Source: a virus
Lineage: Duplodnaviria; Caudoviricetes
Virus record (IMG/VR): IMGVR_UViG_3300028805_000086
Span: 31,643 to 95,642 of that record
Length of the DNA: 64,000 nucleotides
Direction: 5' to 3' (one strand)
The notes under the pieces were generated by a model. That model made no database searches and was not told the origin of the DNA. It saw only the letters and a list, made by a program, of their open reading frames with translations. Made by a program: the position numbers and the translations under genes. Below are positions 1 to 64,000 of this stretch, piece after piece (position 1 is the stretch's first letter; each line of letters begins with the position of its first letter).

Positions 1-218
1 ATTCGGCTGGAGCACACGAGCATTCAATATCAGGATCATCTGGCGCGGCTTCTGGCAATACGGCGGACAGCACAGCGTTCAATTCTGGACAGGCGACTGG
101 AAACACTGCAGCTAACGGAAGCGGAAATGCACATAGCCACGGGTTCACAGGTACGGCAGCAACGATAGCGACGGTACCTCCGTACTTGGCAGTATATATG
201 TGGAAAAGGACAGCATAA
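1..218 (+). CDS. 3' end of tail fibre/baseplate protein (partial)
   Basis: Frame from nt 3 reads SAGAHEHSISG...AHSHGFTGTAATIATVPPYLAVYMWKRTA*. HxH repeats plus the PPYxxVYMWKR end are typical of phage tail-fibre/baseplate C-termini. Confidence 0.75.
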   Translation, partial: SAGAHEHSISGSSGAASGNTADSTAFNSGQATGNTAANGSGNAHSHGFTGTAATIATVPPYLAVYMWKRTA

Positions 219-234
219 ACAGGAAGGAGAAAAC

Positions 235-702
235 ATGAAAGCAGTTGTAAACGAGCAGACAATTAACAATGTTGCATGGAGCGCAAACGAAGGAACAGGG
301 GTGCTTCAGTTTCAAACAAGCAGGACTATAGCCGAGCTTGAGGAAATCTTCAATTCTTCCAATGCAATAAATATCAGCATATACACGGAAGAAGACCAAC
401 TTGAAGAAATGTGGTATTTGCGTACATTGCACGAAATTTCATGCAAAAAGGCGAATGACGAATGGATTGCGTCCGTTACGTTTAAGGTTTCGGCGATCGA
501 TAACAACAGCGAGGCAGAAATTCGTGGCAGCATCAGCGACAGCGATGATGCTCTGATTGAACTTGCCGGAATGATTTCTGATATTGCTGATTCTCTGGAA
601 AATACCGATTCACGCATTCAAACGCATCAAGAAATTTTGGACAGGATTTCAAACCTTTATGATGCGCTTGCCGACAGAGTAGCGATCCTTGAAAACAAAT
701 AA
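235..702 (+). CDS. Tail-fibre-associated hypothetical protein with C-terminal coiled coil
   Basis: 155-aa ORF with RBS GAAGGAG. It follows the tail fibre gene and has a DALIELA...RVAILE heptad-like end. Confidence 0.6.
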   Translation: MKAVVNEQTINNVAWSANEGTGVLQFQTSRTIAELEEIFNSSNAINISIYTEEDQLEEMWYLRTLHEISCKKANDEWIASVTFKVSAIDNNSEAEIRGSISDSDDALIELAGMISDIADSLENTDSRIQTHQEILDRISNLYDALADRVAILENK

Positions 703-716
703 AGGGGCGGAACGAA

Positions 717-818
717 ATGGTTAAAATTTACGTTAAGCAGATCAGGTCTGGAAAAATGACAATTGATCAAGTGCCGGAAAAGTGGCGTGAAGAGGTCCGA
801 AAAGCTTTGGAAGAATGA
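717..818 (+). CDS. Small CD1375/XkdX-like protein
   Basis: MVKIYVKQIRSGKMTIDQVPEKWREEVRKALEE. The TIxxVPxKWRxxV motif is typical of small genes following tail fibres. Too short for the ORF track. Confidence 0.65.
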   Translation: MVKIYVKQIRSGKMTIDQVPEKWREEVRKALEE

Positions 819-841
819 TATCTTCACATAAGGAGAATGCC

Positions 842-967
842 ATGCATAAAGCAGTTGATGATGCTCTTAAATGTACGCATCCCGGTAGACGGTGGAAGCG
901 AAAATATAAGAGAGCAAAACGGGCAATAATTATGTCACATAAGGAAAAAACAATGAACTTCGCATAA
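842..967 (+). CDS. Small basic hypothetical protein (41 aa) flanked by CTTCRCATAAGGA repeats
   Basis: RBS AAGGAG lies within the upstream repeat and the stop codon within the downstream repeat. Confidence 0.35.
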   Translation: MHKAVDDALKCTHPGRRWKRKYKRAKRAIIMSHKEKTMNFA

Positions 968-1013
968 GGAAAATATCTATAAAAAACTGAATTCGTAAAA
1001 GGATGTTTTTGAT

Positions 1014-1388
1014 ATGTGGATCTATGCTAATCCGAATCCTTTACGTAAACAAGTCCCAGATTGTGTAATTCGAGCTATATGCATAGCACTCAATAAGAGT
1101 TGGCTAGAAGTATACGACGATTTATGCAATCTGGGACGTTCTGAGTTTAATATGCCTTCAGCAGATGTTGTCTGGGGCAAATACCTTTATCAATTAGGCT
1201 TCGAGCCTTTTTTACTACCCTATAGTTGCCCAAGATGTGTGACTATTAGAGAGTTTTCTAAAATATTTCAAAATGGAACCTATATTATTGGCACAGGCAG
1301 TCATGCCGTGGCTATAATTAATGGTAATTATTACGATAGCTGGGATAGCGGAGATGAAATTCCCAGTTTCTTTTGGAAAATAACATGA
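1014..1388 (+). CDS. Conserved phage protein (NPNP...DCVIRAI, HAVA...YDSWDS); possible papain-like/C39 fold
   Basis: Cys-His-Asp pattern seen in the translation; the fold is inference. Confidence 0.55.
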   Translation: MWIYANPNPLRKQVPDCVIRAICIALNKSWLEVYDDLCNLGRSEFNMPSADVVWGKYLYQLGFEPFLLPYSCPRCVTIREFSKIFQNGTYIIGTGSHAVAIINGNYYDSWDSGDEIPSFFWKIT

Positions 1389-1408
1389 GATGAAAGGGGC
1401 TTTGTTAT

Positions 1409-1900
1409 ATGCCAAATTATTACAATCCGAATTTATTCTATCCAGCTACTTATCAGAATGCATATTCTAATCCTGTATATCCTCTTCCTCAACAACAGGT
1501 TGCTCAATCTGGCATGGCTATGACTGACGACCTTGTTATGAAGTGGGTAGATGGAGAAGTTGGTGCTAAAGCATTTCAAATGCCTCCGGGATGGCCGGCA
1601 AATAAGCCAATTCCACTTTGGGATAGCACCGATACGAATGTGTTTTTGAAAAGTTGGAGCCCTATGGGCTTTCCGAATCCTATTCAGAAACTTCATTACA
1701 CGATGCCTGAGCAGCAAGCACCTTCTGTTTTGCCTGCAGGACAAAGTGGACAGACCTCTGAAGCGTCAGCTCCTGATATGAGCCAGTATGTTACAAAAGA
1801 CGATTTGAATCAAATGAAACAAGAAATCCGTAATATGCTGAACAATCAAAATGGAAGAGGAAATCAGCGAAATGATGGAAACAGAGGTGAGAATCGATGA
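1409..1900 (+). CDS. Hypothetical protein, Pro/Gln-rich
   Basis: 163-aa ORF with RBS, translationally coupled to the next ORF (ATGA overlap). Confidence 0.6.
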   Translation: MPNYYNPNLFYPATYQNAYSNPVYPLPQQQVAQSGMAMTDDLVMKWVDGEVGAKAFQMPPGWPANKPIPLWDSTDTNVFLKSWSPMGFPNPIQKLHYTMPEQQAPSVLPAGQSGQTSEASAPDMSQYVTKDDLNQMKQEIRNMLNNQNGRGNQRNDGNRGENR

Positions 1901-2169
1901 ATCCACTTTATCAAAATTTGATGAATATGGGTATGCCGGTTCAACAACCAACATCGTTTAGTGGTATGACTTTTCAGAATCCTATGCAGAAAATGCAGTA
2001 TATCATGCAAGCAATGAATAATCCTGCTGCTTTTGTAAGACAGGCAATCCCTGATATTCCACCAGAGATTGCTAATGATCCAAATCAAATTCTGCAATAT
2101 CTGCAGAAAACTAGAGGTATCTCTAATGAGCAGATTCAACAGGCTGCTATGCAGATACCGAGGTTTTAG
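1897..2169 (+). CDS. Hypothetical protein, Gln/Met-rich (NPxQ repeats)
   Basis: 90-aa ORF with RBS GAGGTG. Confidence 0.6.
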   Translation: MNPLYQNLMNMGMPVQQPTSFSGMTFQNPMQKMQYIMQAMNNPAAFVRQAIPDIPPEIANDPNQILQYLQKTRGISNEQIQQAAMQIPRF

Positions 2170-2179
2170 GAGGTAAGTA

Positions 2180-2461
2180 ATGGATACGATTTTTGATAAA
2201 CCTTTAAATAAGGAATTGAATGATAAACCTGACTATGCTACCGAAATGCCGATGAGCGACTCAGATTCAACTTCAGTATCGCAGGCTATTGTGAACTTAC
2301 AGGAGCAGACAAGTAAGAGGATCCCATCCGAACCGCCGGATACAAATTATGGCATCGTGTCAAATATGTTTGTTAGCTATGACAGTGGTACATGGTACTT
2401 GAATTTAGTAACACCATCGTCTTCAACATGGAAAAAAGTAGCACTAACGAATGTTACTTAA
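2180..2461 (+). CDS. Short hypothetical protein, possibly tail-fibre-derived
   Basis: RBS AGGAGG; the C-terminus ends WKKVALTNVT and the stop lies inside a 20-bp direct repeat. Confidence 0.45.
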   Translation: MDTIFDKPLNKELNDKPDYATEMPMSDSDSTSVSQAIVNLQEQTSKRIPSEPPDTNYGIVSNMFVSYDSGTWYLNLVTPSSSTWKKVALTNVT

Positions 2462-2997
2462 CTTCGCAAAAGGAAAACACGGAGAGTAACATGGAATTTG
2501 AAGAAGTTAAACAAATTGCATTGAATTCCGTTGATGAATCGGCAAACATGAATGAACTGATACAAATTGTTATTAACAAGATTTATCAGCAAGGTGTTGA
2601 AGATGGGAAAATGGAACATAATGGGAACCGCGAAAAACATTATGATGTCAGACAAACCACATGATATGGCGAAGAAATATTATTATCTACGATACACGGA
2701 TATTGTTGTTGTGTATCTTACATATGAAGAAAAGGATAGTTTCATCCGTAAGAACTGGAGTGTAACACTGATTCCGTGTGAGTAACTAAAGTAAAAAGGA
2801 GCGTATTGCGTACATGAACATGGACAATTTCAAGCCATTGCAAGAATGGATGGATAGCATACCGGAGCCGAAATGGTGGCAGTTCAGAACACGATTCATC
2901 TGTTGGTTGTCTGACAGGATTGATGATCACAACACGAGAAAGCATGAACGAAAACTGATAAAAATCGTACCAAAGGATTAACTTCGCAAAAGGAAAA
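2458..2997 (+). repeat. 20-bp direct repeats TTAACTTCGCAAAAGGAAAA (2458-2477, 2978-2997) enclosing three small ORFs
   Basis: Exact repeat read in the sequence. Enclosed ORFs: 2491-2664, 2666-2785, 2814-2981. Confidence 0.85.
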
Positions 2998-3027
2998 TAT
3001 TTAAAGGCGACTAAAGGAGAAAAGAAA

Positions 3028-3249
3028 ATGAGTAGAGTTGTTGTTATTGAAAAAAATAAGGATGGAAAAATTGAACTCACAAAAGAAGAACTTCAGAAAA
3101 TGCTTGATGATGCATACACCCAAGGATACAGAGACCACCAAGTAAGATATGAAACGATTACATATCCAAGTTATCCAGTTTGGTATGCAACTACAAATAC
3201 AATAAGTAAAGACTCCGTGACGTTGAACAGTACTGACGTTAGCATTTAA
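3028..3249 (+). CDS. Hypothetical protein flanked by 13-bp direct repeats TTTAAAGGCGACT
   Basis: RBS AAAGGAG; repeats at 3000-3012 and 3245-3257. Confidence 0.6.
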   Translation: MSRVVVIEKNKDGKIELTKEELQKMLDDAYTQGYRDHQVRYETITYPSYPVWYATTNTISKDSVTLNSTDVSI

Positions 3250-3522
3250 AGGCGACTTTGCAAAAAGGAAAAACAGTAAATTTTCTACATTTTTCTAATG
3301 ATTGTTAACCAAATCCTCCCTCGCTATCCCGAAACGGATATAAGCATTTTACGCGTATGCTTGACTTGAAGGATTTGGAGCAATAAAGAAGATCGTTTCG
3401 TTATGAGGCGGTCTTCTTTCATTTTCATATTTTTATCAGCTAGTAGATAAGCTATCAGGTTGAAAGATATTTGCAAAACTGATAAAACATCAAATTTCTT
3501 TTTTCATCTAGGAGGGATCAGA

Positions 3523-4170
3523 ATGACTGGTGAAAATGGAACAATGTATATGCCTGTGGCACCTGCGTATGGTGGTAACGACATGTTCGGTGGAAATTCT
3601 GCTTGGTGGATTATTATTCTGTTGATCTTCGGCGGATGGGGCTGGGGAAACAACGGCTATGGTGGCAATGGAGGCATCGGATCCGAGGTACAACGTGGTT
3701 TTGATCAGAATGCCATTATGAATGGCCTGTCTGGAATTCAGAATGCTATTACTACCGGCAATGCTGCAATGCAGAGTTCTTTCCAGAATTGTTGTTGCCA
3801 GAATCAGCTTGGAATCGCCGATCTTAAGTACACTGTTGCCACTGAAGCTTGTGCCGATCGTAATACTGTATCTATGGCTCTTCGAGATGTTCTTGAGGCT
3901 AACAATGCGTCTACTCAGCGTATTCTGGATACCATGTGCCAGGATAAGATTGATGCAAAGAATGAACTGATTGCTAATCTGCGTCAGCAGCTGGCTGCTG
4001 CTCAGGCTGCGGCTTCTCAGAATGCTCAGACTGCTGCAATCATTGCTAATAATGAAGCTCAGACAGCGGCTCTTGAACAGTATCTTGCGCCAGTCCCGCG
4101 TCCTGCTTATATTGTGCAGAATCCTAATGGCTGCAATTGCGGTGCTAATTTCGGTTGCGGCACTATTTAA
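3523..4170 (+). CDS. Gly/Asn-rich protein with WWIIILLIF hydrophobic segment and CCC motif
   Basis: RBS AGGAGG precedes ATG 3523 (the ORF track starts at 3460). I recognise the family from clostridial phages; function unknown. Confidence 0.65.
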   Translation: MTGENGTMYMPVAPAYGGNDMFGGNSAWWIIILLIFGGWGWGNNGYGGNGGIGSEVQRGFDQNAIMNGLSGIQNAITTGNAAMQSSFQNCCCQNQLGIADLKYTVATEACADRNTVSMALRDVLEANNASTQRILDTMCQDKIDAKNELIANLRQQLAAAQAAASQNAQTAAIIANNEAQTAALEQYLAPVPRPAYIVQNPNGCNCGANFGCGTI

Positions 4171-4264
4171 TTTAATATGTCATATTGGGGCTATTGCATC
4201 GCTGTGATAGCCCCATTTTTAGTCAAATTACTAAATAGACTAATTTTGATGGAGGTAAAAAGTT

Positions 4265-4723
4265 ATGGCTGAATTTATTTATAACGAGATTCAGCAGATT
4301 CCTGCTGGTTCTTCTGCTTTGCTTAATGATGCGATTCCATGCAATCGCGGATATGTTCTTCATCGTCCTGGTTCTGGTATTCTTACTCTTAAAGGTGCGG
4401 TTAATAATCCTTGTGCTCGCTTCGCGAGATATAAAGTAGTTTATGATGGTAATATTGCAGTTCCAACAGCAGTTGCTCCTGGAGAGATTCAGGTAGCTAT
4501 TGCAATCGGAGGAGAAGTTCTGTCTTCAAGTATCGCTGCTGCAACTCCGACAGTTGCCGATGCATATTGGAATGTTTCGGGCTTTGCGATCATCGATGTA
4601 CCAGTAGGATGCTGCTATACTGTCGCTATTGAAAATGCTACCGTTTCTGAAGATCCCGCTACTACGCCGGCTATTCCGATTAATATGCGGAATCTTAATG
4701 TTGAAGTAACCAGACTGGCGTAA
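4265..4723 (+). CDS. Conserved hypothetical beta-rich protein
   Basis: RBS GGAGG; motif CNRGYVLHRPGSG. Confidence 0.6.
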   Translation: MAEFIYNEIQQIPAGSSALLNDAIPCNRGYVLHRPGSGILTLKGAVNNPCARFARYKVVYDGNIAVPTAVAPGEIQVAIAIGGEVLSSSIAAATPTVADAYWNVSGFAIIDVPVGCCYTVAIENATVSEDPATTPAIPINMRNLNVEVTRLA

Positions 4724-4737
4724 AGGAGGAAATCAAA

Positions 4738-5103
4738 ATGGAAGTAAAAAAGCATGAAATGCTAGAGCAGAAAATGTGTAAAGAACTGGATATGCTTGAA
4801 GAAAAGATGAGAACTGGCGGAGAAATGAGCATTCAGGATCTCGATAAGATTGATAAGCTTTATCATGCATTGAAGAGTATGGCTACTTATAATGCTATGA
4901 AAGAAGCTGAAGAATATGGATATTCTGAAGATGGAATGAGTGGTCGTCGTGGACGTGATGCTTCTACTGGAAGGTATATTAGTCGGGATGATGGCAGAAG
5001 TTATACCGATGGGTATTCCAGGGGATATTCTGAAGCGATGAATCAAATGAATAATAGCGGACATTACCCTCCTATGCCTGATTATACTCCTCGGCGGTGG
5101 TGA
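4738..5103 (+). CDS. Conserved hypothetical protein (RRGRD..GRYISR)
   Basis: RBS AAGGAGG; 121 aa. Confidence 0.6.
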   Translation: MEVKKHEMLEQKMCKELDMLEEKMRTGGEMSIQDLDKIDKLYHALKSMATYNAMKEAEEYGYSEDGMSGRRGRDASTGRYISRDDGRSYTDGYSRGYSEAMNQMNNSGHYPPMPDYTPRRW

Positions 5104-5107
5104 TTTT

Positions 5108-5464
5108 ATGCTGACAATTACCATGCCGAGAGGAGATATTAAAATCGTCAGATTCCAGGTTTATGATCTTCAAACCGGAGATTTAAGCCAGACTGATTTT
5201 ACCAAAATCTACATGTCGGTGAAAAGGACCATACATGAAAGAGATGTTTTGTTCCAGAAGCGATTGAGTGATGGAGGAATTGAGAAGCTCGGCACTGGTG
5301 ATTATCAGATTAAAATCGATGGACCTGATACTGAGTCGCTTAATTTCAATACATCCTATCCTTTCGATATCGAATTACTCTATGGAAATGAGATCAAGCA
5401 AACAGAATATGGCGAACTGGAACTTACGCCTGAGGTAACCTGTGTATGGAATGAGGTGAAGTAA
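5108..5464 (+). CDS. Putative tail/baseplate-associated (BppU-like) protein
   Basis: RGD...Y.I.I...DT..L....YxFDIEL pattern. Confidence 0.45.
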   Translation: MLTITMPRGDIKIVRFQVYDLQTGDLSQTDFTKIYMSVKRTIHERDVLFQKRLSDGGIEKLGTGDYQIKIDGPDTESLNFNTSYPFDIELLYGNEIKQTEYGELELTPEVTCVWNEVK

Positions 5465-5781
5465 TTGAGCACTTCGCCACTAAAAAACGCATTACAAACT
5501 CCGCAAACGTACAGAATAAACATATCCGATCAGGTATTGCATTCGATCGGTGTGGCTCCAGCGATTCCTTATGGAATGGCTAAGCTTACGATGGACACGA
5601 CCGCACATTGGGCTGCTGGATCTGTAACGCCTGGTACTGCTGGTACTCCGACAGCCGTTACTTTGCCTACAACTAAAAACACGTCTGTGCTAAGTGCAGT
5701 TTCTGCCGAATTAAGTGGTGCTCCGACATTTACTGGAACCGCCGGAACTGTTACGGTGTCCTAATATCGAATTTGCAAAAT

Positions 5782-5808
5782 GGGGCTGTGAAATTAAGTA
5801 GCAGCCCC
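5782..5808 (+). terminator. Hairpin GGGGCTGTGAAATTAAGTAGCAGCCCC, exact copy at 22889-22915
   Basis: Inverted repeat followed by a T-rich tract; identical 27-mer 17 kb away. Confidence 0.7.
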
Positions 5809-5842
5809 TATTTATATTAAAAGAAAGGAGTGCTTTCATCTT

Positions 5843-6622
5843 ATGGCTGATATTTCAAAAATTGTAACTACTTCTGGCGATTCATATGATATTAAAGATG
5901 CGATTGCCAGAACTGACTTAGAGTTGAAAGCGCCTAAAGCGAATCCGGTATTTACTGGATCGATAAGTCTTGGAAGAACCAGTGGAACCAATGTCGGTTC
6001 GAATTCAGTAGCTCTTGGTTCTGGTATAATTTCTTCCGGGTATTATACTTTTGCAGAAGGTTATGGAACAACTTCTTCGGGTATAGCGTCACATGCTGAA
6101 GGATGGTCTACAATTGCTAAAAATACAGCATCTCATGCTATGGGTATGAGTACTGTTGCTAATGGAAATTATTCATTAGTGTTTGGTAAGCAGAATGTTC
6201 CCGATAGTATTAACAATTTTCCGCTTTGGGAAGCCAATACTTATTACAAAGTCGGTGACATAGTAAGACGTTCTGATGGATATACTGCATATTGTAAAAC
6301 AGCTCATACCAGTCAGCAAACATATAATGCGGATAGTAATAAATGGGAACCATCTCTTGGACTATATAAATATGTAGAAATTGTTGGGAATTGTTTGGAT
6401 GGGGTTTCTTCGCATGTATCTAATGCTAGAGCTTTGGATTGGCATGGAAATGAGCATTTAAATGGTGATCTATATATTAAATGTAATTCTGATTCATCGA
6501 ACGGCATCAAAGTTTCTGATGGTTTGCTGAGTACGACAGATAGAACTAAATTAAATAATTTGAAAACTGTTAGCATTACTTACAATTCTTCTGATGACTG
6601 TATAGAAGTCGCGTATACATAA
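5843..6622 (+). CDS. Tail fibre/adhesin-like protein: YadA/Hep-Hag-like SHAEG repeats plus CBM5/12-like domain
   Basis: Repeats FAEG/SHAEG/SHAMG; WEANTYYKVGDIV carbohydrate-binding motif; RBS AAGGAG. Confidence 0.6.
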   Translation: MADISKIVTTSGDSYDIKDAIARTDLELKAPKANPVFTGSISLGRTSGTNVGSNSVALGSGIISSGYYTFAEGYGTTSSGIASHAEGWSTIAKNTASHAMGMSTVANGNYSLVFGKQNVPDSINNFPLWEANTYYKVGDIVRRSDGYTAYCKTAHTSQQTYNADSNKWEPSLGLYKYVEIVGNCLDGVSSHVSNARALDWHGNEHLNGDLYIKCNSDSSNGIKVSDGLLSTTDRTKLNNLKTVSITYNSSDDCIEVAYT

Positions 6623-6662
6623 TGAATAATAGGGAATATTCGAATAGAATTTCCCTTTTTAT

Positions 6663-6733
6663 GGGCGGGTCCGATATGAAATGACTAATACGGCTTAGTA
6701 AGCGATGCTGGTTGGAATCCGGCTCCGTCCACC
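6663..6733 (+). pseudogene. Degenerate tRNA-like element
   Basis: Acceptor GGGCGGG/TCCGTCC and T-arm GCTGG-TTGGAAT-CCGGC are present. D and anticodon arms are non-canonical (ACTAA-TACGGC-TTAGT). Confidence 0.4.
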
Positions 6734-6779
6734 TTCTAATAAAAATTCAAAATGGAAGTATAAAAGGAGCGACAAATAC

Positions 6780-8285
6780 ATGGAAGAACAGATTTATAGG
6801 TTTTTGTGGGAGCGTATAGGCAATCCCATAGGGGTATGCGCGTTAATGGGAAATCTTTATGTAGAAAGTCATTTGAATCCCGGATTGTTAGAAGATAGCA
6901 AAGCTAAAAAAATGGGAATTACTTCTGAAGAATATGCACGAAAGATTGATTCAGGAGAAATTGATTGTGAAAAATTCAGTCATGATGGTGCCGGATATGG
7001 TCTTGGACAATGGACATACTGGAGTCGTAAAAAGGGATTGTACGAGTATGCCAAGAAAACAGGAAGATCGATTAAAGATTTAAATATGCAGCTTGAATAT
7101 CTTTGGAATGAAATCCAGACGTATAAAACAGTTGTAAAAGCCATGCTTTCCGCTACAAATCTTAGAGAAGTTTCTGATGTTATTGCTTTGAAATATGAAA
7201 AACCGGCTCATACTGAAGAGAAATATCTTCAGAACAGGGCAAACTATGGACAAAAGTATTATGAAAAATATGGAATCAAAATGGAAGAGAAGGAGGTCAA
7301 GATGACTATGTATTCTGCTAATTATGTCGATCAACAGATCGAGGTCATTAAGAACAAAGGTATTCCACTTTCTGACAAAGCTTGGGAATTGGCTAAACTA
7401 TGTCTTGAATGGGCATATGTGTTTGGTGCATATGGTGAATATTGTGATCCATCCAACCGTAGAAGTAGGGCTCGTGATGATCATCCTACAATTAAGTCCA
7501 GGTGTAAGAATTTTAACGGACGGGATACCGTTCCTTCCGGATGTATGGGTTGTAAGTGGTTCCTTGGAAGTGCTAGTTCCGATGAATCAAAGCATGAAGG
7601 ACGTACAAGATTCTTCGATTGCCGAGGATTTGTGTATTATGTGCTACATAAAATGTTTGGGTTCTGGAGTAAATGTCCTGCAGGAGCGACTTCGATGTGG
7701 AATACTGACAGCAATTGGGAATCTAAAGGCTTGATCAAAGATGGTGTTCCTAATGATACATTGGTGTGTCTGTTCTATCAGAGTAAATCTGATCCACGAA
7801 AAATGGAGCATATCGGGTTTGGCTATAAAGGTGAAACTATTGAATGCTCAAATGGAGTCGAATACCACAGCACTTATAATAAGAAGTGGACGCATTGGGC
7901 TGTTCCGAAGTGCGTAGTTGGATCGGGTGAAACTATTCCTATGCCAGCACCTGCTGACGACATGCCAACTGGTTTCCCGACACTTAGACAGGGAGCAAAA
8001 GGCGATATCGTTAAAACTATGCAGAAAATGCTTTCCGATAGTGGTAGTACATTGACTATTGACGGAATCTTTGGAAGCGGAACAGCCAGCGCTGTAAGAG
8101 CTTTCCAGAAGAAATACGGTTTGTCTATCGATGGCATCGTTGGACCTAAGACCTGGGCAAAATTGATTGAGGTTTCAAAAACAGTAATCGACAAAGGTCT
8201 TTATACGGTGACTTTGGTTCATGTTCCTTCAAAAGAAGCCGATGAACTAGTTAAAAAGTATGGCGGTCAAGCCACTGCTGAATAA
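6780..8285 (+). CDS. Multi-domain endolysin: phage tail-lysozyme domain + NlpC/P60-like peptidase + peptidoglycan-binding domain
   Basis: GNLYVES..NP and GYGLGQWT (lysozyme); FDCRGFV...EHIG (Cys/His peptidase); DGIFG..T..AV..FQ...GL..DGIVGP.TW (PG_binding_1). RBS AAAGGAG precedes ATG 6780; adjacent to the holin. Confidence 0.85.
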   Translation: MEEQIYRFLWERIGNPIGVCALMGNLYVESHLNPGLLEDSKAKKMGITSEEYARKIDSGEIDCEKFSHDGAGYGLGQWTYWSRKKGLYEYAKKTGRSIKDLNMQLEYLWNEIQTYKTVVKAMLSATNLREVSDVIALKYEKPAHTEEKYLQNRANYGQKYYEKYGIKMEEKEVKMTMYSANYVDQQIEVIKNKGIPLSDKAWELAKLCLEWAYVFGAYGEYCDPSNRRSRARDDHPTIKSRCKNFNGRDTVPSGCMGCKWFLGSASSDESKHEGRTRFFDCRGFVYYVLHKMFGFWSKCPAGATSMWNTDSNWESKGLIKDGVPNDTLVCLFYQSKSDPRKMEHIGFGYKGETIECSNGVEYHSTYNKKWTHWAVPKCVVGSGETIPMPAPADDMPTGFPTLRQGAKGDIVKTMQKMLSDSGSTLTIDGIFGSGTASAVRAFQKKYGLSIDGIVGPKTWAKLIEVSKTVIDKGLYTVTLVHVPSKEADELVKKYGGQATAE

Positions 8286-8466
8286 ATAAGTTATCCAGTC
8301 AGCGAGCGCCCGACCGCATCCGATTAATTTAAACTTAGTTAGGGTTTATCGGGCTTTAACCTACTAATGGGAGATCAGGCGGTTTGCTCCTTTCAGCCTG
8401 GTCTCCCATTTTTACATATATGGTTCCACAAAGGAGACAGAAATAAAAAGGAAGGGGTTGTAGCTT

Positions 8467-8739
8467 ATGCAACTAAATTGGAAAGTCCGGTTCAAGAACA
8501 AAGTATGGTTGACCAGTTTCCTATCTCTCATTGTTGGATTCGTGTTTAGTATGCTGTCTCTCTTTGACGTTTTTCCAAAGGTTACAGAAAATCAGGTTCT
8601 CAATATCGTAAATCAAATTCTGACATTCCTTGGTCTCATTGGTGTGGTAGTAGACCCGACAACATCTGGTCTTAATGATAGTAATAGAGCTATGCAGTAT
8701 CAAGAGCCATGGGTTGATGAACCTCCAGAAAAGGAGTGA
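8467..8739 (+). CDS. Holin (phiLC3-like family)
   Basis: NWKVRFKNKVW...GVVVDPTTSGLNDS signature with two hydrophobic segments. Confidence 0.9.
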   Translation: MQLNWKVRFKNKVWLTSFLSLIVGFVFSMLSLFDVFPKVTENQVLNIVNQILTFLGLIGVVVDPTTSGLNDSNRAMQYQEPWVDEPPEKE

Positions 8740-8745
8740 TATTAA

Positions 8746-9099
8746 ATGGACGGCCTCGATGATAAAATACTGCTTATTATTAGTGCAGTATTTGCATCAT
8801 CCGGTCTTTGGGCATTTCTCGGAAACAGATTTAGTAATAAGAATGCTAAAAGTCGGATGATTCTCGGACTCGGCCACGATAGATTGATGTTTTTATGCTC
8901 TAAATACATTGACCGTGGTTGGATTACAGATGACGAATATGAGGATTTATACAAGTACCTATACAAACCATATAAAGACATGGGTGGTAATGGTATAGTA
9001 GAGAGGATGATGCATGATATTCAACAGCTTCCGATCCGGCATATAAGTTATCGTGGTGAAAAGAAACATTTTTGGAATAGGCGCCAACGAAAAAGATAA
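8746..9099 (+). CDS. Lysis-cassette membrane protein (holin-like)
   Basis: N-terminal TM segment plus LGHDR...LY.PY..MGGNG motif common next to holins. Confidence 0.65.
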   Translation: MDGLDDKILLIISAVFASSGLWAFLGNRFSNKNAKSRMILGLGHDRLMFLCSKYIDRGWITDDEYEDLYKYLYKPYKDMGGNGIVERMMHDIQQLPIRHISYRGEKKHFWNRRQRKR

Positions 9100-9187
9100 A
9101 CAAAGGAGTTGATTATCCATGACCTAAAAATAGGCCACTGGTAAAATCCTATTCCTGGGCTCTCTTAAATAGGGAGCCCCTTTATAA

Positions 9188-9306
9188 GCCAGTGAAAGAT
9201 AGATACAATTCAGGAACTTCCTTCCACCATATCACCTCCTTTTTATATAAAACCATTAACTGTATTTATCTTGGTTCGTCTTCAGGTTCGATTCCTGACA
9301 CTGGTA
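9188..9306 (+). ncRNA. tRNA-like RNA (acceptor stem + T-arm, long central stem with anti-SD loop)
   Basis: GCCAGTG/CACTGGT acceptor; TCAGG-TTCGATT-CCTGA T-arm; AAGATAGATACA/TGTATTTATCTT stem. Confidence 0.5.
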
Positions 9307-9384
9307 TGAAAAGCAAAGGGACACGTCATGGCGCGGAGCGTGTTCCTTTCTTTTCATTATTTTTTTTCTGAAAGGAGAAAACAT

Positions 9385-9630
9385 ATGTTCTATTTGTTTA
9401 CCAAATTCCCTATAAAGATTAAGGATCAAGGAAAACGAGTTGGCGAAATCTCAAAAATGCTTTCAAAGCATGGATCTAAGATTAAATATACTGAAATATA
9501 CACGATTGGACTTCAAAGTGCAGTGATTAGTTTTCAAAAGAAGCACGGCCTTGAACCAACAGGTGTAGTCGACAAAACTACTTGGAAAGCCCTTCATAAG
9601 AAAATCAAAATGGAAGTAAAAATCGCATAG
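9385..9630 (+). CDS. Stand-alone peptidoglycan-binding domain protein
   Basis: AVISFQKKHGLEPTGVVDKTTWKAL; RBS AAAGGAG. Confidence 0.7.
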   Translation: MFYLFTKFPIKIKDQGKRVGEISKMLSKHGSKIKYTEIYTIGLQSAVISFQKKHGLEPTGVVDKTTWKALHKKIKMEVKIA

Positions 9631-9663
9631 GAAACACCTTCTTTAATGAAGGAGGTGTCTATT

Positions 9664-12600
9664 ATGACATTAGAGAGAGCAATCGAGTTGTTGAAGATTG
9701 AACAGGCTTGTGTTGAGCGCAATACTAAAGGATGTGATAGGAATTGCGCAAAATGTGATCTTGTTCAAAAAGATTGGGAATTGCTAGACATGTATCAATA
9801 TGTCATAGACAAAATATCTGGTGATATTTATAAGGCCGTCGTTCGGTGAACACGGCTTTATTTTTTTCTCGCATGATCAACATGTTTATTAATGGAAGGA
9901 ACTATATAAAAAAAAGGAGGTTTTATCTATGTTTACAACAATTATGATTACGACATTTACTGTTATAGGAATTGCCACTACATACAAGAAAGTGGTAGAC
10001 AAAACGACAAAAATGGCGAATGCATATTTAAAGTATAGAAAAGAAAATTCTGATAAATAATCCTTCCAAAAGAGAGTCAAACATAGACTCTCTTTTTTGC
10101 CTCGCACGATCAACATGGCTATTAATGAAAGGAAGGTGTTAAAAAATGAAGATGGAAAAAATAATTAAAAGAATGAAGAAAGAGTTAGAAAGAAGAGAAA
10201 GGAAGACTAAAAAACTGGAAAACCAACTGGATTCACTTCTGGCTGAAGCTATGAGAATTACAGAATACGGCTTTAAGGAAGAAAAAAAGGAGGTTACTAA
10301 AGTGTAAAGGGCTTTGCCCTTTCTCTTTTTCTCAAACATGGACTATATTTTTTCGCATATGAAACATGTTTATTAATGGAACCTATAAAATATAAGGAGG
10401 TATCTTTTATGTTCACAAAGTTTTGCAGTGTTGTAGGTGCAATAGTGGTAGGAGCTATTGGTGGAATACTGTTAGTAGGAGTTATGGACAAAGTAGAGAT
10501 GGTGTACCTTAAGTTTACAGGTGAAAAGAAGAAAAATGTAAAATTAGAAGAAAAATAAATGATAAAAAGCAGGCAAAACATGTCCTGCTTTTTTTTCGCA
10601 TGCCGAACATTTGTATTAATGGAAGATCTTATGATCTTACTAAAAACATTAAAGGAGAAATAAACATGAAAGAATTATTAGTAAGACCGATATTCAAGAC
10701 TCATGGGTTTGAGTCTGGCAAGGAGATTACGGAAGAAGAATTTGAGAATCTTAAAGAAGAGTTTATTTCTATGCATAATTGTTTTGCTCGTTTAACTAAT
10801 CCATTGATGGATAAAATTAATGAATCATGGGCGAATTATGAAGAGATTGAGGAGATGTCGAAGATAATAAATGTTTCATCATCGCTCGATCAGATACGTA
10901 AGGCTATGGAAATTAATGATAATACAAGATATTGTGATTGGGTAAAAAAGTGGTATGACGAGGTATGTAAGGAAATGGAACGGCTTCCGGATATAAAGAA
11001 GTTAAATATTAGACCGTATATCTTTATTGAAGATGAGAATCCAATTCTTGGAGCTCGGTTGAAGCAAAATGAAAATTGGTGGTTTGAAATGTTTTTAAAA
11101 ATGATCGAATAAGAAAATGGCGGTTGAAACATACCGCCAATATTTTTCGCATATGAAACACTTTATATAATGAAAGGAGGGCAAATAATATGCCAGAGAA
11201 AAAGACGTTTAAAGATTTTATTAAAGGATGGAAGGACAAGGAATCTATCAAAGACAAAATCAAAAGAGGTTTTCGTAAAGGAAAAGAAAAACTGGTTAAC
11301 ACTGTAAAGTGGATCAAAGAGAATCCGCAAGAAGCTGCGATTTACGCTTCTATGATTGCCGGTCTAACTGGCGTTTTAAAGAAAGGCCTTAGGCATGTGA
11401 ATCTGAAGCAGGAGCAGCGTATGAAAGATCGGTATATCTATGATTTTAGCAATAGGTGTTATCTTGAGACAAGAAGAAAACTGAATAGGAATGATGTAGT
11501 AAGTATTAATAGGCTTCGTCGCGAACATCCAGGAATGAAGATGAGTGAAGCTCTGGAATACTTAAATTTGCTCAAGTAACAAATAAAGCGGTTGAAACAT
11601 ACCGCTTTAATTTTTTGAAAATAGGTCCAAATGACTGGATAAATGTGGTGAATTATCATTATTGACCCGCGTAAGAAACACGGTTATTAATGGAATAAGA
11701 ACCAAAGAAAGGTTATGTAATGATAGACCCGCGTCTATCGATAATTGCAAGTGCGGACTTGCGACATATCCTTTCTTTTTTTCAAAATGGAAGTAAAAAT
11801 AACCTCGCACCATTAACATGTTTATTAATGGAAGAAGTAAGGATAAACCTTGAAGCGGTCGTATACAGGAATGTATGAATCCGCGCGAAGAAAGTGGATA
11901 AATCAAGGAGGTGTCGTATGCAGACATGCATGAATCACTAGCTTCTAAGTAAAAAGGAGATCTGAAATGATCTAAGGAGAGTTAATAGCTATAACTCGAA
12001 AGCAACACGCCCTTTTTATTTTTTCGCATATGAAACATATTATATAATGAAGGAAAGATTATTCAACCTTAAGACACCAAAGTGTGGGATAGACGATTGA
12101 GATCTATTTGGATTTTAAATCCCCTGAATAATCATAAGTGCTTGCGGAGGCAGCCTTCATTGGCTATGTTACGACTAAGTGTCGTTGGTAAGCTTAAGCA
12201 TGCAGCTTAGCACATGGATTATATTTTTTTCGCATGATCAACATGGATATTAATGGAGTAGAAATATGAAAGGAGAGAACAATTATGTTTTTAATTATAT
12301 TTTGGAGTATAATAGGGATCATAACATTATACGGCTACGTTATTGTAGCAAAAGAATGCGTATGGGAATTATATACTGATCAGCATATGTTTGAGAACAA
12401 TAAAGTGCTGAAAGTAATAATGAGCGTAACGTGGCTTGTTACATTCTGGCCGTTTATGTATGTAATTATTTATAGAGAAATTAAAAAGTGATTTTAATCA
12501 AATATTAAATAATCTACTCCGGAAATAAATCCGGGTAAGGACGAATTAAAAACTCGGATTTATTTTTTTCGCGTATCGAACATATTTATTAATGGAACTA

Positions 12601-13976
12601 AAAATGAAAGGGGATAACAATATGAATGACATGATTGAGCTTCTTGAAACATTGAACGAAGGATGTGATGTGCTTAGTAAAGCACGTGATCAATATGATA
12701 AAATTAAGGATAATTTGATTTTTACAACTGAAGATGGTAAAAAATTTTTAGATCTTTTGGGATCAATGATCAAAAATACTAATCTAGGGACATTACAGTT
12801 CGGAATTATGATGCTAAAGTATCAATTATACAATAAAAATAAATAATTTTGGTTCCATAAAAGCGTACACAAAACGTGTTACGCTTTTTTTTCGCATGAT
12901 CAACATGGATATTAATGGATAGAATCCAAATAAAATAGAAAGGATGAGGAAAAATGACAGCAAAAGAGTATCTTGACAAACTTGATAAAATTGAAGAAAA
13001 GAGGTGCAAAAAATTAGCTCTCGATGGGTACAAGTGGTTCTATATTGGGTATATGTTTGGAAGCGGATATATCCATGATGAAACAAACAACCAAGAAGCT
13101 AAAGAAATGGCAAATGAAATTTTAAAGACGTATAAGGATAATCTTGATGTTATTATGAAAGAATGGATTCTGCCAATAACAAATGAAGAAAATGAGGCAA
13201 AAGTTCTAAAATTATGCGAAATTATTCAAAATCTGAAAGTATAAAATATTAATCGTATAAAGGGCATTTTGCCCTTTTTTTTTTCGCGTATGAAACACTT
13301 TATATAATGAAGGAGGTGGCTTGTATAATGAAAGCTACGGAAGTTGTAAGAAAAGCTATATTTGGAATGTATTCGATAGAAGAATTAAAAGAACAGCAAA
13401 GGACAATATTCCTTAAGGATATCGATGAACAGTATAGTGACTTTGTAATAGACCACATATTTACAGATAAAGGCGATGGCGTGTTCTATTTCATAGTAGG
13501 ACTATATGTTATAGATAAAGGGCATTTTGTTCCTTTGTACATTGGAACAAATATTGGGTATACTTCTAAAGAGCTCGTAAATGAAGCAGCTCGAGTTATA
13601 AAAGAAGTCATGAAAAGTTTCAAAAAATAAAGAAAATGCCCACAAAACGTGGGCTCTTATTTTTTTTCGTTTACGAAACATGCCTTCTAATGAAAATAAT
13701 CATTAGGAGGATTTTAAAATGTATGTGATCATTGAGACTCGTAAACAAAAACGAATGCCTAACGATGATTTTACCGTGCTGTGGACAATTCCATGTCGTG
13801 GTTTTACTAGTAAGGAAACGGCGCAAGATTATTTAAAAGGAAATGAGATTTTTAAGAAATTGTTGTCAAATAGTAAACAGCATTGGAAACTATCTGAAAG
13901 CAGTAATAATCATTTAGTATTCGTTAATGAGTATGGTAGTATTTTAATGGATTACATGATAAAACCTAAGGAGTAA
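9664..13976 (+). other. Array of single-gene units, part 1 (small hypothetical/membrane proteins)
   Basis: ORFs 9664-9849, 9929-10060, 10146-10307, 10409-10558, 10666-11112, 11190-11579, 12285-12491, 12622-12846, 12954-13244, 13328-13630, 13719-13976. Each has the motif and an RBS upstream and usually a hairpin/T-tract downstream. Confidence 0.8.
11692..11782 (+). ncRNA. Candidate small RNA: three-way junction with complementary loops CCGC/GCGG
   Basis: Motif at 11668, no ORF. Hairpins GATAGAC-CCGC-GTCTATC and GCAAGT-GCGG-ACTTGC lie within a closing stem followed by poly-T. Confidence 0.55.
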
Positions 13977-14096
13977 TTATTATAAATAAGAGCTCCTGAA
14001 ACAAGGACTCTTATTTTTTTTCATTCAAAATGGAAGTTGTACGAAAGTGTACGGACGTTTTTAAAACATTCTCCAAAACGAAAGGGGAGTGTTGAC

Positions 14097-15230
14097 ATGG
14101 AACTTCAAGATATTTATGATTTATTGGAATCGCACCTTGGCAATGGAATATTAAACCGCTCAAACGAGAAAATGAAAAGAGTTAAACTTCCGATTCCAAA
14201 GGAATATGGTGGCGGATGGGCAACTGGCGATACCACAGAAGATGCTATCCGCAACATGATTAATCGTTTAAATCTGAAAATTAAAAAAGAAACGCCGTTA
14301 TTTTCTGATTATGCTAGCAAATGGTTAGAGATAAAGAAAGGCGAGGAACGATCGGAATCAACAATTAAGAACTATGAATTCATACTCGAAACTCGCCTTA
14401 AACCATTTTTCGAAAATAAGAAAATTAATGAGATTACAGCCGATGATGTACAGCTATATTTTAACAGTATAATAGATCTCAGCAAGAGTATGAGCGTGCA
14501 AAGTAAAGCAATACTCAGTGGAATCTTCGAAAGAGCAGATCGTAATGGTCTTGTTGACAGAAATATTATGAAATACAAGTATCAGACTAGCTCTAAAACT
14601 GGTGAGAAAGTAGTTCTCCAGGATGATGAACTCATAAATGTTATTGATAAGCTCGAAGATTTGTTATCGACAGGCGACGTACGAGACTATCTATACTTCT
14701 GCTTTTTGTGTTTTACAGCGCTTCGAAGAGGGGAAATTCTGGGTCTTAAATGGGCAGATATCGACTTTGATAACGATTTGATTTACGTGAATCGCAATGT
14801 TACGTTTCCAAATGGCGAAAATAATTATCGAATTGGCAAGCCTAAAGATGGTAGTTCTGGCATTGTGCATCTTCAAAGTGGATTAAAAGATCATATTCTC
14901 AGTTATAAAGGTTCTTCTAAAGAGTACATCATATATAATAGGAAAGAATTCAAAATGGAACCAATAACCAGGAGTATGTTTTCTAAAATGTGGTATAGAT
15001 GCCAGAAAGTTCTGGATCTTAAAGGTGCAACGTCACATAGTTTCAGGGCGTCGTATGCTACGATGATGAATGCGCATTGTGATCACATTGATCCTAAGGC
15101 TTTACAGGGAGCTTTACGACATAAAACGCCAGATTTGGCTATTAAAGTCTATACGAAAGAGAATCATGATAAAACCAGAGCTGCTGAGAAAGAATATGAT
15201 GATTGGCTTAAGCGAAATTCCGCACTCTGA
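14097..15230 (+). CDS. int: Tyrosine recombinase (phage integrase)
   Basis: ALRRGEILGLKWADIDF (R), PKDG (K), HSFR (HxxR), LRHKTPDLAIKVY (H, Y); RBS GGGGAG precedes ATG 14097. Confidence 0.92.
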   Translation: MELQDIYDLLESHLGNGILNRSNEKMKRVKLPIPKEYGGGWATGDTTEDAIRNMINRLNLKIKKETPLFSDYASKWLEIKKGEERSESTIKNYEFILETRLKPFFENKKINEITADDVQLYFNSIIDLSKSMSVQSKAILSGIFERADRNGLVDRNIMKYKYQTSSKTGEKVVLQDDELINVIDKLEDLLSTGDVRDYLYFCFLCFTALRRGEILGLKWADIDFDNDLIYVNRNVTFPNGENNYRIGKPKDGSSGIVHLQSGLKDHILSYKGSSKEYIIYNRKEFKMEPITRSMFSKMWYRCQKVLDLKGATSHSFRASYATMMNAHCDHIDPKALQGALRHKTPDLAIKVYTKENHDKTRAAEKEYDDWLKRNSAL

Positions 15231-15263
15231 ACACGCCTCTTAATGAAAGGAGGCGAATACGCC

Positions 15264-15656
15264 ATGTTAGAAAAAGAATTAAAAAAGATTCAGGTAGGTA
15301 CAGGTAAAAAAATAACCGATGATGAGGTCTATTTGAGAATTGAAGACCAATATTCAATTACTGGTGTTTTAAATCTGTGCTGGCTTAATGAAGAAGAAAC
15401 TGAAAAACTAATAGGCTATTTGCAAGAATCAAAAAGGAGACTGGAAGAAAAAAGAATTAAATTGAAAGAAATAATTAGTACTACAGATTTTAGCAAAATG
15501 TATATAGAATTTGAAAGTAAGTATAATAAGTATCCGGTTACGATGGCTCCTTATGAAGCATTTGGATGTGCACATAAGGATAATCTAATAGACGATGATA
15601 CATATTATGCAGCGAGTAAATATTATGGAAAAATGTGGAATTATGTTGGAGACTAA
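15264..15656 (+). CDS. Hypothetical protein
   Basis: Motif 15221 plus RBS AAGGAGG. Confidence 0.65.
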   Translation: MLEKELKKIQVGTGKKITDDEVYLRIEDQYSITGVLNLCWLNEEETEKLIGYLQESKRRLEEKRIKLKEIISTTDFSKMYIEFESKYNKYPVTMAPYEAFGCAHKDNLIDDDTYYAASKYYGKMWNYVGD

Positions 15657-15761
15657 TTTCTTTTGGAAGATCGAACACCGGTCTTCCTTTTTCGCGCAAG
15701 AAACACCTCTTATAATGAAGAAACCGTAGGTTTCTAATATTATAATAGGAGGTATCTAAAA

Positions 15762-16088
15762 ATGGGTACAGTTACGATTGTAGGAGCAATGGTCTATGAA
15801 AATGATGGAGGAATGCCTGGAAAAATGATAATCGATACTCTATTCGGAGTATTTAGCACCAGAGCGAAAGCTATGGATGTGTGGAATGACAAGTTGGAAA
15901 CATATGGAATTACCAACGTCAAAGCATACAGTCCGATGAAGAACTGGCTGGTGCCGGGAGTTACGAATAGGTATTTATATCTTAATTCCTTGGGGCATTC
16001 TTGTGAAAAACAGGACGATGCAGATTTTATAGTTGAAATGTACATTAAAGATGTAGAGATCGACCACGTATTAGAACCAGGGGAATGA
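15762..16088 (+). CDS. Hypothetical protein
   Basis: Motif 15693 plus RBS AGGAGG. Confidence 0.65.
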   Translation: MGTVTIVGAMVYENDGGMPGKMIIDTLFGVFSTRAKAMDVWNDKLETYGITNVKAYSPMKNWLVPGVTNRYLYLNSLGHSCEKQDDADFIVEMYIKDVEIDHVLEPGE

Positions 16089-16342
16089 ACAATGGAAAAG
16101 AAGGGGACACAAAACGTGTTCTCTTCACTTTTTCAAAAATGCATAATTATACAATTCATATGGAACAAAAAATTGGATAATAAGAAAAATGCTGGAATGC
16201 TTATATTTCAAAGGAAAGAGGCGATTTAAAGAATTCAAAATGGAATAGAAAATGGAATATTTTAGGATTGTTAAGTGTACGGACGACTATTTCTAGGTAA
16301 ATGAAAAACCCCGGAAGCCTTGATATTCTTGACTTCCGGGCC

Positions 16343-16390
16343 GTACACCATTAGGGACTCGAACCCTAGACACCCTGATTAAGAGTTAGG
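16343..16390 (-). other. Putative attP core: 3' half of tRNA-Lys(CTT)
   Basis: The minus strand reads CTCTTAATCAGGGTGTCTAGGGTTCGAGTCCCTAATGGTGTAC (anticodon loop, T-arm, acceptor 3' strand). There is no 5' half. A hairpin follows (16305-16340); the site is 1.1 kb from the integrase. Confidence 0.8.
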
Positions 16391-16479
16391 AAAAATGTAT
16401 AATTATGCATTGATCTATAAAATATTCATATAATATACAAAATGAAAGGAGAAGGGCGGTTTATATTCCGCGATTTTTT

Positions 16480-19400
16480 ATGAAGAAGGTTTATTATATT
16501 CTGTGGTTGATTGCTAGTTTTAAACTCGGTTTAGCTATCGGTGATATGCAAATTGAGGAACTTAAGAAAAGAATAAGTGAACTTGAGAAACGTAAAGAAG
16601 AAAAGAAAGAAATAATTAAACGACTTAAGGAAATGATTGCTAGATATCGAATTGATTGCGCATAAAAATAGGTATTGAAAAAGATTGCCCACAAAACGTG
16701 GGCTTTCTTTTTTCGCATCCAAAACACGGCTAATAATGGGAAACCAATAAATAATTTAAGGAGGAATCTAAAAATGGATACTCAGAAAGCTAAGAGAATT
16801 GTGGCAGGTTGTCTTATGGTGACCAACGTGGCACTGGCGGTTATTAATATTGCTAGCGTCAGATTGGCATTGAAAGAAAGCGAAGAAAAGCAGATCGAAG
16901 CTGACACTAAGTTTAATGAGTTTTTGGGATTTTTGGAAAATAAATTCGATACAAGGTTTCCCAAACAGGAATAAAAGATTGCCCGCAAAACGCGGGCTTT
17001 CTTTTTTCGCACTTTAAACATTGCGATATATGGAATGATATTTTAAAGGAGGTTTTAATATGGCTAAAACTAAAATGTTGGGTTCATTCATTATTTGTGG
17101 TGTATACGTGGCTGCAATATGTTGGTATATGCACTATTTAAAAAAAGTAATGAATCCGGTAAAAACTTTGGCTGAACCAATCGAAAGAAAGGAGCAAAAG
17201 AAAAAAATATCGGCCCAAAATAAAGAAAGAGCTAGAATAAAAGAGGCAAAAAGAAGGCTGTTGGAATGCGAAAAAGCTTTAAATAGGCTTAAACATAATG
17301 CTGAGATCGAAGGAAAAGGAAAAACAGTATTAGAATTTATTAATTTTGTTGAAGAGAATGATGATCTTCGACAGATTGTAAATGAGAATGCTATTATCCT
17401 AAAAGATCTTGGTAAGAACAAGAAGGAGTTTTGAGTATTCTGCAGTAAGAGCTATGAAAAACATGGCTCTTTCTTTTTCGCATATGAAACACACTTATTA
17501 ATGGTAAACCATAAAATAAAAAAGAAGGTATTTTTATGTTTAAAAAGCTTAAGGAATTAATAAGAAAGGATAAGATTTTGAACGAAAAGATAACAAATAT
17601 GGTTAATGAAACAAAAGAAGGAACTATGGAACTGTTTAAAAGTACTAAGAAATTAGAATATCAGAATGGGATTCTTGCTGAAATTCATCAGGATCTTGAT
17701 GAAAATTATTATGGAGTAGAGTCTTATGATGCAGAAAAGAATGATGATAAAAAACTTGAAATGATGAGGAAAGATATAGAGACATTGACTCGTATTCAAG
17801 ATAAATTATATGAATGCGGAATAAGCAAAAAACCTCCACAATTTAGAAATTTCGAAGAATTTGATAAGTTTATGCAGGGTGATGAACCTTTAAGATTGTA
17901 ATATCTTATTACGAGCTATGGAAACATAGCTCTTTCTTTTTTGTCTAAAAATGACCTCGCACGATCAACATGTATATTAATGGAAAGGAAGAACCAAAAA
18001 TAAAGGAGGAATTGATTATGTTTAGGGAAATGGCAAAAATGATTAAGACTGTGTTCTACCTGGCAGGAGCTGCGATTATTATTACAGCAGCGATTGCATT
18101 GGCAGGCGTTGTCTAATCAGAAAACACACAAAAACAAATCTACTAAAATTGAATACGGAAAATTCCAATCCGGAAATAAATCCGGGTAAGGACGAATTAA
18201 AAACTCGGATTTATTTTTTTTTTCGCATGATCAACATGTTTATTAATGGAAACTAAATATTATTTAAAGGAGGATACAAATTATGGGTACTATTGGAAAG
18301 TATGTCTACAAATATGCAATCGAAATTAATGGGGATTTTATGAAAGGGATGGTATATACTAATACCAGGGAAGAAGCTTATGAGCGGCTTCCAATTGAGA
18401 TGCAGATAGGTTTGGAAAAGCTTAATAAAGCTTATCCTTGGGATAAGCATTATATCATTACAGAAAAACGGAATCTATTAGGAATTGACGGTCTTGTAGA
18501 TACTTATCCGGCGTGTGCTGATTATTATTACCCTTGGATAAGTTATAAGGTTAGAAAAGTAAGGGTACCCGTGTAAACAACACGGGTTCTTTTTTTTCGC
18601 ACATCAAACATGTTGCTAAATAGGAGGTGATAAATGTGTGCATCGAAAATAAAATTGATCCGCACCATGGAATTCCATATTCTAGGTATATCATTAGCTG
18701 GTTGAAAGTCGTGGTTTATGGCGATGTAAATGAACGACTTGAAAACGTAGGGGCTTTTATCCATTATGGTAAAGACAAAAGTAAAAAATGGTTAGATTAT
18801 GATCGCATTTTTTACGGAAATGGTAAATTTACTGAGTGGCTTAAGTCTTTAGGATTCAATGACGATGAGTGTCGTGAGATTCGCGAATTGGCCACTAGTG
18901 GTAAACTGGAGTTGGAAGATTCAGTACGGAATTTTTTAAAAGAGAACACATAAACCGTATAATATAGACTATCGTCAAAGGACATAGTCTATATTTTTTC
19001 AAAATGGAAGTAAAAACCATCTCGCGTGATCAACATGCTTATTAATGGAAACTATACTACTATTTTAAGGGAGGCAAATCTTATGGAAATGTATGGACTT
19101 ATGTTAATCTTGGGTTTGGTAACCGGTTTATATCTAGGAAAAATCGGTGAGAACCGACGGTTAAGAAAGAACCAGCATAATCCTGTAGGAAACCAAAATT
19201 GGAAAGGAGGTAGTAACCAGAAGAAGAGGGCTGCATAAGTGAATATTATGGAGAGACTGCAAAACGCAGCCTCTCTTCTTTTTTTCGCACTTCGAACATG
19301 CCTTTAAATAGGGAAGGTTCCCTAATATATATTTTAAGGAGGTTCATTATGAACTGGGTACATGTGGTAATGCTGGCAGTAGGTTTATTTATGGGACTGT

Positions 19401-20330
19401 ATTTTAGTAAAACATTACAGTTCCGAAGGATGGAGAAAGAAAAAGAAGCCATACGTTATCACTATCAGAAAAAGTTTAATGAACGACATGATAATAAGAA
19501 TGGAAAGGTGGTGAACTTCCCGAACACAAATAAGCAGCAAAAGGCTGCAAGATAATTTATTAAAGAGGTCGCAAAACGCGGCCTCATTTTTTTTTTTCGC
19601 ATACGGAACACGCTGCATAATGGGAGTAATCCTAATATATTTTAAGGAGGAATCTGAAATGTGGATTCTGTATGTAGCAATTTACTTAATTGGCTGTTAT
19701 GTGGCAATGCGTCTATGCACTAAACAAGAGGTAGAAAATTGTAAACGACTAGAAAAATATGGAAACGAAGCAATTAGAATGTATTACGAAAATAAGCATT
19801 ACATCGCTTCTCCGGAAAGTACAAAATTACTCGTTGGCAGTGCAATAGCAATAATCATTGTTATAATTATGTTATGGCCAATAGTATTCAGTATTACGGC
19901 AGTGTGGAATTATATTGATTTTAGAATAACTGAGAAAAAGTTTAAAAAGGATTAACTTCTATAAAAGAGGGTCTAACATAGACTCTCTTTTTTCGCATCA
20001 TTAACACGGCCTTTAATGGGAATACTATTAACCCTAAAAATAAAGGAGGAAGTAAAAATGAAAAAGGGTTTTATTATCGGAGTAGTATGCACTATGTTGG
20101 TAGTTATTGGAGTAATGTTTTACTGTAATTGGTATAATTCAGTTGAACATCTAGGAATTAAAATAGATTATGATGATCCATGGATGTTTAATGGAAGTAT
20201 ACATTATTACACTGAATGGATTGACGAACAAGGGAGTAAACATGGGCAATGGATATCCGAGGATAAAGCATTGTTCATGGTAGAGCAACGAAAAAAAGGG
20301 CAAATAGTATATCCTGGAAAATGGAACTAA
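16480..20330 (+). other. Array of single-gene units, part 2 (mostly small single-TM or coiled-coil proteins)
   Basis: ORFs 16480-16665, 16774-16974, 17060-17434, 17536-17901, 18018-18116, 18283-18576, 18627-18953, 19083-19238, 19349-19555, 19659-19955, 20058-20330. All but the first are preceded by the motif; many have an N-terminal hydrophobic helix. Confidence 0.8.
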
Positions 20331-20451
20331 AAGACCGAGCCGCAAAATTAACAGCGGCTCTTTCTTTTTTCGCACAAAAAACACAGATGTATATGGGAGG
20401 CAATATAAACGTTGCCTCTTAATTTTTTAATAATAAAAAGGAGGAAACAAA

Positions 20452-20820
20452 ATGGACAGCATGTTTGCGTTTGTTCTTGGAGAAATGAATCGGCACAAAG
20501 AGCTGATGGTGTTCGATTGGGACAAAGCAGCAGAGATCATTAAGGAAAGAAAAGCTACCAGTGCTATTGCTGGGTTACAGAATGATCTCGAATGGACGGG
20601 AGGACATATTTTGGACGGAGGGAAACCAATTGCTGATTCATATACGTATTTATCATCGACTTGGGCTATGCCTGTTTTAATTCTTGATGATGAATATGAA
20701 GATGAAATACCATGTTTCAAAATGGAGCATGAAACAGCATATACTTGCGATACTAAATGGCCTAATTCAGCATTAAACATTTTAGGATTAACGAAGGAGG
20801 ATTTTGTATGCAAGGAATAA
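20452..20820 (+). CDS. Hypothetical protein
   Basis: RBS AAGGAGG; 122 aa. Confidence 0.65.
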   Translation: MDSMFAFVLGEMNRHKELMVFDWDKAAEIIKERKATSAIAGLQNDLEWTGGHILDGGKPIADSYTYLSSTWAMPVLILDDEYEDEIPCFKMEHETAYTCDTKWPNSALNILGLTKEDFVCKE

Positions 20821-21188
20821 GACCATGCCCCTATTGTGGAGGAGAAGTCGAGGTTGTCAAATTAGTAAAAAGAAAGGAAGAGAAGAAACCACCGTATCGA
20901 ATTCAGTGTCTTAAATGTAAAGCGCTTGTCGCTCGAGGCATTGGGTTTCCAAATGAATCAGTTGCTGAGGCAAAAGAAAGAATCCAGCAGTATGACGAGG
21001 TAATTGCTAAGAAAATGGGGCCACTTGGGAGTCGAGATACAATCTTAACTGCTGCAGCAAAGCGTCGTGATATCATAAAAGCAAAGGCTATTTTGGTTGA
21101 TAAGAATGATGCGGTTTTTGACATTCATGATGCAACAGGATCCTTTGGCCACACTGTTCGAGGTGGAACTGGCAAGTTCGAACATTAA
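20808..21188 (+). CDS. Lar-like zinc-finger protein
   Basis: RPCPYCGG...IQCLKC. Confidence 0.55.
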   Translation: MQGIRPCPYCGGEVEVVKLVKRKEEKKPPYRIQCLKCKALVARGIGFPNESVAEAKERIQQYDEVIAKKMGPLGSRDTILTAAAKRRDIIKAKAILVDKNDAVFDIHDATGSFGHTVRGGTGKFEH

Positions 21189-21207
21189 ATTCAAAATGGA
21201 GGTAAAA

Positions 21208-21585
21208 ATGAACTATCAAAAGCAAATATTTGATAATTTAATACATCAACTTAAAAAATATGTCGACGATGAGACTTATGTTGATGTAGGAATTGGCGCA
21301 GAATATTTGTATCGCGTTTCCAGAGAACGGTTATTAAAGGCTGTTAAAGTATTGCAGAATGAAGGTTATTATGTCACTTCAATAAGAAGTAAAGTAAAGC
21401 ATATGGGTAATATTAAGCTTTTATCTAAAAATCCAATAACAGCTGAGGAAAAAATCGTTCATGTTTTGGAATGGAATAATAATAGAGTTAACATTCGACT
21501 TGAAGCTGAATATACAAAAAGGGTTAATCGGAATTATCGAGATTGCATGAGACTTTTAAAAAATCGATTAAATGAAAAGGAGTAA
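21208..21585 (+). CDS. Protein paralogous to an N-terminal region of the phage RNA polymerase
   Basis: LKKYVDDETYVDVGIGAEYLYRVSRERLLKAVKVLQNEGY versus RNAP LKKTVDEGKYVDVGGGTELRLNVSEQKLKNACILLEEQGY. Confidence 0.75.
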   Translation: MNYQKQIFDNLIHQLKKYVDDETYVDVGIGAEYLYRVSRERLLKAVKVLQNEGYYVTSIRSKVKHMGNIKLLSKNPITAEEKIVHVLEWNNNRVNIRLEAEYTKRVNRNYRDCMRLLKNRLNEKE

Positions 21586-21591
21586 TGAATT

Positions 21592-22194
21592 ATGGAAAGT
21601 TTGAAGAAAGTTCTTAATGAGGATGCTATTCGTGGTATTTTGGCTCGTACTTATGGTGTTACTGTTGCTGACGTTGATTTGCACATGGGTACGGACGAGG
21701 AAGGAAGCAGCATGATTGAGGCCATTATTTATCAGACTCATGAGCAGCTTGAGAATAATATAGCTGAAACTATCGCGTGCAATATGTATCATCCGAATAA
21801 CGAAAAGGCGATTGAGGAAACTCGAGAAGAACTTCGGAATATGCTTCAGAAAATTTCTAGGTTGTATAATAAAGAGGAAATGGGAGAATTCCTTACGAAA
21901 TACTATGACGAGGAAGGATATCCTAAGACACAAAAAGCTCATAATATTGTTACAGGCGATGCGGTAAAACTGGCACGTGATGTTATGAGAAGAGGTGGAA
22001 CTAAAGAGGAAGTTAATCTGGCTCTTACTTATCTTATGCTATGTATTAATTCGCATAAGCATAAACTCAGCGTGTATAAGTTCCGCCAGGAAAATGATAT
22101 TCAGAATCTTAGGAAAAAGTATCAGCCTAATCGGTTTAAGAAGCATATCATTAAAGCGGTTGATGATCAGATGACTGATGATCCAACAGAATGA
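21592..22194 (+). CDS. Protein whose C-terminus is paralogous to the post-catalytic helical region of the phage RNA polymerase
   Basis: GGTKEEVNLALTYLMLCINSHKHKLSVYKFRQENDIQNLRKKYQ versus RNAP GATMPEIERAVKHSMVVIDAEKHHLDWRRSALENGIAELKTKYQ. Confidence 0.7.
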   Translation: MESLKKVLNEDAIRGILARTYGVTVADVDLHMGTDEEGSSMIEAIIYQTHEQLENNIAETIACNMYHPNNEKAIEETREELRNMLQKISRLYNKEEMGEFLTKYYDEEGYPKTQKAHNIVTGDAVKLARDVMRRGGTKEEVNLALTYLMLCINSHKHKLSVYKFRQENDIQNLRKKYQPNRFKKHIIKAVDDQMTDDPTE

Positions 22195-22278
22195 TCGCAC
22201 AAGAAACATGGATTTAAATAGGAAGAGATGACAAAACGTCGTCTCTTCTATTTTTTCAAAATGAAAGGAGAAAGGATT

Positions 22279-22881
22279 ATGTTTGGGAAAATCGGGGTTG
22301 CTATTAGTAGTTGCGCATTGGCGGTTGCGTTGACAAATCTGGTTCTCGCTTATAAGGAAAAGAAAAAGCTTGAGAAACAGATGAATGATCATGAGAAAAT
22401 GGTAAAGAACATGGTTAAGTCTGCTGATAAGGCAATCGAAGATCTCTCTGAAGATATCTCCGTTGATATCAAGGACGAAATTGTTGAAAAAGCAATGAAA
22501 TTGGCCATTGACAAGGAAGTTACGATTACGGCACGGAATGCTGCTACCGAAGCAAAGAATGATATTCGTGCCGACATCTCCAGTATTATTCGTAAAGAAG
22601 TTCAATCGCAAAAAGATCGCATCGTCAATGATGTTGATCAAAAACTGGTAGATGAAATTAGTAAGATTTCAAAGAATGACATCATTGATGATATTCAAAG
22701 GAAAGTATCTGGCGAAATCATTGATAAAATTGATAAGAATCTCTCAAATATGAGGGAAACCTGTGAGAAGAAGCTTAAGGATAATGTTGATTCCCTCACA
22801 AGAGATGCTCGTAATCGTATGGACATTTGGCTCGATAATTATAAGAGCGATTATATTACCTGGCGTTATCGGCGCATATGA
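22279..22881 (+). CDS. Membrane-anchored coiled-coil protein
   Basis: N-terminal hydrophobic helix followed by a long helical region. Confidence 0.65.
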   Translation: MFGKIGVAISSCALAVALTNLVLAYKEKKKLEKQMNDHEKMVKNMVKSADKAIEDLSEDISVDIKDEIVEKAMKLAIDKEVTITARNAATEAKNDIRADISSIIRKEVQSQKDRIVNDVDQKLVDEISKISKNDIIDDIQRKVSGEIIDKIDKNLSNMRETCEKKLKDNVDSLTRDARNRMDIWLDNYKSDYITWRYRRI

Positions 22882-23444
22882 GTATTCAGGGGCTGTGAAA
22901 TTAAGTAGCAGCCCCTTTTAAAATAGATATTTTAGAGAAAGGAGCATGTATTTAAACTAAAAATTGAGTATTTCAAGAATGGAGGGATGCAAACCCAAGA
23001 GCATCAGAGGAAGACAACTTAATAAGACGACAACCATTTACAACAAAGGATATGAAGTAGAAATTGATATTGTACCAGATATTGGTACACCGGCGGTTGA
23101 TGACGTATTCGATAAAGTCAATCGCAAGTTAGCACTCGGCAGGAGTGTTAGTCTTTCAGATATTCAGGATATGCTAGGAGTTAAAGGAAGTCGTAAAAGC
23201 GATGGATACTGCCTGGATCCTAATATTATGAGAGATTCAGAGATGGATTACGATTGGCAGTATTTGATTGACTATGATCCCTATTTAGGAAAAACAGTGT
23301 ACGGACGTAAAGTCATTATATGGGGGTTGGTTAATCAGAAACGTAAAATGCCAAGCGATGTTCATAGAAATAAGAGAAGAACTTATGAATCGGATGATAA
23401 TTTCCGATTTGATGAAACCGCCTTATAAAGAAAGGAGAATCAAA

Positions 23445-23720
23445 ATGGAAGGCGTTTATTATAAATGCCCTAATTGTGGGAGCTATGTTTCGGACAATTC
23501 TGAAAAAGATATTTTGAAATGCGAACATTGTGGAACGACTATTACAAAACCATATACGTGGTATGATAAAAGCCTTCAATTTCTTTATAGGCGAGCAAAA
23601 GCTAAAGAAAAATTGGAGCAGGAAAAAATAGCCCGCGAAGCAAAAGCCGCAAAGATTTCTGCATGGGGGCTTTGCATCACGTTAGTCTGCGCGATTATTA
23701 TGGTATTAATATTTGCATAA
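23445..23720 (+). CDS. Zinc-ribbon membrane protein
   Basis: CPNCG...CEHCG and a C-terminal TM segment. Confidence 0.65.
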   Translation: MEGVYYKCPNCGSYVSDNSEKDILKCEHCGTTITKPYTWYDKSLQFLYRRAKAKEKLEQEKIAREAKAAKISAWGLCITLVCAIIMVLIFA

Positions 23721-23796
23721 TGTCGCACGAGAAACACGTGTATAAATAGGAGATAACGAAACGTTGTCTCTTTAATTTTTTACAAATTGGAGGAGA

Positions 23797-24318
23797 ATGA
23801 AAACTATGGCTAAGACTAAACGAATGAAGGAATTCAAGGAACGGCTTAAGAGGAATGGAGAATTCTTTGTAGGCCAAATCGAGAAATCCAAGATGGACCA
23901 GTGCGACGAATTTATTGATAAACTGGCCAACATTCTTGGTGACAACTATGAGATGGTTGCCTCATGCAATAAAGACCTTAGCCGGTATCTCGTTCCTAAA
24001 GGAACAAAAGATCAGATTACTTATTATGGAAAACCTGAAATGAGTTTCCGAGTAAGTGATCATTGGAACTGGTATTCCAGTACAGAAAAGTGTACGAATG
24101 AGCGCTATGTTCAGTGCTTCAGCATGGACCTCCCCAATCCTCGTCCAAGACCGGCTCCTGGTGTAGGCACCAATGCAATCAGTGCGTATCAGGTCGCTAT
24201 CCAAGTGGACGGACGATACCATCATGTATTCGGCGACAAATATAATCGTCGAATTCGTAGATGGGAATGGGAAGAAAATGATCCGGAGAAAATTCTCCAG
24301 CAGTATAATTTGATTTAA
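23797..24318 (+). CDS. Hypothetical protein with RVSDHW motif
   Basis: RBS GGAGG; first gene after motif 23724. Confidence 0.65.
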   Translation: MKTMAKTKRMKEFKERLKRNGEFFVGQIEKSKMDQCDEFIDKLANILGDNYEMVASCNKDLSRYLVPKGTKDQITYYGKPEMSFRVSDHWNWYSSTEKCTNERYVQCFSMDLPNPRPRPAPGVGTNAISAYQVAIQVDGRYHHVFGDKYNRRIRRWEWEENDPEKILQQYNLI

Positions 24319-24325
24319 CAAATTC

Positions 24326-24821
24326 GATGGCAGCTAATGTGATTTACTACTTTTATAAAAGATTGATAAAGACAATCGCATAATTACGCCATCCCGTAAA
24401 GCACTGGATTCTAATCTTAAAAGCTAAATTGGCTTACTTCACATAATACTTTAAATATTAAATAGTCAATTAATTTCTTTACAGATTAGAAACCAGTCAT
24501 GAGGAAGCTATTCAAACTTACTACTACTTTTAAAAAGATGCTTAAAAATAGTTTGAAAATCTCTCCTCAAATCACCTCCTTTATTCCTAGCTAGTGTTGC
24601 TTACTTCATTGGCGGATATGAAGCAGCACAATATCAGGAGGTGCACTATTCTGGAAGGATCTTGGCAGCTAACATAATTTACTTCATAATTATAGATTTT
24701 TTATTATTCAATTATGTGCTTTCGCCAAGGTCCTTTCATTTCCTTTCTTTTTTGTAAGCTAACAGGGCTTACTTCACATAAATAAATTAATTTAATTCAG
24801 TCCTGTAATTTTATGCAAAAA
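24326..24821 (+). ncRNA. Tandem array of six structured RNA units (outer stem-AGCTA-inner stem-TACTWC-loop-inner stem'-AATYWC-outer stem')
   Basis: Units 24326-24393, 24403-24497, 24500-24569, 24584-24640, 24653-24737, 24749-24821. Stem sequences differ between units but stay complementary. Confidence 0.8.
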
Positions 24822-24846
24822 TGATATTTGAAAGGAGCAAATCAAA

Positions 24847-25938
24847 ATGGAAAAGATTTTTAAGGACTATCTGTTTCAGCATCATATTTTGGTGTCTGAA
24901 AAAGAAGGCACTATTGGTGAGGCCTTCAACACAATCACTGCTCTAGCGAATGTTTACAGTATTCGCATTGTTAAAGGAGCAAAATATGCTTGTGAGAGCA
25001 TGCTGCAGGATGCAGCCGATAATTTAGGAGATCGTGTACCAGAACCATTTTACAGAATGTTTCCTAACTCTGTCAGAGCGATGACACCGGATCAACTGCT
25101 GTACGATCAGCTTTATCACTATACTCAGACGTATGGCATGGGCTGGTTCGATGCTCCAGCGGGGCATTCTATTTTCGAAGAAGAGACTCCTTCAGAAATG
25201 GCGGATGAGTCTAATCGCGAAAAATTCTTCGATAAAATGGTCGTAGAAAAATCCGAGGCTAAGAATTTTGTGATCATGACCGAAGACGATGCCGTTGCTA
25301 AATTGGTTGAATATCTTCGTGAATTGATCGAAAGTCCTCGACCTCTCAATGAAGGGCAAATGCGTTTTCTTTACGAAGGATTCATCAAATATGATACGGC
25401 AATTACTGCTAATACGAATATTCCTTGTAAAAGAATCGCAGTTGAGCTTTTCTATCTGACAAAGAGTATTGTATTTGCTAAAAAGCTTAAGCTTAGTGAT
25501 ACCATTAAGCTTGTTGAATATATTCAGAATAACTTGTATGGAAGTACCGATCTTAAGAAGCTTAATTTCAAGAATAAAGATCGGAAATTAATCACTGCTT
25601 TTATTGATTATCATCTTTCCGCTGAGCATTTTGAAGGTTATAAAGAAGTTCGGAAAGCCTTCAATCAGCGTAAAATTTGGTGCGGCTTGCTGCATCATAT
25701 TCATTATAAACCGAAAGGCCGGATTGCTCAGAAGTTTGTAAAAGATATTCGTGAAGGCAAAAATCAGTCTTTGAATAGTGGTTTCGAGCGGTGTATGCGC
25801 CATGATCGACCTGTAGAAGCTGCTGAATACCTTAAGAACAATGAAGGAAGCGGTGCACTTATGAGAAATATGAATTATATTCTCAGTCGCTGCAAGAACG
25901 ACAAGGAGATTGAGGAGGTGATCTCATGTCTGGAGTAA
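24847..25938 (+). CDS. Alpha-helical ROT/TROVE-like protein (N-terminal half of a TerD-associated family)
   Basis: PFYRMFPNSV...LLYDQLYHY..TYG and GALMRNMNYILSR motifs, recognised from the N-terminal part of TROVE-like/TerD fusion proteins. Family assignment is from memory. Confidence 0.55.
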   Translation: MEKIFKDYLFQHHILVSEKEGTIGEAFNTITALANVYSIRIVKGAKYACESMLQDAADNLGDRVPEPFYRMFPNSVRAMTPDQLLYDQLYHYTQTYGMGWFDAPAGHSIFEEETPSEMADESNREKFFDKMVVEKSEAKNFVIMTEDDAVAKLVEYLRELIESPRPLNEGQMRFLYEGFIKYDTAITANTNIPCKRIAVELFYLTKSIVFAKKLKLSDTIKLVEYIQNNLYGSTDLKKLNFKNKDRKLITAFIDYHLSAEHFEGYKEVRKAFNQRKIWCGLLHHIHYKPKGRIAQKFVKDIREGKNQSLNSGFERCMRHDRPVEAAEYLKNNEGSGALMRNMNYILSRCKNDKEIEEVISCLE

Positions 25939-26996
25939 ATCCTATTATTCTTATTCAGATGCTGAATCAGTATCATAACTATAAAGAAGGGAATCGTATT
26001 TTCAGATTTGTTAAGAATAATCTTATGAAAGTGCATACTGAAACCGATAAAGAAATGGCTAAGCGCAAGTCTGTTCTTAGTAAGAAGACAAGAGATGTTG
26101 CAGCAAGGGCCATTCGGAATCGGCTTGACAAATACCTTGATGGCAAAATTGGGAATCTTTATATTTCTGATAAGATGAAGAATATTACAGTGCCGCTTCA
26201 GCTCAGTACGAGTGAAAGCGGTTATGGCGTTCTTTCTACAGGAAGTCGGATTGATATTCCTGAAGGCCGGTTTATCAGAGCATTCACTTATTGGGAAAAG
26301 GTAAACGACATTGATATTTCCGGATTTGCTATCAAGGAAAACGGGGAGCAAATGGAATTTAGCTGGCGTAATATGTGGTATAAGCAAAGCGAAGAAATTT
26401 GCTTCAGTGGCGATGAAACTAACGGATATTATGGCGGAAGCGAATACTTCGATATTGATCCAGAGTTATTCAAGAAAAATAATCCCGACTACAGATATAT
26501 CGTATTCTGTGATAATATTTATACCAGTGGTGGTTCCATTCATTTTAAAGATTGCGAGGCAACTGGTGGCTTCATGATCCGTGAAAAGATGGAACCGAAT
26601 ACTCGTGGATACGGAAGCGAGGGAAAGACTTTCGAGATATTTGATCCGAAGACGGTAGAGACCTCGTTCAAACTGCAAAGTGATTCGTCATTCTGCTATA
26701 TGTTTGCGATCGATCTCAAAAATAGGCAAATGGTTTGGCTTGATATTTCCAGAGAAGGAAATCATGCAATTGCCGGAGATACCAGTATGAGATGGCTGTT
26801 GAACTATATGTCCATGACAGAGGTATATAGCGTATACGATTTGTTTGTATCAATGTGCACAAATCATGTAGAAAATCCGAAATACGCGGATATCCTGGTT
26901 ACGGACGAACCTGATATCAAGCCGATCAAAGAAAATGCCATACTTATCCACAGCTGGGATACTGAAAAAATATTTAAGTATCTTCAGGTTGGATAA
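25926..26996 (+). CDS. TerD-domain protein
   Basis: GSRIDI...IRAFTYW...DIDIS...FSGD.TNG...SEYFDID...RYIVF..NIY...FDPKTV. Own RBS GAGGAGGTG, overlapping the upstream stop. Confidence 0.7.
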   Translation: MSGVNPIILIQMLNQYHNYKEGNRIFRFVKNNLMKVHTETDKEMAKRKSVLSKKTRDVAARAIRNRLDKYLDGKIGNLYISDKMKNITVPLQLSTSESGYGVLSTGSRIDIPEGRFIRAFTYWEKVNDIDISGFAIKENGEQMEFSWRNMWYKQSEEICFSGDETNGYYGGSEYFDIDPELFKKNNPDYRYIVFCDNIYTSGGSIHFKDCEATGGFMIREKMEPNTRGYGSEGKTFEIFDPKTVETSFKLQSDSSFCYMFAIDLKNRQMVWLDISREGNHAIAGDTSMRWLLNYMSMTEVYSVYDLFVSMCTNHVENPKYADILVTDEPDIKPIKENAILIHSWDTEKIFKYLQVG

Positions 26997-27088
26997 AAAA
27001 CTGTTCACTATTTGGAAAGTAGATAGCTGTGAACCCGCTAGATTGGCTGGTAATGATCACTATCTATTCTCCATTTTTATCTGAAAAA

Positions 27089-27122
27089 AAGGGTGTGCAA
27101 CCAGCATGCCCTTATTTTTTTT
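27089..27122 (+). terminator. Intrinsic terminator after the TerD gene
   Basis: AAGGGTGTGC-AACCA-GCATGCCCTT followed by poly-T. Confidence 0.75.
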
Positions 27123-27615
27123 GACTTTTATTTATGGTCATATTGACCGCGTACTAAACACGTTTAGTAATGAAGGAACAATATAGTTCTTTCGGTCAAA
27201 AATACAAAAAAGAGAAAAGGAGTAATGAACTATGGAAAGCAAGGTATTAAGTTATGTGTATTTTAAAGGGATTCAAACGGGATATAAAGACGTGACAGTA
27301 CCTGACCCCGGACGGTATATGAAAAATCTACATAGGATTGAGGCAAATGGATTTTTTAAATATATCGATTATGCGGGCCAGTTTACCGCAACGATCGAAG
27401 GAAAACCCGGTATTTATTATGGATATAGCATTATTGCTAATAGAGAAATTACAAAAGAAATATTAAATTTGATCGACTATGACTATTCAGAGTCCTTCGA
27501 TATGGAAACTAATGAAAAATTAGATAAAGATTTAGGAACATTTGATGACTATTTGAAAGAAATAGCAGACGAAATTTGGTCTGAAGTGACCAGAAAATAA
27601 AAGGAGGAAATTACT

Positions 27616-28098
27616 ATGGAAATCATGGGAATTCTGAAAGAATTGGAGCTCGAATTGGTTGAGCAGAAAACCCTGCTGGATGAGCAGGAAACAAAACTCG
27701 CGGAATGCGAGAGAATTGCCGAAGAGGCACTTGCGGCGGTTGACGCCGTGACTAAGATGCGTAATTGCATCAAGGAGCGCTATGAAGCGCTGGCAAAGGC
27801 CAAGGAGGCCTTAAGCGGGATTGATATCCCGACGGAAATAAAAGAAATCGAGGAAAAAACCACTGAAAAGGTGGAAAAGACAGGAAAGACGAAGCGGATC
27901 AAACAGATCCAGTGGACCCGTAAGAACGGGACATTAGTCCGGTATGACCGGAACGGAAAAGAAATGCAAAAGTTTGTGTCGCAGAAAGCGGCAGCAAGAG
28001 AACTGGGATGGGACCAGTCAAGTATGAGCATTTTTGTGCGTCTTAAGCCGGAAGAGCAGATCCGGCGTAAAGGATTTTACTTTAGGTGGATCCCGTAA
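27616..28098 (+). CDS. Coiled-coil protein with C-terminal NUMOD1-like HTH
   Basis: VRYDRNGKEMQKFVSQKAAARELG. Confidence 0.55.
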   Translation: MEIMGILKELELELVEQKTLLDEQETKLAECERIAEEALAAVDAVTKMRNCIKERYEALAKAKEALSGIDIPTEIKEIEEKTTEKVEKTGKTKRIKQIQWTRKNGTLVRYDRNGKEMQKFVSQKAAARELGWDQSSMSIFVRLKPEEQIRRKGFYFRWIP

Positions 28099-28201
28099 TG
28101 GGATCCGGTATAAAGGTGAGTGCGGTTTGTGCTTGCCTTTATATTTTTTCGCGTAAGGAACATTTCTCTATATGAGAAATGAAAGAAAGGAGGTGAAAGC
28201 A

Positions 28202-28534
28202 ATGTTTGTTAACCTGACACCCCATGCGATTAACATCGTAGATGAGGCGAATCAGGTCATCAGGACCTTCGTTTCGGAGGGAGTGGCTCGTGCCGCCCAA
28301 AGAACCGAACTCGTCGGCGAGATCGACGGAGTACGGATCACGAAGAGCGCTTTCGGAGAACCGGTAGATTTACCGGAGTACCGAGATGGCGTTTTTCTGA
28401 TCGTATCTCTGGCTACGGTCAACGCCGCTCGAGCTTTCGGTCGTCGGGTGGACGATCTGCTCATTACGAACGAGGCCGTTCGTGATGACCAGGGTCACAT
28501 CATCGGGTGCCGATCGCTGGGCAGGGTGGATTAA
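28202..28534 (+). CDS. Conserved hypothetical phage protein (NLTPH...AVRD..G.IIGC), GC-richer than its surroundings
   Basis: Motif 28150 plus RBS AAGGAGGTG; visibly GC-rich codon usage. Confidence 0.65.
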   Translation: MFVNLTPHAINIVDEANQVIRTFVSEGVARAAQRTELVGEIDGVRITKSAFGEPVDLPEYRDGVFLIVSLATVNAARAFGRRVDDLLITNEAVRDDQGHIIGCRSLGRVD

Positions 28535-28636
28535 GGCAGGCAAGCATGCCTCCACCTTTTTTTCGCGTAAGGAACACGCACATAAATAGAAAGGAATAAA
28601 AACGTTCCTTTTATATTTTTGAAAGGAGAAAGGACC

Positions 28637-29140
28637 ATGCAACAAAGTAAAAAATGGTACTCAGAAAGGAACTCAAAGATTTTTCAACGTTATGAAAAAG
28701 GAGGCATAACGCTGGACAAACTGGCAAGTGAGTATGAAGTTACTCGTGGACGAATTTCTCAAATAGTTAATGAAGAAAAAAGCAAACGTAAGAAAATGGA
28801 CACAATGGTATTTAAACAGGGAGAATGTGTTTCGTTAAGAGATCGCATGGTTGCGGTCTTTTCTTTTATTGATAATGAAGAATCAAAAGAAAAAATGAGC
28901 ACTGCAAATGTGAAAAGTTCAATATACTGCGTTTTTAGATATTTAAAATTTAATCGTAACATTGCTAATCCGAAAGAAGTATTGAATGAATTTCTTAAGT
29001 TTAGGTACGAGGATCTTATTAAGATAAGGAATGTCGGTATTAGAAAAGCATATATTATCCAGCGGATTCAAGATGAAATTGAGTCTAACTGGGATAAATA
29101 TGAAATGTTGTTGACTAAAAATTGTGTAATTGTATGCTGA
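28637..29140 (+). CDS. Sigma-region-4-like HTH protein with alphaCTD-like HhH end
   Basis: ITLDKLASEYEVTRGRISQIV; EDLIKIRNVGIRK. Confidence 0.55.
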   Translation: MQQSKKWYSERNSKIFQRYEKGGITLDKLASEYEVTRGRISQIVNEEKSKRKKMDTMVFKQGECVSLRDRMVAVFSFIDNEESKEKMSTANVKSSIYCVFRYLKFNRNIANPKEVLNEFLKFRYEDLIKIRNVGIRKAYIIQRIQDEIESNWDKYEMLLTKNCVIVC

Positions 29141-30490
29141 AAATTCGAAAGGAGAACTATATTTATGAATCTTATTAAATGCAACAAATCAGATTGTTTT
29201 CAGAACTATTGTGGAACTAGCTGTAGACTTCTCAATGCGCCTATAACTGATCATGCATGTCCGTTTTATAAAACAGAAGCAGAAGTTGATAATGGGCGCA
29301 TCAAAACACACAATATACTTCTTGAAAAAGGTCGTAAAGATCTGATAGAGCAATATGAATACAATCCTTACAGGAGGGGGAGCTGGTGATGGAAAACTGG
29401 CATCCTGGAACTCAACCGCCTTCCGCTGGTGGGAAATATTTAGTTCTTATTAAGCTAACGAAGAGCGTTAATAATGAGTTTGATATTGCTGAATATTATC
29501 CGGCACTAGATAAATGGAGACCGTTAACTTACATTGGAACGGTTATATGGTGGACCAAATTGCCAAGTAAAAGGCAGTTTGAACTTGCTCGCATCGCGAA
29601 CACTTCTATAAATGAGAGAAAGCCAATTGAAAGGAGAAGAGTATGAAAAAGAAGTGGCAAAGGATTAAAGGTTTTTTTGGTTTTTTGAAGACCAAAATCA
29701 AAAAAATAAAGATTTTCACTTGGCGAACTGATATGAGAGAATTGCAGGACAATATTAAGAAATTGCATGCAGCGAGGAAACAGGTTGAAAAAGGAAGCGA
29801 CACATATGAGAAATTACAATGCGAATTAAAAACGGAATATGAACTGCTTAAGAAATTGAAGGAAAGTAAGCATTCAGTTCCGCCGCAAATCACAGCAACT
29901 CTCTGTGTGGTTGGAACAATAGCATTCTTCGCTATATGCTTAGACCAGGAGAGTCCCAAGGCTCTTAAGTTGGCCCAATTTGTGGTTAAATTATTTAAAT
30001 TAGGAGGTTGAGAAAAGAAAAAACTTTAATGGCTATTTATATTTGGATGACTTTCTCTCAATTGAGGACAAGGTAAAAACATGCCTTGTCCTCTTTTTAT
30101 ATTTTTAGAAAGGACAATATTTATGAGCAGAGCACTTAGATGTGATCAATGCAAAAACTTTTTTGATCCGCTTGAATCTGGTGTTTTCACAAATGAAAGG
30201 CTTCATATAACAAATTTGGAAATAATGGACCCTGTTGGAACAAAAAATAATCAATTTGTAAAGCAACTTACAAATCTTGATTTTTGTCCTCAGTGTTCAA
30301 ATAAACTTTTTAAATGGTTTGCTGGAAAAGCAAAAATAGTGGAGGATGAACAAAATGATGAGCATTATGCGGAATGATTCCGGCCATTACGAAATGTATA
30401 TCGATGATAAATTTTATGGTAGTTACGACACGGTTAGTGATGCTGCACGAGATTACGACGAATATATCGAGAATAAGGAGGACACACCCG

Positions 30491-31018
30491 ATGCAGTTTA
30501 GAGATCCTACGGCAGTTATTGTACGATTGATAATTATTACAATATTGGCCATCATTGTTCTTGGTTTGTTTTCGTCGTATTTGGGAGTTGATCAAGTGGC
30601 ATCTGAATCAGTTACTACTCATGAGATGTTTGTTATATGCAGATCTGATGACTATATTCATATAAGGCTTAAACCTTCGAAAAAGAGTCAGTCAATTGGC
30701 TGGCTGGAATGCGGTGACTCTGTAATGTGCGATGGCAAAGAAAAGAATGGTTTTACACATGTGATCGGCGTTACTGAATACGATGAAGGATGGGTATATA
30801 CTGGATATTTAGTCGATGAGCCGCCTATTGATAGCGGAGAAGCTCCATATTATATTTGCTCGAATGCCCGAGTTGCTTGCCGAAAAAGTATAGATGGCAA
30901 ACGTCGTTGCTGGGCAAATCCAATGGAAACCTTGAAGGTGCTATTTTATACAGATGAATGGTGCTTAACTAATAAAGGTTTTGTACAAACAAGATATTTG
31001 GATCCCGATCCGGAATAA
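30491..31018 (+). CDS. Membrane-anchored SH3b-domain protein
   Basis: TM segment, then IHIRLKPS...GWVYTGYL and a second repeat ending GFVQTRYL; RBS AAGGAGG precedes ATG 30491. Confidence 0.6.
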   Translation: MQFRDPTAVIVRLIIITILAIIVLGLFSSYLGVDQVASESVTTHEMFVICRSDDYIHIRLKPSKKSQSIGWLECGDSVMCDGKEKNGFTHVIGVTEYDEGWVYTGYLVDEPPIDSGEAPYYICSNARVACRKSIDGKRRCWANPMETLKVLFYTDEWCLTNKGFVQTRYLDPDPE

Positions 31019-31323
31019 AAAGGAGAAATAAAAATGACGATTGGTATTGATGAATTCTGTAATGAGCTTAAAATTCAAAAAGAACATGGGCAATTTCGTT
31101 GTTTCAGACCGCAGTTTTATAAAACAATAGCTAAGGACGGAAAGGCTATTTATAACTTTAGTGATGGTTCCGGTGTAATCAAGCAGTTTAAACTTATGCC
31201 AGAATATGAAGAAACCTGGACTCGTACTGTGGATACTACAGTGGAGCCCGCAACCTATACGTTATGGAATACTTATAAGGTTTGGTAATTAATTGATATT
31301 TCTGAAAGGAGAAATAAAAGACC

Positions 31324-32265
31324 ATGGCACGTATAACTACTAAAGACATTATGGAGAAATGCAATGTTAAAGTCCAAACTATTTATAATTGGATCAAAGA
31401 AGGTCAGCTTCATGGTATTCAGGTTGGCAATGGAAAACTGAAAAAATGGGAGTTTGAAGAAGAGGAATTTAATCGGTTTCTTCGTGAAGGAAATTATCCA
31501 GGAAAAGCCGATTATATTAAAACGAGCGAGTCTTTTACAAGAACGCCCAACGTTGAAGAATGTTATCCTGTTAACTTGTTGATGGCTGTTATGAATATCA
31601 ATTCAGACAGAGATCCGATGGATGAAATTTGGAATTATGATATTCGTGCTTTCAAAGAAGTTATTAATAGTAAACTTACTGATCGTGAACAGAAAGTAAT
31701 CAGTATGCGCTATCAATTTGGTGCATCGTTATACGAAGCAGGAAAAGCATTTGACGTTACTAAAGAGCGTATACGACAAATCGAAGCAAAGGCTCTGCGT
31801 AAGCTTGCGCATTATAGCAGAGAAAATGAAAGATGTATTCTTATTTCTAGAGATAAATATGATGAGCTTAATAGTAAGTATACTAAATTGCTCGTCAGTT
31901 ATGAGCGGGAATTGGCAAAGAACCACGAGAATACCAACATATTAGACACGATTGATATTTGCGAGTTAGATTTGTCAGTTCGTCCGTACAATTGTCTTAA
32001 ACGGGCAAGTATTAACACGCTCCAGGATATTATGGAGTTTGACAAAAACCAGGAAACCAAACGTAATTGGCTTACAATCAGAAATCTTGGACGAAGAAGT
32101 TTGTATGAAATAGCCTATAAAGTGTTTGATTATTGTGGATATAATATTCATCACCTTAATGGCGAAGAAATTAAGGAAGGAGATTCTTATTATGGCCAGC
32201 AAGCGTACCAAAGAGCAGTGTATCACTTGGCTGAAAAGCGTAGCGGCGGACAAGAACAGCCTTGA
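31324..32265 (+). CDS. Transcription regulator fusion: excisionase/MerR-like HTH + sigma70 region 4 + RNAP alpha-CTD-like domain
   Basis: VQTIYNWIKEGQL; LTDREQKVISMRY...FDVTKERIRQIEAKALRKL; ICELDLSVRPYNCLKRASINTL...IRNLGRRSLYEI. Confidence 0.85.
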   Translation: MARITTKDIMEKCNVKVQTIYNWIKEGQLHGIQVGNGKLKKWEFEEEEFNRFLREGNYPGKADYIKTSESFTRTPNVEECYPVNLLMAVMNINSDRDPMDEIWNYDIRAFKEVINSKLTDREQKVISMRYQFGASLYEAGKAFDVTKERIRQIEAKALRKLAHYSRENERCILISRDKYDELNSKYTKLLVSYERELAKNHENTNILDTIDICELDLSVRPYNCLKRASINTLQDIMEFDKNQETKRNWLTIRNLGRRSLYEIAYKVFDYCGYNIHHLNGEEIKEGDSYYGQQAYQRAVYHLAEKRSGGQEQP

Positions 32266-33172
32266 CGGTATTAATGCAGAATTATGTTTAAATTTAATCG
32301 ACGAGCAAAAGAACAGATTAGATAAATTAGGAATGCAGTTTCATCAATTACAAACTGAACGAGATAAGCTTCGGGATCAGATTTATCGCGAAGATATTTT
32401 TGACCCCGCGAGGCGAAAAGAAATGGAAGATCTTGGAATAGAATTTAGTGAATTCTAAGTTCGCATCATGAACATGCTCCTTAATGGAACCAATAAATTA
32501 AGGAGGCAAGTAAAATGAAAAAGTTTAGTTGGACGATAGCAAAATTTATCGCTGCTGAGTTATTCACAAAAGGGCTTATAAAAGTGATGAAAATGGTGAT
32601 TATGTGGACAAGAGGAGCTCTTGCAGAATATGAGGCGCAAATCAATGAAATCGGCAACAAACAAAACGGAGATGAAGCCGCTTAATTAGTGGTGAAAAAG
32701 AAAAGACCAAGTAAGGAATGGGAATAAACTTGGTCTTTTACTTTTTCGCAGAAAGGAGGGGATTTAAATTGGCCAGTAAATTGAATACTGACCGCAAACC
32801 GGTAAAGCGGAATTTAGTAGGAAATCGTATCATTTATATTTGTCCGAAATGTCGACAAATTCTTCATATTCAGACTAAATATAAGAAAAACTTGTGTATG
32901 AAATGCGGTCAGTATTTAAACTGGGAAGAAATTGAACGACAGTGGTGGGTAGAATATATTATTTGTCATGATCGTGATGAGGCTAAATACTGTGCTGAGA
33001 TCTATAAAAAATGTACTGGCTATGATTGGGTGAATCCTGATATTTTTCTTGATCAATCAATTGCTTTCAACAAGAAATGGCCTAAGGAAATGATGTTTCC
33101 ATTCATGGAAAAGTCAGGGTACGGACGTTTTATGCGGCAAACTGCTAAAGTTGGATTTGAAAGGAGTAAATA

Positions 33173-33592
33173 ATGAACGGAAAAGGGATCGAATGGATTG
33201 ATATTCGACCGGATGTTATGCGAGGAATTATGTTTCGACAAGGCTTAAGCTACAGAGGTCTATGCGATCGTATGAATAATAAATACACGCATACTGTAAT
33301 TAATCGAGTTGTTAAAACCGGTAGATGTCCGGCTTATATGCTCAATGATATTTGTTCGGCATTATATGTTGCTCCATCAGCAATTATATCCGGAAAGAAA
33401 GTATGGGTTCGATTAGGTGCTACTGTGCAGTTAACAGATGAAGAATACGATTATTTAAAGAAACAGTATACAAAAGGTGAAACTATTGAGATCAGCGATT
33501 ATTTAGCAAAAGAACTTATAAAACGAGCAATCGTTGATGGGGATAGTTATATTCCGGAAGAATGTGCAAAGGAGGCGTTTGGTAATGAGTAA
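33173..33592 (+). CDS. XRE/Cro-like HTH protein
   Basis: RQGLSYRGLC...LNDICSALYVAPSAII. Confidence 0.5.
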   Translation: MNGKGIEWIDIRPDVMRGIMFRQGLSYRGLCDRMNNKYTHTVINRVVKTGRCPAYMLNDICSALYVAPSAIISGKKVWVRLGATVQLTDEEYDYLKKQYTKGETIEISDYLAKELIKRAIVDGDSYIPEECAKEAFGNE

Positions 33593-36500
33593 TTTAACGG
33601 ATATTATTGAAAAATTGAATAAAACATGGGAATTCATTAAGGATAATTGCAATGCTCCAGGAAGTCCAAAGGCTATGGCAATGAGTAGTATTAAGAAAGC
33701 AATTGTTTTTCTCGAGCAGTATAAACCTAAAAAACCTTATGCTCATAAAGATAAATATATAGGAACACGGTGTACATGTGGAAAATGCAACGAAGATATT
33801 TTGTTTGACGATTTTAAATATTGTCCTTATTGTGGCACAAAAATAGATTGGGATAATAAATAAGGAGGTGCGCAAGGCTACGGACGGAAGAAGAGTAACA
33901 TTAGAAGAAATGCGTAAAGGTCTAGATACAGCTATTCGAAGAGGTGTTAGTTCTGCGGCTACTATTTTGTGGGCCGATGTCGCGAATGAAGGTAGTGCAT
34001 ATTGTGAAGAAATGGATGCTGTGCCTGGAAGTTTATTATTAGGAGTAAGTTTTATCAAGGATGGTGAAATAGAGTATGGAACACTTCAATTGCAACCATC
34101 CAAGATTTCAAAATTTTTGAATTAAAAATAGTGTAATAATAGGAGTATTGCAAAGAATGAATGAGTATTTAGAGTGTATTGTAAAGCTTCAATATGGTGT
34201 GGAAGTAGGCGACAGAAAAGAACTAATTCATTGCGAGGATTGCAAGCACTCGTGTGACTATACAGATATTTTCCCTGACCGTGCATATAAATGCATAAAA
34301 AATGGCGGTTATCATAACGGCAGTTGGTTCTGCGCTGACGGGGAAAAATCGTAAAAGGAGCAAAATGTGAACGAAAAATGTTGCGATAACTGTAAATATT
34401 ACGAATGGTATTGGGATAAATGCAACAAATGGGATTGCGAATGTGATGCGAAAGAAGTCCATCCATGCTTTGAACCAAAGGAGAAGAATTATACAAAAGG
34501 AGCGATATAATGGAAAATAAATGTAACACCTGCGAAATATTAGAGCAAGGAGATAGACTTTATCGTTATGGAGAAGATGAAGTCGGCATCATATTTGAAA
34601 AAATAGGAAACATACAGTTTTGCCCGATGTGCGGTAAGCGATTATTGTCTTTTAGAGAAAAAAATGGATGCATATAAAAAGGAGCGAAATGCAAAAAATG
34701 ATTTTTGAAAAAGATCTTCCATTTGATTTTTGTGAAGAATGCATTCATCAAGATTTTGATTTAGATCATGAAAAAGTATATGCGTACGATAAAATAATAG
34801 AATCACGTTATGTCTTGTTCTGCAGAAATAGTAGTCTCTGTAAATATATTACAAGTAAGTTACAAAATAATGAAATAGAAAATCGAAAAGGGGATGAATA
34901 AATGGATCTTGGAGCTTTTTGTCAAATTGAAGATCTTGAAGAAATAATGGTTAAAAACGGCATTACAGTTCCGCGTCTTCGTGGGATACGTTTAATGAGC
35001 GATGAGGAACCTATTAGTAAAGAAAATATCGATAAACGAGCAAAATCAATTGGATTGTATGAATGCGAATCCGCGTGCGAATCAAATTTTAAATGGAATC
35101 CATTTTGCTTTACAATATCTGAAAGAACAAGAAAACTAAAACGAAAGTATATAGTTTATGATGAAAAGCATTATCCAATTGATATTCGCTGGGATGCCAT
35201 TCATGGGTATAAGCGAAAATTATTTAAATACAACATAAAAATGGCAGAAAAAAGAGTAAAAGAAAACTATAACATTTTTAACAAATATTGTGGCCGTTCT
35301 GATGTTCTTTATATTCATGCTAGAATTGGCGGAGGAAATTGGCCATCATATAAAGACGAAGTTGAGAACCAGCCGTGGTTCATCGAGAAAATCGATGACC
35401 CATTTGACTCAACATACTGTGATATTTATGCAAAGATTATAACTTAAATCTGGAAGAAAAGGAGGAATGATATGCATTACTGTATTGTTGTTATAACTAA
35501 AGATTTTCCAACAGATAAAGTCATTAAACAAAAGTTAGCGCCATATTATGAGGATGCTGATGATGAGGCTGCAGAAAATCAACCAATAAAATACGATAGT
35601 TGGTGCATTGGCGGAAGATACTGCGGTCTGATAAAACTTAAAGCAAATAAAAATGATGAAAATGAATATGAATGGGGTTTTTATGCAAAAACTCCAAGAG
35701 CCGGACGACTTTATCGGTCAATGATATTTGAAGAGCTCAACAATAAAAAGCCAGTTCCATGGTTCCACGAGGAGTACTATCATCCATATTTAGGATACCG
35801 TGATGGGTATTTACTGGTTGATGGCGCTAAGATTTCTGATGTAATCAATTTTGAAGAATTAGTTACAGACCATGGATATGCTTTTATTGGTAAAGATGAT
35901 GAGATATTTTGCCGTGATTACTATAATGGCAAAGAATGGGTTGATAATTTAGATTATGAAAATCAAGTACGAGAAGCAATAAAGGACGTACAGGATTGTT
36001 ATTTGACGGTAATTGACATTCATAGATGAAAAGGAGCAACTATGAAAGAATTTATTATGCAAGAAAGTGAAGAAATGACCACTTTTGGTTCAGTGTGGAA
36101 AAAATATGAACCAGTAGCAGAATTAGTAAGATGCAAAAATTGTAAATACCATGAATCGCCAGATGGATATGCTTTATTTTGTTCAAAATTAGGACGAATG
36201 GTTGATGATAACTGGTATTGTGGCGATGGAGAAAGGAGAAAAGCATAATGGGCCAGAGATTAACTATTGATATTTTAGATAATGGTGAACGGATAGGAAT
36301 TATTTATTATCATTGGTCAGCATATTTTGCTTCCGCTATTGCCGAATTGAAGCTGGTAAAAGATGATATTGTGAAAGCCAAAAATGAGAAAAAAGATATT
36401 CTTCTTGCAATTATTGAGGGTCTTGAGCTTCGTGGTGGAGGACTTGATATTTCTCCAAAAACAAGGGCCATTGCTGAAAAAGAATGGCCGTATCGTAAAT

Positions 36501-39500
36501 TTAGATATGATATAAGCCGTAATTGCGGTTTGCTTTGCCTTGACGAAGATGATATTAATGAAACAGAAGCCATGAGTGAAGGAATGGCTTCAATCGATAT
36601 TTCGTCGGAAGAAGCCACGTCTGATGTAGATCTCGAAGATGCTATACGTATCGATAAAAAACTGCTCCCGTATGATCCTTTTGATATTATGTCATTTGAG
36701 CAGCTTGAAAAAGTTTTCAAGAAAGTCGACGAACTTTACAAAAAAGCTTTTAATAAATTTTCCAGTCTTGAGGTGAAAACGTAAATGATCATTATTTATA
36801 TTTTACTAGGAGTATCCATTTTATTAGGATTGTACGCAATATGGGCATCCAGACAGAATACTAAAGCTATTGCTGCTATAATGCATGTAATCGAAGAGTA
36901 TGAACAGATACTAATGACATTTATTAAAAAAACATAATAGGGATTATGAAGATGGACAAGAAGAAGGTAATAATCGAAGCACTTAAAAATGCAGATGTGG
37001 ATGCATACGGCGTTCTGAAGATGACAACTCAAGTAAGGGACATTCTTGTCGAGTTTCTGATAGAACAGGAAGCGGTTATTCGGTGCAATCATTGTAAGCA
37101 TTACTATGAAGAAACCGGAAGATGCGACTTGCGCCATGTTCACGGAAGTGCAGAAACTTGGTTCTGTGCTGATGGAAAACGCAAGAAAGGTTCATAAGAT
37201 TGGGCGAGGAATAAATGCCCAAGACTGGTTCTGTGCTGATGGGGAAAAGGCGGTGAAGCATGACTGATAATATGTTTGGTTATCAAATTAATTTTGGAAA
37301 GAAGCAACACAAAAAAGCAAGGTGGAAAAAAGCAAGGAAGAGATGGTTATTACAATATGCAAAACTCTGCGAAAAACTTGGTGTGCAAAATGATTTGCAG
37401 GAAGGTCAGTGAAATAGGATGGATAAATTACTAGACATAGCATTATGGATTCTAATACCTATTGTTATTTTATTTGCTATTTGTGGGACAAGTATTGCTG
37501 TTTGTCTTTGTCTAAATTTGTTCTTTGGAATAAATGCCTTTAGATTGGTATAAATACAGTGAAATGAGGAGGCGAAAGTTTATGTCTTGGTTTGATAACG
37601 TAGACAAAGATCGTCTTTTGGAAGGATTGGAAGATTTTTTAGAAAGTTATACTGTTAGTGAATTAATCGAAGTAGTGAAGGCTGCTATCGAGAGAAAAGA
37701 GGAACAATGCGGATTATTATAACTTAAGAGCAGTATTGTGAACTAAATGGCACAATAAAAAAGAGGTGATTGCATGATGAAAAAGATTATTGTGTTAATT
37801 CTTGCCTGTTTGGTTTTGCTACTCACAGCCTGTCAAAAAACGCTAAGCACAGGAACCGTTATTGATAAACGTTTTTCTCCTTCGCACAAAACGTATAACC
37901 CAATAATAACGGTCGAGAACAGAAGAACACGGATTATACCACGATTCATTTCACATCCTGATGCATGGTCAATATTGGTGCAAAACGGCGAAGACAAAGA
38001 ATGGTGGGAAGTAAGCAAAGAATACTATGAATCAGTTAATATTGGTGACCATGTAGAAAGAAACGTTAAGTAAATTTGAAAAAGATGCGTATAGGAGTAT
38101 TGCAAATATGATGAGCAACTGCGATAACTGCATTTTCCGTGGGCAGTGGTGCGAGAAAGAAAATAAATGTCCATTGTTTAAAGAAGACCCGGATGACGAG
38201 GCTATTGATGAATGTTTGAAGTGCATGAAAGATGCTCCGTGGCATTGGTGGTGTTGCCGTATGGAATGTGGAGAACATGAATTTTGCAGAGGTTGTGAAG
38301 CAGAAGCACGAAAACAGCCAGAAAGAAATTGCAGATAACTTTGGATAAGGAGCGGATTGCGAAGATGATTGACCGAAAAAAGGTCATTAAAGGATTAATG
38401 ATTTGCGTTAATCGTATTCCCGGGGAATATGATTGCAACAAATGCCCTTATGAGATTGATGGAAACAACTGCGAAATCAATATGGCAAAAGACGCTCTCG
38501 CCCTGCTGAAAGAGCAGGAAGCAGTTGAGCCAACTTTGATACGTGAGGGACAGAATAAGTATTATAACGATTATGTATGTCCCCGTTGTGGCAATGACGT
38601 TGTTTATGAACAGAATTATTGTTCAGAGTGCGGTGTGCGGTTTATATGGGAAGGGTTGGTGAAGTAAATGCCCGATATGGAGAATACAATCAACAAAGCG
38701 TTCAATGAAGACAAAATGGATATGCTTGAAATGGCAATGCAAAAAGACCTTGAACGATTTCATGCTATACCGGAGCAGACAGGCGCTGATAATTTACTAA
38801 TTGATATTTACGAAACAATGTTTGAATACATGAAGGAATTAAGAAAACGGATTGAGACTTAAAGGCCAATTAGAGCGCCACAGCTTCAGGCATATTCAGC
38901 TTATTAGGGATGAACATCCCGGATTGACAATGCCTGCGTTGTTAATTTGTCTATGAATATGCACAGCGTACTCGGGAGCGATGGAGGGATACTGGCCAAC
39001 CCAGCCGGAAGAGGGGGTAGGGCTTCCGGGTTTTAACTCAAAGGTGGGGTTTTCCTATTAACGCTCGTTAGGATGTAATAGGCTCGGATATGCCTTCCCC
39101 AAATGACGCAATAAATCGGAGGTGTTTACATGTTGAAAATGTACTGTGATTTATGTGGAAAACCATTGGATCCTGATAAATCACGAAATTTCAAGATAAA
39201 AGAACTAAACGCATCATGGCATGAATTTTGGTGGCAACAAATAGATGCACATGTTGAGTGCGTTGAAAAACTACTCAATAGCGTAAAGAAAGAGCAGGAA
39301 GTGAAGGAACAGATTTCTGACGCAATCCACGAAACGGCGAAACAGTTCCGGCAGACAATTGTACGGTGCAGGGATTGTAAGAAACGAAACCAACACCATG
39401 AATGTGAATATGGGTATCATTCTGATAATTGGTTCTGTGCTGACGGGGAAAAATCGTAAAAGGAGCATTGATGAAATTTATGAAAATCGAAAATGTAATA

Positions 39501-42500
39501 ATGGAGATAGAGGATGCACTATCAGGGAATTTAGCAAAAGCAGGAAATGTTTATAATTTATCATTGAACGGGCTTAAAGACAAAGCATTGACAGATGCTC
39601 TTTCTCTGCTGGAAGAGCAGAAGATAAGAGAATTAACAATGCTTGATAAAGAGAATATTGTCAAAGGGCTTGGTGCAATACGCAGATTCTTTGAAATTGG
39701 TCAACCAAGTCAGGCAATAATATTTGATTCATATCAGAACATCATTGACGGTGCAATTGAATTGATTCACGACCAACAGAGTCAGATTGAAATTATGAAA
39801 GAACAAGAATGTGCAAAGATTAAAGAACCAGATTGCAGAATATGCGGTCAGAGTCATTGCAAATATTATCATGAATCACGAAAACCAACAGAGTGTAAAA
39901 GTTATATTCGCATGGAAAGTCGGTGAAGTGAATGGATAGGGAGAATACTATCAGCACATTTGAAAAAATAATAAATGTTTGCAAAGAAGATGGATGCGAT
40001 TTTGTAGATCTATCGTTTGAAAATGCCGAACAGATTCTTGCCCTGTTGAAAGAGCGGGAAGCAGTTAAACCAAAATGGTACTATGGTGGAACACCATTTT
40101 GTGGAAATTGCGGACATATTTTTCAAAAGAATAACAGGCAGCATATTAAAGAAATATTATTAAAATGCCCAAAGTGCGGAACGGCGGTGAAATGGAAATG
40201 AAAAAGTTGATTATTGTCCTTATTATGCTTGCAATTATAATATTCATGACTGGGTGTGCAAAAGAAGGCTTTGGGTTAATCGAAATTGAAGATGAACATC
40301 AAAGTGTACAAGGATGGAAAACGTGAATACCTTAGCTGAAGAAAGGATGAAGGTAATAGTTATGAGAGTAGTAAAAACAAAAAAGATTACAAAGGTTGTC
40401 GAGGAAGAAATCACAGTTAAAAGAATCTGTGACAATTGCGGAAAAGAACTTGCCATTAGTCATACAACCGGTTTTGGCAATCAGTATAATTATTTTCGTA
40501 TAACGACCCATCATCATGACTGGGGAAATGATAGTATTGAAAGTTATGAATCTTATGACGCGTGCTGCCCCAAGTGTGCGGTTGAAATGGCTGAAAAATA
40601 TTTGACTAATGCATATCCAGGTTACAACACAAAGACAATCGAGATCGAACATATTCGCGGTTTGGAGGGCGGAACTAGTCGAACTTACAAACACAATATC
40701 GAGGAAGATTAAAGATGGACGAAATTATCATTTCAAGAGGCTCCGGGAAATCCGCATTTTCTTATATGGTCAAATTGTATATGCTTTACAAATCCGGAAA
40801 GATAAGCAAAATGGACTATCTGTACATGAGAGGTGCGGCTCTAGTCCTTATGTTCGGTGTGTCAGAAGAAGATGCTTTGAAACAGATCGAGAAAGAGCTT
40901 GAGGAGGATGTTGATAATGAAACTGTTTGAACTGCGTGCGGAAGGTCCCGAAGCTGGTGACTGTACGATGCCATATAGTGTTGTGTTTCATAAAGAATGC
41001 ACCGTTCGAGAGTTTATTGATGAAATCCTTAAGCAAAACGAATGGGGCTACGTAATAATCGGCAGCTATTTCGATGGACCTCAGATTGGATACCGTCGCG
41101 ACAAGATTATATCCGGTGACTTTAGCCATGATATTCTTAATTCCAAGATCAAGACAGCAACGGCTCATGGCGGATGGACAAGAATGGACTACATGCTGGA
41201 TATTCAGCCGGGCGAGCAGAAGCTTCGGTATGAATATGCTCAAACTCTGAAAGAAATAGTACGACATGAGAGTGAAATTGCCAAGCTCAAGAAAAAAGCA
41301 CAAGATCTTGAGGACCAGCTCGAATCCATTGACGGACTGCCGAAAGATGTACAGGAAAAAGTCACACAAGAATGCATTGATATATTAAACGGAGAATCGA
41401 ACAATGAAGATCATGAACATGACTAAGGCCGACTTCGCTGCTGTTCCAGAACTCGACATCTGGACCGAATGGGAAAAGCTCGCTACCAACGGCCATCTAG
41501 AATTCCACTCTTTTGTCATTATTCCTGTCGATCATGATGGCGAGATTGTTCTCCACAACTCTGGCTGGGGTTGCATGGAGTTCTGTCTCGTCAATAACAA
41601 CATGGAACCTATCGGCAAGATCAGCGGAGGTTCCGATGTTGTCAATCTTGACGGCCTCGGCGGTTATGGTTCTTACAAGAATCGTGATTGGAGAGGCTAT
41701 CCGTTTCTTGTTCCGGCAAAAGGCTGGAGCATCGATTGTCTTCCCTGTGGGTATTTGCATGTGTGGACCAAGCGCACTTTGTTTCTGGAGGACAGGTATG
41801 TCTGTTCCAACTTCGAGGTCTATTCGGAAGACGTTATAAATAGGAGTATTGCGAAATTAAATGACACTTTAGCACAGGAGGAAGTAATTATGCAAACGCC
41901 GTTTATAAATGATATGTTTTCAATTTTCTACAAGGCATTTCAGAATATTTGCCCTAATAAAAAAGTTCAGATTCAATGGGTAAATGATATTGAACCGATT
42001 GACGGAGAAGAAGTTTCCGGCGTTACAAGATTTGCCGATGATGGAGCAATCGAGATTGAAGTGCTTACAAGACAAAGCGTGACGGATGCTGTAGAAACGC
42101 TGATTCATGAGTTGGCTCATGTGATTGTTGGCCCGATCAAGGAACATGGGGAAGCGTTTCATAAGGCTTGTGATGCTTTGGTTGAGGAATACACGAGAAT
42201 ACTTGACGATGAATTTTCTGATTGTATGACGCTTGAACTTGGCACAACTGAAAACATTTAAGTGACTTAAAGGCAACTTTGAAAAAGGAGCGTATAGGAG
42301 TTTAACGAAATAATGGACAGAAAAGAAGTAATCCAAAACTTACAAGGTATCAAGTCGTATCTTGTGGCTAAATCATTCGAAAAATCGAGCATCCCAAAGG
42401 AAGCACTTGAAATTACAAAAGTAGCATTTATGGAAAGCATAAAAACTATTGACTGTACAATAAATCTTCTGAGAGAACAGGAAGAAACAATCAAAAATCT

Positions 42501-43269
42501 TGAGCAAGAAATTCGTGATAAAAATATACGATTAAAAGAACGAGCAGAGCAAGTAGATTCTATGCTGAAAGAAAAGGAAGCGGTTGTACCAATACGGGAT
42601 GCAAATTGCATGAGGATGTTCCGTTGTGGCGTTTGCGGTGAATATGTCGGATTTATTGATTCAGACCCCGGAGACCCTAATGAGCAGGACAATCATTGCA
42701 GGAATTGCGGACGGAAGGTGAAGTGGTATGACTGATAGGGAAAGAGCTATTGTAATGGCATACACGGGTGTTGCGATGCTTTGCGGAGACAAACTGCATG
42801 TTTTCTACGAATATGTTTCAGAAAAGCTTGGACGTCCCATCTGGACACATGAGTTTATCAGTCAAGCCGACACGATCAAAGAACTTTCGAAAGAAGATTT
42901 CTTTGGCCTGTGTGCGGGGAAGCCGTATCAAAAGCCGAAACTTGGCAAAGAGGTGAAGTGAGGATGAGTTATCAAAGTCCTATTGAAGTTTTTCAGACTC
43001 AAATGCAAAGTCAAATTGAAGGCGAGATATATAAAGCAGCCATTAAAGTCGGCGTTAACGTTGATAAGGATGAACTGCTTAAAGCATTACAGTATGACAG
43101 AGATCAATACCAAAAGGGATATGCGGACCGTGATTCAGAAATCGTCCGGTGCAAGGATTGCCGGTGGTATGATGAAAAAATATCTTTTTGCTATAATTGC
43201 CATTTACCAAGAGAGCAAACATTTTTCTGCGCTGATGGTAAACGGAGGATTAATAAAGTGAATGGATAG
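33585..43269 (+). other. Mosaic array of ~30 small, often Cys-rich ORFs with shared modules
   Basis: Recurrent modules: (L/I)VRCKDC...WFCADG (34148, 36042, 36946, 39130, 42964) and LLKEQEAV..CxxCG..CxxCG..W (33585, 38329, 39932, 42313). Confidence 0.75.
41404..42261 (+). CDS. Apparent two-gene fusion; C-terminal HExxH metallopeptidase-like domain
   Basis: TLIHELAH; internal RBS AGGAGG plus ATG near 41890; the 5' part is GC-richer. Confidence 0.55.
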   Translation: MKIMNMTKADFAAVPELDIWTEWEKLATNGHLEFHSFVIIPVDHDGEIVLHNSGWGCMEFCLVNNNMEPIGKISGGSDVVNLDGLGGYGSYKNRDWRGYPFLVPAKGWSIDCLPCGYLHVWTKRTLFLEDRYVCSNFEVYSEDVINRSIAKLNDTLAQEEVIMQTPFINDMFSIFYKAFQNICPNKKVQIQWVNDIEPIDGEEVSGVTRFADDGAIEIEVLTRQSVTDAVETLIHELAHVIVGPIKEHGEAFHKACDALVEEYTRILDDEFSDCMTLELGTTENI

Positions 43270-43415
43270 ACTTGAGAAAGTAATCATGAGTAGCAATTGT
43301 GGTATAGTCGAGCGATTTCTAAATAGAAAAAACGGTCGAAAATCCAGAAATCTAAAACGTTTGAACCGATATATCAACAGATGGTGGTATTAACGAAAAA
43401 GGAGCGTTTTATAAA

Positions 43416-43946
43416 ATGAAAATAGAACTTGTAAGATATCCTAAAGAGGAAGATCTAATTTGGATGAAACAATGTACACTTGGAACGGCGGGGAAGGACA
43501 CGAGTTCTCCCCCGTCTTCTAATTTAATAAGGAAATTATTGGCGGCAAGACATAGTCCAATACGTGAACTTACGTTTTCGTATGTAATCCGTGATATTCC
43601 ATATTGGGTGTCGGTGCATCTGGTGCGCCATCATGTGGGCTTTCAGCCTTATGTCGAGAGTCAACGTAATGATCGCCAGAGTAAGTACGATCGCAACAAA
43701 GCACCCCAGGATGCTCCGATCACAATGCGTGTTACGCTTAACGCAGAAGCATTGCTTACACTGGCGAACAAGCGTCTTTGCATGAAAGCTTCTCCTGAAA
43801 CAAGAGAAGTTGTTAAAGAAATGTGCAGACTGGCTGAGGAAAAAGTTCCAGAATTGCATGAATTTCTAGTTCCAATGTGCGATTATCACGGAGGAATTTG
43901 CTATGAAGTGCAATCTTGTGGCCGATCTAAGCACTTCGCGTCTTAA
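43416..43946 (+). CDS. thyX: FAD-dependent thymidylate synthase (ThyX-like)
   Basis: HSPIRE...VSVHLVRHH...VESQR...KRLC..AS.ETR motifs. Confidence 0.75.
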   Translation: MKIELVRYPKEEDLIWMKQCTLGTAGKDTSSPPSSNLIRKLLAARHSPIRELTFSYVIRDIPYWVSVHLVRHHVGFQPYVESQRNDRQSKYDRNKAPQDAPITMRVTLNAEALLTLANKRLCMKASPETREVVKEMCRLAEEKVPELHEFLVPMCDYHGGICYEVQSCGRSKHFAS

Positions 43947-43960
43947 ACATGGTTATTAAT

Positions 43961-44146
43961 GGGAGAGCAAAGTTAATTTGGGAGTGTATAAACCCGACGG
44001 AGGGCTGCTGAGCTCCGGCAAAATGCAGTTTTTAAAACTATCCGTCTTAATAGCTTAATGGAGGTGAGAAGATCGAGAGATCATTCGAACAAGAGCGCCT
44101 GAAAAGGAGACGCCGGTTCGAAGCCGGCAAAATTAACATGCTCTCT
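43961..44146 (+). ncRNA. Candidate ~185-nt structured ncRNA with T-arm-like hairpin
   Basis: Starts at motif 43937. 5' GAGAGCA..GTTAATTT pairs with 3' AAATTAAC.TGCTCTC; internal GACGGA/TCCGTC and GCCGG-TTCGAAG-CCGGC; no ORF. Confidence 0.6.
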
Positions 44147-45433
44147 GATATTTTTGAAAGGAGAAAAATAACCATGAAAAAGGAAAACTGGTTGGCACCA
44201 AACGCAGAGTTGTACATTAAGGCTACAAAAATCTACGAAGATGTAGCGGAAAAGTTAACGGAAGTCAGAGAATATGATCCGGAAGAAGCTTATGACGATC
44301 CTCGCTTGTTTATGTATATACGAATGTATCCGGAAAAATTTGAACCTTCAATAATCGGAAGAGAACTCGACAAAACAGTAGTACTTGTATTGGCTATGGA
44401 TAAGCTTGGAGCGAATATATTGGAAATGTCAAAAGCGGTTAAGCATATGATGGTTCTTTCGGCGTGTCAACATGTTATGCTTAATTGGCTAAAAAGCAGA
44501 AAAGATAATGATATTGAGTATCTGATGAATAAATACTTTTATGAAGCTTCTTTATGTTTTCTTGGTAGTTTCAATCAATAAACACTGGAATACTCTGTAA
44601 AATGCCGCGTCGGAAACATGGCCTTTGATAGGAAGGAGGTTATGTAAAATGACCGGAGTATATTTGACGATTGAGGACAAGAATAGCCTGGTGCTATTCC
44701 TCAAAGGAGCTGCGCGGAGTGGATATTTGCACAAACTTGATCTAAGGGAGGTGAATAACTGGATTAATGATGTGCAATTCCCAGTATGCATTCCTATCGA
44801 TGTGAACGGCATCGTGGATGTAGGAAGGAATCCAATTGTCAAAAGTATATTCGGAAAAGTTCTGGATAAAGGGCTTACTGAATATATCAGGAAAGCTATG
44901 GAGGCTGGGTAAACCAGTCTTCATATTTTTTGCAAAAAGAAAGGAGCGATTTTATGGAAGATTCCACGACAAAAATCATGAAAGACGGGGCTATTGCAAA
45001 TCAGTACAGCGTGCTTAAGCAATTGAAAGACTATTTATGGGTTATGTTCGAAAAAGAAGATGAAGACAAAGGCATTTATATTGACGATGAGCAAACAATA
45101 CGTGATATGTGCATGACTGTTATTGACACCGCCGATGCATTGAAAGGCTATGGAATTATTAGCGAGGCTGCAGATTCTGTCGACGAATATGGCCAAATTG
45201 GTCAGGTTAATTTCTTTAAACTGATATATAAAAACGGGAGAAGAGACAATGACGGGAATAGCAATTGATTTATTTACAGTTGTTTTGATGGTGGTTTTGT
45301 CGTTTATTTGTGGATATTCTGCCGGCCACAAGTACGGACGAATGGAGGTAAGGAAAAGTCTTAACGACTTATCTTCAACTATCACTAAATTGGCAGAAGG
45401 TCAGAAAAACGAAAAGGAGCATAAATTTTAATT

Positions 45434-46240
45434 ATGAATACCGCTATAACAAAAATGGTTAAACCGATTGTTGTATTTACTAAACACGGTTTGAAATTCA
45501 TTAGCAAGAATAGCAATTTGATATTAACAGTTGTAAGCGCATCTGGAGCAATTTTGTCTGTAGTGTGTGCGGTTAAAGGTACGATCAAAGCTGTACGCCT
45601 GTATGAGGAAGTGAAACCTCAGGGTACGGGTGAAATCATTAAGACTGTTTGGAAATGTTATATTCCTACGATTGGGTTAGTTCTTTTAACTACAATCGCA
45701 ATTGCCAGCAATGGCCGTATTAATGCACGTAAAATGGCAGTTCTGTCCAGTGCTCTGGCAGGAAGTCAGAACAGTCTGAAGTATCTTCAGGAAAAGATGA
45801 CCGAGGAAATCGGGCCTAAGAAAGCTCAGAAAGTTATTGATGCTGCGAAGAGTGAAGAGGCAAAACAGAATTTGCCAACATCAGAAAATGATATTATTGA
45901 CAGCGGAAAAGGCAAACAGATATTCTTCCTGAAGGATTATGGTCAATGGATTAAATCCTCATATGAGGGTATCCAACTTGCAGAACTACAGACAACTCAA
46001 GACATTCAAAACAGTCTGAATGGAATCGGCGATTCTAAGGTTCCTGCAAATGTAGCGCTTGAGCATCTGCATGCACGTACCTGTTTGCAAGGCGAGTATA
46101 ATGGATGGGATCCGCAGGACTTTAATAAAGGAAATAACCAAGGTCCTAAATTCAGGATCTCCAGCGAGTGGATGGAAGTACTTGGCGAGAATCAAATTGT
46201 AGGCACTGTATGGTTTGATCCAGAACCGAGTCCGCTTTGA
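45434..46240 (+). CDS. Membrane-anchored phage protein (DUF6353-like)
   Basis: KNSNLILTVVSASG...KTVWKCYIP..; paralog of 49744-50745. Confidence 0.55.
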   Translation: MNTAITKMVKPIVVFTKHGLKFISKNSNLILTVVSASGAILSVVCAVKGTIKAVRLYEEVKPQGTGEIIKTVWKCYIPTIGLVLLTTIAIASNGRINARKMAVLSSALAGSQNSLKYLQEKMTEEIGPKKAQKVIDAAKSEEAKQNLPTSENDIIDSGKGKQIFFLKDYGQWIKSSYEGIQLAELQTTQDIQNSLNGIGDSKVPANVALEHLHARTCLQGEYNGWDPQDFNKGNNQGPKFRISSEWMEVLGENQIVGTVWFDPEPSPL

Positions 46241-48386
46241 AAGACAACGACGTGGTGGGCAATCGATAATCAAAAGTCCACCACGTTTTCTATTGATCAA
46301 TTAGATGGATATTTGAGAGGTATTAACGATGAAAAGATCTTCACCCGAAAAAGGCACAATGATAATTAATGGCCATACTATGGCATTTGAAATTATTCGC
46401 AGTGAAAAACCGAGTGCTTTTGGCGTATATCAGAGTCGTATTTATGAAATGAATATCTTCCGTGATGGTACTTTGACAGCCGATTTCAATAAGAAATGGA
46501 TAAAAGTTCCTAATGCGGATGATGAGGAGACTCCATTGGCAATTGGGCATCTTATAGATGCTTATGGCAAAGAAAAGATCAAAATCAGAAAGGAGAAATA
46601 ACCATGAGTGAATTTGTACAGGTTATGACAATGAAGGACTATTTCAACAAGTATGCAATCGAGGGTCTGGTTAAGAATGGAGCCAGCAAGACCGCTGTCA
46701 AGGAACAGTTGTTGGATGCGTTCAGACGTGAAACGTTTAATACTGCTTCCATTATGGTTGGAAGCAAGGTATTCGGTGACAAATATGAGGCGAGCGATAA
46801 GGATAAGCAGAAGCTCAACAATATTCTCAAGAACACCAATAAAAAGTGGAAGAGTCTTGTCAAGGAATTCGCTAAATTCAAAGAGACCTGTGGATTTCTT
46901 ACTGAAGATGATTTTATGAAGTATATGAATGACCGAACAGAGTATCTTACCAAAGCAAATAATACAGAGTACGTAAGTGACGAAGATATTGCTAAGGAGG
47001 AAACTGAAGATGGATCCGATGAAGCCCGTTGATATAAGGCCTAATCATTTATGGAGCGAACGTATAACAGCAATAGATGAAAATGGTAAGCCTATTGCCG
47101 GACGGTATAAATGGGATTCTGGACCTCATCTGACTCCTGAACAGGAGCGCTGTGCACAACTGCTTGCTATGGATCGGGTTGTTGATTTCTTTATGAGTAG
47201 TTTTAAGGATATTACTCCTGAAGATATTGTCAAAAAGAAGAATGAACTGCTCACAGAAGCCCGCAAAGAAGTATCCGAAGGGAAACTTGGGTACGGACGT
47301 ATTTCGAGTAATGCGCAGGAACGTTATCATGCGGCATTACTGATAGCTAAAAAGGATCGCACATAAAACACAGCTATTAATGGAACTACTGTATTAACAG
47401 TAAGTATTTATATTTTTGAAAGGAGTAAAAAAAATGGAAGACAAGAATCAGAATCAGGAACCGGAAGAATTTGAAATGGATGAGGAACTTACAGCCTTCG
47501 GAAAAATCAAGAAGGCAGCTAAGACTGCTTGGAAGTTTGGGAAGTATGTTTTAACTGCTGCAATTGGTTGGGGAGGCAAAGCACTATTCGATCGGTTTAC
47601 AGGCAAAGATGATGACGATGAAGACGAAGGGTCTTCTGAAACGGAAGAGACTTCAGAAGAATAAGATTGATATTTACGGTAGTTCCGCCGTAAAGAGTAT
47701 GCGTTAAAAGGAACGTATACTCTTTATTTTTCACCGAGCATTTTCTGGATTAAGGGTCGTCAGTGAGCGCCTATCCGGAAGGTATGCCAAAATCTGAAAG
47801 GAGAGGACCGATGTTAGATAAATTTACACAGCGATTGATGGATTCTTTGCATCGAAGTGTAAGGAAAACCGTCATTCCGATGAGGGAGGTGCTTAGGCAG
47901 AATGTTAATGCGCAAATGGATATTGGGAGTAAACTGCTGAAATTTGGCACAATGATTCTGTTATTCTTAGGGATAACAAAAATGAATCAATTAGAGGACC
48001 GCCCGAAAAAACTCGAGCAACCGACAATTATTATAAATAATTATCTTAATGATAAACGTAAAAAGGAGGAGGATGCATGAACCTCGAATTCGATGAAGAT
48101 GCTTTAATGGAATTGAAAAGCTATCTTACACCAAAGAAAGCGATAAAAGCAGTGCTTGGAACTTTAGTTTCTTTAGGAGCTACTGCTGCTGTAATCGCTA
48201 TGTTCAGGAATCCAATAAAAGCATCAAAAGGTATTATTAAGTTATTAATGGTTATGGGCGTTTTTATGCTCGGATGCAAAGCCGGAGATATTGCAGAGGA
48301 GCACTGCAAACAGACAATTGATAATCTTGCTGAAACTGCAGATGATATTAAAAATGAACTAAAATTGGAAGGAGAAAATACGAATA

Positions 48387-49097
48387 ATGCCACAGATGCC
48401 AATGGACGAGATTCCAAGCAACAGCTTAAAATCTCAGGAAGAATCGATGAAAGCAGCGAATCAACCGACAAAACTGGAGAAACCTCCGCTTCCAACATTC
48501 GGAGGCGTTGGAAACGCAAAAAGAAAGGAACCGAATAAGTTCTGGGCCTGGATGCGTAAAATGTTTCTTAGTGATCGAAAGCCTAAAGACATTATGAAAT
48601 CTATTATGGAGGATCAGGTCATACCTGGAATAAAAGATAATTTCCGTAACAGTTTCGTTTCTAGTCTCGATATGTTTATTTATGATGGTGCAAAGACTGT
48701 ATCGCAATCCTCAACCACAAATCACATCAGTTATAATAGTATGTATCAAAAGCAACAGGCGAATAAACCTTATGGAACGAACAATACTCAGTCAAAAACG
48801 GATATTCCTGATGAACCTGCGGTGAATAATAGTTTCAGCAACCCTACATTTAAGTACAGGCATAATACTGATCCAAAAAATATAGGTGCTGAGAATTTCC
48901 TCGCAGCAATTAAATCTCGTGAGTATCCAACGTTTAGTGTAATGGATCTATATAGTATGCAAGGAAAAGTTATCAGCTGGACATGGGAAGTTTGGGGCTG
49001 GAACAAGGAAGAACTTCAGAATCTTAAGATTAGCAGGATTAACAATCCAGAAAAACCATATGTTATTGAGTTCCCTCCAGCACATCAAATTACCTAA
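48387..49097 (+). CDS. Conserved hypothetical protein, paralog of 49162-49665
   Basis: Shared C-terminal pattern AE..L....SxxDL....WGW..EEL...Y.IxxP. Confidence 0.6.
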   Translation: MPQMPMDEIPSNSLKSQEESMKAANQPTKLEKPPLPTFGGVGNAKRKEPNKFWAWMRKMFLSDRKPKDIMKSIMEDQVIPGIKDNFRNSFVSSLDMFIYDGAKTVSQSSTTNHISYNSMYQKQQANKPYGTNNTQSKTDIPDEPAVNNSFSNPTFKYRHNTDPKNIGAENFLAAIKSREYPTFSVMDLYSMQGKVISWTWEVWGWNKEELQNLKISRINNPEKPYVIEFPPAHQIT

Positions 49098-49161
49098 TTA
49101 AACGACGCGGTGGTGGAGTAGCTCTGCCACCGCAATTTATATTCTGAAAGGAGAACCAACC

Positions 49162-49665
49162 ATGCAAATTAAAACTGTATTTCAACTTATATCCGGTGTA
49201 GGTATTGGATATTTGATCTTTGCCGATGATGAAAGCAAAGAAAAAGCAGTTCATAGTATTAAGAAGACTTTATATAAGTGGCAGACAGGCGAAGATCTTG
49301 ATAAAAAGAAGAAGCCCGTTTCATATCACACAAATTATTGCAATTATAAACCAAAAACGACGGATAAGCAGACACTTGATGATATTGAATCAGAGCTTAT
49401 CAAATTACTTACTTTCAGTAAAAAAGATGCAGCTGAAGAGTATCTGTCGATGCTAAAAGATATTTTTACAAATGAAATGTCTATATGCGATTTATTTGAA
49501 ATGCATAAAAAAGTTATATCATTCGAATATGATAAATATGGATGGACGGCTGAAGAACTGCAAAATGCTAAAGTAATTGAAATGGTTAAAACGAAATTTG
49601 GCGAATCAAGTCTTATTACTGGAAAATACATAATTGATCTTCCAGAGTGGCATTCGCTCGTATAA
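49162..49665 (+). CDS. Conserved hypothetical protein
   Basis: RBS AAAGGAG; YGWTAEELQNA..YIIDLP. Confidence 0.6.
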   Translation: MQIKTVFQLISGVGIGYLIFADDESKEKAVHSIKKTLYKWQTGEDLDKKKKPVSYHTNYCNYKPKTTDKQTLDDIESELIKLLTFSKKDAAEEYLSMLKDIFTNEMSICDLFEMHKKVISFEYDKYGWTAEELQNAKVIEMVKTKFGESSLITGKYIIDLPEWHSLV

Positions 49666-49743
49666 AAAACATAGCATAAGACGGACGGGATTTGGTTGTC
49701 GTAATGATGACCAAACCCGTTATTTTATATTTTCACAGAAAGG

Positions 49744-50745
49744 ATGATGCATATGGGTATCGGACAAGCACTTATGGCAGTAAAGGTTCTGCCAAAAATC
49801 TTGGTTAAGAATTTCCACAAACTGGCATTTGCAACCAAGAAAGCAAGTCCTCAGATTCTCGTAGTTAGTGGTGTAGTAATCACCGGAGCTGCGTTTACCT
49901 GGGGAATCATCAATGCAACAAAACTTAACAAGACGTTGGATGAAACAAAAACGAACGTTGAACTAATCGAGGCTAAGAAGAATGATATTTCTGAAGATGA
50001 TAAAAAGAGTATTCAGGAGTGGCAAAAAGAACTTAATAAGGCTAAAGCAGACGCGATTTGGAGAGTATTTAAGCTTATTGGCATCCCTTCAATCGTCTTT
50101 GCTAGCGGTATTGCATTCATTGTCGGTGGGCATATGATATTGGTAAGACGATTTGGCGAATTGTCGGTGGGTTTTGCTGCATTGCAATCGAAATTTGATA
50201 AATATCGACAATTGAATATTGCAGAACATGGCGAAGAATGTGACCGACGGTATATTCAGAGTGTTGTTAATGAGAAGAAAGTAGAAGCCGTTATCAAGGA
50301 CGAGAACGGCAATGTCATTAATGCCACAACTGCCGCCGTTCAGAATATTGACCGCAATGCTGGTACCAGTATGTACACATTTATATTCTCGGAAGAGTTC
50401 TCTCGTAAGTGGAATCGCGATACGCTTATGAATTTGAGCTTCTTGAAGTGTCAGGAAAGATATTGGAACGCATGTCTTGACTCCGGGAAAGTCGTAATTC
50501 TGAAAAATGTGCTGGACGATCTGGGTATTGAGCTCGATCCGGATGATCCTGCGAATGATTACACGATGATTGCAGGATGGCGTCCTAATGGCGATGGCGA
50601 TCGTAAGGTTGATTTTGGCATTATGCGTGAAATCAATAAGCCGGCCATTGATCTCGATGAGAATATTATATTCCTGAACTTCAATTGCGATGGCAATCTG
50701 TATCATTCAACAAGATATACTAAAGATGGAAGGAAGGTATGTTAA
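49744..50745 (+). CDS. Membrane-anchored phage protein (DUF6353-like)
   Basis: KKASPQILVVSG...AGW...VDFGI...LNFNCDG. Confidence 0.6.
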   Translation: MMHMGIGQALMAVKVLPKILVKNFHKLAFATKKASPQILVVSGVVITGAAFTWGIINATKLNKTLDETKTNVELIEAKKNDISEDDKKSIQEWQKELNKAKADAIWRVFKLIGIPSIVFASGIAFIVGGHMILVRRFGELSVGFAALQSKFDKYRQLNIAEHGEECDRRYIQSVVNEKKVEAVIKDENGNVINATTAAVQNIDRNAGTSMYTFIFSEEFSRKWNRDTLMNLSFLKCQERYWNACLDSGKVVILKNVLDDLGIELDPDDPANDYTMIAGWRPNGDGDRKVDFGIMREINKPAIDLDENIIFLNFNCDGNLYHSTRYTKDGRKVC

Positions 50746-51251
50746 ACTATGGGTATTGGTATTAAAGGAGCAGGTATCACAGTTAGCGGAATCGCTGCGT
50801 ATATCATTATCAATCGTCTGATCCGCGCAAGTAAAGATATTGTAAGCAACCTTACAGAGGCCTCTAAATGGCGCAATTACTACCGTTTCGGTAACGACCG
50901 TACTGTACCGCCGGGATATGCCCGGGTGCGGGTAGATGACCCCAAAAACGGCTCCTATGAGGATCGTAGCCCTGAGGAACAGAGAAAAGAAGAGAATAGG
51001 AATAAAGACGGCTTCTTTGATGAGGAAACAAAGAACAAAATAAGTGATTTCATCGTTAATTCTATTGATAATTTCATTCATAGAAACGATCCTCCTAAGG
51101 AAAATAATGTAGTTCCTATGTTCAAAGCCGAGGATACTGATGGTGATGAGATTGACATTTCTGAAGAAGTCGATGAGAGTATGGAAAGTGATGCTGAGGG
51201 TACTAAGGGTACTAAGGGTACGGACGAAAACGATGGAGAGGATGAGGTCGA

Positions 51252-52022
51252 ATGAGATTTTGGCTTAAGATCGCTATCGGTGTATTGAGTGGATTTGCTG
51301 GCGGCTTTGCCGCTGGCTTTTTCACTCATAAGAAAATTAATGACGTTAAGTTCGAAGAGGTAAGCGAAGAAGAACTTAATGAATTATTGAACGATTGTCC
51401 AGAAATAAATCCCGGAAAAGCGGTAAATGCATCGAATAAAGACACCTCCATAAATGGCCTTAAACGGGCCGAGAAGGCCCTTGATAAGTACAGTGATGAT
51501 CCTGATAAGCTGAGGCTTGCAATGGGCGGGAAGACCCCTTATATCGACGCAGACGACGAGAAAAAGCGTGAATATTCGAAAATGTGGGAAACTACTAAGA
51601 AATACTCGAATGAAGAAAATGCAAACGGTCTTCCTGTAGAAGAAAACGATGAAGATCTCGACGTTATGAGGGAGATCGATCAGGAATTCTATGAGAGTCT
51701 TGACGAGGTTGATGAGCCTCCGGAAACAACAGTTCCGCACAAAATTTCACTCGGAGAGTTCTATGAAGAACATCGGGAATATGATAAAGTAACGATTGAC
51801 TGGTATGATGAAGACGATGTTGTACTAGACGAGAAGGAAGAAATTGTCGCTGATCCGACTACTTATGTAGGATGCTCAATGAAGGAATTGTTTAAGGATC
51901 CGCCTGTTGACGGAGATCCAGATGCAGTTTACGTACGTAATGATCAGTACCATTCGGACTATGAAATTATTAGACACCATACCAGTTATGTAGCAACAAT
52001 TGGTGGCGGAGGTGATGCTTAA
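51252..52022 (+). CDS. Acidic membrane-anchored conserved phage protein
   Basis: N-terminal GFAGGFAAG TM segment; DPDAVYVRND..DYEI. Confidence 0.6.
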   Translation: MRFWLKIAIGVLSGFAGGFAAGFFTHKKINDVKFEEVSEEELNELLNDCPEINPGKAVNASNKDTSINGLKRAEKALDKYSDDPDKLRLAMGGKTPYIDADDEKKREYSKMWETTKKYSNEENANGLPVEENDEDLDVMREIDQEFYESLDEVDEPPETTVPHKISLGEFYEEHREYDKVTIDWYDEDDVVLDEKEEIVADPTTYVGCSMKELFKDPPVDGDPDAVYVRNDQYHSDYEIIRHHTSYVATIGGGGDA

Positions 52023-52084
52023 TTGAATGGATATTTTCATAAAATTAAGATTGGTTTTCCGTGTTTAAAGCAAGGTGATCCGCC

Positions 52085-52675
52085 TTGATAAGACGTACAG
52101 GAGATCCCTATTTTGATTGGTTATGTATGAAAATAGGGGTTGATAGCAGGAAGCCAAATAGGAATTATTGGAACATGGTGACAATGCTTCATGGAATCGA
52201 TTTTAAGCCTTGTATGGAACGAGATGAGAATCGTGCCGGTGACGGAATTCAGCTTAGAGTTGATTTCATGAATGCTCATGGACCCTTCGGTTCGGCAACA
52301 AATCGAGGGCCCTGCACCATGTTAGAATTCCTGGTTTCACTTGCTGGAAAGATGAATTTTTTGATGTATGAGGAGGACAATCCGCATCGTACAGAGTGGT
52401 ATTTTTGGAAGCTTATTCGGAATCTTGGGTTGCGTAAGTTTACGGACGATCACTGGGATGAATGTCATGGAGAGTTCTTTGTGGAGGATGCTTGCGACCG
52501 TGTTCTGAATCGAAAATATATGTATGATGGAGACGGTGGATTATTCCCTCTGAGACATCCTCAACAAGACCAGACAATGGTAGAAATTTGGAGTCAAATG
52601 CACGCTTGGCTGGGCGAAAATAGTGATATAGATTTGTTTGCAGAAGAGTCAGATTTGTCAGATTTATACTTTTAA
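52085..52675 (+). CDS. Conserved phage protein (YFDWL...DENRAGDG..LR...GGLFP...EIWSQM)
   Basis: 196-aa ORF immediately before the ori-like region. Confidence 0.6.
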   Translation: MIRRTGDPYFDWLCMKIGVDSRKPNRNYWNMVTMLHGIDFKPCMERDENRAGDGIQLRVDFMNAHGPFGSATNRGPCTMLEFLVSLAGKMNFLMYEEDNPHRTEWYFWKLIRNLGLRKFTDDHWDECHGEFFVEDACDRVLNRKYMYDGDGGLFPLRHPQQDQTMVEIWSQMHAWLGENSDIDLFAEESDLSDLYF

Positions 52676-53080
52676 ACAAGTGAAAAATGTTGTGCAAAAA
52701 CGTGCATTTTTGTGACAAATATTTGTAACATTGTGACATTTTTGAATAAAAAATGGCCAAAAATGGCACTTTTTGAAACTATCAAAAATGGTCAAAAATG
52801 GCCAAAAAATGCACTTTGTGACAAATATTTGTAACATTGTGACATTTTTGAAATCAAATTTGTCACACTTTTTGGGTTATTTTTATGCTATTTTTGCCTA
52901 TTTTTGGGCTAAAAATGGCACTTTTTGGCTATTTTTGTATGTTTTTTACTAATTTTGTGACAAATTTACAAATTTGATGTTAAAAACTTTTATATTTTTA
53001 ATTTTTTAAATTTTAAAAAGTTTTTACGCGATGTTTTTATTTTTGCACAAAATAACAAAAATGGCCTTTTTTCACGTTAA
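52676..53080. repeat. AT-rich iterated region, putative replication origin
   Basis: 38-bp exact direct repeat (52709-52746, 52815-52852), TGTGACA/TGTCACA in both orientations, and several AAAAATGGCM copies; directly upstream of the replicase. Confidence 0.7.
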
Positions 53081-53104
53081 AAGAAAGGAGGGTCGATCGA
53101 ATGA

Positions 53105-56100
53105 ATGAAACTTGATTTTTATAAAATTAACACATCATATCCTAAGAAAAATCTTTGTGAAATTTCAGCAGAGTTTTTGATTAAGCCGTCAAAAGATCTT
53201 ATGATTCGCGGAGGCGAATTTTATGCGGCGTTGAACAAAGATACCGGACTCTGGACTACAAATTTGTATGATGTACAAGAATGGATTGACGAAGAGTTAT
53301 TCAAATGCAAAACTGAGCGTGAATCTCTTATGAATAATTCGGAGTATTTAGTTACTATAAAAAATTTAGGAAGTTACAGAACAAAAGCATGGAAAGAATT
53401 TCTTGGATATTTGGATTCACTTCCCGATCATTATAAGCAACTAGATTCCAAACTGTGTTTCAGTAATACAAAAATTAAGCCAGATGATTATATTTCTAAG
53501 CAATTGCCATACCCACTGGAAAAAGGTAATTATGACGCATGGGACGAAATAGTCGGTACACTGTATGATCCAGAGGAACGTGAAAAGATCGAATGGTGTA
53601 TAGGCGCAGTTGTAAGTGGAGACAGTCGATCGATTCAAAAGTTTCTGGTGTTCAATGGCGATCCTGGAGCAGGCAAGGGAACGATTCTTAAAGTTATACG
53701 AAAACTATTTGATGGATATTGCGCTAGTTTTAATGCTAAATCATTAACGCAATCGAATAAAGAGTTTGCAATGGAAACTTTTAGAAGTAATCCATTGGTG
53801 GCAATTCAGGAAGATGGCGATTTGAGTAAAATTGAAGACAATACTAAATTGAACTCAGTCGTTAGTCATGAGACAATGGAGATGAATGAAAAATATAAGT
53901 CTTCTTATGATTTCACGCCTCGTGCATTTTTATTTATGGCATCAAATAAGCCTGTTAAGATAACGGATGCTAAAAGTGGTATTATCAGACGTCTTATTGA
54001 TGTTCGTCCAAATGGCAATCATATTGAAAGAAGTCGATATGATATGCTGATGGCTCAAATCGATTTTGAACTTAGCGGAATTGCCTGGCATTGTCTTGAG
54101 GTCTATAGAGAAAAAGGTAAAAAGTATTATGATGGCTATCGTCCGATGGAAATGATTTATCAGACAGATCCATTCTTTAACTTTATGGAATTTAATTACG
54201 ATACATTTGCAACAGATAATGGCGTATCATTGAAAAATGCATATGCTATGTGGAAAGAATATTGTGAAGCATCTGGCGTAAATGTGAATTTGTATAAAAT
54301 GTATGAGCTTCGTGAAGAACTGAAAAGTTATTTTAAAAACTTTGATGAGCTTACACGAATAGATGGAGTACAGGTTCGTAGTTATTATAGCGATTTTATA
54401 AAGACCAAGTTCAAGAATGGTGTAAGTCCAAAGAAACGAAGACCTGGTCAAGAGGAAAAAGCTCTAGGTTTAGTCCTTGATCAAACGGTAAGTCCGTTGG
54501 ATGATATTCTTAAAGATTGTTTGGCACAATATGGTGAAAAGAAAGGAGACGGAAGTAAACCAAAGGAGCCATGGTCAAAAGTGAAGAGTAAACTTTGTGA
54601 TCTAGACACAAAGCAGCTTCACTTTGTATTACTTCCGAAAAATCATATTGTCATTGATTTTGACTTGAAAAATGAAAAAGGAGAAAAAGACAGGCAAAAG
54701 AATCTTGAAGCAGCGGCTAAATGGCCGAGAACATATGCTGAATTTAGTCAAGGTGGAAATGGTGTTCATCTTCATTATATTTATGATGGCAATGTGGAAG
54801 AGCTTGATAGTCTTTATGATAAGGATATTGAAGTGAAAGTATATTCTGGTCATGCGAGTCTCAGAAGAAAACTTAGCTTGTGTAATAATCTTCCAGTAGC
54901 AGTTCTTAATTGTGGACTGCCGAGAAAGGAGGTAAGCAAAGTGATTGATTTTGAGGCGGTAAAAGATGAAAAGCATCTTAGAGCCATCATAGCGAAATGC
55001 TTGAAGAAAGAAACAAAACAGCCTTATACTAAGCCATGTATGGATTTGATAAAGAAAACATTGGACGATGCGTATAAGGCCAGTTTGAACTATGATATTC
55101 GTGATATGCGACCTGCGATCATGGCCTTTGCCAGTAAAAGTCATAATCAAAAAGAAGTTTGTCTTAAGATTGCTAATGATCTTCATTATAGTGGAAAATT
55201 GCAAGAAGGTAATGGCCTGGATAAACCTGTTAGAATTATAAAAGAAAAAGTTCAAATGGAACAGGAATCTGATCTTGTATTTTATGATATTGAGGTTTAT
55301 CCGAATTTACTGCTTATTTGCTGGAAAGAGTCTGGTGAAGGAAAGCCTGTGCACAGCTTGACTAATCCGACTAAGGAAGCAATTGAACACTTAATGAAAA
55401 TGAAGTTAGTTGGATTTAACTGTAGACGATATGATAATCATGTTATTTATGCCAGATATCTTGGGTATAATAATGATCAGATCTATAGACTTAGCCAGAG
55501 AATTATTAATGGCAGTCAGAATGCTATGTTTGGAAATGCCTATGATATTTCTTATACTGATGTATATGATTTTGCAGCAAAGAAACAGAGTTTGAAGAAA
55601 TGGGAAATTGAATTAGGCATTCATCATCAGGAAATGGGAATTCCGTGGGATCAGCCCGTTCCGGAAGATCGATGGAATGAAGTTATTGGATATTGTAGCA
55701 ATGATGTTATTGCGACGGAAGCCGTGTTTAATCATTTGTCTGGCGATTTCCAGGCAAGAAAGATATTAGCCGAAATTGCTGGAATGAATGTAAATGCCAC
55801 AACAAACCAATTAACAACAAGAATCATTTTTGGAGATGCAGTTGACCCTCAGAAACAATTTATATATCCTGATTTAAAGAAAAAGTTTCCTGGATATGTT
55901 TTTGAGAATGGAAAAAGTTATTATAAAGGAGAACTAATAGGTGAAGGCGGACGTGTCTATGCGGTTCCCGGAATCTATCATAATGTTATAACTTTTGACG
56001 TAGCCAGCATGCATCCTCACAGCATAATTGCTGAAAATGGATTTGGGCCATTTACTGAACGATTTAAGCAGCTTCTTGATATTCGTATTGCGATTAAGCA

Positions 56101-57430
56101 TAAGGATTATGAAACAGCTTCTAAAATGCTGGATGGAAAGCTTGCAAAATTTCTTACCGATAAAGATCAGGCAAAAGCTTTGAGCCAGGCTTTGAAAATT
56201 GCAATTAATAGTGTATATGGATTGACGGCTGCCAGCTTTGATAATAAGTTCAGAGATCCTAGAAATATTGATAATTGGGTTGCAAAGCGTGGTGCACTAT
56301 TTATGGAGACTCTTCGTTTGAAGGTCTTAGAGATGGGCGGAAAGGTCGTCCATATTAAGACCGACTCGATTAAGGTCGAAGAGCCAAGTGAGGAAATAAA
56401 GCGGTTTATTATCGAATACGGGCATGAATATGGATATACTTTTGAAATAGAAGATATTTATGAAAAAATATGCCTTGTAAATGATGCTGTTTATATTGCC
56501 TTACGGGACAGGAATGATCCGGGATGGCTTGATGAATGTGATAAAGCACAGAAAAACAATAAGCCGATTCCGACAAGATGGGCTGCAACTGGCGCGCAAT
56601 TTATGCATCCATATGTATTTAAGAAGTTGTTTAGTCATGAGCCGATTGAATTTGATGATCTTTGCGAAACAAAGACCGTTACCAGTGCTTTATATTTGGA
56701 TCTTAATGAAAAACTTAGTGATGTAAGCGAATATGAAAAAGATCTGGAAAAAACGATAAAGCGGGTTAAAACTTTGCTAAAGATTTATGGATATCCTGGG
56801 TCATATGATGATTGGCGGAATAATAAAATTATGTTGGCTGGTTCGTCAAACAATATAAGCGATATTGATAAAGAACAAATAAATGAAGAATTAAAAGATC
56901 TGTATAAAGATGTTTTAGTTCTTGAAGAAATGATTGCCGAAGGCCATAACTATGTATTCGTTGGAAAAGCTGGAAGATTCTGTCCTATTAAATCTGGCTT
57001 TAATGGCGGTATTCTTTGTCGTGAAAAAGATGGAAAATTCTATGCAGCGACTGGAAGCAAAGGTTATAGATGGCAGGAAGGTGAGAGACTTCAAAGCGTT
57101 GATCGAATGGATCTAATTGATATGACTTATTTTGACAGTCTTGCAGAGGATGCAAAAGAAGCCATTAAGGTTTATGGCGATTTCGATCAATTTGTGAGTG
57201 AAGAACCAGCGAATAATTATCTTGAGGAAATTGAGAATGCAGAGCTTAAGCATTCACATCCAGATACTCCACCATGGGCTCATCCTTGTGGAGAAGATAA
57301 GTATGCGTTCTGTTCCGAATGTTCGGAATATTATGAAGAAGATGGGATGTCGCATTGTCATCTCGGTTACAACTTAAACGATTATTATTGGGCAAAGGAG
57401 AGAAAATATAATGAGCAATTATCAGAATAA
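53105..57430 (+). CDS. Multifunctional replicase: SF3/D5-like helicase + primase-polymerase-like domain + 3'-5' exonuclease + family-B DNA polymerase
   Basis: Walker A GDPGAGKGT; HIVIDFD...HLHY; FYDIEVY, GFN..YD; DVASMHP, KIAINSVYG, HIKTDS. Confidence 0.88.
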   Translation: MKLDFYKINTSYPKKNLCEISAEFLIKPSKDLMIRGGEFYAALNKDTGLWTTNLYDVQEWIDEELFKCKTERESLMNNSEYLVTIKNLGSYRTKAWKEFLGYLDSLPDHYKQLDSKLCFSNTKIKPDDYISKQLPYPLEKGNYDAWDEIVGTLYDPEEREKIEWCIGAVVSGDSRSIQKFLVFNGDPGAGKGTILKVIRKLFDGYCASFNAKSLTQSNKEFAMETFRSNPLVAIQEDGDLSKIEDNTKLNSVVSHETMEMNEKYKSSYDFTPRAFLFMASNKPVKITDAKSGIIRRLIDVRPNGNHIERSRYDMLMAQIDFELSGIAWHCLEVYREKGKKYYDGYRPMEMIYQTDPFFNFMEFNYDTFATDNGVSLKNAYAMWKEYCEASGVNVNLYKMYELREELKSYFKNFDELTRIDGVQVRSYYSDFIKTKFKNGVSPKKRRPGQEEKALGLVLDQTVSPLDDILKDCLAQYGEKKGDGSKPKEPWSKVKSKLCDLDTKQLHFVLLPKNHIVIDFDLKNEKGEKDRQKNLEAAAKWPRTYAEFSQGGNGVHLHYIYDGNVEELDSLYDKDIEVKVYSGHASLRRKLSLCNNLPVAVLNCGLPRKEVSKVIDFEAVKDEKHLRAIIAKCLKKETKQPYTKPCMDLIKKTLDDAYKASLNYDIRDMRPAIMAFASKSHNQKEVCLKIANDLHYSGKLQEGNGLDKPVRIIKEKVQMEQESDLVFYDIEVYPNLLLICWKESGEGKPVHSLTNPTKEAIEHLMKMKLVGFNCRRYDNHVIYARYLGYNNDQIYRLSQRIINGSQNAMFGNAYDISYTDVYDFAAKKQSLKKWEIELGIHHQEMGIPWDQPVPEDRWNEVIGYCSNDVIATEAVFNHLSGDFQARKILAEIAGMNVNATTNQLTTRIIFGDAVDPQKQFIYPDLKKKFPGYVFENGKSYYKGELIGEGGRVYAVPGIYHNVITFDVASMHPHSIIAENGFGPFTERFKQLLDIRIAIKHKDYETASKMLDGKLAKFLTDKDQAKALSQALKIAINSVYGLTAASFDNKFRDPRNIDNWVAKRGALFMETLRLKVLEMGGKVVHIKTDSIKVEEPSEEIKRFIIEYGHEYGYTFEIEDIYEKICLVNDAVYIALRDRNDPGWLDECDKAQKNNKPIPTRWAATGAQFMHPYVFKKLFSHEPIEFDDLCETKTVTSALYLDLNEKLSDVSEYEKDLEKTIKRVKTLLKIYGYPGSYDDWRNNKIMLAGSSNNISDIDKEQINEELKDLYKDVLVLEEMIAEGHNYVFVGKAGRFCPIKSGFNGGILCREKDGKFYAATGSKGYRWQEGERLQSVDRMDLIDMTYFDSLAEDAKEAIKVYGDFDQFVSEEPANNYLEEIENAELKHSHPDTPPWAHPCGEDKYAFCSECSEYYEEDGMSHCHLGYNLNDYYWAKERKYNEQLSE

Positions 57431-57944
57431 CAATTATAAATTTATTGAACCACTTGTAGTTACCGATGCACATATTGTTATGAAGACACGGAATTTTAGC
57501 GGAAACAATCCAGGGAAATTTGATCGTCCTGATCAGCGCGGCCGTATGCCGCGTTCTTTTTCTATTATCATCGATCCTGAGAAGTTTGATATTCCGAAAC
57601 TTCAGGAGATTGGCTGGAACATTAAAATTGGTAAACCGAATCCCGAAGATCCAGATTATGTTCCGAGTTTCTATTTGAGGGTACATGCCGATTGGTATGA
57701 TGAAGATGAACCGAAATACAGATACAATCCGATTATCGTGAAAGACACGAGTGAAGGCAGAATCCAGCTGGATAAAGAAACCGTTAAAGAGTTGGATGTC
57801 GCTGAAATTGAAAAAGTAAATATGGTCATCAAAGGACGCTGGTCTGAAACACCGAGTTATACAGGTGTTGTTGCCGATCTTAAGAAGATGGGCGTTAAAT
57901 TGAGCGAAGATGAAGATCTTTCCGATCTCTTCGAAGGAATGTAA
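57411..57944 (+). CDS. Putative single-stranded DNA-binding protein
   Basis: RNFSG motif, acidic C-terminal tail, position after the polymerase. Confidence 0.55.
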   Translation: MSNYQNNNYKFIEPLVVTDAHIVMKTRNFSGNNPGKFDRPDQRGRMPRSFSIIIDPEKFDIPKLQEIGWNIKIGKPNPEDPDYVPSFYLRVHADWYDEDEPKYRYNPIIVKDTSEGRIQLDKETVKELDVAEIEKVNMVIKGRWSETPSYTGVVADLKKMGVKLSEDEDLSDLFEGM

Positions 57945-57968
57945 TTATTTTATAGGAGGACTATTAAA

Positions 57969-58478
57969 ATGGGTAATGAACTGAAACTTTCTTCCCCGTG
58001 GCAGACTTATGTTAATGAACTGATGGCTATGTTTAAAGATGACCCTGAAGTGACTATCAAATTCGATGACGAATCAAAGATCGTTAAGATTTATGCTGCT
58101 AAATCTTCAAAAGCATCAGCATTGGAGACACTTCTTAAGCATGAGGTTACGTTTGGAAAAGTAACACTTAAAGTTGAGGTCGTTCCTCCGAATACAGATA
58201 CTGTTGATATTCTTGAAGCTTTTGATGATGCTTTTAGCGGAAATCCGGCGATGTCTTATACCTTCCCAATTGAAAGTCCTATCGGCACTTTCCGGTATGT
58301 TGTATTTAAGAATGAGGTAGTTCAGTTCTTTAATGATCAGTTGGATGATATTAATGGAAATTGGTCTACACTTTATCAGAACATTGCTAAAGATATTTTC
58401 GATGAGCATCTGTCTGTAAATTATTGTACTGATATAAAAGATAAAAAATTGGCTAAGCCTCTTGGCGAATGGCCGTAA
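57969..58478 (+). CDS. Conserved hypothetical protein (LSSPW...VVQFFND)
   Basis: RBS AGGAGG; 169 aa. Confidence 0.6.
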   Translation: MGNELKLSSPWQTYVNELMAMFKDDPEVTIKFDDESKIVKIYAAKSSKASALETLLKHEVTFGKVTLKVEVVPPNTDTVDILEAFDDAFSGNPAMSYTFPIESPIGTFRYVVFKNEVVQFFNDQLDDINGNWSTLYQNIAKDIFDEHLSVNYCTDIKDKKLAKPLGEWP

Positions 58479-58505
58479 TTGATATTTTGAAAGGAGCCGC
58501 ATAGG

Positions 58506-59687
58506 ATGGTACAGTTGTTTGATCATCAGCGTAAAGCGCTCGAAAGATTACACAATGGCTCCATCCTATGCGGTGGAGTCGGGAGCGGAAAATCTATTAC
58601 CGGAATTGCGTGGTATTGGAAGAATACAGTTGAGCCGCCAATACTCGATTCCGGAAAAAATAGAAATCTATTTATAATTACAACCGCCCGAAAGCGAGAT
58701 ACTCTTGAATGGGAAAAAGAATGTGCTCAATTTGGTCTGTCTTCGGATATTAATGTTAGCTATAAAGGAATTAAAGTCACAGTTGATAGTTGGAATAATA
58801 TTGGTAAATACATTGATATCGAAGGTAGTACATTTTTATTCGATGAACAAAGAGTCGTTGGCTATGGAGCATGGGTTAAAAGCTTTTTAAAGATAACAAA
58901 GAAAAATAGTTGGATATTATTAAGTGCCACGCCAGGAGACACTTGGATTGATTATATTCCAGTTTTTATAGCTAATGGCTTTTATAAAAATAAAACCGAA
59001 TTTATTAGGCGACATGTTATTTATAATCAGTTCACGAAATATCCAAGTATTAGTCGTTATGTTGAAGAAAAGCATCTTAATAGACTTCGCAATTCAATTC
59101 TTGTTAATATGGATTTTCAAAGGGAGACGATACCTCATCATGAGAGGATTATACTCCCTTATGATCGTTCAAAGTATGATGATGTTATGCGAAGAAGATG
59201 GAATATTTATAAAAATGCTCCAATAGCGGAAGCCAGTGAACTTTGTCAAACACTTCGCAGAATTGTTAATAGTGATGCAGGCCGTAAAGAAGCTATAGAA
59301 TGGCTTATGGAAAAACATCCTAAAGTTATAATCTTTTATAATTATGATTATGAATTAGAAATTCTCAGAACTTTAGGATGCAAGACAACTGAATGGAATG
59401 GCCATAAGCATGAGCCGATCAGTGGAGGATCCAGTTGGGCATATCTGGTTCAGTACACAGCCGGAGCTGAAGGCTGGAATTGTATAGAAACAGATACTAT
59501 TATTTTTTACAGTCAAAGTTATAGTTATAAGCAAATGGTTCAGGCAGCAGGAAGAATTGATCGACTGAATACTCCGTTTGTAGACTTATACTATTATCAT
59601 TTTACAAGTATGAGCAAAATAGATTTAGCTATAACAAGAGCTTTAAAACAAAAGAAAAATTTTAATGAGAGTCGGTTCTTAGAATGA
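58506..59687 (+). CDS. SF2 DNA helicase
   Basis: GGVGSGKS, FDEQ, LSATP, QAAGRIDR. Confidence 0.88.
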   Translation: MVQLFDHQRKALERLHNGSILCGGVGSGKSITGIAWYWKNTVEPPILDSGKNRNLFIITTARKRDTLEWEKECAQFGLSSDINVSYKGIKVTVDSWNNIGKYIDIEGSTFLFDEQRVVGYGAWVKSFLKITKKNSWILLSATPGDTWIDYIPVFIANGFYKNKTEFIRRHVIYNQFTKYPSISRYVEEKHLNRLRNSILVNMDFQRETIPHHERIILPYDRSKYDDVMRRRWNIYKNAPIAEASELCQTLRRIVNSDAGRKEAIEWLMEKHPKVIIFYNYDYELEILRTLGCKTTEWNGHKHEPISGGSSWAYLVQYTAGAEGWNCIETDTIIFYSQSYSYKQMVQAAGRIDRLNTPFVDLYYYHFTSMSKIDLAITRALKQKKNFNESRFLE

Positions 59688-59846
59688 AGCCTCGACTATC
59701 GTGAGTAGTTCTCCGTTTTTGCAGACCCCGCACGAAAAACATGCATAGTAATGGAAAGAGAAGACTTTGTTTTACGCAAATTAAAGCATTGCCTTCTCTT
59801 TTTTGCGCATTATGCGCATGCAATGATTTGTTTTTGAAAAGGAGGG

Positions 59847-60152
59847 ATGCCTATGGGCAAGGAAAGTGAATTCCAAGCACGATTGATTCGAAGACTGAAG
59901 ATCACTTTTCCAGGTTGCATCGTATTAAAGAATGATGCTACTTATATTCAAGGGTTTCCCGATTTAACAATACTTTTTAAAAACAAATGGGCGTTGCTCG
60001 AATGCAAACGGAAGAATGAAGCTCACAAACAACCGAATCAGGAATACTACGTTACGAAGGGAAATGAAATGTCCTTTGCTGCTTTTATTTCCCCGGACAA
60101 TGAGGAGGAAGTTTTAAGTGATCTTCAACAAGCATTTGGAGCTGGAGGGTAA
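59847..60152 (+). CDS. VRR-NUC-like PD-(D/E)xK nuclease
   Basis: KESEFQ...GFPDL...LECK...PNQ. Confidence 0.8.
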   Translation: MPMGKESEFQARLIRRLKITFPGCIVLKNDATYIQGFPDLTILFKNKWALLECKRKNEAHKQPNQEYYVTKGNEMSFAAFISPDNEEEVLSDLQQAFGAGG

Positions 60153-60756
60153 ACATGCTTTATTAAGTCCTAGTAAACATTATTGGATAAACTATGACGA
60201 TGAAGCATTGATAAAGAGTTATATTTCAAGCTATGCTACTGACATAGGAACTTTAGTGCACGACTACGCTAAAGATAGAATTCGATATCGTTTACCTTTG
60301 GAAGATTGCGCTCCGGAAAAGAATGCATTGCTGGCTTTCTTACTTAGAAACTACATACCATTCATTGCTATAGACTTGGACCGATTATTTTACAATCTTG
60401 TTCCATATGTTAACGATGCTATTGGTTTCAAATTGGAAAGCGAAGTAGTGCTCAAATATTCAGATCTTTGCTTTGGCACAGCTGATGCAATTGGCGTGCG
60501 AAGAGGCATGCTCCGGATTCATGATCTGAAGACCGGAGTATCGCCAGCTTCGATGGACCAGTTGCTTCTGTATGCCGGTTTATTTTTCCATGAATACAAA
60601 AGGGATTATCGACCGACAACTATGAAAGTAGAGTTACGAATTTATCAGAATCAAGAAGTGTTGATTCATAATCCGACAACTGAAGAGATAAAAGGAGTCA
60701 TGGAGAAAATCTCCCATGGTGACATGGTGATTAATAAACGAATAGTGGAGGTCTGA
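60118..60756 (+). CDS. PD-(D/E)xK exonuclease (DUF2800/Cas4-like)
   Basis: HALLSPS, GTLVH, FGTADAI, IHDLKTG, QLLLYA. Confidence 0.8.
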   Translation: MIFNKHLELEGKHALLSPSKHYWINYDDEALIKSYISSYATDIGTLVHDYAKDRIRYRLPLEDCAPEKNALLAFLLRNYIPFIAIDLDRLFYNLVPYVNDAIGFKLESEVVLKYSDLCFGTADAIGVRRGMLRIHDLKTGVSPASMDQLLLYAGLFFHEYKRDYRPTTMKVELRIYQNQEVLIHNPTTEEIKGVMEKISHGDMVINKRIVEV

Positions 60757-60760
60757 TGTC

Positions 60761-63565
60761 ATGAAAGAATCGGAACAAAACGGGTACCGCGCTGAATCAT
60801 TGTTATATGATGACAGCGAGTACAAAGAAGATTATGGTACACCAAGACATTCTGGTAGGTATCCATGGGGAAGCGGGGACAATCCTTATCAGCGTTATGC
60901 TGATTTTCTTGCAAATTATGACAAGCTAAAAGATAAAGGACTCTCCCAAAAAGAGATCGCTAAAAGCATGAAGATGACAACCTCGGTTCTTCGTGCAAAG
61001 ATTTCATATGCAAATGATGAATTGAGAAAAGAGCAAGCTACATTTGCTATGAAATTGAAAGACAAAGGTTATTCTAATTCAGCAATTGCTAAGCGGATGG
61101 ATCTTCCTAGTGAAAGTTCTGTTAGAAGTTTGCTGAAACCTGTTAGCGATCAACGTGCTAGACAGACCGAAAATTTGATGAATGTTTTAAAGAAGACCGT
61201 CGATGAAGGTAAATATGTAGATGTTGGCGGTGGCACTGAGTTGCGGCTTAATGTAAGTGAACAAAAATTGAAGAATGCTTGTATTCTTCTTGAAGAACAA
61301 GGATATAAGATTCATTCGTTCAAAGTTCAACAAGCTGGAACGCCTTATAAAACGACGTTGAAAATCCTCACGAAAGATGACGTTCCCGAAACAGATGTTA
61401 GGGCTCATAAAGGAGACGTTGTTATCCCGAATTATTATAGTGAGGATCATGGTTATACTTTAAAAGAAGTAGAAAAACCGGTTGCTATTGATGGCAGCCG
61501 TATTTTTGTTCGGTATAAAGATGAAGGCGGAAAAGAACGTGATGGCACGATCGAAATCCGTAGAAATGTAGAAGATTTGGATTTGCATAATGCACTGTAT
61601 GCTCAGGTTCGGATTGCTGTAAAAGAAGATCCCAAAGCAACAGAAGGATCACATTATTTGAAAGGCGTTGCTTTATACTCGGACGATATTCCGAAGGGCT
61701 ACGATGTGGTTGTTAATTCTAATAAGCCTAGAGGAACAGACTTATTCGGTAGTTCGTCTGATACATCTGTATTTAAGCCGATTAAACCCGATGCAGATCC
61801 TAATAATCCTTTTGGTGCCACAATAAAAGATGATAAAGATCTTATTAGAGCCCAACGTCATTACATAGGCTCTGATGGAAAAGAGCATCTTAGTGCATTG
61901 AATATCGTTAACGAAGAAGGCAATTGGGGCGAATGGGCTAAAACTCTTTCAAGTCAATTCTTGGGTAAACAGAGACCTCCGCTTATTCGTACTCAGCTTA
62001 AAGAGGCTTACGATATTCGTAAAGATGAATTTGATGAGATTAATTCTCTTACCAATGCGGCAGTTAAACAGAAGCTTATGGCTTCTTTTGCTGATGATTG
62101 TGATGCCGCAGCAGTTCATCTGAAAGGCGCAAGTATGCCTCGCCAAAGGAGTCAGCTCATTCTTCCTATGCCTTGGCTTAAAGAAGATGAGTGTTATGCT
62201 CCTAATTATCATGATGGAGAAAAGGTAGTTCTTATTCGTTATCCGCATGCTGGGTTATTTGAGATTCCAGAACTTACTGTAAATAACCGAGATGCAAAAG
62301 CTAAGAGTCTTTTGAAACATCCTGATGGAACCGATGCTCGAGATGCTATCGGCATTCATCCTGCAGCTGCTCAAAAGTTATCTGGTGCAGACTTTGATGG
62401 TGATACTGTGCTTGTTATCCCGAATAACGATCATCGAGTTGTTTCCAGACCTCTTACCGAAACCCTTAAGAATTTTGATACTGATATGTATCAATTACCA
62501 GAATCTGCTCCTAAAGTAGATAAAGCTCATGGCTTTAATAAACAACGCGAAATGGGCGAAGTATCAAATCTTATTACAGATATGACAATCAAAGGTGCAA
62601 CAATGCCTGAAATCGAAAGAGCTGTTAAGCATTCAATGGTGGTTATTGATGCAGAAAAACATCATTTGGATTGGCGTAGATCAGCTTTAGAAAATGGTAT
62701 TGCCGAACTTAAGACTAAATATCAAGGCGGTCCAAGAGCTGGTGCTTCAACTCTTATGAGCCGTGCTAAAGGCCAGGCCCATCCATTAGAGCGTAAACTT
62801 ATTACTAATCCTAATCTCATGACTGCTGAAGAACGAGCTCGATATTTGAATGGTGAGAAAGTCTATAGAGACACTGGAAGAACTCATATTAATAAAGACG
62901 GTAAGATTGTTCAGACTAAAATAAATTCTAATAAGATGACAGAGGCATTTGTTCAAGGTAAAGATGCATTTGCGTTATCATCAGGCAGCATTCAAGAAAC
63001 GATCTATGCGAATTTTGCTAATCGACTTAAGAATCTTGGCAATGAGGCTCGTAAAGTTTCTATATTAACAAAGCCTGAAGAATACAGTCCATCTGCCGCT
63101 AAAGCTTATGCTGTAGAAGTAAATTCTCTTAAGAAGAAGCTATATTTAGCTGAACTTAATAGACCTCTTGAACGTAAAGCACAGCTTCTTACTTCACAGA
63201 AATTGAGAGCATACATGCAGTCTAATCCGGATCTTGATCATGATGAGATTAAGAAACTAAAAGGTAGATTCATTAAAGAATCTAGAGATGCTATTGGAGC
63301 TGGAAAGGCTATCATTGACATTAAGCCAAGAGAATGGGAAGCTATTCAAGCACATGCTATCTCGAATAATACACTTAAAAAGATCCTTAATAATAGCGAT
63401 ATGGATCAGGTTAAGCAATTAGCTATGCCTAGATCCTCGCCGATGATGTCTACTGCTAAAGTAACTAGAGCTCGCAACATGCTTAAGCAAGGTCGTACGA
63501 CTGCTGAAGTCGCTGAAGCACTTGACGTGTCTGTAAGCACTCTTCAGAAAGCCCTTGACACTTAA
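60761..63565 (+). CDS. Putative single-chain two-barrel (double-psi beta-barrel) RNA polymerase with terminal HTH domains
   Basis: QVRI, YLKG, RYPH and LSGADFDGD (DxDGD at 62390-62404). HTH-like segments at the N-terminus (GLSQKEIAKSM, GYSNSAIAKRM) and C-terminus (TTAEVAEALDVSVSTL). Confidence 0.78.
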   Translation: MKESEQNGYRAESLLYDDSEYKEDYGTPRHSGRYPWGSGDNPYQRYADFLANYDKLKDKGLSQKEIAKSMKMTTSVLRAKISYANDELRKEQATFAMKLKDKGYSNSAIAKRMDLPSESSVRSLLKPVSDQRARQTENLMNVLKKTVDEGKYVDVGGGTELRLNVSEQKLKNACILLEEQGYKIHSFKVQQAGTPYKTTLKILTKDDVPETDVRAHKGDVVIPNYYSEDHGYTLKEVEKPVAIDGSRIFVRYKDEGGKERDGTIEIRRNVEDLDLHNALYAQVRIAVKEDPKATEGSHYLKGVALYSDDIPKGYDVVVNSNKPRGTDLFGSSSDTSVFKPIKPDADPNNPFGATIKDDKDLIRAQRHYIGSDGKEHLSALNIVNEEGNWGEWAKTLSSQFLGKQRPPLIRTQLKEAYDIRKDEFDEINSLTNAAVKQKLMASFADDCDAAAVHLKGASMPRQRSQLILPMPWLKEDECYAPNYHDGEKVVLIRYPHAGLFEIPELTVNNRDAKAKSLLKHPDGTDARDAIGIHPAAAQKLSGADFDGDTVLVIPNNDHRVVSRPLTETLKNFDTDMYQLPESAPKVDKAHGFNKQREMGEVSNLITDMTIKGATMPEIERAVKHSMVVIDAEKHHLDWRRSALENGIAELKTKYQGGPRAGASTLMSRAKGQAHPLERKLITNPNLMTAEERARYLNGEKVYRDTGRTHINKDGKIVQTKINSNKMTEAFVQGKDAFALSSGSIQETIYANFANRLKNLGNEARKVSILTKPEEYSPSAAKAYAVEVNSLKKKLYLAELNRPLERKAQLLTSQKLRAYMQSNPDLDHDEIKKLKGRFIKESRDAIGAGKAIIDIKPREWEAIQAHAISNNTLKKILNNSDMDQVKQLAMPRSSPMMSTAKVTRARNMLKQGRTTAEVAEALDVSVSTLQKALDT

Positions 63566-63616
63566 TGGCATGCCACTAAAGTTTCTTTAGTCAGTAAATG
63601 AAAGGAGGCATGCCCG

Positions 63617-63916
63617 TTGATTAACCCTGAAATTGGGTTGACAACATCCGACAATCCATACAATCCGCTTACTGACTATGACCGTTGGGAAGCGTTCGAT
63701 CGTCAAATGGGTTATGGTACCAATGAGTACCTTGCAAGAGTTACAAGAACCACCCATGATTATGGCGAGGATACATACACTGAAGACATTGAGAGATCGA
63801 TTGATGAAATCGTTGCTCTTAACTTGATCGCAGTAACTAATCCAGGTATCTCGTATGTCAAAGTTGTTGGCAATCCAGAAGAAACTAATGACAAGACTGA
63901 CAAGGTTGAGGAATAA
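63617..63916 (+). CDS. Conserved hypothetical protein (LTTSDNPYNP..YD.W..FD...GY.T..YLAR)
   Basis: RBS AAGGAGG; follows the RNAP gene. Confidence 0.6.
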   Translation: MINPEIGLTTSDNPYNPLTDYDRWEAFDRQMGYGTNEYLARVTRTTHDYGEDTYTEDIERSIDEIVALNLIAVTNPGISYVKVVGNPEETNDKTDKVEE

Positions 63917-64000
63917 AATATGAAATATAGATACCCTCTTTCAGGAACGCGTACCCGGGGGAGGGGTCTCCTCAACGACACCCCTTAATTCATCGCGCCT

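Follow-up and report, generated by a model that had tools for sequence, protein, structure and literature searches.

Which polymerase reads a 26-base signal, consensus tTCGCRY-N4-AACAYG-N5-TAATGgaa, that recurs on one strand of the ruminant-gut phage IMGVR_UViG_3300028805_000086 is the question raised by this locus. A first-pass annotation of the 64,000-nt stretch analysed here (the window, to which all coordinates refer) had proposed that 38 fixed-spacing copies are promoters within a self-contained phage transcription system. Promoter finding by single-chain two-barrel polymerases is an open question; the published work on YonO of the Bacillus prophage SPbeta settles neither its promoter nor its need for factors. 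Our analysis supports the earlier reading: the most likely reader of the signal is the single-chain RNA polymerase that the phage itself encodes, and we consider it probable that the 38 copies are the promoters of the two-barrel enzyme encoded by ORF 60761-63565.

Results

Exact matches to YCGC-N6-AACA-N7-WAATR number 33 in the window, each of them on the plus strand, compared with 0.02 expected from shuffled sequences; the whole 95,642-bp genome contains the identical 33 matches and none on the minus strand. Starting from a generic seed, profile refinement identified 38 sites, all on the plus strand, with 27 located within 9.6-20.4 kb (Table 1), which reproduces the numbers, the fixed spacing and the strand polarity first described. 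Two copies that had been placed at 9624 and 59729 are real, with starts that were off by one (9623 and 59728). At an equal score threshold, the profile gave no match on the minus strand and none across ten dinucleotide shuffles, and refinement on the minus strand of the phage genome drifted to a low-information pattern. A single gap-free register is common to all 38 copies, with the blocks TCGCR, WACAYG and TAATG beginning at positions 0, 10 and 21, respectively; natural variants of the blocks include CGCA/CGCG, AACA/TACA and TAATG/TATAGTAG/TTATGG. The structural and lysis genes, which occupy the first 41 kb of the genome, contain no copies, in agreement with the previous description of the tail/lysis region.

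Table 1. Features of the window: copies of the 26-base signal, the predicted polymerase and neighbouring genes.
Feature	Position	Strand	Details
Motif copy	9623-9648	+	exact; 29.4 bits
Motif copy	9869-9894	+	exact; 40.9 bits
Motif copy	10102-10127	+	exact; 39.2 bits
Motif copy	10353-10378	+	exact; 39.6 bits
Motif copy	10596-10621	+	exact; 35.1 bits
Motif copy	11147-11172	+	exact; 31.8 bits
Motif copy	11667-11692	+	exact; 36.6 bits
Motif copy	11805-11830	+	exact; 38.0 bits; next 455 nt without ORF start
Motif copy	12024-12049	+	exact; 29.1 bits; next 236 nt without ORF start
Motif copy	12230-12255	+	exact; 35.5 bits
Motif copy	12569-12594	+	exact; 33.9 bits
Motif copy	12892-12917	+	exact; 34.9 bits
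Motif copy	13284-13309	+	exact; 29.2 bits
Degenerate motif copy	13667-13692	+	profile only; 23.8 bits
Motif copy	15220-15245	+	exact; 35.0 bits
Motif copy	15692-15717	+	exact; 31.9 bits
Motif copy	16713-16738	+	exact; 36.3 bits
Degenerate motif copy	17007-17032	+	profile only; 26.9 bits
Motif copy	17478-17503	+	exact; 34.7 bits
Motif copy	17957-17982	+	exact; 38.7 bits
Motif copy	18223-18248	+	exact; 39.8 bits
Motif copy, TAAATA variant	18597-18622	+	exact; 32.1 bits
Motif copy	19022-19047	+	exact; 38.2 bits
Motif copy, TAAATA variant	19285-19310	+	exact; 30.0 bits
Motif copy	19597-19622	+	exact; 33.7 bits
Motif copy	19993-20018	+	exact; 34.5 bits
Degenerate motif copy	20370-20395	+	profile only; 27.0 bits; directly followed by hairpin and T-run 20394-20421
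Motif copy	22195-22220	+	exact; 31.4 bits; directly followed by hairpin and T-run 22221-22249
Motif copy	23723-23748	+	exact; 31.4 bits; directly followed by hairpin and T-run 23748-23772
Motif copy	27147-27172	+	exact; 29.8 bits
Degenerate motif copy	28149-28174	+	profile only; 30.0 bits
Motif copy	28563-28588	+	exact; 33.1 bits
Motif copy, within ORF end	29589-29614	+	exact; 32.2 bits
HTH + sigma-4 + alpha-CTD protein	31324-32265		lineage-specific regulator
Motif copy, head of ~11 kb operon	32461-32486	+	exact; 36.3 bits; gene map
Motif copy	43936-43961	+	exact; 39.8 bits
Degenerate motif copy	44605-44630	+	profile only; 24.2 bits
Motif copy, head of replication operon (primase-polymerase, helicase)	47357-47382	+	exact; 31.7 bits; gene map
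Motif copy, head of nuclease-exonuclease-polymerase operon	59728-59753	+	exact; 31.8 bits
VRR-Nuc-type endonuclease gene	59853-60152	+	kept in 4/4 relatives; VRR-Nuc or endonuclease annotation there
Cas4/RecB-type exonuclease gene	60118-60756	+	DUF2800; kept in 4/4 relatives
Single-chain two-barrel RNA polymerase, predicted	60761-63565	+	934 aa
N-terminal peptide, conserved, predicted disordered	60830-60877	+	residues 24-39, GT.RHSGRYPWGSG
Two tandem N-terminal HTH modules	60890-61138	+	residues 44-126; Pfam, predicted helices, alignment
Two-barrel catalytic core	61475-63070	+	residues 239-770; range aligned to RDR2, QDE-1 and gp64
Metal-binding loop SGADFDGD	62381-62404	+	residues 541-548; translation; invariant in 100 homologs
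C-terminal HTH modules	63326-63559	+	residues 856-933; Pfam, predicted helices
Small conserved ORF, phrog_4303	63617-63916	+	directly after polymerase gene

The product of ORF 60761-63565 is predicted to be a two-barrel RNA polymerase, an assignment supported by its modelled fold, its intact metal loop and its HTH modules. The first-pass annotation had drawn attention to a DxDGD motif with RxP, KG and QxR motifs; the former is found as SGADFDGD, which is also kept in all seven lineages aligned, and the residues of the others (Q282, R284, K301, G302, R493 and P495) show no change across 100 homologs. We take RxP to be the strand before the metal loop, and QxR and KG presumably belong to the other barrel. 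Structure prediction, proposed earlier as a check, recovered the two-barrel fold with its double-psi barrels: the AF2 model has a pLDDT of 85.7 and a pTM of 0.78, and a Foldseek search with this model returned QDE-1 (E 1e-9) and phage gp62/gp64 (E 1e-6), followed by beta-prime and Rpb1 chains. The catalytic core of the model superposes on the solved two-barrel members RDR2, QDE-1 and gp64. A sequence search of the PDB with the single protein gave HTH noise only, and a 100-sequence profile gave HTH matches and a weak match to the catalytic loop of P23-45 gp96 (E 0.27); of these searches, the fold comparison alone is informative.

Several HTHs had been anticipated in this protein, and Pfam matches are present at both ends: Sigma70_r4 (residues 58-90) and HTH_28 (residues 96-126) at the N-terminus and HTH_23, HTH_38 and Sigma70_r4_2 at 901-933 at the C-terminus. 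Within the N-terminal peptide that precedes these modules, which is modelled with pLDDT under 50, Gly26, Ser31, Gly32, Gly37 and Gly39 are invariant in 100 homologs. The polymerase matches the phrog_4291 profile over its full length, and its family comprises 852 clusters at 50% identity (E below 1e-30). Members come from phages of gut, mouth, soil and dairy, with culturable representatives among phages of Arthrobacter, Gordonia, Streptomyces and Lactococcus. They are labelled 'RNA-dependent RNA polymerase' or 'HTH DNA-binding protein' in databases, which likely understates their function.

At the right end of the genome, the polymerase gene follows the VRR-Nuc and exonuclease genes and is itself followed by a small ORF. 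The gene map agrees with the earlier statement that a motif copy heads this operon, and Circum and FP_oengus, two of the relatives described below, carry a copy at the equivalent site upstream of the nuclease gene. The small ORF, phrog_4303, adjoins the polymerase gene in every relative compared, and it is one candidate for another phage protein that might read the motif, either recruiting the host polymerase or acting as an obligatory sigma-like subunit of the phage polymerase. Sigma-4-containing proteins are also encoded by this phage, the HTH + sigma-4 + alpha-CTD protein being a second candidate, and the factor requirement of YonO is likewise open. No sigma region 2 was found in the phage genome, and its sole strong sigma-4 protein is missing from four relatives that retain the motif. 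We regard recognition by such a protein as unlikely, and direct reading by the polymerase is preferred.

The three blocks occur in the same register in seven polymerase-carrying lineages from two bacterial phyla: this phage, Arthrobacter phage Circum, Gordonia phage Petito, Streptomyces phage HotFries, an oral contig, Faecalibacterium phage FP_oengus and Lactococcus phage 1706. A search of relatives had been suggested at the outset, and it thus recovered the same arrangement in distant phages that carry the polymerase. When the Circum profile was applied to this phage, 27 of the 38 sites were among its top 38 matches on both strands, and in three genomes of actinophage type the profile of this phage recovered 8/9, 10/11 and 6/7 sites. 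In HotFries, motif discovery remained below threshold and five copies were found from reading the intergenic gaps. HTH recognition helices and motif variants were compared across the seven lineages, a sample too small for covariation to be judged and a comparison that is confounded by descent.

The motif and the polymerase also co-occur in IMG/VR. Of the 42 motif-bearing contigs of at least 30 kb among the matches listed, 33 carry the polymerase gene (17 of the 20 near-complete ones); a control pattern with the letters in reverse order gave 29 contigs, 13 of them near-complete, and none with the gene (Fisher p = 2.5e-12); these counts are samples, and the co-occurrence is confounded by common descent. 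A looser pattern has ∼203 matches in the 42 motif-bearing records, against six for the control, and in each of the 33 records with a polymerase gene, motif and gene share a strand, again among the matches listed. The motif also travels with other core genes, namely those for the primase-polymerase, helicase and nucleases and the phrog_4303 ORF.

The published reading of a similar element is that of a host promoter. For the cluster DJ Gordonia phages Vardy and Conley, a 43-50-bp intergenic TATAAT motif present in five copies was called a sigma-70 -10 element (PMC9671010, PMC10868162), as published without a link to a phage polymerase or conservation beyond cluster DJ. It appears to be the same element as that described here, judging from the DJ phage Petito, which has 11 copies of the form ctCGCa...AtTACA.g.ccTATAATGAGACC; we found no paper linking the polymerase family to the DJ-type motif. 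A perfect TATAAT as the third block in Circum, Petito, HotFries and the oral contig would suit transcription by the host polymerase with sigma-A/sigma-70. In this phage, however, TATAAT is present in only four of the 38 copies, the core being TAATG with the A-11-equivalent position variable. The distances between the hexamer and the upstream blocks are 5-6 and 14 nt, unlike the 16-18 nt that separate the -35 and -10 hexamers of sigma-70/sigma-A promoters, in which A-11 and T-7 are conserved, in line with the initial remark that 14 nt is too short for sigma-A, and a TGn extension is absent in register. Sigma-70-like sites are not enriched in the region 9400-29300 (75 versus 72.4 ± 8.9 expected). 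Furthermore, the upstream two blocks and their spacing are kept in phages of Actinobacteria, Lactobacillales and Clostridia, which is unexpected for a host-specific promoter, and the motif predicts the presence of the phage polymerase gene among the IMG/VR matches listed. A host sigma-A/sigma-70 promoter is hence quite improbable here, and for the DJ-cluster motif, too, the published assignment to sigma-70 is probably incorrect. A host sporulation-type sigma factor, the other host candidate, is unlikely because the motif is conserved across phyla.

The surroundings of the copies resemble those of promoters. A stable hairpin is located at most 48 nt upstream in 28 of the 38 copies, with the T-run mostly after the hairpin, and the end of the motif is followed after 14-60 nt by an RBS-bearing start codon in 34, such that the position between a terminator and an RBS described initially applies to most copies. 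Terminator-like sites are enriched 4.5-fold in the region 9400-29300 (45 versus 10.1 ± 3.7 expected). In FP_oengus, a tRNA gene (2935-3006 by ARAGORN; Rfam tRNA score 47.9 bits) begins exactly at position 26 of a motif copy, which gives a hint as to the start site. A role other than that of a promoter, either as a DNA site in replication, recombination or packaging or as the 5' portion of an element acting in RNA, would fit the polar, multi-copy nature of the motif, which some replication or recombination signals share, but is very unlikely for copies that follow terminators and precede start codons, that are lacking from coding-dense structural regions and that abut the tRNA in FP_oengus.

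The terminator loops of this phage commonly carry an AAAAC/AAACA signature. Loops in relatives are only loosely similar (CTAACAA in Circum and HotFries and GAAA in FP_oengus), and polymerase-specific terminators are not claimed.

Parts of the region are present in sheep-gut metatranscriptomes (two RNA runs) at very uneven depth (0-63), compared with a flat DNA depth of ∼19. Three assembled contigs start 12-26 nt past predicted starts (15730, 23775 and 27186), and others, as a point against the promoter reading, start upstream of motif copies and span them (for example 15660 and 10587). These contigs were not used as start-site evidence, since assembled contigs give no start-site reading.

Discussion

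In the mechanism that we propose, the fused sigma-4-like HTHs of the polymerase (two N-terminal and one or two C-terminal) would dock directly on TCGCR, WACAYG and TAATG, the starts of which are about one helical turn apart, so that all three blocks would be presented on one face of the DNA. Melting would occur at the A+T-rich third block, and the RNA would start at the purine directly after TAATG, at about position 26. The transcript would cover one small gene or a long operon and end at a hairpin and U-run. This promoter class would drive all of the non-structural genes, as 27 single-gene cassettes and as operons that begin at 32461, 47357 and 59728, and the polymerase would thereby be transcribed from one of its own promoters, that at 59728; transcription of the structural genes is outside this account. 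Such initiation would be independent of the host polymerase and of any sigma factor. Should the copy at 59728 be the sole promoter of the polymerase gene, the virion or an unseen host promoter would have to supply the first enzyme. The first molecules may arrive with the virion, for which the sole lead is the GenBank label 'structural protein' of Lactococcus phage 1706 orf75; no N-terminal 'cargo tag' common to the polymerase and other proteins of the phage genome was found.

A fully self-sufficient module, in which a virion-carried 934-residue polymerase with its own sigma-4-like readers acts on a cofactor-free three-block promoter, is a more tentative proposal that we consider possible but doubtful. 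If true, early and middle transcription would never require the host polymerase, which would help to explain a single phage lineage across Actinobacteria and Firmicutes, and the module would constitute a compact orthogonal T7-like expression system for Gram-positives with natural specificity variants. The promoter and polymerase could in any case find use as an orthogonal expression tool in Gram-positive hosts, and the 26-bp candidate promoter with its natural variants makes the start signal of this family testable in vitro.

The HTH-flanked 'RdRP-like' protein of the actinophage supercluster, 1706 and Faecalibacterium phages was predicted to be a polymerase in 2021 (Koert et al., bioRxiv 10.1101/842583; PHROG 4291), as a prediction of activity only and with no promoter named. 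The enzyme described here belongs to the same family: it is 41-48% identical to the Arthrobacter, Streptomyces, Gordonia, Faecalibacterium and Lactococcus proteins and, like the PHROG 4291 relatives, has the DxDGD loop, HTHs at its N- and C-termini and a gene located at the right end of the genome. What is new here is a candidate set of cognate promoters and its distribution across the polymerase family.

A precedent is Thermus phage P23-45, which has two two-barrel polymerases, each with its own promoter motif, gp64 being a non-virion enzyme and gp96 a virion enzyme fused to the tape measure. Sequence similarity between these enzymes and the present polymerase is undetectable beyond the catalytic loop. 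The preprint passages on gp64 and gp96 make no mention of fused HTH modules such as those found here, and the promoter sequences are unlike this motif. In contrast to P23-45, we propose one enzyme and one motif for all non-structural genes. YonO, which is DNA-dependent, is likewise a single-chain two-barrel phage polymerase; according to the YonO paper, late structural and lysis genes are transcribed from one start site with the promoter undefined, whereas this phage has 38 motif copies and none in the structural/lysis region. Bacillus phages do not appear among the genera listed for the tblastn matches of the polymerase, a list that lacks two of the genera matched.

T7-type enzymes have a Pol I-like right-hand architecture, a fold unrelated to that of the two-barrel polymerase. 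The signal is nevertheless similar to T7/T3/SP6-type promoters in being compact, rigid (∼25 bp) and phage-specific, with an A+T-rich block that would melt at its end and a purine-rich start thereafter. Its predicted start region resembles those of T7 and SP6, and the purine-rich sequence after the third block is TATAGTAGAAAG in 1706 and TATAATGAGACC in the actinophages.

Genome organization and the recurrent motif

The window spans bases 31643-95642 of an IMG/VR virus record (95,642 bp, rated complete by CheckV, 38% G+C). All genes of the record are on the + strand: packaging, head and tail genes (including a tape measure of 3,877 aa) come first, then lysis genes, an extended run of small genes and the replication genes, and the right end holds a nuclease, an exonuclease and the 934-aa ORF 60761-63565, referred to here as the polymerase. 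In circular or prophage order the structural genes directly follow the polymerase operon, and no clear terminator was seen 3′ of the last ORF. Gut metagenomes of sheep, cattle and goats contain near-identical DNA.

The pattern YCGC-N6-AACA-N7-WAATR matches the window 33 times, always on the + strand, compared with 0.02 matches expected. Scanning of the whole genome gave no further copies, none among the structural genes and none in the first 41 kb. The extended consensus is tttttTCGCRY-N4-AACAYG-N3-wwTAATGgaa. Starting from a generic seed, profile refinement yields 38 sites, of which 27 fall in 9.6-20.4 kb; at equal threshold the profile has no matches on the − strand or in dinucleotide shuffles. 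Of the 38 copies, 28 have a stable hairpin 5′ of them, in most cases carrying a T-run, and 34 end 14-60 nt 5′ of an RBS-bearing start codon. The recurrent fixed-spacing motif is confirmed, and the copy numbers, the strand restriction and the placement between terminator and RBS given in the first-pass annotation were all reproduced. The interval 9400-29300 holds 4.5-fold more terminator-like sites than expected (45 versus 10.1 +/- 3.7), and sigma-70-like sites show no enrichment there (75 versus 72.4 +/- 8.9). From the positions of motifs, terminators and RBSs, the region thus reads as consecutive terminator-motif-RBS-gene cassettes, with three motif-headed long operons after them. Coordinates and consensus sequences are collected in the table.

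Features of the phage genome and motif consensus sequences in its relatives
Feature	Location	Strand	Description
Motif copies heading long operons	32461, 47357, 59728	+	
Sigma70_r4 (Pfam)	polymerase residues 58-90		
HTH_28 (Pfam)	polymerase residues 96-126		
HTH_23, HTH_38, Sigma70_r4_2 (Pfam)	polymerase residues 901-933		
Conserved N-terminal peptide	60830-60877 (residues 24-39)	+	YGT.RHSGRYPWGSG
Polymerase-like small ORFs	21208-21585, 21592-22194, 44174-44581	+	
Sigma-4 protein, 313 aa	31324-32265	+	HTH_17, 5-55; sigma-70 region 4, 117-162 (52.9 bits); RNA polymerase alpha-subunit C-terminal domain, 204-266 (55.6 bits)
Hairpin and T-run directly 3′ of motif	20394-20421, 22221-22249, 23748-23772; likewise after 28563, 47357		before RBS of next gene
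Loop-signature hairpin	13638, 16687		GCCCACAAAACGTGGGC; as GCCCGC... at 16981
ORF-poor stretches after motif	11805-12285, 12024-12285, 43936-44174		
Repeated string just 5′ of motif	9600-9622, 11780-11800, 19000-19020, elsewhere		CAAAATGGAAGTAAAAA (cf. 12-mer TCAAAATGGAAG)
Consensus, present phage			tTCGCat....AACAtg..tattAATGgaa
Consensus, Circum			.tCGCGtaAAtTACA.GGGcTATAATg.aa
Consensus, Petito			ctCGCa...AtTACA.g.ccTATAATGAGACC
Consensus, oral contig			ttCGcg.a.t..gCA.gg..TATAAtGAgACC
Consensus, FP_oengus			GaCGCGAAAAa..CAg..T.CTTTATGgaagg
Consensus, 1706			T.cacAtgTTTTACAta..CTATAGTAGAaag
HotFries			five copies of TCGCAnGTTTTnCnnGnnTTATAATGAGACCCCTAC

The polymerase

Pfam recognizes only HTH modules in the polymerase. 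Its full-length PHROGs match is phrog_4291, a named family annotated 'RNA-dependent RNA polymerase', with more than 8,000 proteins with shared words and 852 clusters (50% identity) at E <1e-30. Residues invariant across 100 aligned homologs are S541-G-A-D-x-D-G-D548, R493, P495, K301, G302, Q282 and R284, and two tandem N-terminal and one or two C-terminal HTHs are kept across the family. An AlphaFold model built from the 100-homolog alignment (pLDDT 85.7, pTM 0.78) was matched best by Foldseek to QDE-1 (E 1e-9), then to the Thermus phage polymerases gp62 and gp64, both non-virion (E 1e-6); plant RDR2 and P23-45 gp96 rank next, and below them come the largest subunits of cellular polymerases. 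Judged from this predicted structure, the ORF encodes a two-barrel polymerase in one chain, flanked on each side by DNA-binding modules, and the two-barrel assignment and multiple HTHs of the first-pass annotation hold. The activity and family were proposed from sequence in 2021 (bioRxiv 10.1101/842583); we found no bench test of any family member in the literature.

Few stretches of the family are as strongly conserved as the N-terminal peptide, which is nonetheless predicted to be disordered and may act as a signal for docking or packaging. Three small ORFs look like fragments from the interior of the polymerase: two match phrog_4291 (profile positions 121-222 and 526-633), a genome search paired the three with polymerase residues 128-209, 568-656 and 596-654, and all lack the catalytic loop. 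Among IMG/VR records G032, G009, G015, G027, G046 and G050 and Lactococcus phage 1706, one 77-kb record encodes two polymerase paralogs, and in several the polymerase match comes in two parts that adjoin at about residue 680-710, both in a single long open frame, which suggests an insertion at that point.

Conservation and co-occurrence

Six relatives carrying the polymerase gene (Arthrobacter Circum, Streptomyces HotFries, Gordonia Petito, an oral contig, Faecalibacterium FP_oengus and Lactococcus 1706) were searched by unbiased dyad count, direct listing and per-genome refinement. All six have the three blocks in identical register; every copy is on the coding strand, and most lie among the small genes that follow the tail or lysis genes. 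Without retraining, the Circum profile places 27 of the 38 present-phage sites among its top 38 matches on both strands, and the present-phage profile recovers 8/9 sites in Circum, 10/11 in Petito and 6/7 in the oral contig.

IMG/VR was scanned with TTCGC-N6-AACA-N7-TAATG and, as a control, the pattern read backwards. Among the matches listed, the polymerase is present in 33 of 42 motif-matching contigs of at least 30 kb and 0 of 29 control contigs (Fisher p = 2.5e-12), and in 17 of 20 and 0 of 13, respectively, of the near-complete records. For many of them, identity to the polymerase of the present phage is only 41-50%. A looser pattern gave about 203 matches in the 42 records versus 6 for its backwards control, and its matches lie on the strand of the polymerase gene in all 33 polymerase-positive records, again among the matches listed. 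Since the 42 records were preselected for one motif match and are all relatives, the test ties the motif to the core genes of the lineage and not to the polymerase alone. The non-structural genes common to all four relatives compared include a primase-polymerase, helicase, VRR-Nuc nuclease, exonuclease, the polymerase and a small ORF (phrog_4303) directly 3′ of it; among these, only the polymerase combines a transcription fold with DNA-binding modules, and the predicted model of the small ORF has no recognisable fold.

The relatives and the co-occurrence in IMG/VR support the earlier proposal that the motif is a promoter class probably read by the phage's own polymerase. The comparison argues for a single-chain two-barrel phage polymerase that has a promoter class of its own, the new elements being the putative fused HTH readers and a promoter kept across two host phyla. 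No publication linking the motif to the polymerase was found in the literature. A 43-50-bp motif with TATAAT in cluster DJ Gordonia phages was read as a sigma-70 −10 element in two genome announcements (PMC9671010, PMC10868162), and a paper on 46 Arthrobacter phages does not mention promoters.

A host sigma-70-type promoter would likewise place a −10 hexamer at the third block, which does resemble one, but TATAAT occurs in only 4 of the 38 copies, TAATG forms the conserved core and the would-be A-11 base is variable. The upstream blocks lie 5-6 and 14 nt from the hexamer instead of 16-18; the 14-nt distance was noted at first pass as too short for sigmaA. Because blocks and spacing are kept across phages of Actinobacteria, Lactobacillales and Clostridia, a host promoter would not be expected. 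No sigma region 2 was found in the genome, and the protein holding the genome's one strong sigma-4 match is absent in four motif-carrying relatives. This protein could be a host-polymerase hijack or decoy factor, or a late-gene switch.

Proposed initiation and possible virion delivery

The blocks begin at motif positions 0, 10 and 21, a spacing of one helical turn, and so would lie on one face of the DNA. We envisage that the HTH modules of the polymerase dock on successive major grooves, that the A+T-rich third block melts and that RNA starts just after it. In FP_oengus, a motif-tRNA-T-run cassette of ~100 nt (2910-3020) is followed by the next motif copy, and the first base of the tRNA is motif position 26 (ARAGORN 2935-3006; Rfam tRNA 2936-3005, 47.9 bits); this single case fits an RNA start at the purine after TTATG/TAATG.

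As a motif copy heads the polymerase operon itself, the first enzyme molecules must come from elsewhere. Virion delivery, as for P23-45 gp96, would fit the GenBank label 'structural protein' of the homolog 1706 orf75. No N-terminal tag shared among the proteins of the present genome was found.

Other features of the cassettes

Hairpins directly 3′ of some motif copies may be promoter-proximal attenuators or stabilising 5′ hairpins. Many terminator hairpins 5′ of motif copies in 9.6-20.4 kb have an AAAAC or AAACA loop, of which the relatives have a loose echo only (e.g. CTAACAA loops in Circum and HotFries). After three motif copies, over 200 nt pass with no convincing ORF start; these are possible non-coding RNA cassettes. 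In a sheep-gut metatranscriptome, contig depth is highest over 21.4-28.0 kb (40-63) and drops to 0-10 elsewhere in the region, with flat DNA depth; the 21.4-28.0 kb segment holds a repeat-rich gap (24.3-24.8 kb) and two ORFs of 360 aa that have no Pfam match.

What the first reader, a model, noticed from the sequence alone, without database searches (positions are those of the whole stretch)
24326..27122. Six-unit structured RNA array coupled to a split TROVE-like/TerD gene pair: candidate phage RNP system
Seen: the 530-bp gap after ORF 23797-24318 holds six tandem units with the same architecture. Each has an outer stem, invariant AGCTA, an 8-bp inner stem, TACTWC, a variable AT-rich loop, the complement of the inner stem, a 6-7-nt AATYWC-like bulge and the complement of the outer stem. 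Inner stem pairs: ATGTGATT/AATCGCAT, AATTGGCT/AGTCAATT, TTCAAACT/AGTTTGAA, GTGTTGCT/AGCAGCAC, ACATAATT/AATTATGT, ACAGGGCT/AGTCCTGT. The stems are all different yet all pair, several with G-U pairs. This covariation points to selection on RNA structure rather than on a DNA repeat. The last unit ends 25 nt before ORF 24847, which is translationally coupled to a TerD-domain ORF followed by a terminator. Established: TROVE/Ro60 proteins bind Y RNAs through a bulged stem, and proteins with ROT/TROVE-like repeats plus C-terminal TerD have been proposed to act in RNA-processing complexes. Inference: these units are Y-RNA-like ligands or scaffolds, or autoregulatory binding sites, for the two proteins. 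Together they would form a phage RNP, possibly for RNA repair/protection or counter-defence.
Basis: partly seen in the sequence, partly recalled or inferred. Interest (0 to 1): 0.92.

Follow-up and report, generated by a model that had tools for sequence, protein, structure and literature searches.

The report
Phage Ro-like protein with Y-like RNAs
A rumen phage carries six tandem hairpin RNAs directly upstream of a two-gene, Ro60-like/TerD protein. The same RNA-protein pairing recurs in about a hundred phage and bacterial loci, often with a tRNA-mimicking module, so it looks like an undescribed cousin of the Ro60-Y RNA ribonucleoprotein.

Summary
Six hairpin units (24326-24821, + strand) share one architecture: outer stem, AGCUA, 8-bp stem, UACUWC, variable loop, stem complement, AAUYUC-like bulge, outer-stem complement.

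A covariance model built from the units finds 146 copies in 96 related loci. All are on the gene's strand and nearly all lie just upstream of homologues of ORF 24847/25926. Pairing is 88-95% against 58-60% in shuffles, G-U pairs far outnumber A-C, and no Rfam family matches.

- **Proteins.** The two ORFs are a conserved split of a protein that is a single ~690-aa chain in most relatives. ORF2 has a firm TerD fold (Z 14.1). The helical half of ORF1 matches three Ro60 structures as the top 3 of 48,161 chains (Z 9.4, 8.1, 6.1). Pfam TROVE does not match and profile comparison is weak (E 0.014).
- **RNA relatives.** In about half of the bacterial loci one unit carries a T-arm, closed acceptor stem and D-arm. 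That is the layout of YrlA Y RNAs (Rfam YrlA 42.7 bits, below threshold).
- **Context.** RtcB and tRNA arrays recur nearby.

Best reading (about 0.62): a divergent Ro60/Y-RNA-like RNP with TerD in place of vWA. This phage carries a split protein and six minimal Y-like RNAs. RNA-protein binding is inferred, not shown.

The parts
23723..23748 (+). Phage-specific promoter-like motif (YCGC-N6-AACAY-N7-WATR), the likely start of the transcription unit holding the array and both ORFs
   Evidence: 40 matches in the window against 1.08 expected. Copies lie at 23723 and 27147 with none between. An adapter-bounded contig from an RNA library starts at 23775.
23797..24318 (+). 173-aa ORF of unknown function, in the same transcription unit and upstream of the array; probably not a core part
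   Evidence: No Pfam, PHROG or PADLOC match. Homologues occur only in the closest phage loci L003/L004.
24326..24393 (+). RNA unit 1: GAUGGC / AGCUA / AUGUGAUU / UACUAC / loop / AAUCGCAU / AAUUAC / GCCAUC
   Evidence: covariance-model hit 60.3 bits, E 3e-10
24410..24490 (+). RNA unit 2 (inner stem AAUUGGCU/AGUCAAUU; extended outer stem with one bulge)
   Evidence: model hit 24416-24483, 57.6 bits
24500..24569 (+). RNA unit 3 (inner stem UUCAAACU/AGUUUGAA)
   Evidence: model hit 59.8 bits
24574..24645 (+). RNA unit 4 (inner stem GUGUUGCU/AGCAGCAC; short apical hairpin; two alternative outer stems)
   Evidence: model hit 24583-24641, 48.4 bits
24652..24738 (+). RNA unit 5 (inner stem ACAUAAUU/AAUUAUGU; 15-bp outer stem)
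   Evidence: model hit 24661-24729, 57.6 bits
24749..24821 (+). RNA unit 6 (inner stem ACAGGGCU/AGUCCUGU), ending 25 nt before the ORF1 start
   Evidence: model hit 24751-24818, 56.8 bits
24847..25938 (+). ORF1, 363 aa: N-terminal alpha/beta domain (1-150) plus helical repeats (152-363) that resemble the first part of the Ro60 HEAT ring. Corresponds to the N-terminal half of the ~690-aa fused family.
   Evidence: AF2 model pLDDT 90.6. VIA-align top three are Ro60 chains: 9l5y_B Z 9.4, 2nvo_A Z 8.1, 1yvp_A Z 6.1. Most homologues are fused. No Pfam family.
25926..26996 (+). ORF2, 356 aa: N-terminal helical/beta linker (1-100), TerD-fold beta sandwich (110-291), C-terminal alpha/beta tail. Translationally coupled to ORF1 (13-nt overlap, GGAGGTGA ribosome-binding site).
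   Evidence: AF2 model pLDDT 85. TerD structures: 2qz7_B Z 14.1 and 2kxt Z 11.9; Foldseek probability 1.0. Matches phrog_33734 positions 479-721 of 764.
27089..27122 (+). Intrinsic-terminator-like hairpin plus T-tract closing the unit
   Evidence: Contigs of RNA library X3 stop at 27005 and resume at 27206, while DNA run X1 runs on (weak hint, one study).

Best explanation
The array encodes six small structured RNAs that are the cognate partners of the protein made by ORF1 plus ORF2. Together they form a ribonucleoprotein built on the Ro60/Y-RNA plan. ORF1 and the first ~100 residues of ORF2 supply a divergent TROVE-like helical module, and ORF2 supplies a TerD domain where Ro60 has its vWA domain.

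Each RNA has a basal protein-recognition scaffold: two coaxial helices around the conserved internal loop AGCUA / RAUWUC, and the invariant single-stranded UACUUY next to a conserved C-G / G-U / U-A helix end. It also has a variable apical module.

In many bacterial and some phage relatives the apical module is a YrlA-type tRNA mimic. In this phage lineage it is reduced to AU-rich loops, the RNA is multiplied to six different copies, and the protein is split into two translationally coupled chains.

The whole set is transcribed as one unit, from the promoter-like motif at 23723 to the terminator at 27089. The RNAs are presumably cut out of the transcript or bound in place.

By analogy with Ro60/Y RNA/PNPase and the rsr-yrlBA-rtcBA operon, the likely role is handling damaged or misfolded structured RNA, tRNA above all, during infection. 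That could serve repair or counter-defence.

What is shown: RNA structure and strand, exclusive co-occurrence, the TerD fold, Ro60 as nearest fold, the tRNA-like modules, and the RtcB/tRNA context. What is inferred: physical binding, RNA processing, ring closure and the biological role.
For: (1) RNA selection on the + strand. Covariation is 88.1% and 95.3% paired against 58-60% in shuffles, with 12 of 13 pairs compensatory. G-U outnumbers A-C 116:14 and 61:21. A G-U pair is the commonest type at one conserved position.

(2) Exclusive linkage to the gene. There are 47 model hits in the window plus 14 distinct viral loci and 99 hits in 80 bacterial loci, all on the gene's strand. In 59 of 74 full-length bacterial loci a unit ends within 600 nt upstream, with a median gap of 29 nt. 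In four whole isolate genomes (13.9 Mb) every hit lies at the gene locus.

(3) Distant cultured phages keep the pairing. Rhodococcus phage Weasels2 has four units beside the gene, and Lactobacillus phage LpeD has weak hits with GCUUACUUC in the upstream gap.

(4) tRNA-like modules. 36 of 74 bacterial loci have T-arm, closed hairpin, then D-arm inside a unit upstream of the gene. Only 41 such matches exist in the 1.7 Mb scanned. Rfam YrlA aligns to this module at 42.7 bits, E 3.8e-8, model positions 22-89 of 114. YrlA has exactly this layout (PMC4201824).

(5) Protein. Ro60 chains rank 1-3 of 48,161 for ORF1 residues 152-363, with 189-196 residues aligned. A Ro-like Gordonia phage protein is the first hit outside the family in BFVD. 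hhalign is collinear and aligns LHHIHYKP with HPKP and LRNLNYL with LLRNLNTL (E 0.014). The TerD fold is firm.

(6) Context. RtcB lies within 6 kb in 7 of 80 bacterial loci and in Weasels2. tRNA arrays flank the locus in several phages. The host isolates searched lack a Pfam TROVE protein.

(7) Precedent. Thermus phage phiLo Ro60 binds two Y-like RNAs encoded upstream of its gene (PMC12135203).

(8) The region is present in sheep-gut metatranscriptome contigs.
Against: Pfam TROVE does not match any member. PDB profile searches found nothing, Foldseek against PDB found no Ro60, and hhalign probability is only 3%. Z 6-9 is within the range that helical repeats reach by arrangement alone. Only about 210 residues align, so a closed ring is unproven. 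The window's own units have no tRNA-like module, no CGAA motif and no Rfam hit. The RNAs sit in the 5' leader, 25-30 nt from the start codon, with no terminator between, which fits a cis-regulatory role equally well. RtcB linkage holds in only about 9% of loci, and this phage has neither RtcB nor tRNA genes. The RNA-library contigs may include DNA carry-over and come from one study.
Confidence: 0.62

Rival explanations
1. Cis-acting autoregulatory leader. The hairpins act only as operators in the 5' untranslated region. The protein binds them on its own mRNA and blocks the adjacent ribosome-binding site (as ThrRS does on its tRNA-like leader), and no free small RNA is made. This still implies RNA-protein binding and could coexist with the main reading.
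For: The last unit ends 25 nt (window) or a median of 29 nt (59 loci) before the start codon. There is no promoter-like motif and no terminator between the array and ORF1. In most loci the units are on the same strand and immediately upstream.
Against: Copy number ranges from 1 to 6 with fully different stems, which an operator would not need. In Weasels2 the four units lie downstream of the gene. In L081 extra units lie upstream of rtcB, about 1.9 kb from the gene. The apical tRNA-like modules with intact T and D arms resemble the stable, trans-acting YrlA. In run X4 the contig holding the array has higher depth (19.4) than the contigs over the ORFs (3-4), a weak hint only.
Confidence: 0.2
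2. Independent phage small RNAs or tRNA-derived decoys. They merely travel with the gene as one mobile cassette and act on host targets (for example as decoys for tRNA-cleaving defence nucleases) without binding ORF1/ORF2.
For: tRNA-like modules and placement inside tRNA gene arrays in several phages.
Against: The linkage survives across very distant lineages (Clostridia, actinophage, Lactobacillus phage), and hits are absent elsewhere in whole genomes. The internal-loop motif changes with the protein lineage (AGCUA/RAUWUC against AUUAAGA/CGCUCA in Weasels2) while UACUUC stays constant, as expected for co-evolving partners.
Confidence: 0.1
3. Type III toxin-antitoxin-like module. A repeat RNA array is cut by, and neutralises, a toxic protein encoded downstream.
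For: Tandem RNA units lie directly upstream of the protein gene on the same strand.
Against: The units are only about 52% identical and covary, rather than being near-identical repeats. Most loci have a single unit. There is no terminator between the RNA and the gene. The protein shows no ToxN/CptN-like or other nuclease fold and has no real PADLOC match (only a marginal Cas7b hit at E 0.0011).
Confidence: 0.04
4. DNA-level element (origin iterons, recombination or packaging sites that form cruciforms) rather than RNA.
For: Tandem inverted repeats in an AT-rich gap (GC 0.31 against 0.38 for the window).
Against: G-U pairs greatly exceed A-C pairs (116:14 and 61:21). This asymmetry would not exist for double-stranded DNA hairpins usable on either strand. 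Strand and position relative to the gene are fixed in 146 copies. tRNA-like modules occur in homologues. The region is present in RNA-library contigs.
Confidence: 0.02

Closest known systems
Bacterial and phage Ro60 (Rsr) with YrlA/YrlB Y RNAs, including Thermus phage phiLo Ro60 with Yrl1/Yrl2 (PMC4201824, PMC12135203)
   Same: A helical-repeat RNA-binding protein is encoded beside one or more small RNAs. Each RNA is a long basal stem with a conserved internal-loop recognition site plus an apical effector module. In relatives that module is a tRNA mimic in the order T-arm, closed acceptor-like stem, D-arm. In phiLo the RNAs lie upstream of the gene. RtcB is a recurrent neighbour, as in the Salmonella rsr-yrlBA-rtcBA operon. 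Ro60 structures are the nearest solved folds to ORF1.
   Different: There is no Pfam TROVE match. TerD replaces the vWA/MIDAS domain, and an extra N-terminal alpha/beta domain is present. The basal stem motif is AGCUA / UACUUY / RAUWUC, not the GNCGAA helix. Rfam YrlA does not reach threshold. In this phage the protein is split in two and the six RNAs lack the tRNA-like module.
TerD family proteins (Pfam PF02342; structures 2KXT, 2QZ7, 3IBZ)
   Same: ORF2 residues 110-291 adopt the TerD beta-sandwich. The family keeps an invariant SGD-T-G--GGSE--D segment in ORF2, reminiscent (from memory, not tested) of the Ca-binding loops of TerD proteins.
   Different: Classical TerD proteins are ~190-aa stand-alone proteins of ter stress-resistance operons with no known RNA partner. 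Here the domain is embedded in a ~690-aa protein (or its C-terminal half) with a Ro-like helical module. The Pfam model barely detects it (1 of 44 members, E 0.011).
NCBIfam NF041916, MXAN_6230/SCO0854 family RING domain-containing protein
   Same: Sub-threshold but clear similarity (75-108 bits, E 1e-21 to 1e-31). It covers the end of the helical region, the linker and the TerD domain (profile positions 384-712 of 842).
   Different: The scores are far below the 600-bit cut-off. That family has an N-terminal RING region absent here. I found no published function, and did not test for an RNA partner.
Type III toxin-antitoxin systems (ToxIN, CptIN)
   Same: A tandem RNA array lies directly upstream of a protein gene that is expected to bind the RNA units.
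   Different: The repeats are not near-identical, there is no intervening terminator, and the protein is not a ToxN-like endoribonuclease. Most family members have only one or two units.

Membership tests
Ro60 / TROVE (Pfam PF05731) | Match to the TROVE profile | tested here: not met
   No Pfam hit for ORF1 or ORF2 at E<=1. None of 44 fused homologues hit TROVE at E<=0.1. No TROVE match in the whole phage genome at E<=10.
Ro60 / TROVE (Pfam PF05731) | Remote homology by profile-profile comparison | tested here: inconclusive
   hhalign of the family against a 32-sequence TROVE alignment gives E 0.014 and probability 3%. The alignment is collinear over about 430 columns and pairs LHHIHYKP with HPKP and LRNLNYL with LLRNLNTL. 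The tool's default run gave E 0.14.
Ro60 / TROVE (Pfam PF05731) | HEAT-repeat ring fold | tested here: inconclusive
   Ro60 chains are ranks 1-3 of 48,161 (Z 9.4, 8.1, 6.1; 189-196 residues aligned; rmsd 4.3-5.3) for ORF1 residues 152-363. These Z values are within the range helical repeats can reach by arrangement alone, only the first part of the ring is covered, and ring closure with ORF2 could not be modelled.
Ro60 / TROVE (Pfam PF05731) | C-terminal vWA domain with MIDAS site | tested here: not met
   A TerD-fold domain occupies the corresponding position. No vWA match by Pfam.
Ro60 / TROVE (Pfam PF05731) | Adjacent Y RNA gene(s) | tested here: inconclusive
   Structured RNAs are adjacent in the window and in about 85% of loci. 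Those in homologues have YrlA-like modules. None reaches the Rfam Y RNA or YrlA thresholds, and binding is untested.
YrlA Y RNA (Rfam RF02553) | Score at or above the gathering threshold (69 bits) | tested here: not met
   No hit in the window array even at E<=10. No hit at gathering score in five homologous loci. Best partial hit is 42.7 bits in L087.
YrlA Y RNA (Rfam RF02553) | tRNA-like module in the order T-arm, closed acceptor-like stem, D-arm | tested here: not met
   Absent from all six window units. Present in units of 36 of 74 bacterial loci, in L005/L006 and in Weasels2. So it is met for the RNA family at large but not for this array.
YrlA Y RNA (Rfam RF02553) | Ro-binding helix with the GNCGAA(N)G motif (PMC4201824) | tested here: not met
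   No GNCGAA or CGAA anywhere in 24319-24846. The YrlA model's stem positions 1-21 and 90-114 do not align in L087. The conserved motifs here are AGCUA, UACUUY and RAUWUC.
TerD (Pfam PF02342) | TerD beta-sandwich fold | tested here: met
   2qz7_B Z 14.1 (150 of 169 residues, rmsd 2.9) and 2kxt Z 11.9; the next row is Z 5.6. Foldseek probability 1.0 to five TerD entries.
TerD (Pfam PF02342) | Match to the Pfam profile | tested here: not met
   No hit for ORF2. One of 44 fused homologues hits at E 0.011. One precomputed PF02342 label appears among 120 homologues.
Type III toxin-antitoxin | Near-identical tandem RNA repeats, a terminator before the toxin gene, and a ToxN-like endoribonuclease | tested here: not met
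   Mean column identity among units is 52% with covarying stems. No terminator between array and ORF1. Folds are Ro-like helical and TerD.

The most novel reading that the evidence does not exclude
A second, widespread class of Ro-like ribonucleoprotein has gone unnoticed because its protein escapes the TROVE profile and its RNA escapes the Y RNA models. It pairs a TROVE-like ring fused to a TerD ligand- or Ca-sensing domain with a modular RNA. The RNA's basal scaffold (AGCUA / UACUUY / RAUWUC) co-evolves with the protein, and its apical module ranges from a full tRNA mimic to a bare loop. Phages would deploy it, here as a split protein with six different RNAs made from one transcript, to manage or protect tRNA and other structured RNAs against host RNA-targeting defences. 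The TerD domain would couple the RNP to a small-molecule or metal signal.
Probability: 0.35. Interest if true: 0.88.

Novelty: new variant of a known kind. Interest (0 to 1): 0.8.

Why it matters
Ro60/Y RNA particles are a classic but still poorly understood RNA quality-control system, and the role of the vWA domain and of the tRNA-like Y RNA module is still open. This family keeps the Y-RNA plan but swaps the vWA domain for TerD. It has a different recognition motif and occurs in at least 252 loci among bacterial species' representative genomes (species not counted), as well as in phages of Bacillota and Actinomycetota and, by fold match only, a Campylobacter phage. It offers natural experiments: fused against split protein, tRNA-like against minimal RNAs, and one to six copies. 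These make it testable which parts of a Y RNA are needed for protein binding and which for effector recruitment.

It would also give TerD, a domain known mainly from tellurite and phage resistance operons, its first RNA-linked context. It adds an unannotated RNA family (146 copies found here) to gut and rumen Clostridia. Its recurrence in phage tRNA-gene regions and next to RtcB points to a role in the tRNA-centred arms race between phages and hosts.

Tried and rejected
- **Rfam.** At E<=10 over 23000-28000 the only hits were chance-level and none lay in the array.
- **ARAGORN.** No tRNA or tmRNA in the window or the whole 95.6-kb phage.
- **blastn against 50,697 phage records.** No match.
- **Foldseek of ORF1 against PDB.** Only generic armadillo/HEAT/14-3-3 rows with E>0.1.
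- **PDB profile searches with both family alignments.** No hit at E<=1.
- **ESM Atlas for ORF1.** Best score 0.84 (DUF5717), below the level that means anything, and the Atlas's own model is poor.
- **PADLOC.** Nothing real; Cas7b at E 0.0011 over 75 residues is taken as chance.
- **Positive control for YrlA.** I looked beside canonical TROVE genes (nine loci with 1.5-kb flanks) and found only tRNAs, so the control did not work.
- **ORF 23797-24318 as a third component.** Rejected, because it is conserved only in the nearest relatives.
- **Palindromic internal-loop strands.** AGCU and GAUAUC could in principle mediate RNA-RNA dimerisation. I rejected this as general, because the 3' strand is not palindromic in the window units.
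- **UACUUC as an anticodon-loop mimic.** No consistent 7-nt loop exists.
- **Papers.** Searches for TerD with TROVE or Y RNA, and for SCO0854/MXAN_6230, found no description of this family. Anantharaman et al. 2012 and Burroughs & Aravind 2016 are not held and could not be checked, so prior mention there cannot be excluded.
- **Run X4 coverage.** Parts of ORF1/ORF2 have no contig cover in X4. That is not evidence of absence.


Full report
**Setting.** The window is bases 31643-95642 of a 95.6-kb IMG/VR virus record judged complete. Near-identical DNA occurs in sheep, cattle and goat gut metagenomes. The phage has no tRNA genes.

**Observation.** The 528-nt gap 24319-24846 contains six tandem hairpin units on the + strand:
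- 24326-24393
- 24410-24490
- 24500-24569
- 24574-24645
- 24652-24738
- 24749-24821

They are separated by 4-16 nt. Each has an outer stem of 4-15 bp, AGCUA, an 8-bp inner stem, UACUWC, an AU-rich variable loop of 14-25 nt, the inner-stem complement, a 6-7-nt AAUYUC-like strand and the outer-stem complement.

AGCTA-N8-TACTWC occurs exactly six times here. Allowing one mismatch, a single further hit lies elsewhere in 64 kb (1.16 expected; 0 of 100 shuffles reach 7). All six inner stems pair 8/8, with four G-U pairs and no A-C. The whole gap folds into the six hairpins with z = -6.19. The units are only about 52% identical column by column, so they are not a simple DNA repeat. No Rfam family matches the array even at E<=10.

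**The RNA is a conserved family tied to the downstream gene.** ORF2 has 158 homologues in the word-indexed protein search, and ORF1 has 210 in the exhaustive representative search. I fetched 17 viral loci (L003 and L004 identical) and 80 bacterial genome loci around ORF2 homologues. The bacterial scan confirmed 252 loci in all. They are mostly Lachnospiraceae and other Clostridia MAGs from rumen and gut, plus isolates such as Lachnospiraceae bacterium C6A11 and AC2029, Eubacterium ruminantium FB3002 and a Bariatricus strain.

A covariance model built from 17 units (13 base pairs) gave these results:
- 47 hits in the window plus 14 distinct viral loci, and 99 hits in the 80 bacterial loci.
- Every hit is on the strand of the gene.
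- In 59 of 74 bacterial loci with a full-length gene, a unit ends within 600 nt upstream of the start. The median gap is 29 nt, close to the 25 nt in the window. At least four more are masked by my over-long ORF calls.
- In four whole isolate genomes (13.9 Mb) the model hits only at these loci.

Covariation is strong in both sets. In the viral set 88.1% of cells pair against 58.3% shuffled. In the bacterial set it is 95.3% against 60.3%. Twelve of 13 pairs show changes on both sides, and slid controls give 30-47%. The alignments were fitted to the model, which helps pairing somewhat, but the margin is large.

G-U pairs outnumber A-C by 116:14 and 61:21. One position near the top of the inner stem is most often G-U. 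This asymmetry identifies a + strand RNA rather than a DNA element.

The most conserved features are AGCUA (94 of 97 bacterial units) and UACUUY following a ...CU end of the inner stem.

**Distant cultured phages keep the pairing.** BFVD and tblastn find fused relatives annotated only as hypothetical or 'cytoplasmic' proteins. By tblastn they are in Lactobacillus phage LpeD, Rhodococcus phage Weasels2, Rhodobacter phage RcXuper, Ruegeria phage RpAliso and Mycobacterium phage WXIN. By fold match in BFVD there is also one in Campylobacter virus IBB35.
- In LpeD the 236-nt gap upstream of the gene holds two weak model hits, each with GCUUACUUC.
- In Weasels2 four units lie directly downstream of the gene. 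They keep UACUUC after the inner stem but have a different internal loop, AUUAAGA-like on one side and CGCUCA on the other.

An invariant UACUUC together with a lineage-specific internal loop is what a conserved contact plus a co-evolving recognition site would look like. This is inference.

**tRNA-like modules.** In L005/L006, in Weasels2 unit 3 and in many bacterial loci, the apical 'loop' of one unit is replaced by three elements in order:
- a T-arm (for example GCGGG-UUCGAAU-CCCGC);
- a closed 6-8-bp hairpin;
- a D-arm (GUAGCUCAGUUGGUAGAGC).

A strict pattern for this permuted order matches upstream of the gene in 36 of 74 bacterial loci, and only 41 times in the 1.7 Mb scanned on both strands.

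[quoted passage not shown] Rfam's YrlA model aligns to the module in L087 at 42.7 bits (E 3.8e-8, model positions 22-89 of 114). That is below the 69-bit gathering score, and the Ro-binding stem parts of the model do not align.

The L005 unit has a 7-bp acceptor-like stem followed by ACCA. That recalls M. smegmatis YrlA, which RNase P cleaves and which receives CCA (PMC4201824).

The six units of the window have no such module and no CGAA motif.

**The proteins.** Neither ORF hits Pfam. ORF2 hits phrog_33734 at positions 479-721 of a 764-position profile. Most ORF1 homologues are single 670-735-aa proteins that cover both ORFs. The window therefore carries a split form.

The split is real and conserved:
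- The same 13-nt overlap occurs in L003/L004 (47% identity), and a split also occurs in L002 (53%).
- Both halves have many 340-365-aa homologues.
- No indel appears at the junction in the DNA or RNA-library contigs.
- A GGAGGTGA site precedes the ORF2 ATG.

ORF2 (AF2 pLDDT 85) has a TerD beta-sandwich at residues 110-291. Matches are 2qz7_B Z 14.1 and 2kxt Z 11.9, with the next row at 5.6. Foldseek gives probability 1.0 to five TerD entries.

ORF1 (pLDDT 90.6) has an N-terminal alpha/beta domain followed by helical repeats. Foldseek against PDB gives only generic repeat proteins. The Foldseek-independent scan of 48,161 chains ranks three Ro60 proteins first, for residues 152-363:

| Chain | Protein | Z | Residues aligned |
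|---|---|---|---|
| 9l5y_B | Thermus phage phiLo Ro60 | 9.4 | 191 |
| 2nvo_A | D. radiodurans Rsr | 8.1 | 189 |
| 1yvp_A | Xenopus Ro | 6.1 | 196 |

The next row has Z 5.9 over only 56 residues. In BFVD the first hit outside the family is a 'Ro-like RNA binding protein' of Gordonia phage VanLee (probability 0.93, E 0.21).

Profile-profile comparison with a 32-sequence TROVE alignment is weak (E 0.014, probability 3%). It is collinear, though, and pairs the family's nearly invariant LHHIHYKP and LRNLNYLLSRC with Ro60's HPKP and LLRNLNTL. On that alignment the Ro-like region runs across the ORF1/ORF2 junction, and TerD takes the place of the vWA domain.

I rate kinship with TROVE as likely but not established.

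NCBIfam shows a sub-threshold link (75-108 bits against a cut-off of 600) between the C-terminal 330 residues and NF041916, a 'RING domain-containing' family named after MXAN_6230/SCO0854. I found no paper on that family.

**Context.**
- Among 120 immediate neighbours in the bacterial loci the commonest Pfam family is RtcB, with 7 members.
- tblastn places RtcB within 6 kb in 7 of 80 loci, usually on the same strand and directly flanking the RNA-gene pair.
- In L081 further units sit upstream of rtcB itself.
- Weasels2 has RtcB 3 kb downstream and four tRNA genes just upstream.
- Several viral loci sit inside tRNA gene arrays.
- Otherwise the neighbours vary, so the RNA plus gene behaves as a self-contained cassette.
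- The four isolate genomes searched have no Pfam TROVE protein. Only 6 of 301 sampled genomes of the phylum do.
- This phage has no RtcB.

**Expression in this phage.** A phage-specific promoter-like motif, noted earlier in this scan (e1-5914966), is confirmed here: 40 matches against 1.08 expected. Copies lie at 23723-23748 and 27147-27172, with none between. Terminator-like hairpins lie at 23748-23772 and 27089-27113, and none separates the array from ORF1. The predicted unit is therefore ORF 23797, the array, ORF1 and ORF2.

Two sheep-gut metatranscriptome runs hold the region. They come from one sample and one study, which differs from the likely DNA source.
- In X3, contigs cover 22500-27005 and resume at 27206, while DNA run X1 continues across the gap.
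- In X4, adapter-bounded contigs span 23775-24668 and 27186-27852. They begin 27 and 14 nt after the two promoter-like motifs.
- In X4, the contig holding the array has depth 19.4, against 3-4 for contigs over the ORFs.

These are contigs from an RNA library that may contain DNA, so I treat them as a weak hint of transcription and of unit boundaries only.

**Interpretation.** The simplest account of all this is a ribonucleoprotein on the Ro60/Y-RNA plan. A Ro-like helical protein carries TerD instead of vWA, and adjacent RNAs share a basal recognition scaffold with a swappable apical module. The nearest documented case is Thermus phage phiLo. Its Ro60 binds two Y-like RNAs encoded upstream of its gene and assembles with host PNPase (PMC12135203).

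This phage lineage has the derived state: a split protein, six different minimal RNAs and no tRNA-like module. I put this reading at 0.62.

The main rival, which overlaps with it, is a purely cis-acting autoregulatory leader (0.20). The constant 25-30-nt distance to the start codon favours it. Against it stand the downstream placement in Weasels2, the units beside rtcB, the variable copy number and the YrlA-like modules. Independent decoy RNAs (0.10), a type III toxin-antitoxin (0.04) and a DNA element (0.02) fit poorly.

**Novelty.** I found no description of this protein-RNA pairing in Rfam 15, Pfam, PHROGs, NCBIfam or PADLOC, or in the searchable literature. Two relevant comparative-genomics papers could not be read, so an earlier mention of the protein architecture cannot be excluded. 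I class the finding as a new variant of a known kind. It works like Ro60/Y RNA but fails the membership tests for TROVE (profile, vWA) and for YrlA (score, stem motif).

Noticed in passing
window 23723-23748 and 27147-27172 (and 38 other sites, mostly 9.6-32.5 kb): A phage-specific promoter-like motif YCGC-N6-AACAY-N7-WATR: 40 matches at up to 1 mismatch against 1.08 expected, 38 of them on the + strand. Adapter-bounded contigs of an RNA library begin 27 and 14 nt after the two copies flanking this locus (23775, 27186). These could be transcription start sites.
   Followed up: partly
L125 (Rhodococcus phage Weasels2, NC_041887.1) 4300-4660: Four units of the same RNA family lie downstream of gp266 (692 aa, 'hypothetical protein'). 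They keep UACUUC but have a different internal-loop motif (AUUAAGA-like / CGCUCA). Unit 3 carries a full T-arm / hairpin / D-arm module. None is annotated in the record. RtcB lies 3 kb further on and four tRNA genes just upstream.
   Followed up: partly
L081 2871-3080 (Bariatricus sp. contig): Two further RNA units sit immediately upstream of an RtcB gene (3111-4013), about 1.9 kb before the TROVE-like/TerD gene, which has its own unit at 4872-4935. So the RNAs are not always a leader of that gene.
   Followed up: no
L005/L006 4765-4905: A unit whose apical module has a 7-bp acceptor-like stem followed by ACCA, closed by a 10-nt loop. This suggests possible RNase P/Z processing and a tRNA-like 3' end. 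The covariance model missed it because of the long insertion, so tRNA-like units are probably under-counted in the viral loci.
   Followed up: partly
ORF2 and fused homologues (e.g. P0130 residues 293-621): Sub-threshold similarity (75-108 bits; cut-off 600) to NCBIfam NF041916, 'MXAN_6230/SCO0854 family RING domain-containing protein'. This hints at a wider superfamily sharing the linker plus TerD part. I found no literature on it.
   Followed up: no
L007 4709-4924: A variant of the RNA in which AGCUA is replaced (GCUG or none) while CU-UACUUC, AGU and GAUAYC are kept. The 5' internal-loop strand is therefore less constrained than UACUUC.
   Followed up: no
window 23358-23720: A 120-aa ORF with weak zinc-ribbon matches (several Pfam zinc-ribbon families at E about 3e-4, all below their cut-offs). 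A homologue occurs in L003/L004.
   Followed up: no
L103, L108, L110 (canonical TROVE/Ro60 loci): Canonical Ro60 genes in a Bacillota genome and in two IMG/VR phages also sit next to tRNA genes. No YrlA reached Rfam's threshold within the 1.5-kb flanks held.
   Followed up: no
L030/L041 7039-8433 and L077 3496-4590: TIR-domain plus DUF6273 proteins are immediate neighbours of the RNA-gene cassette in a few Lachnospiraceae loci. HipA, MazF-like (LpeD) and an IS605 OrfB also occur nearby. This suggests placement in defence or mobile-element islands.
   Followed up: no
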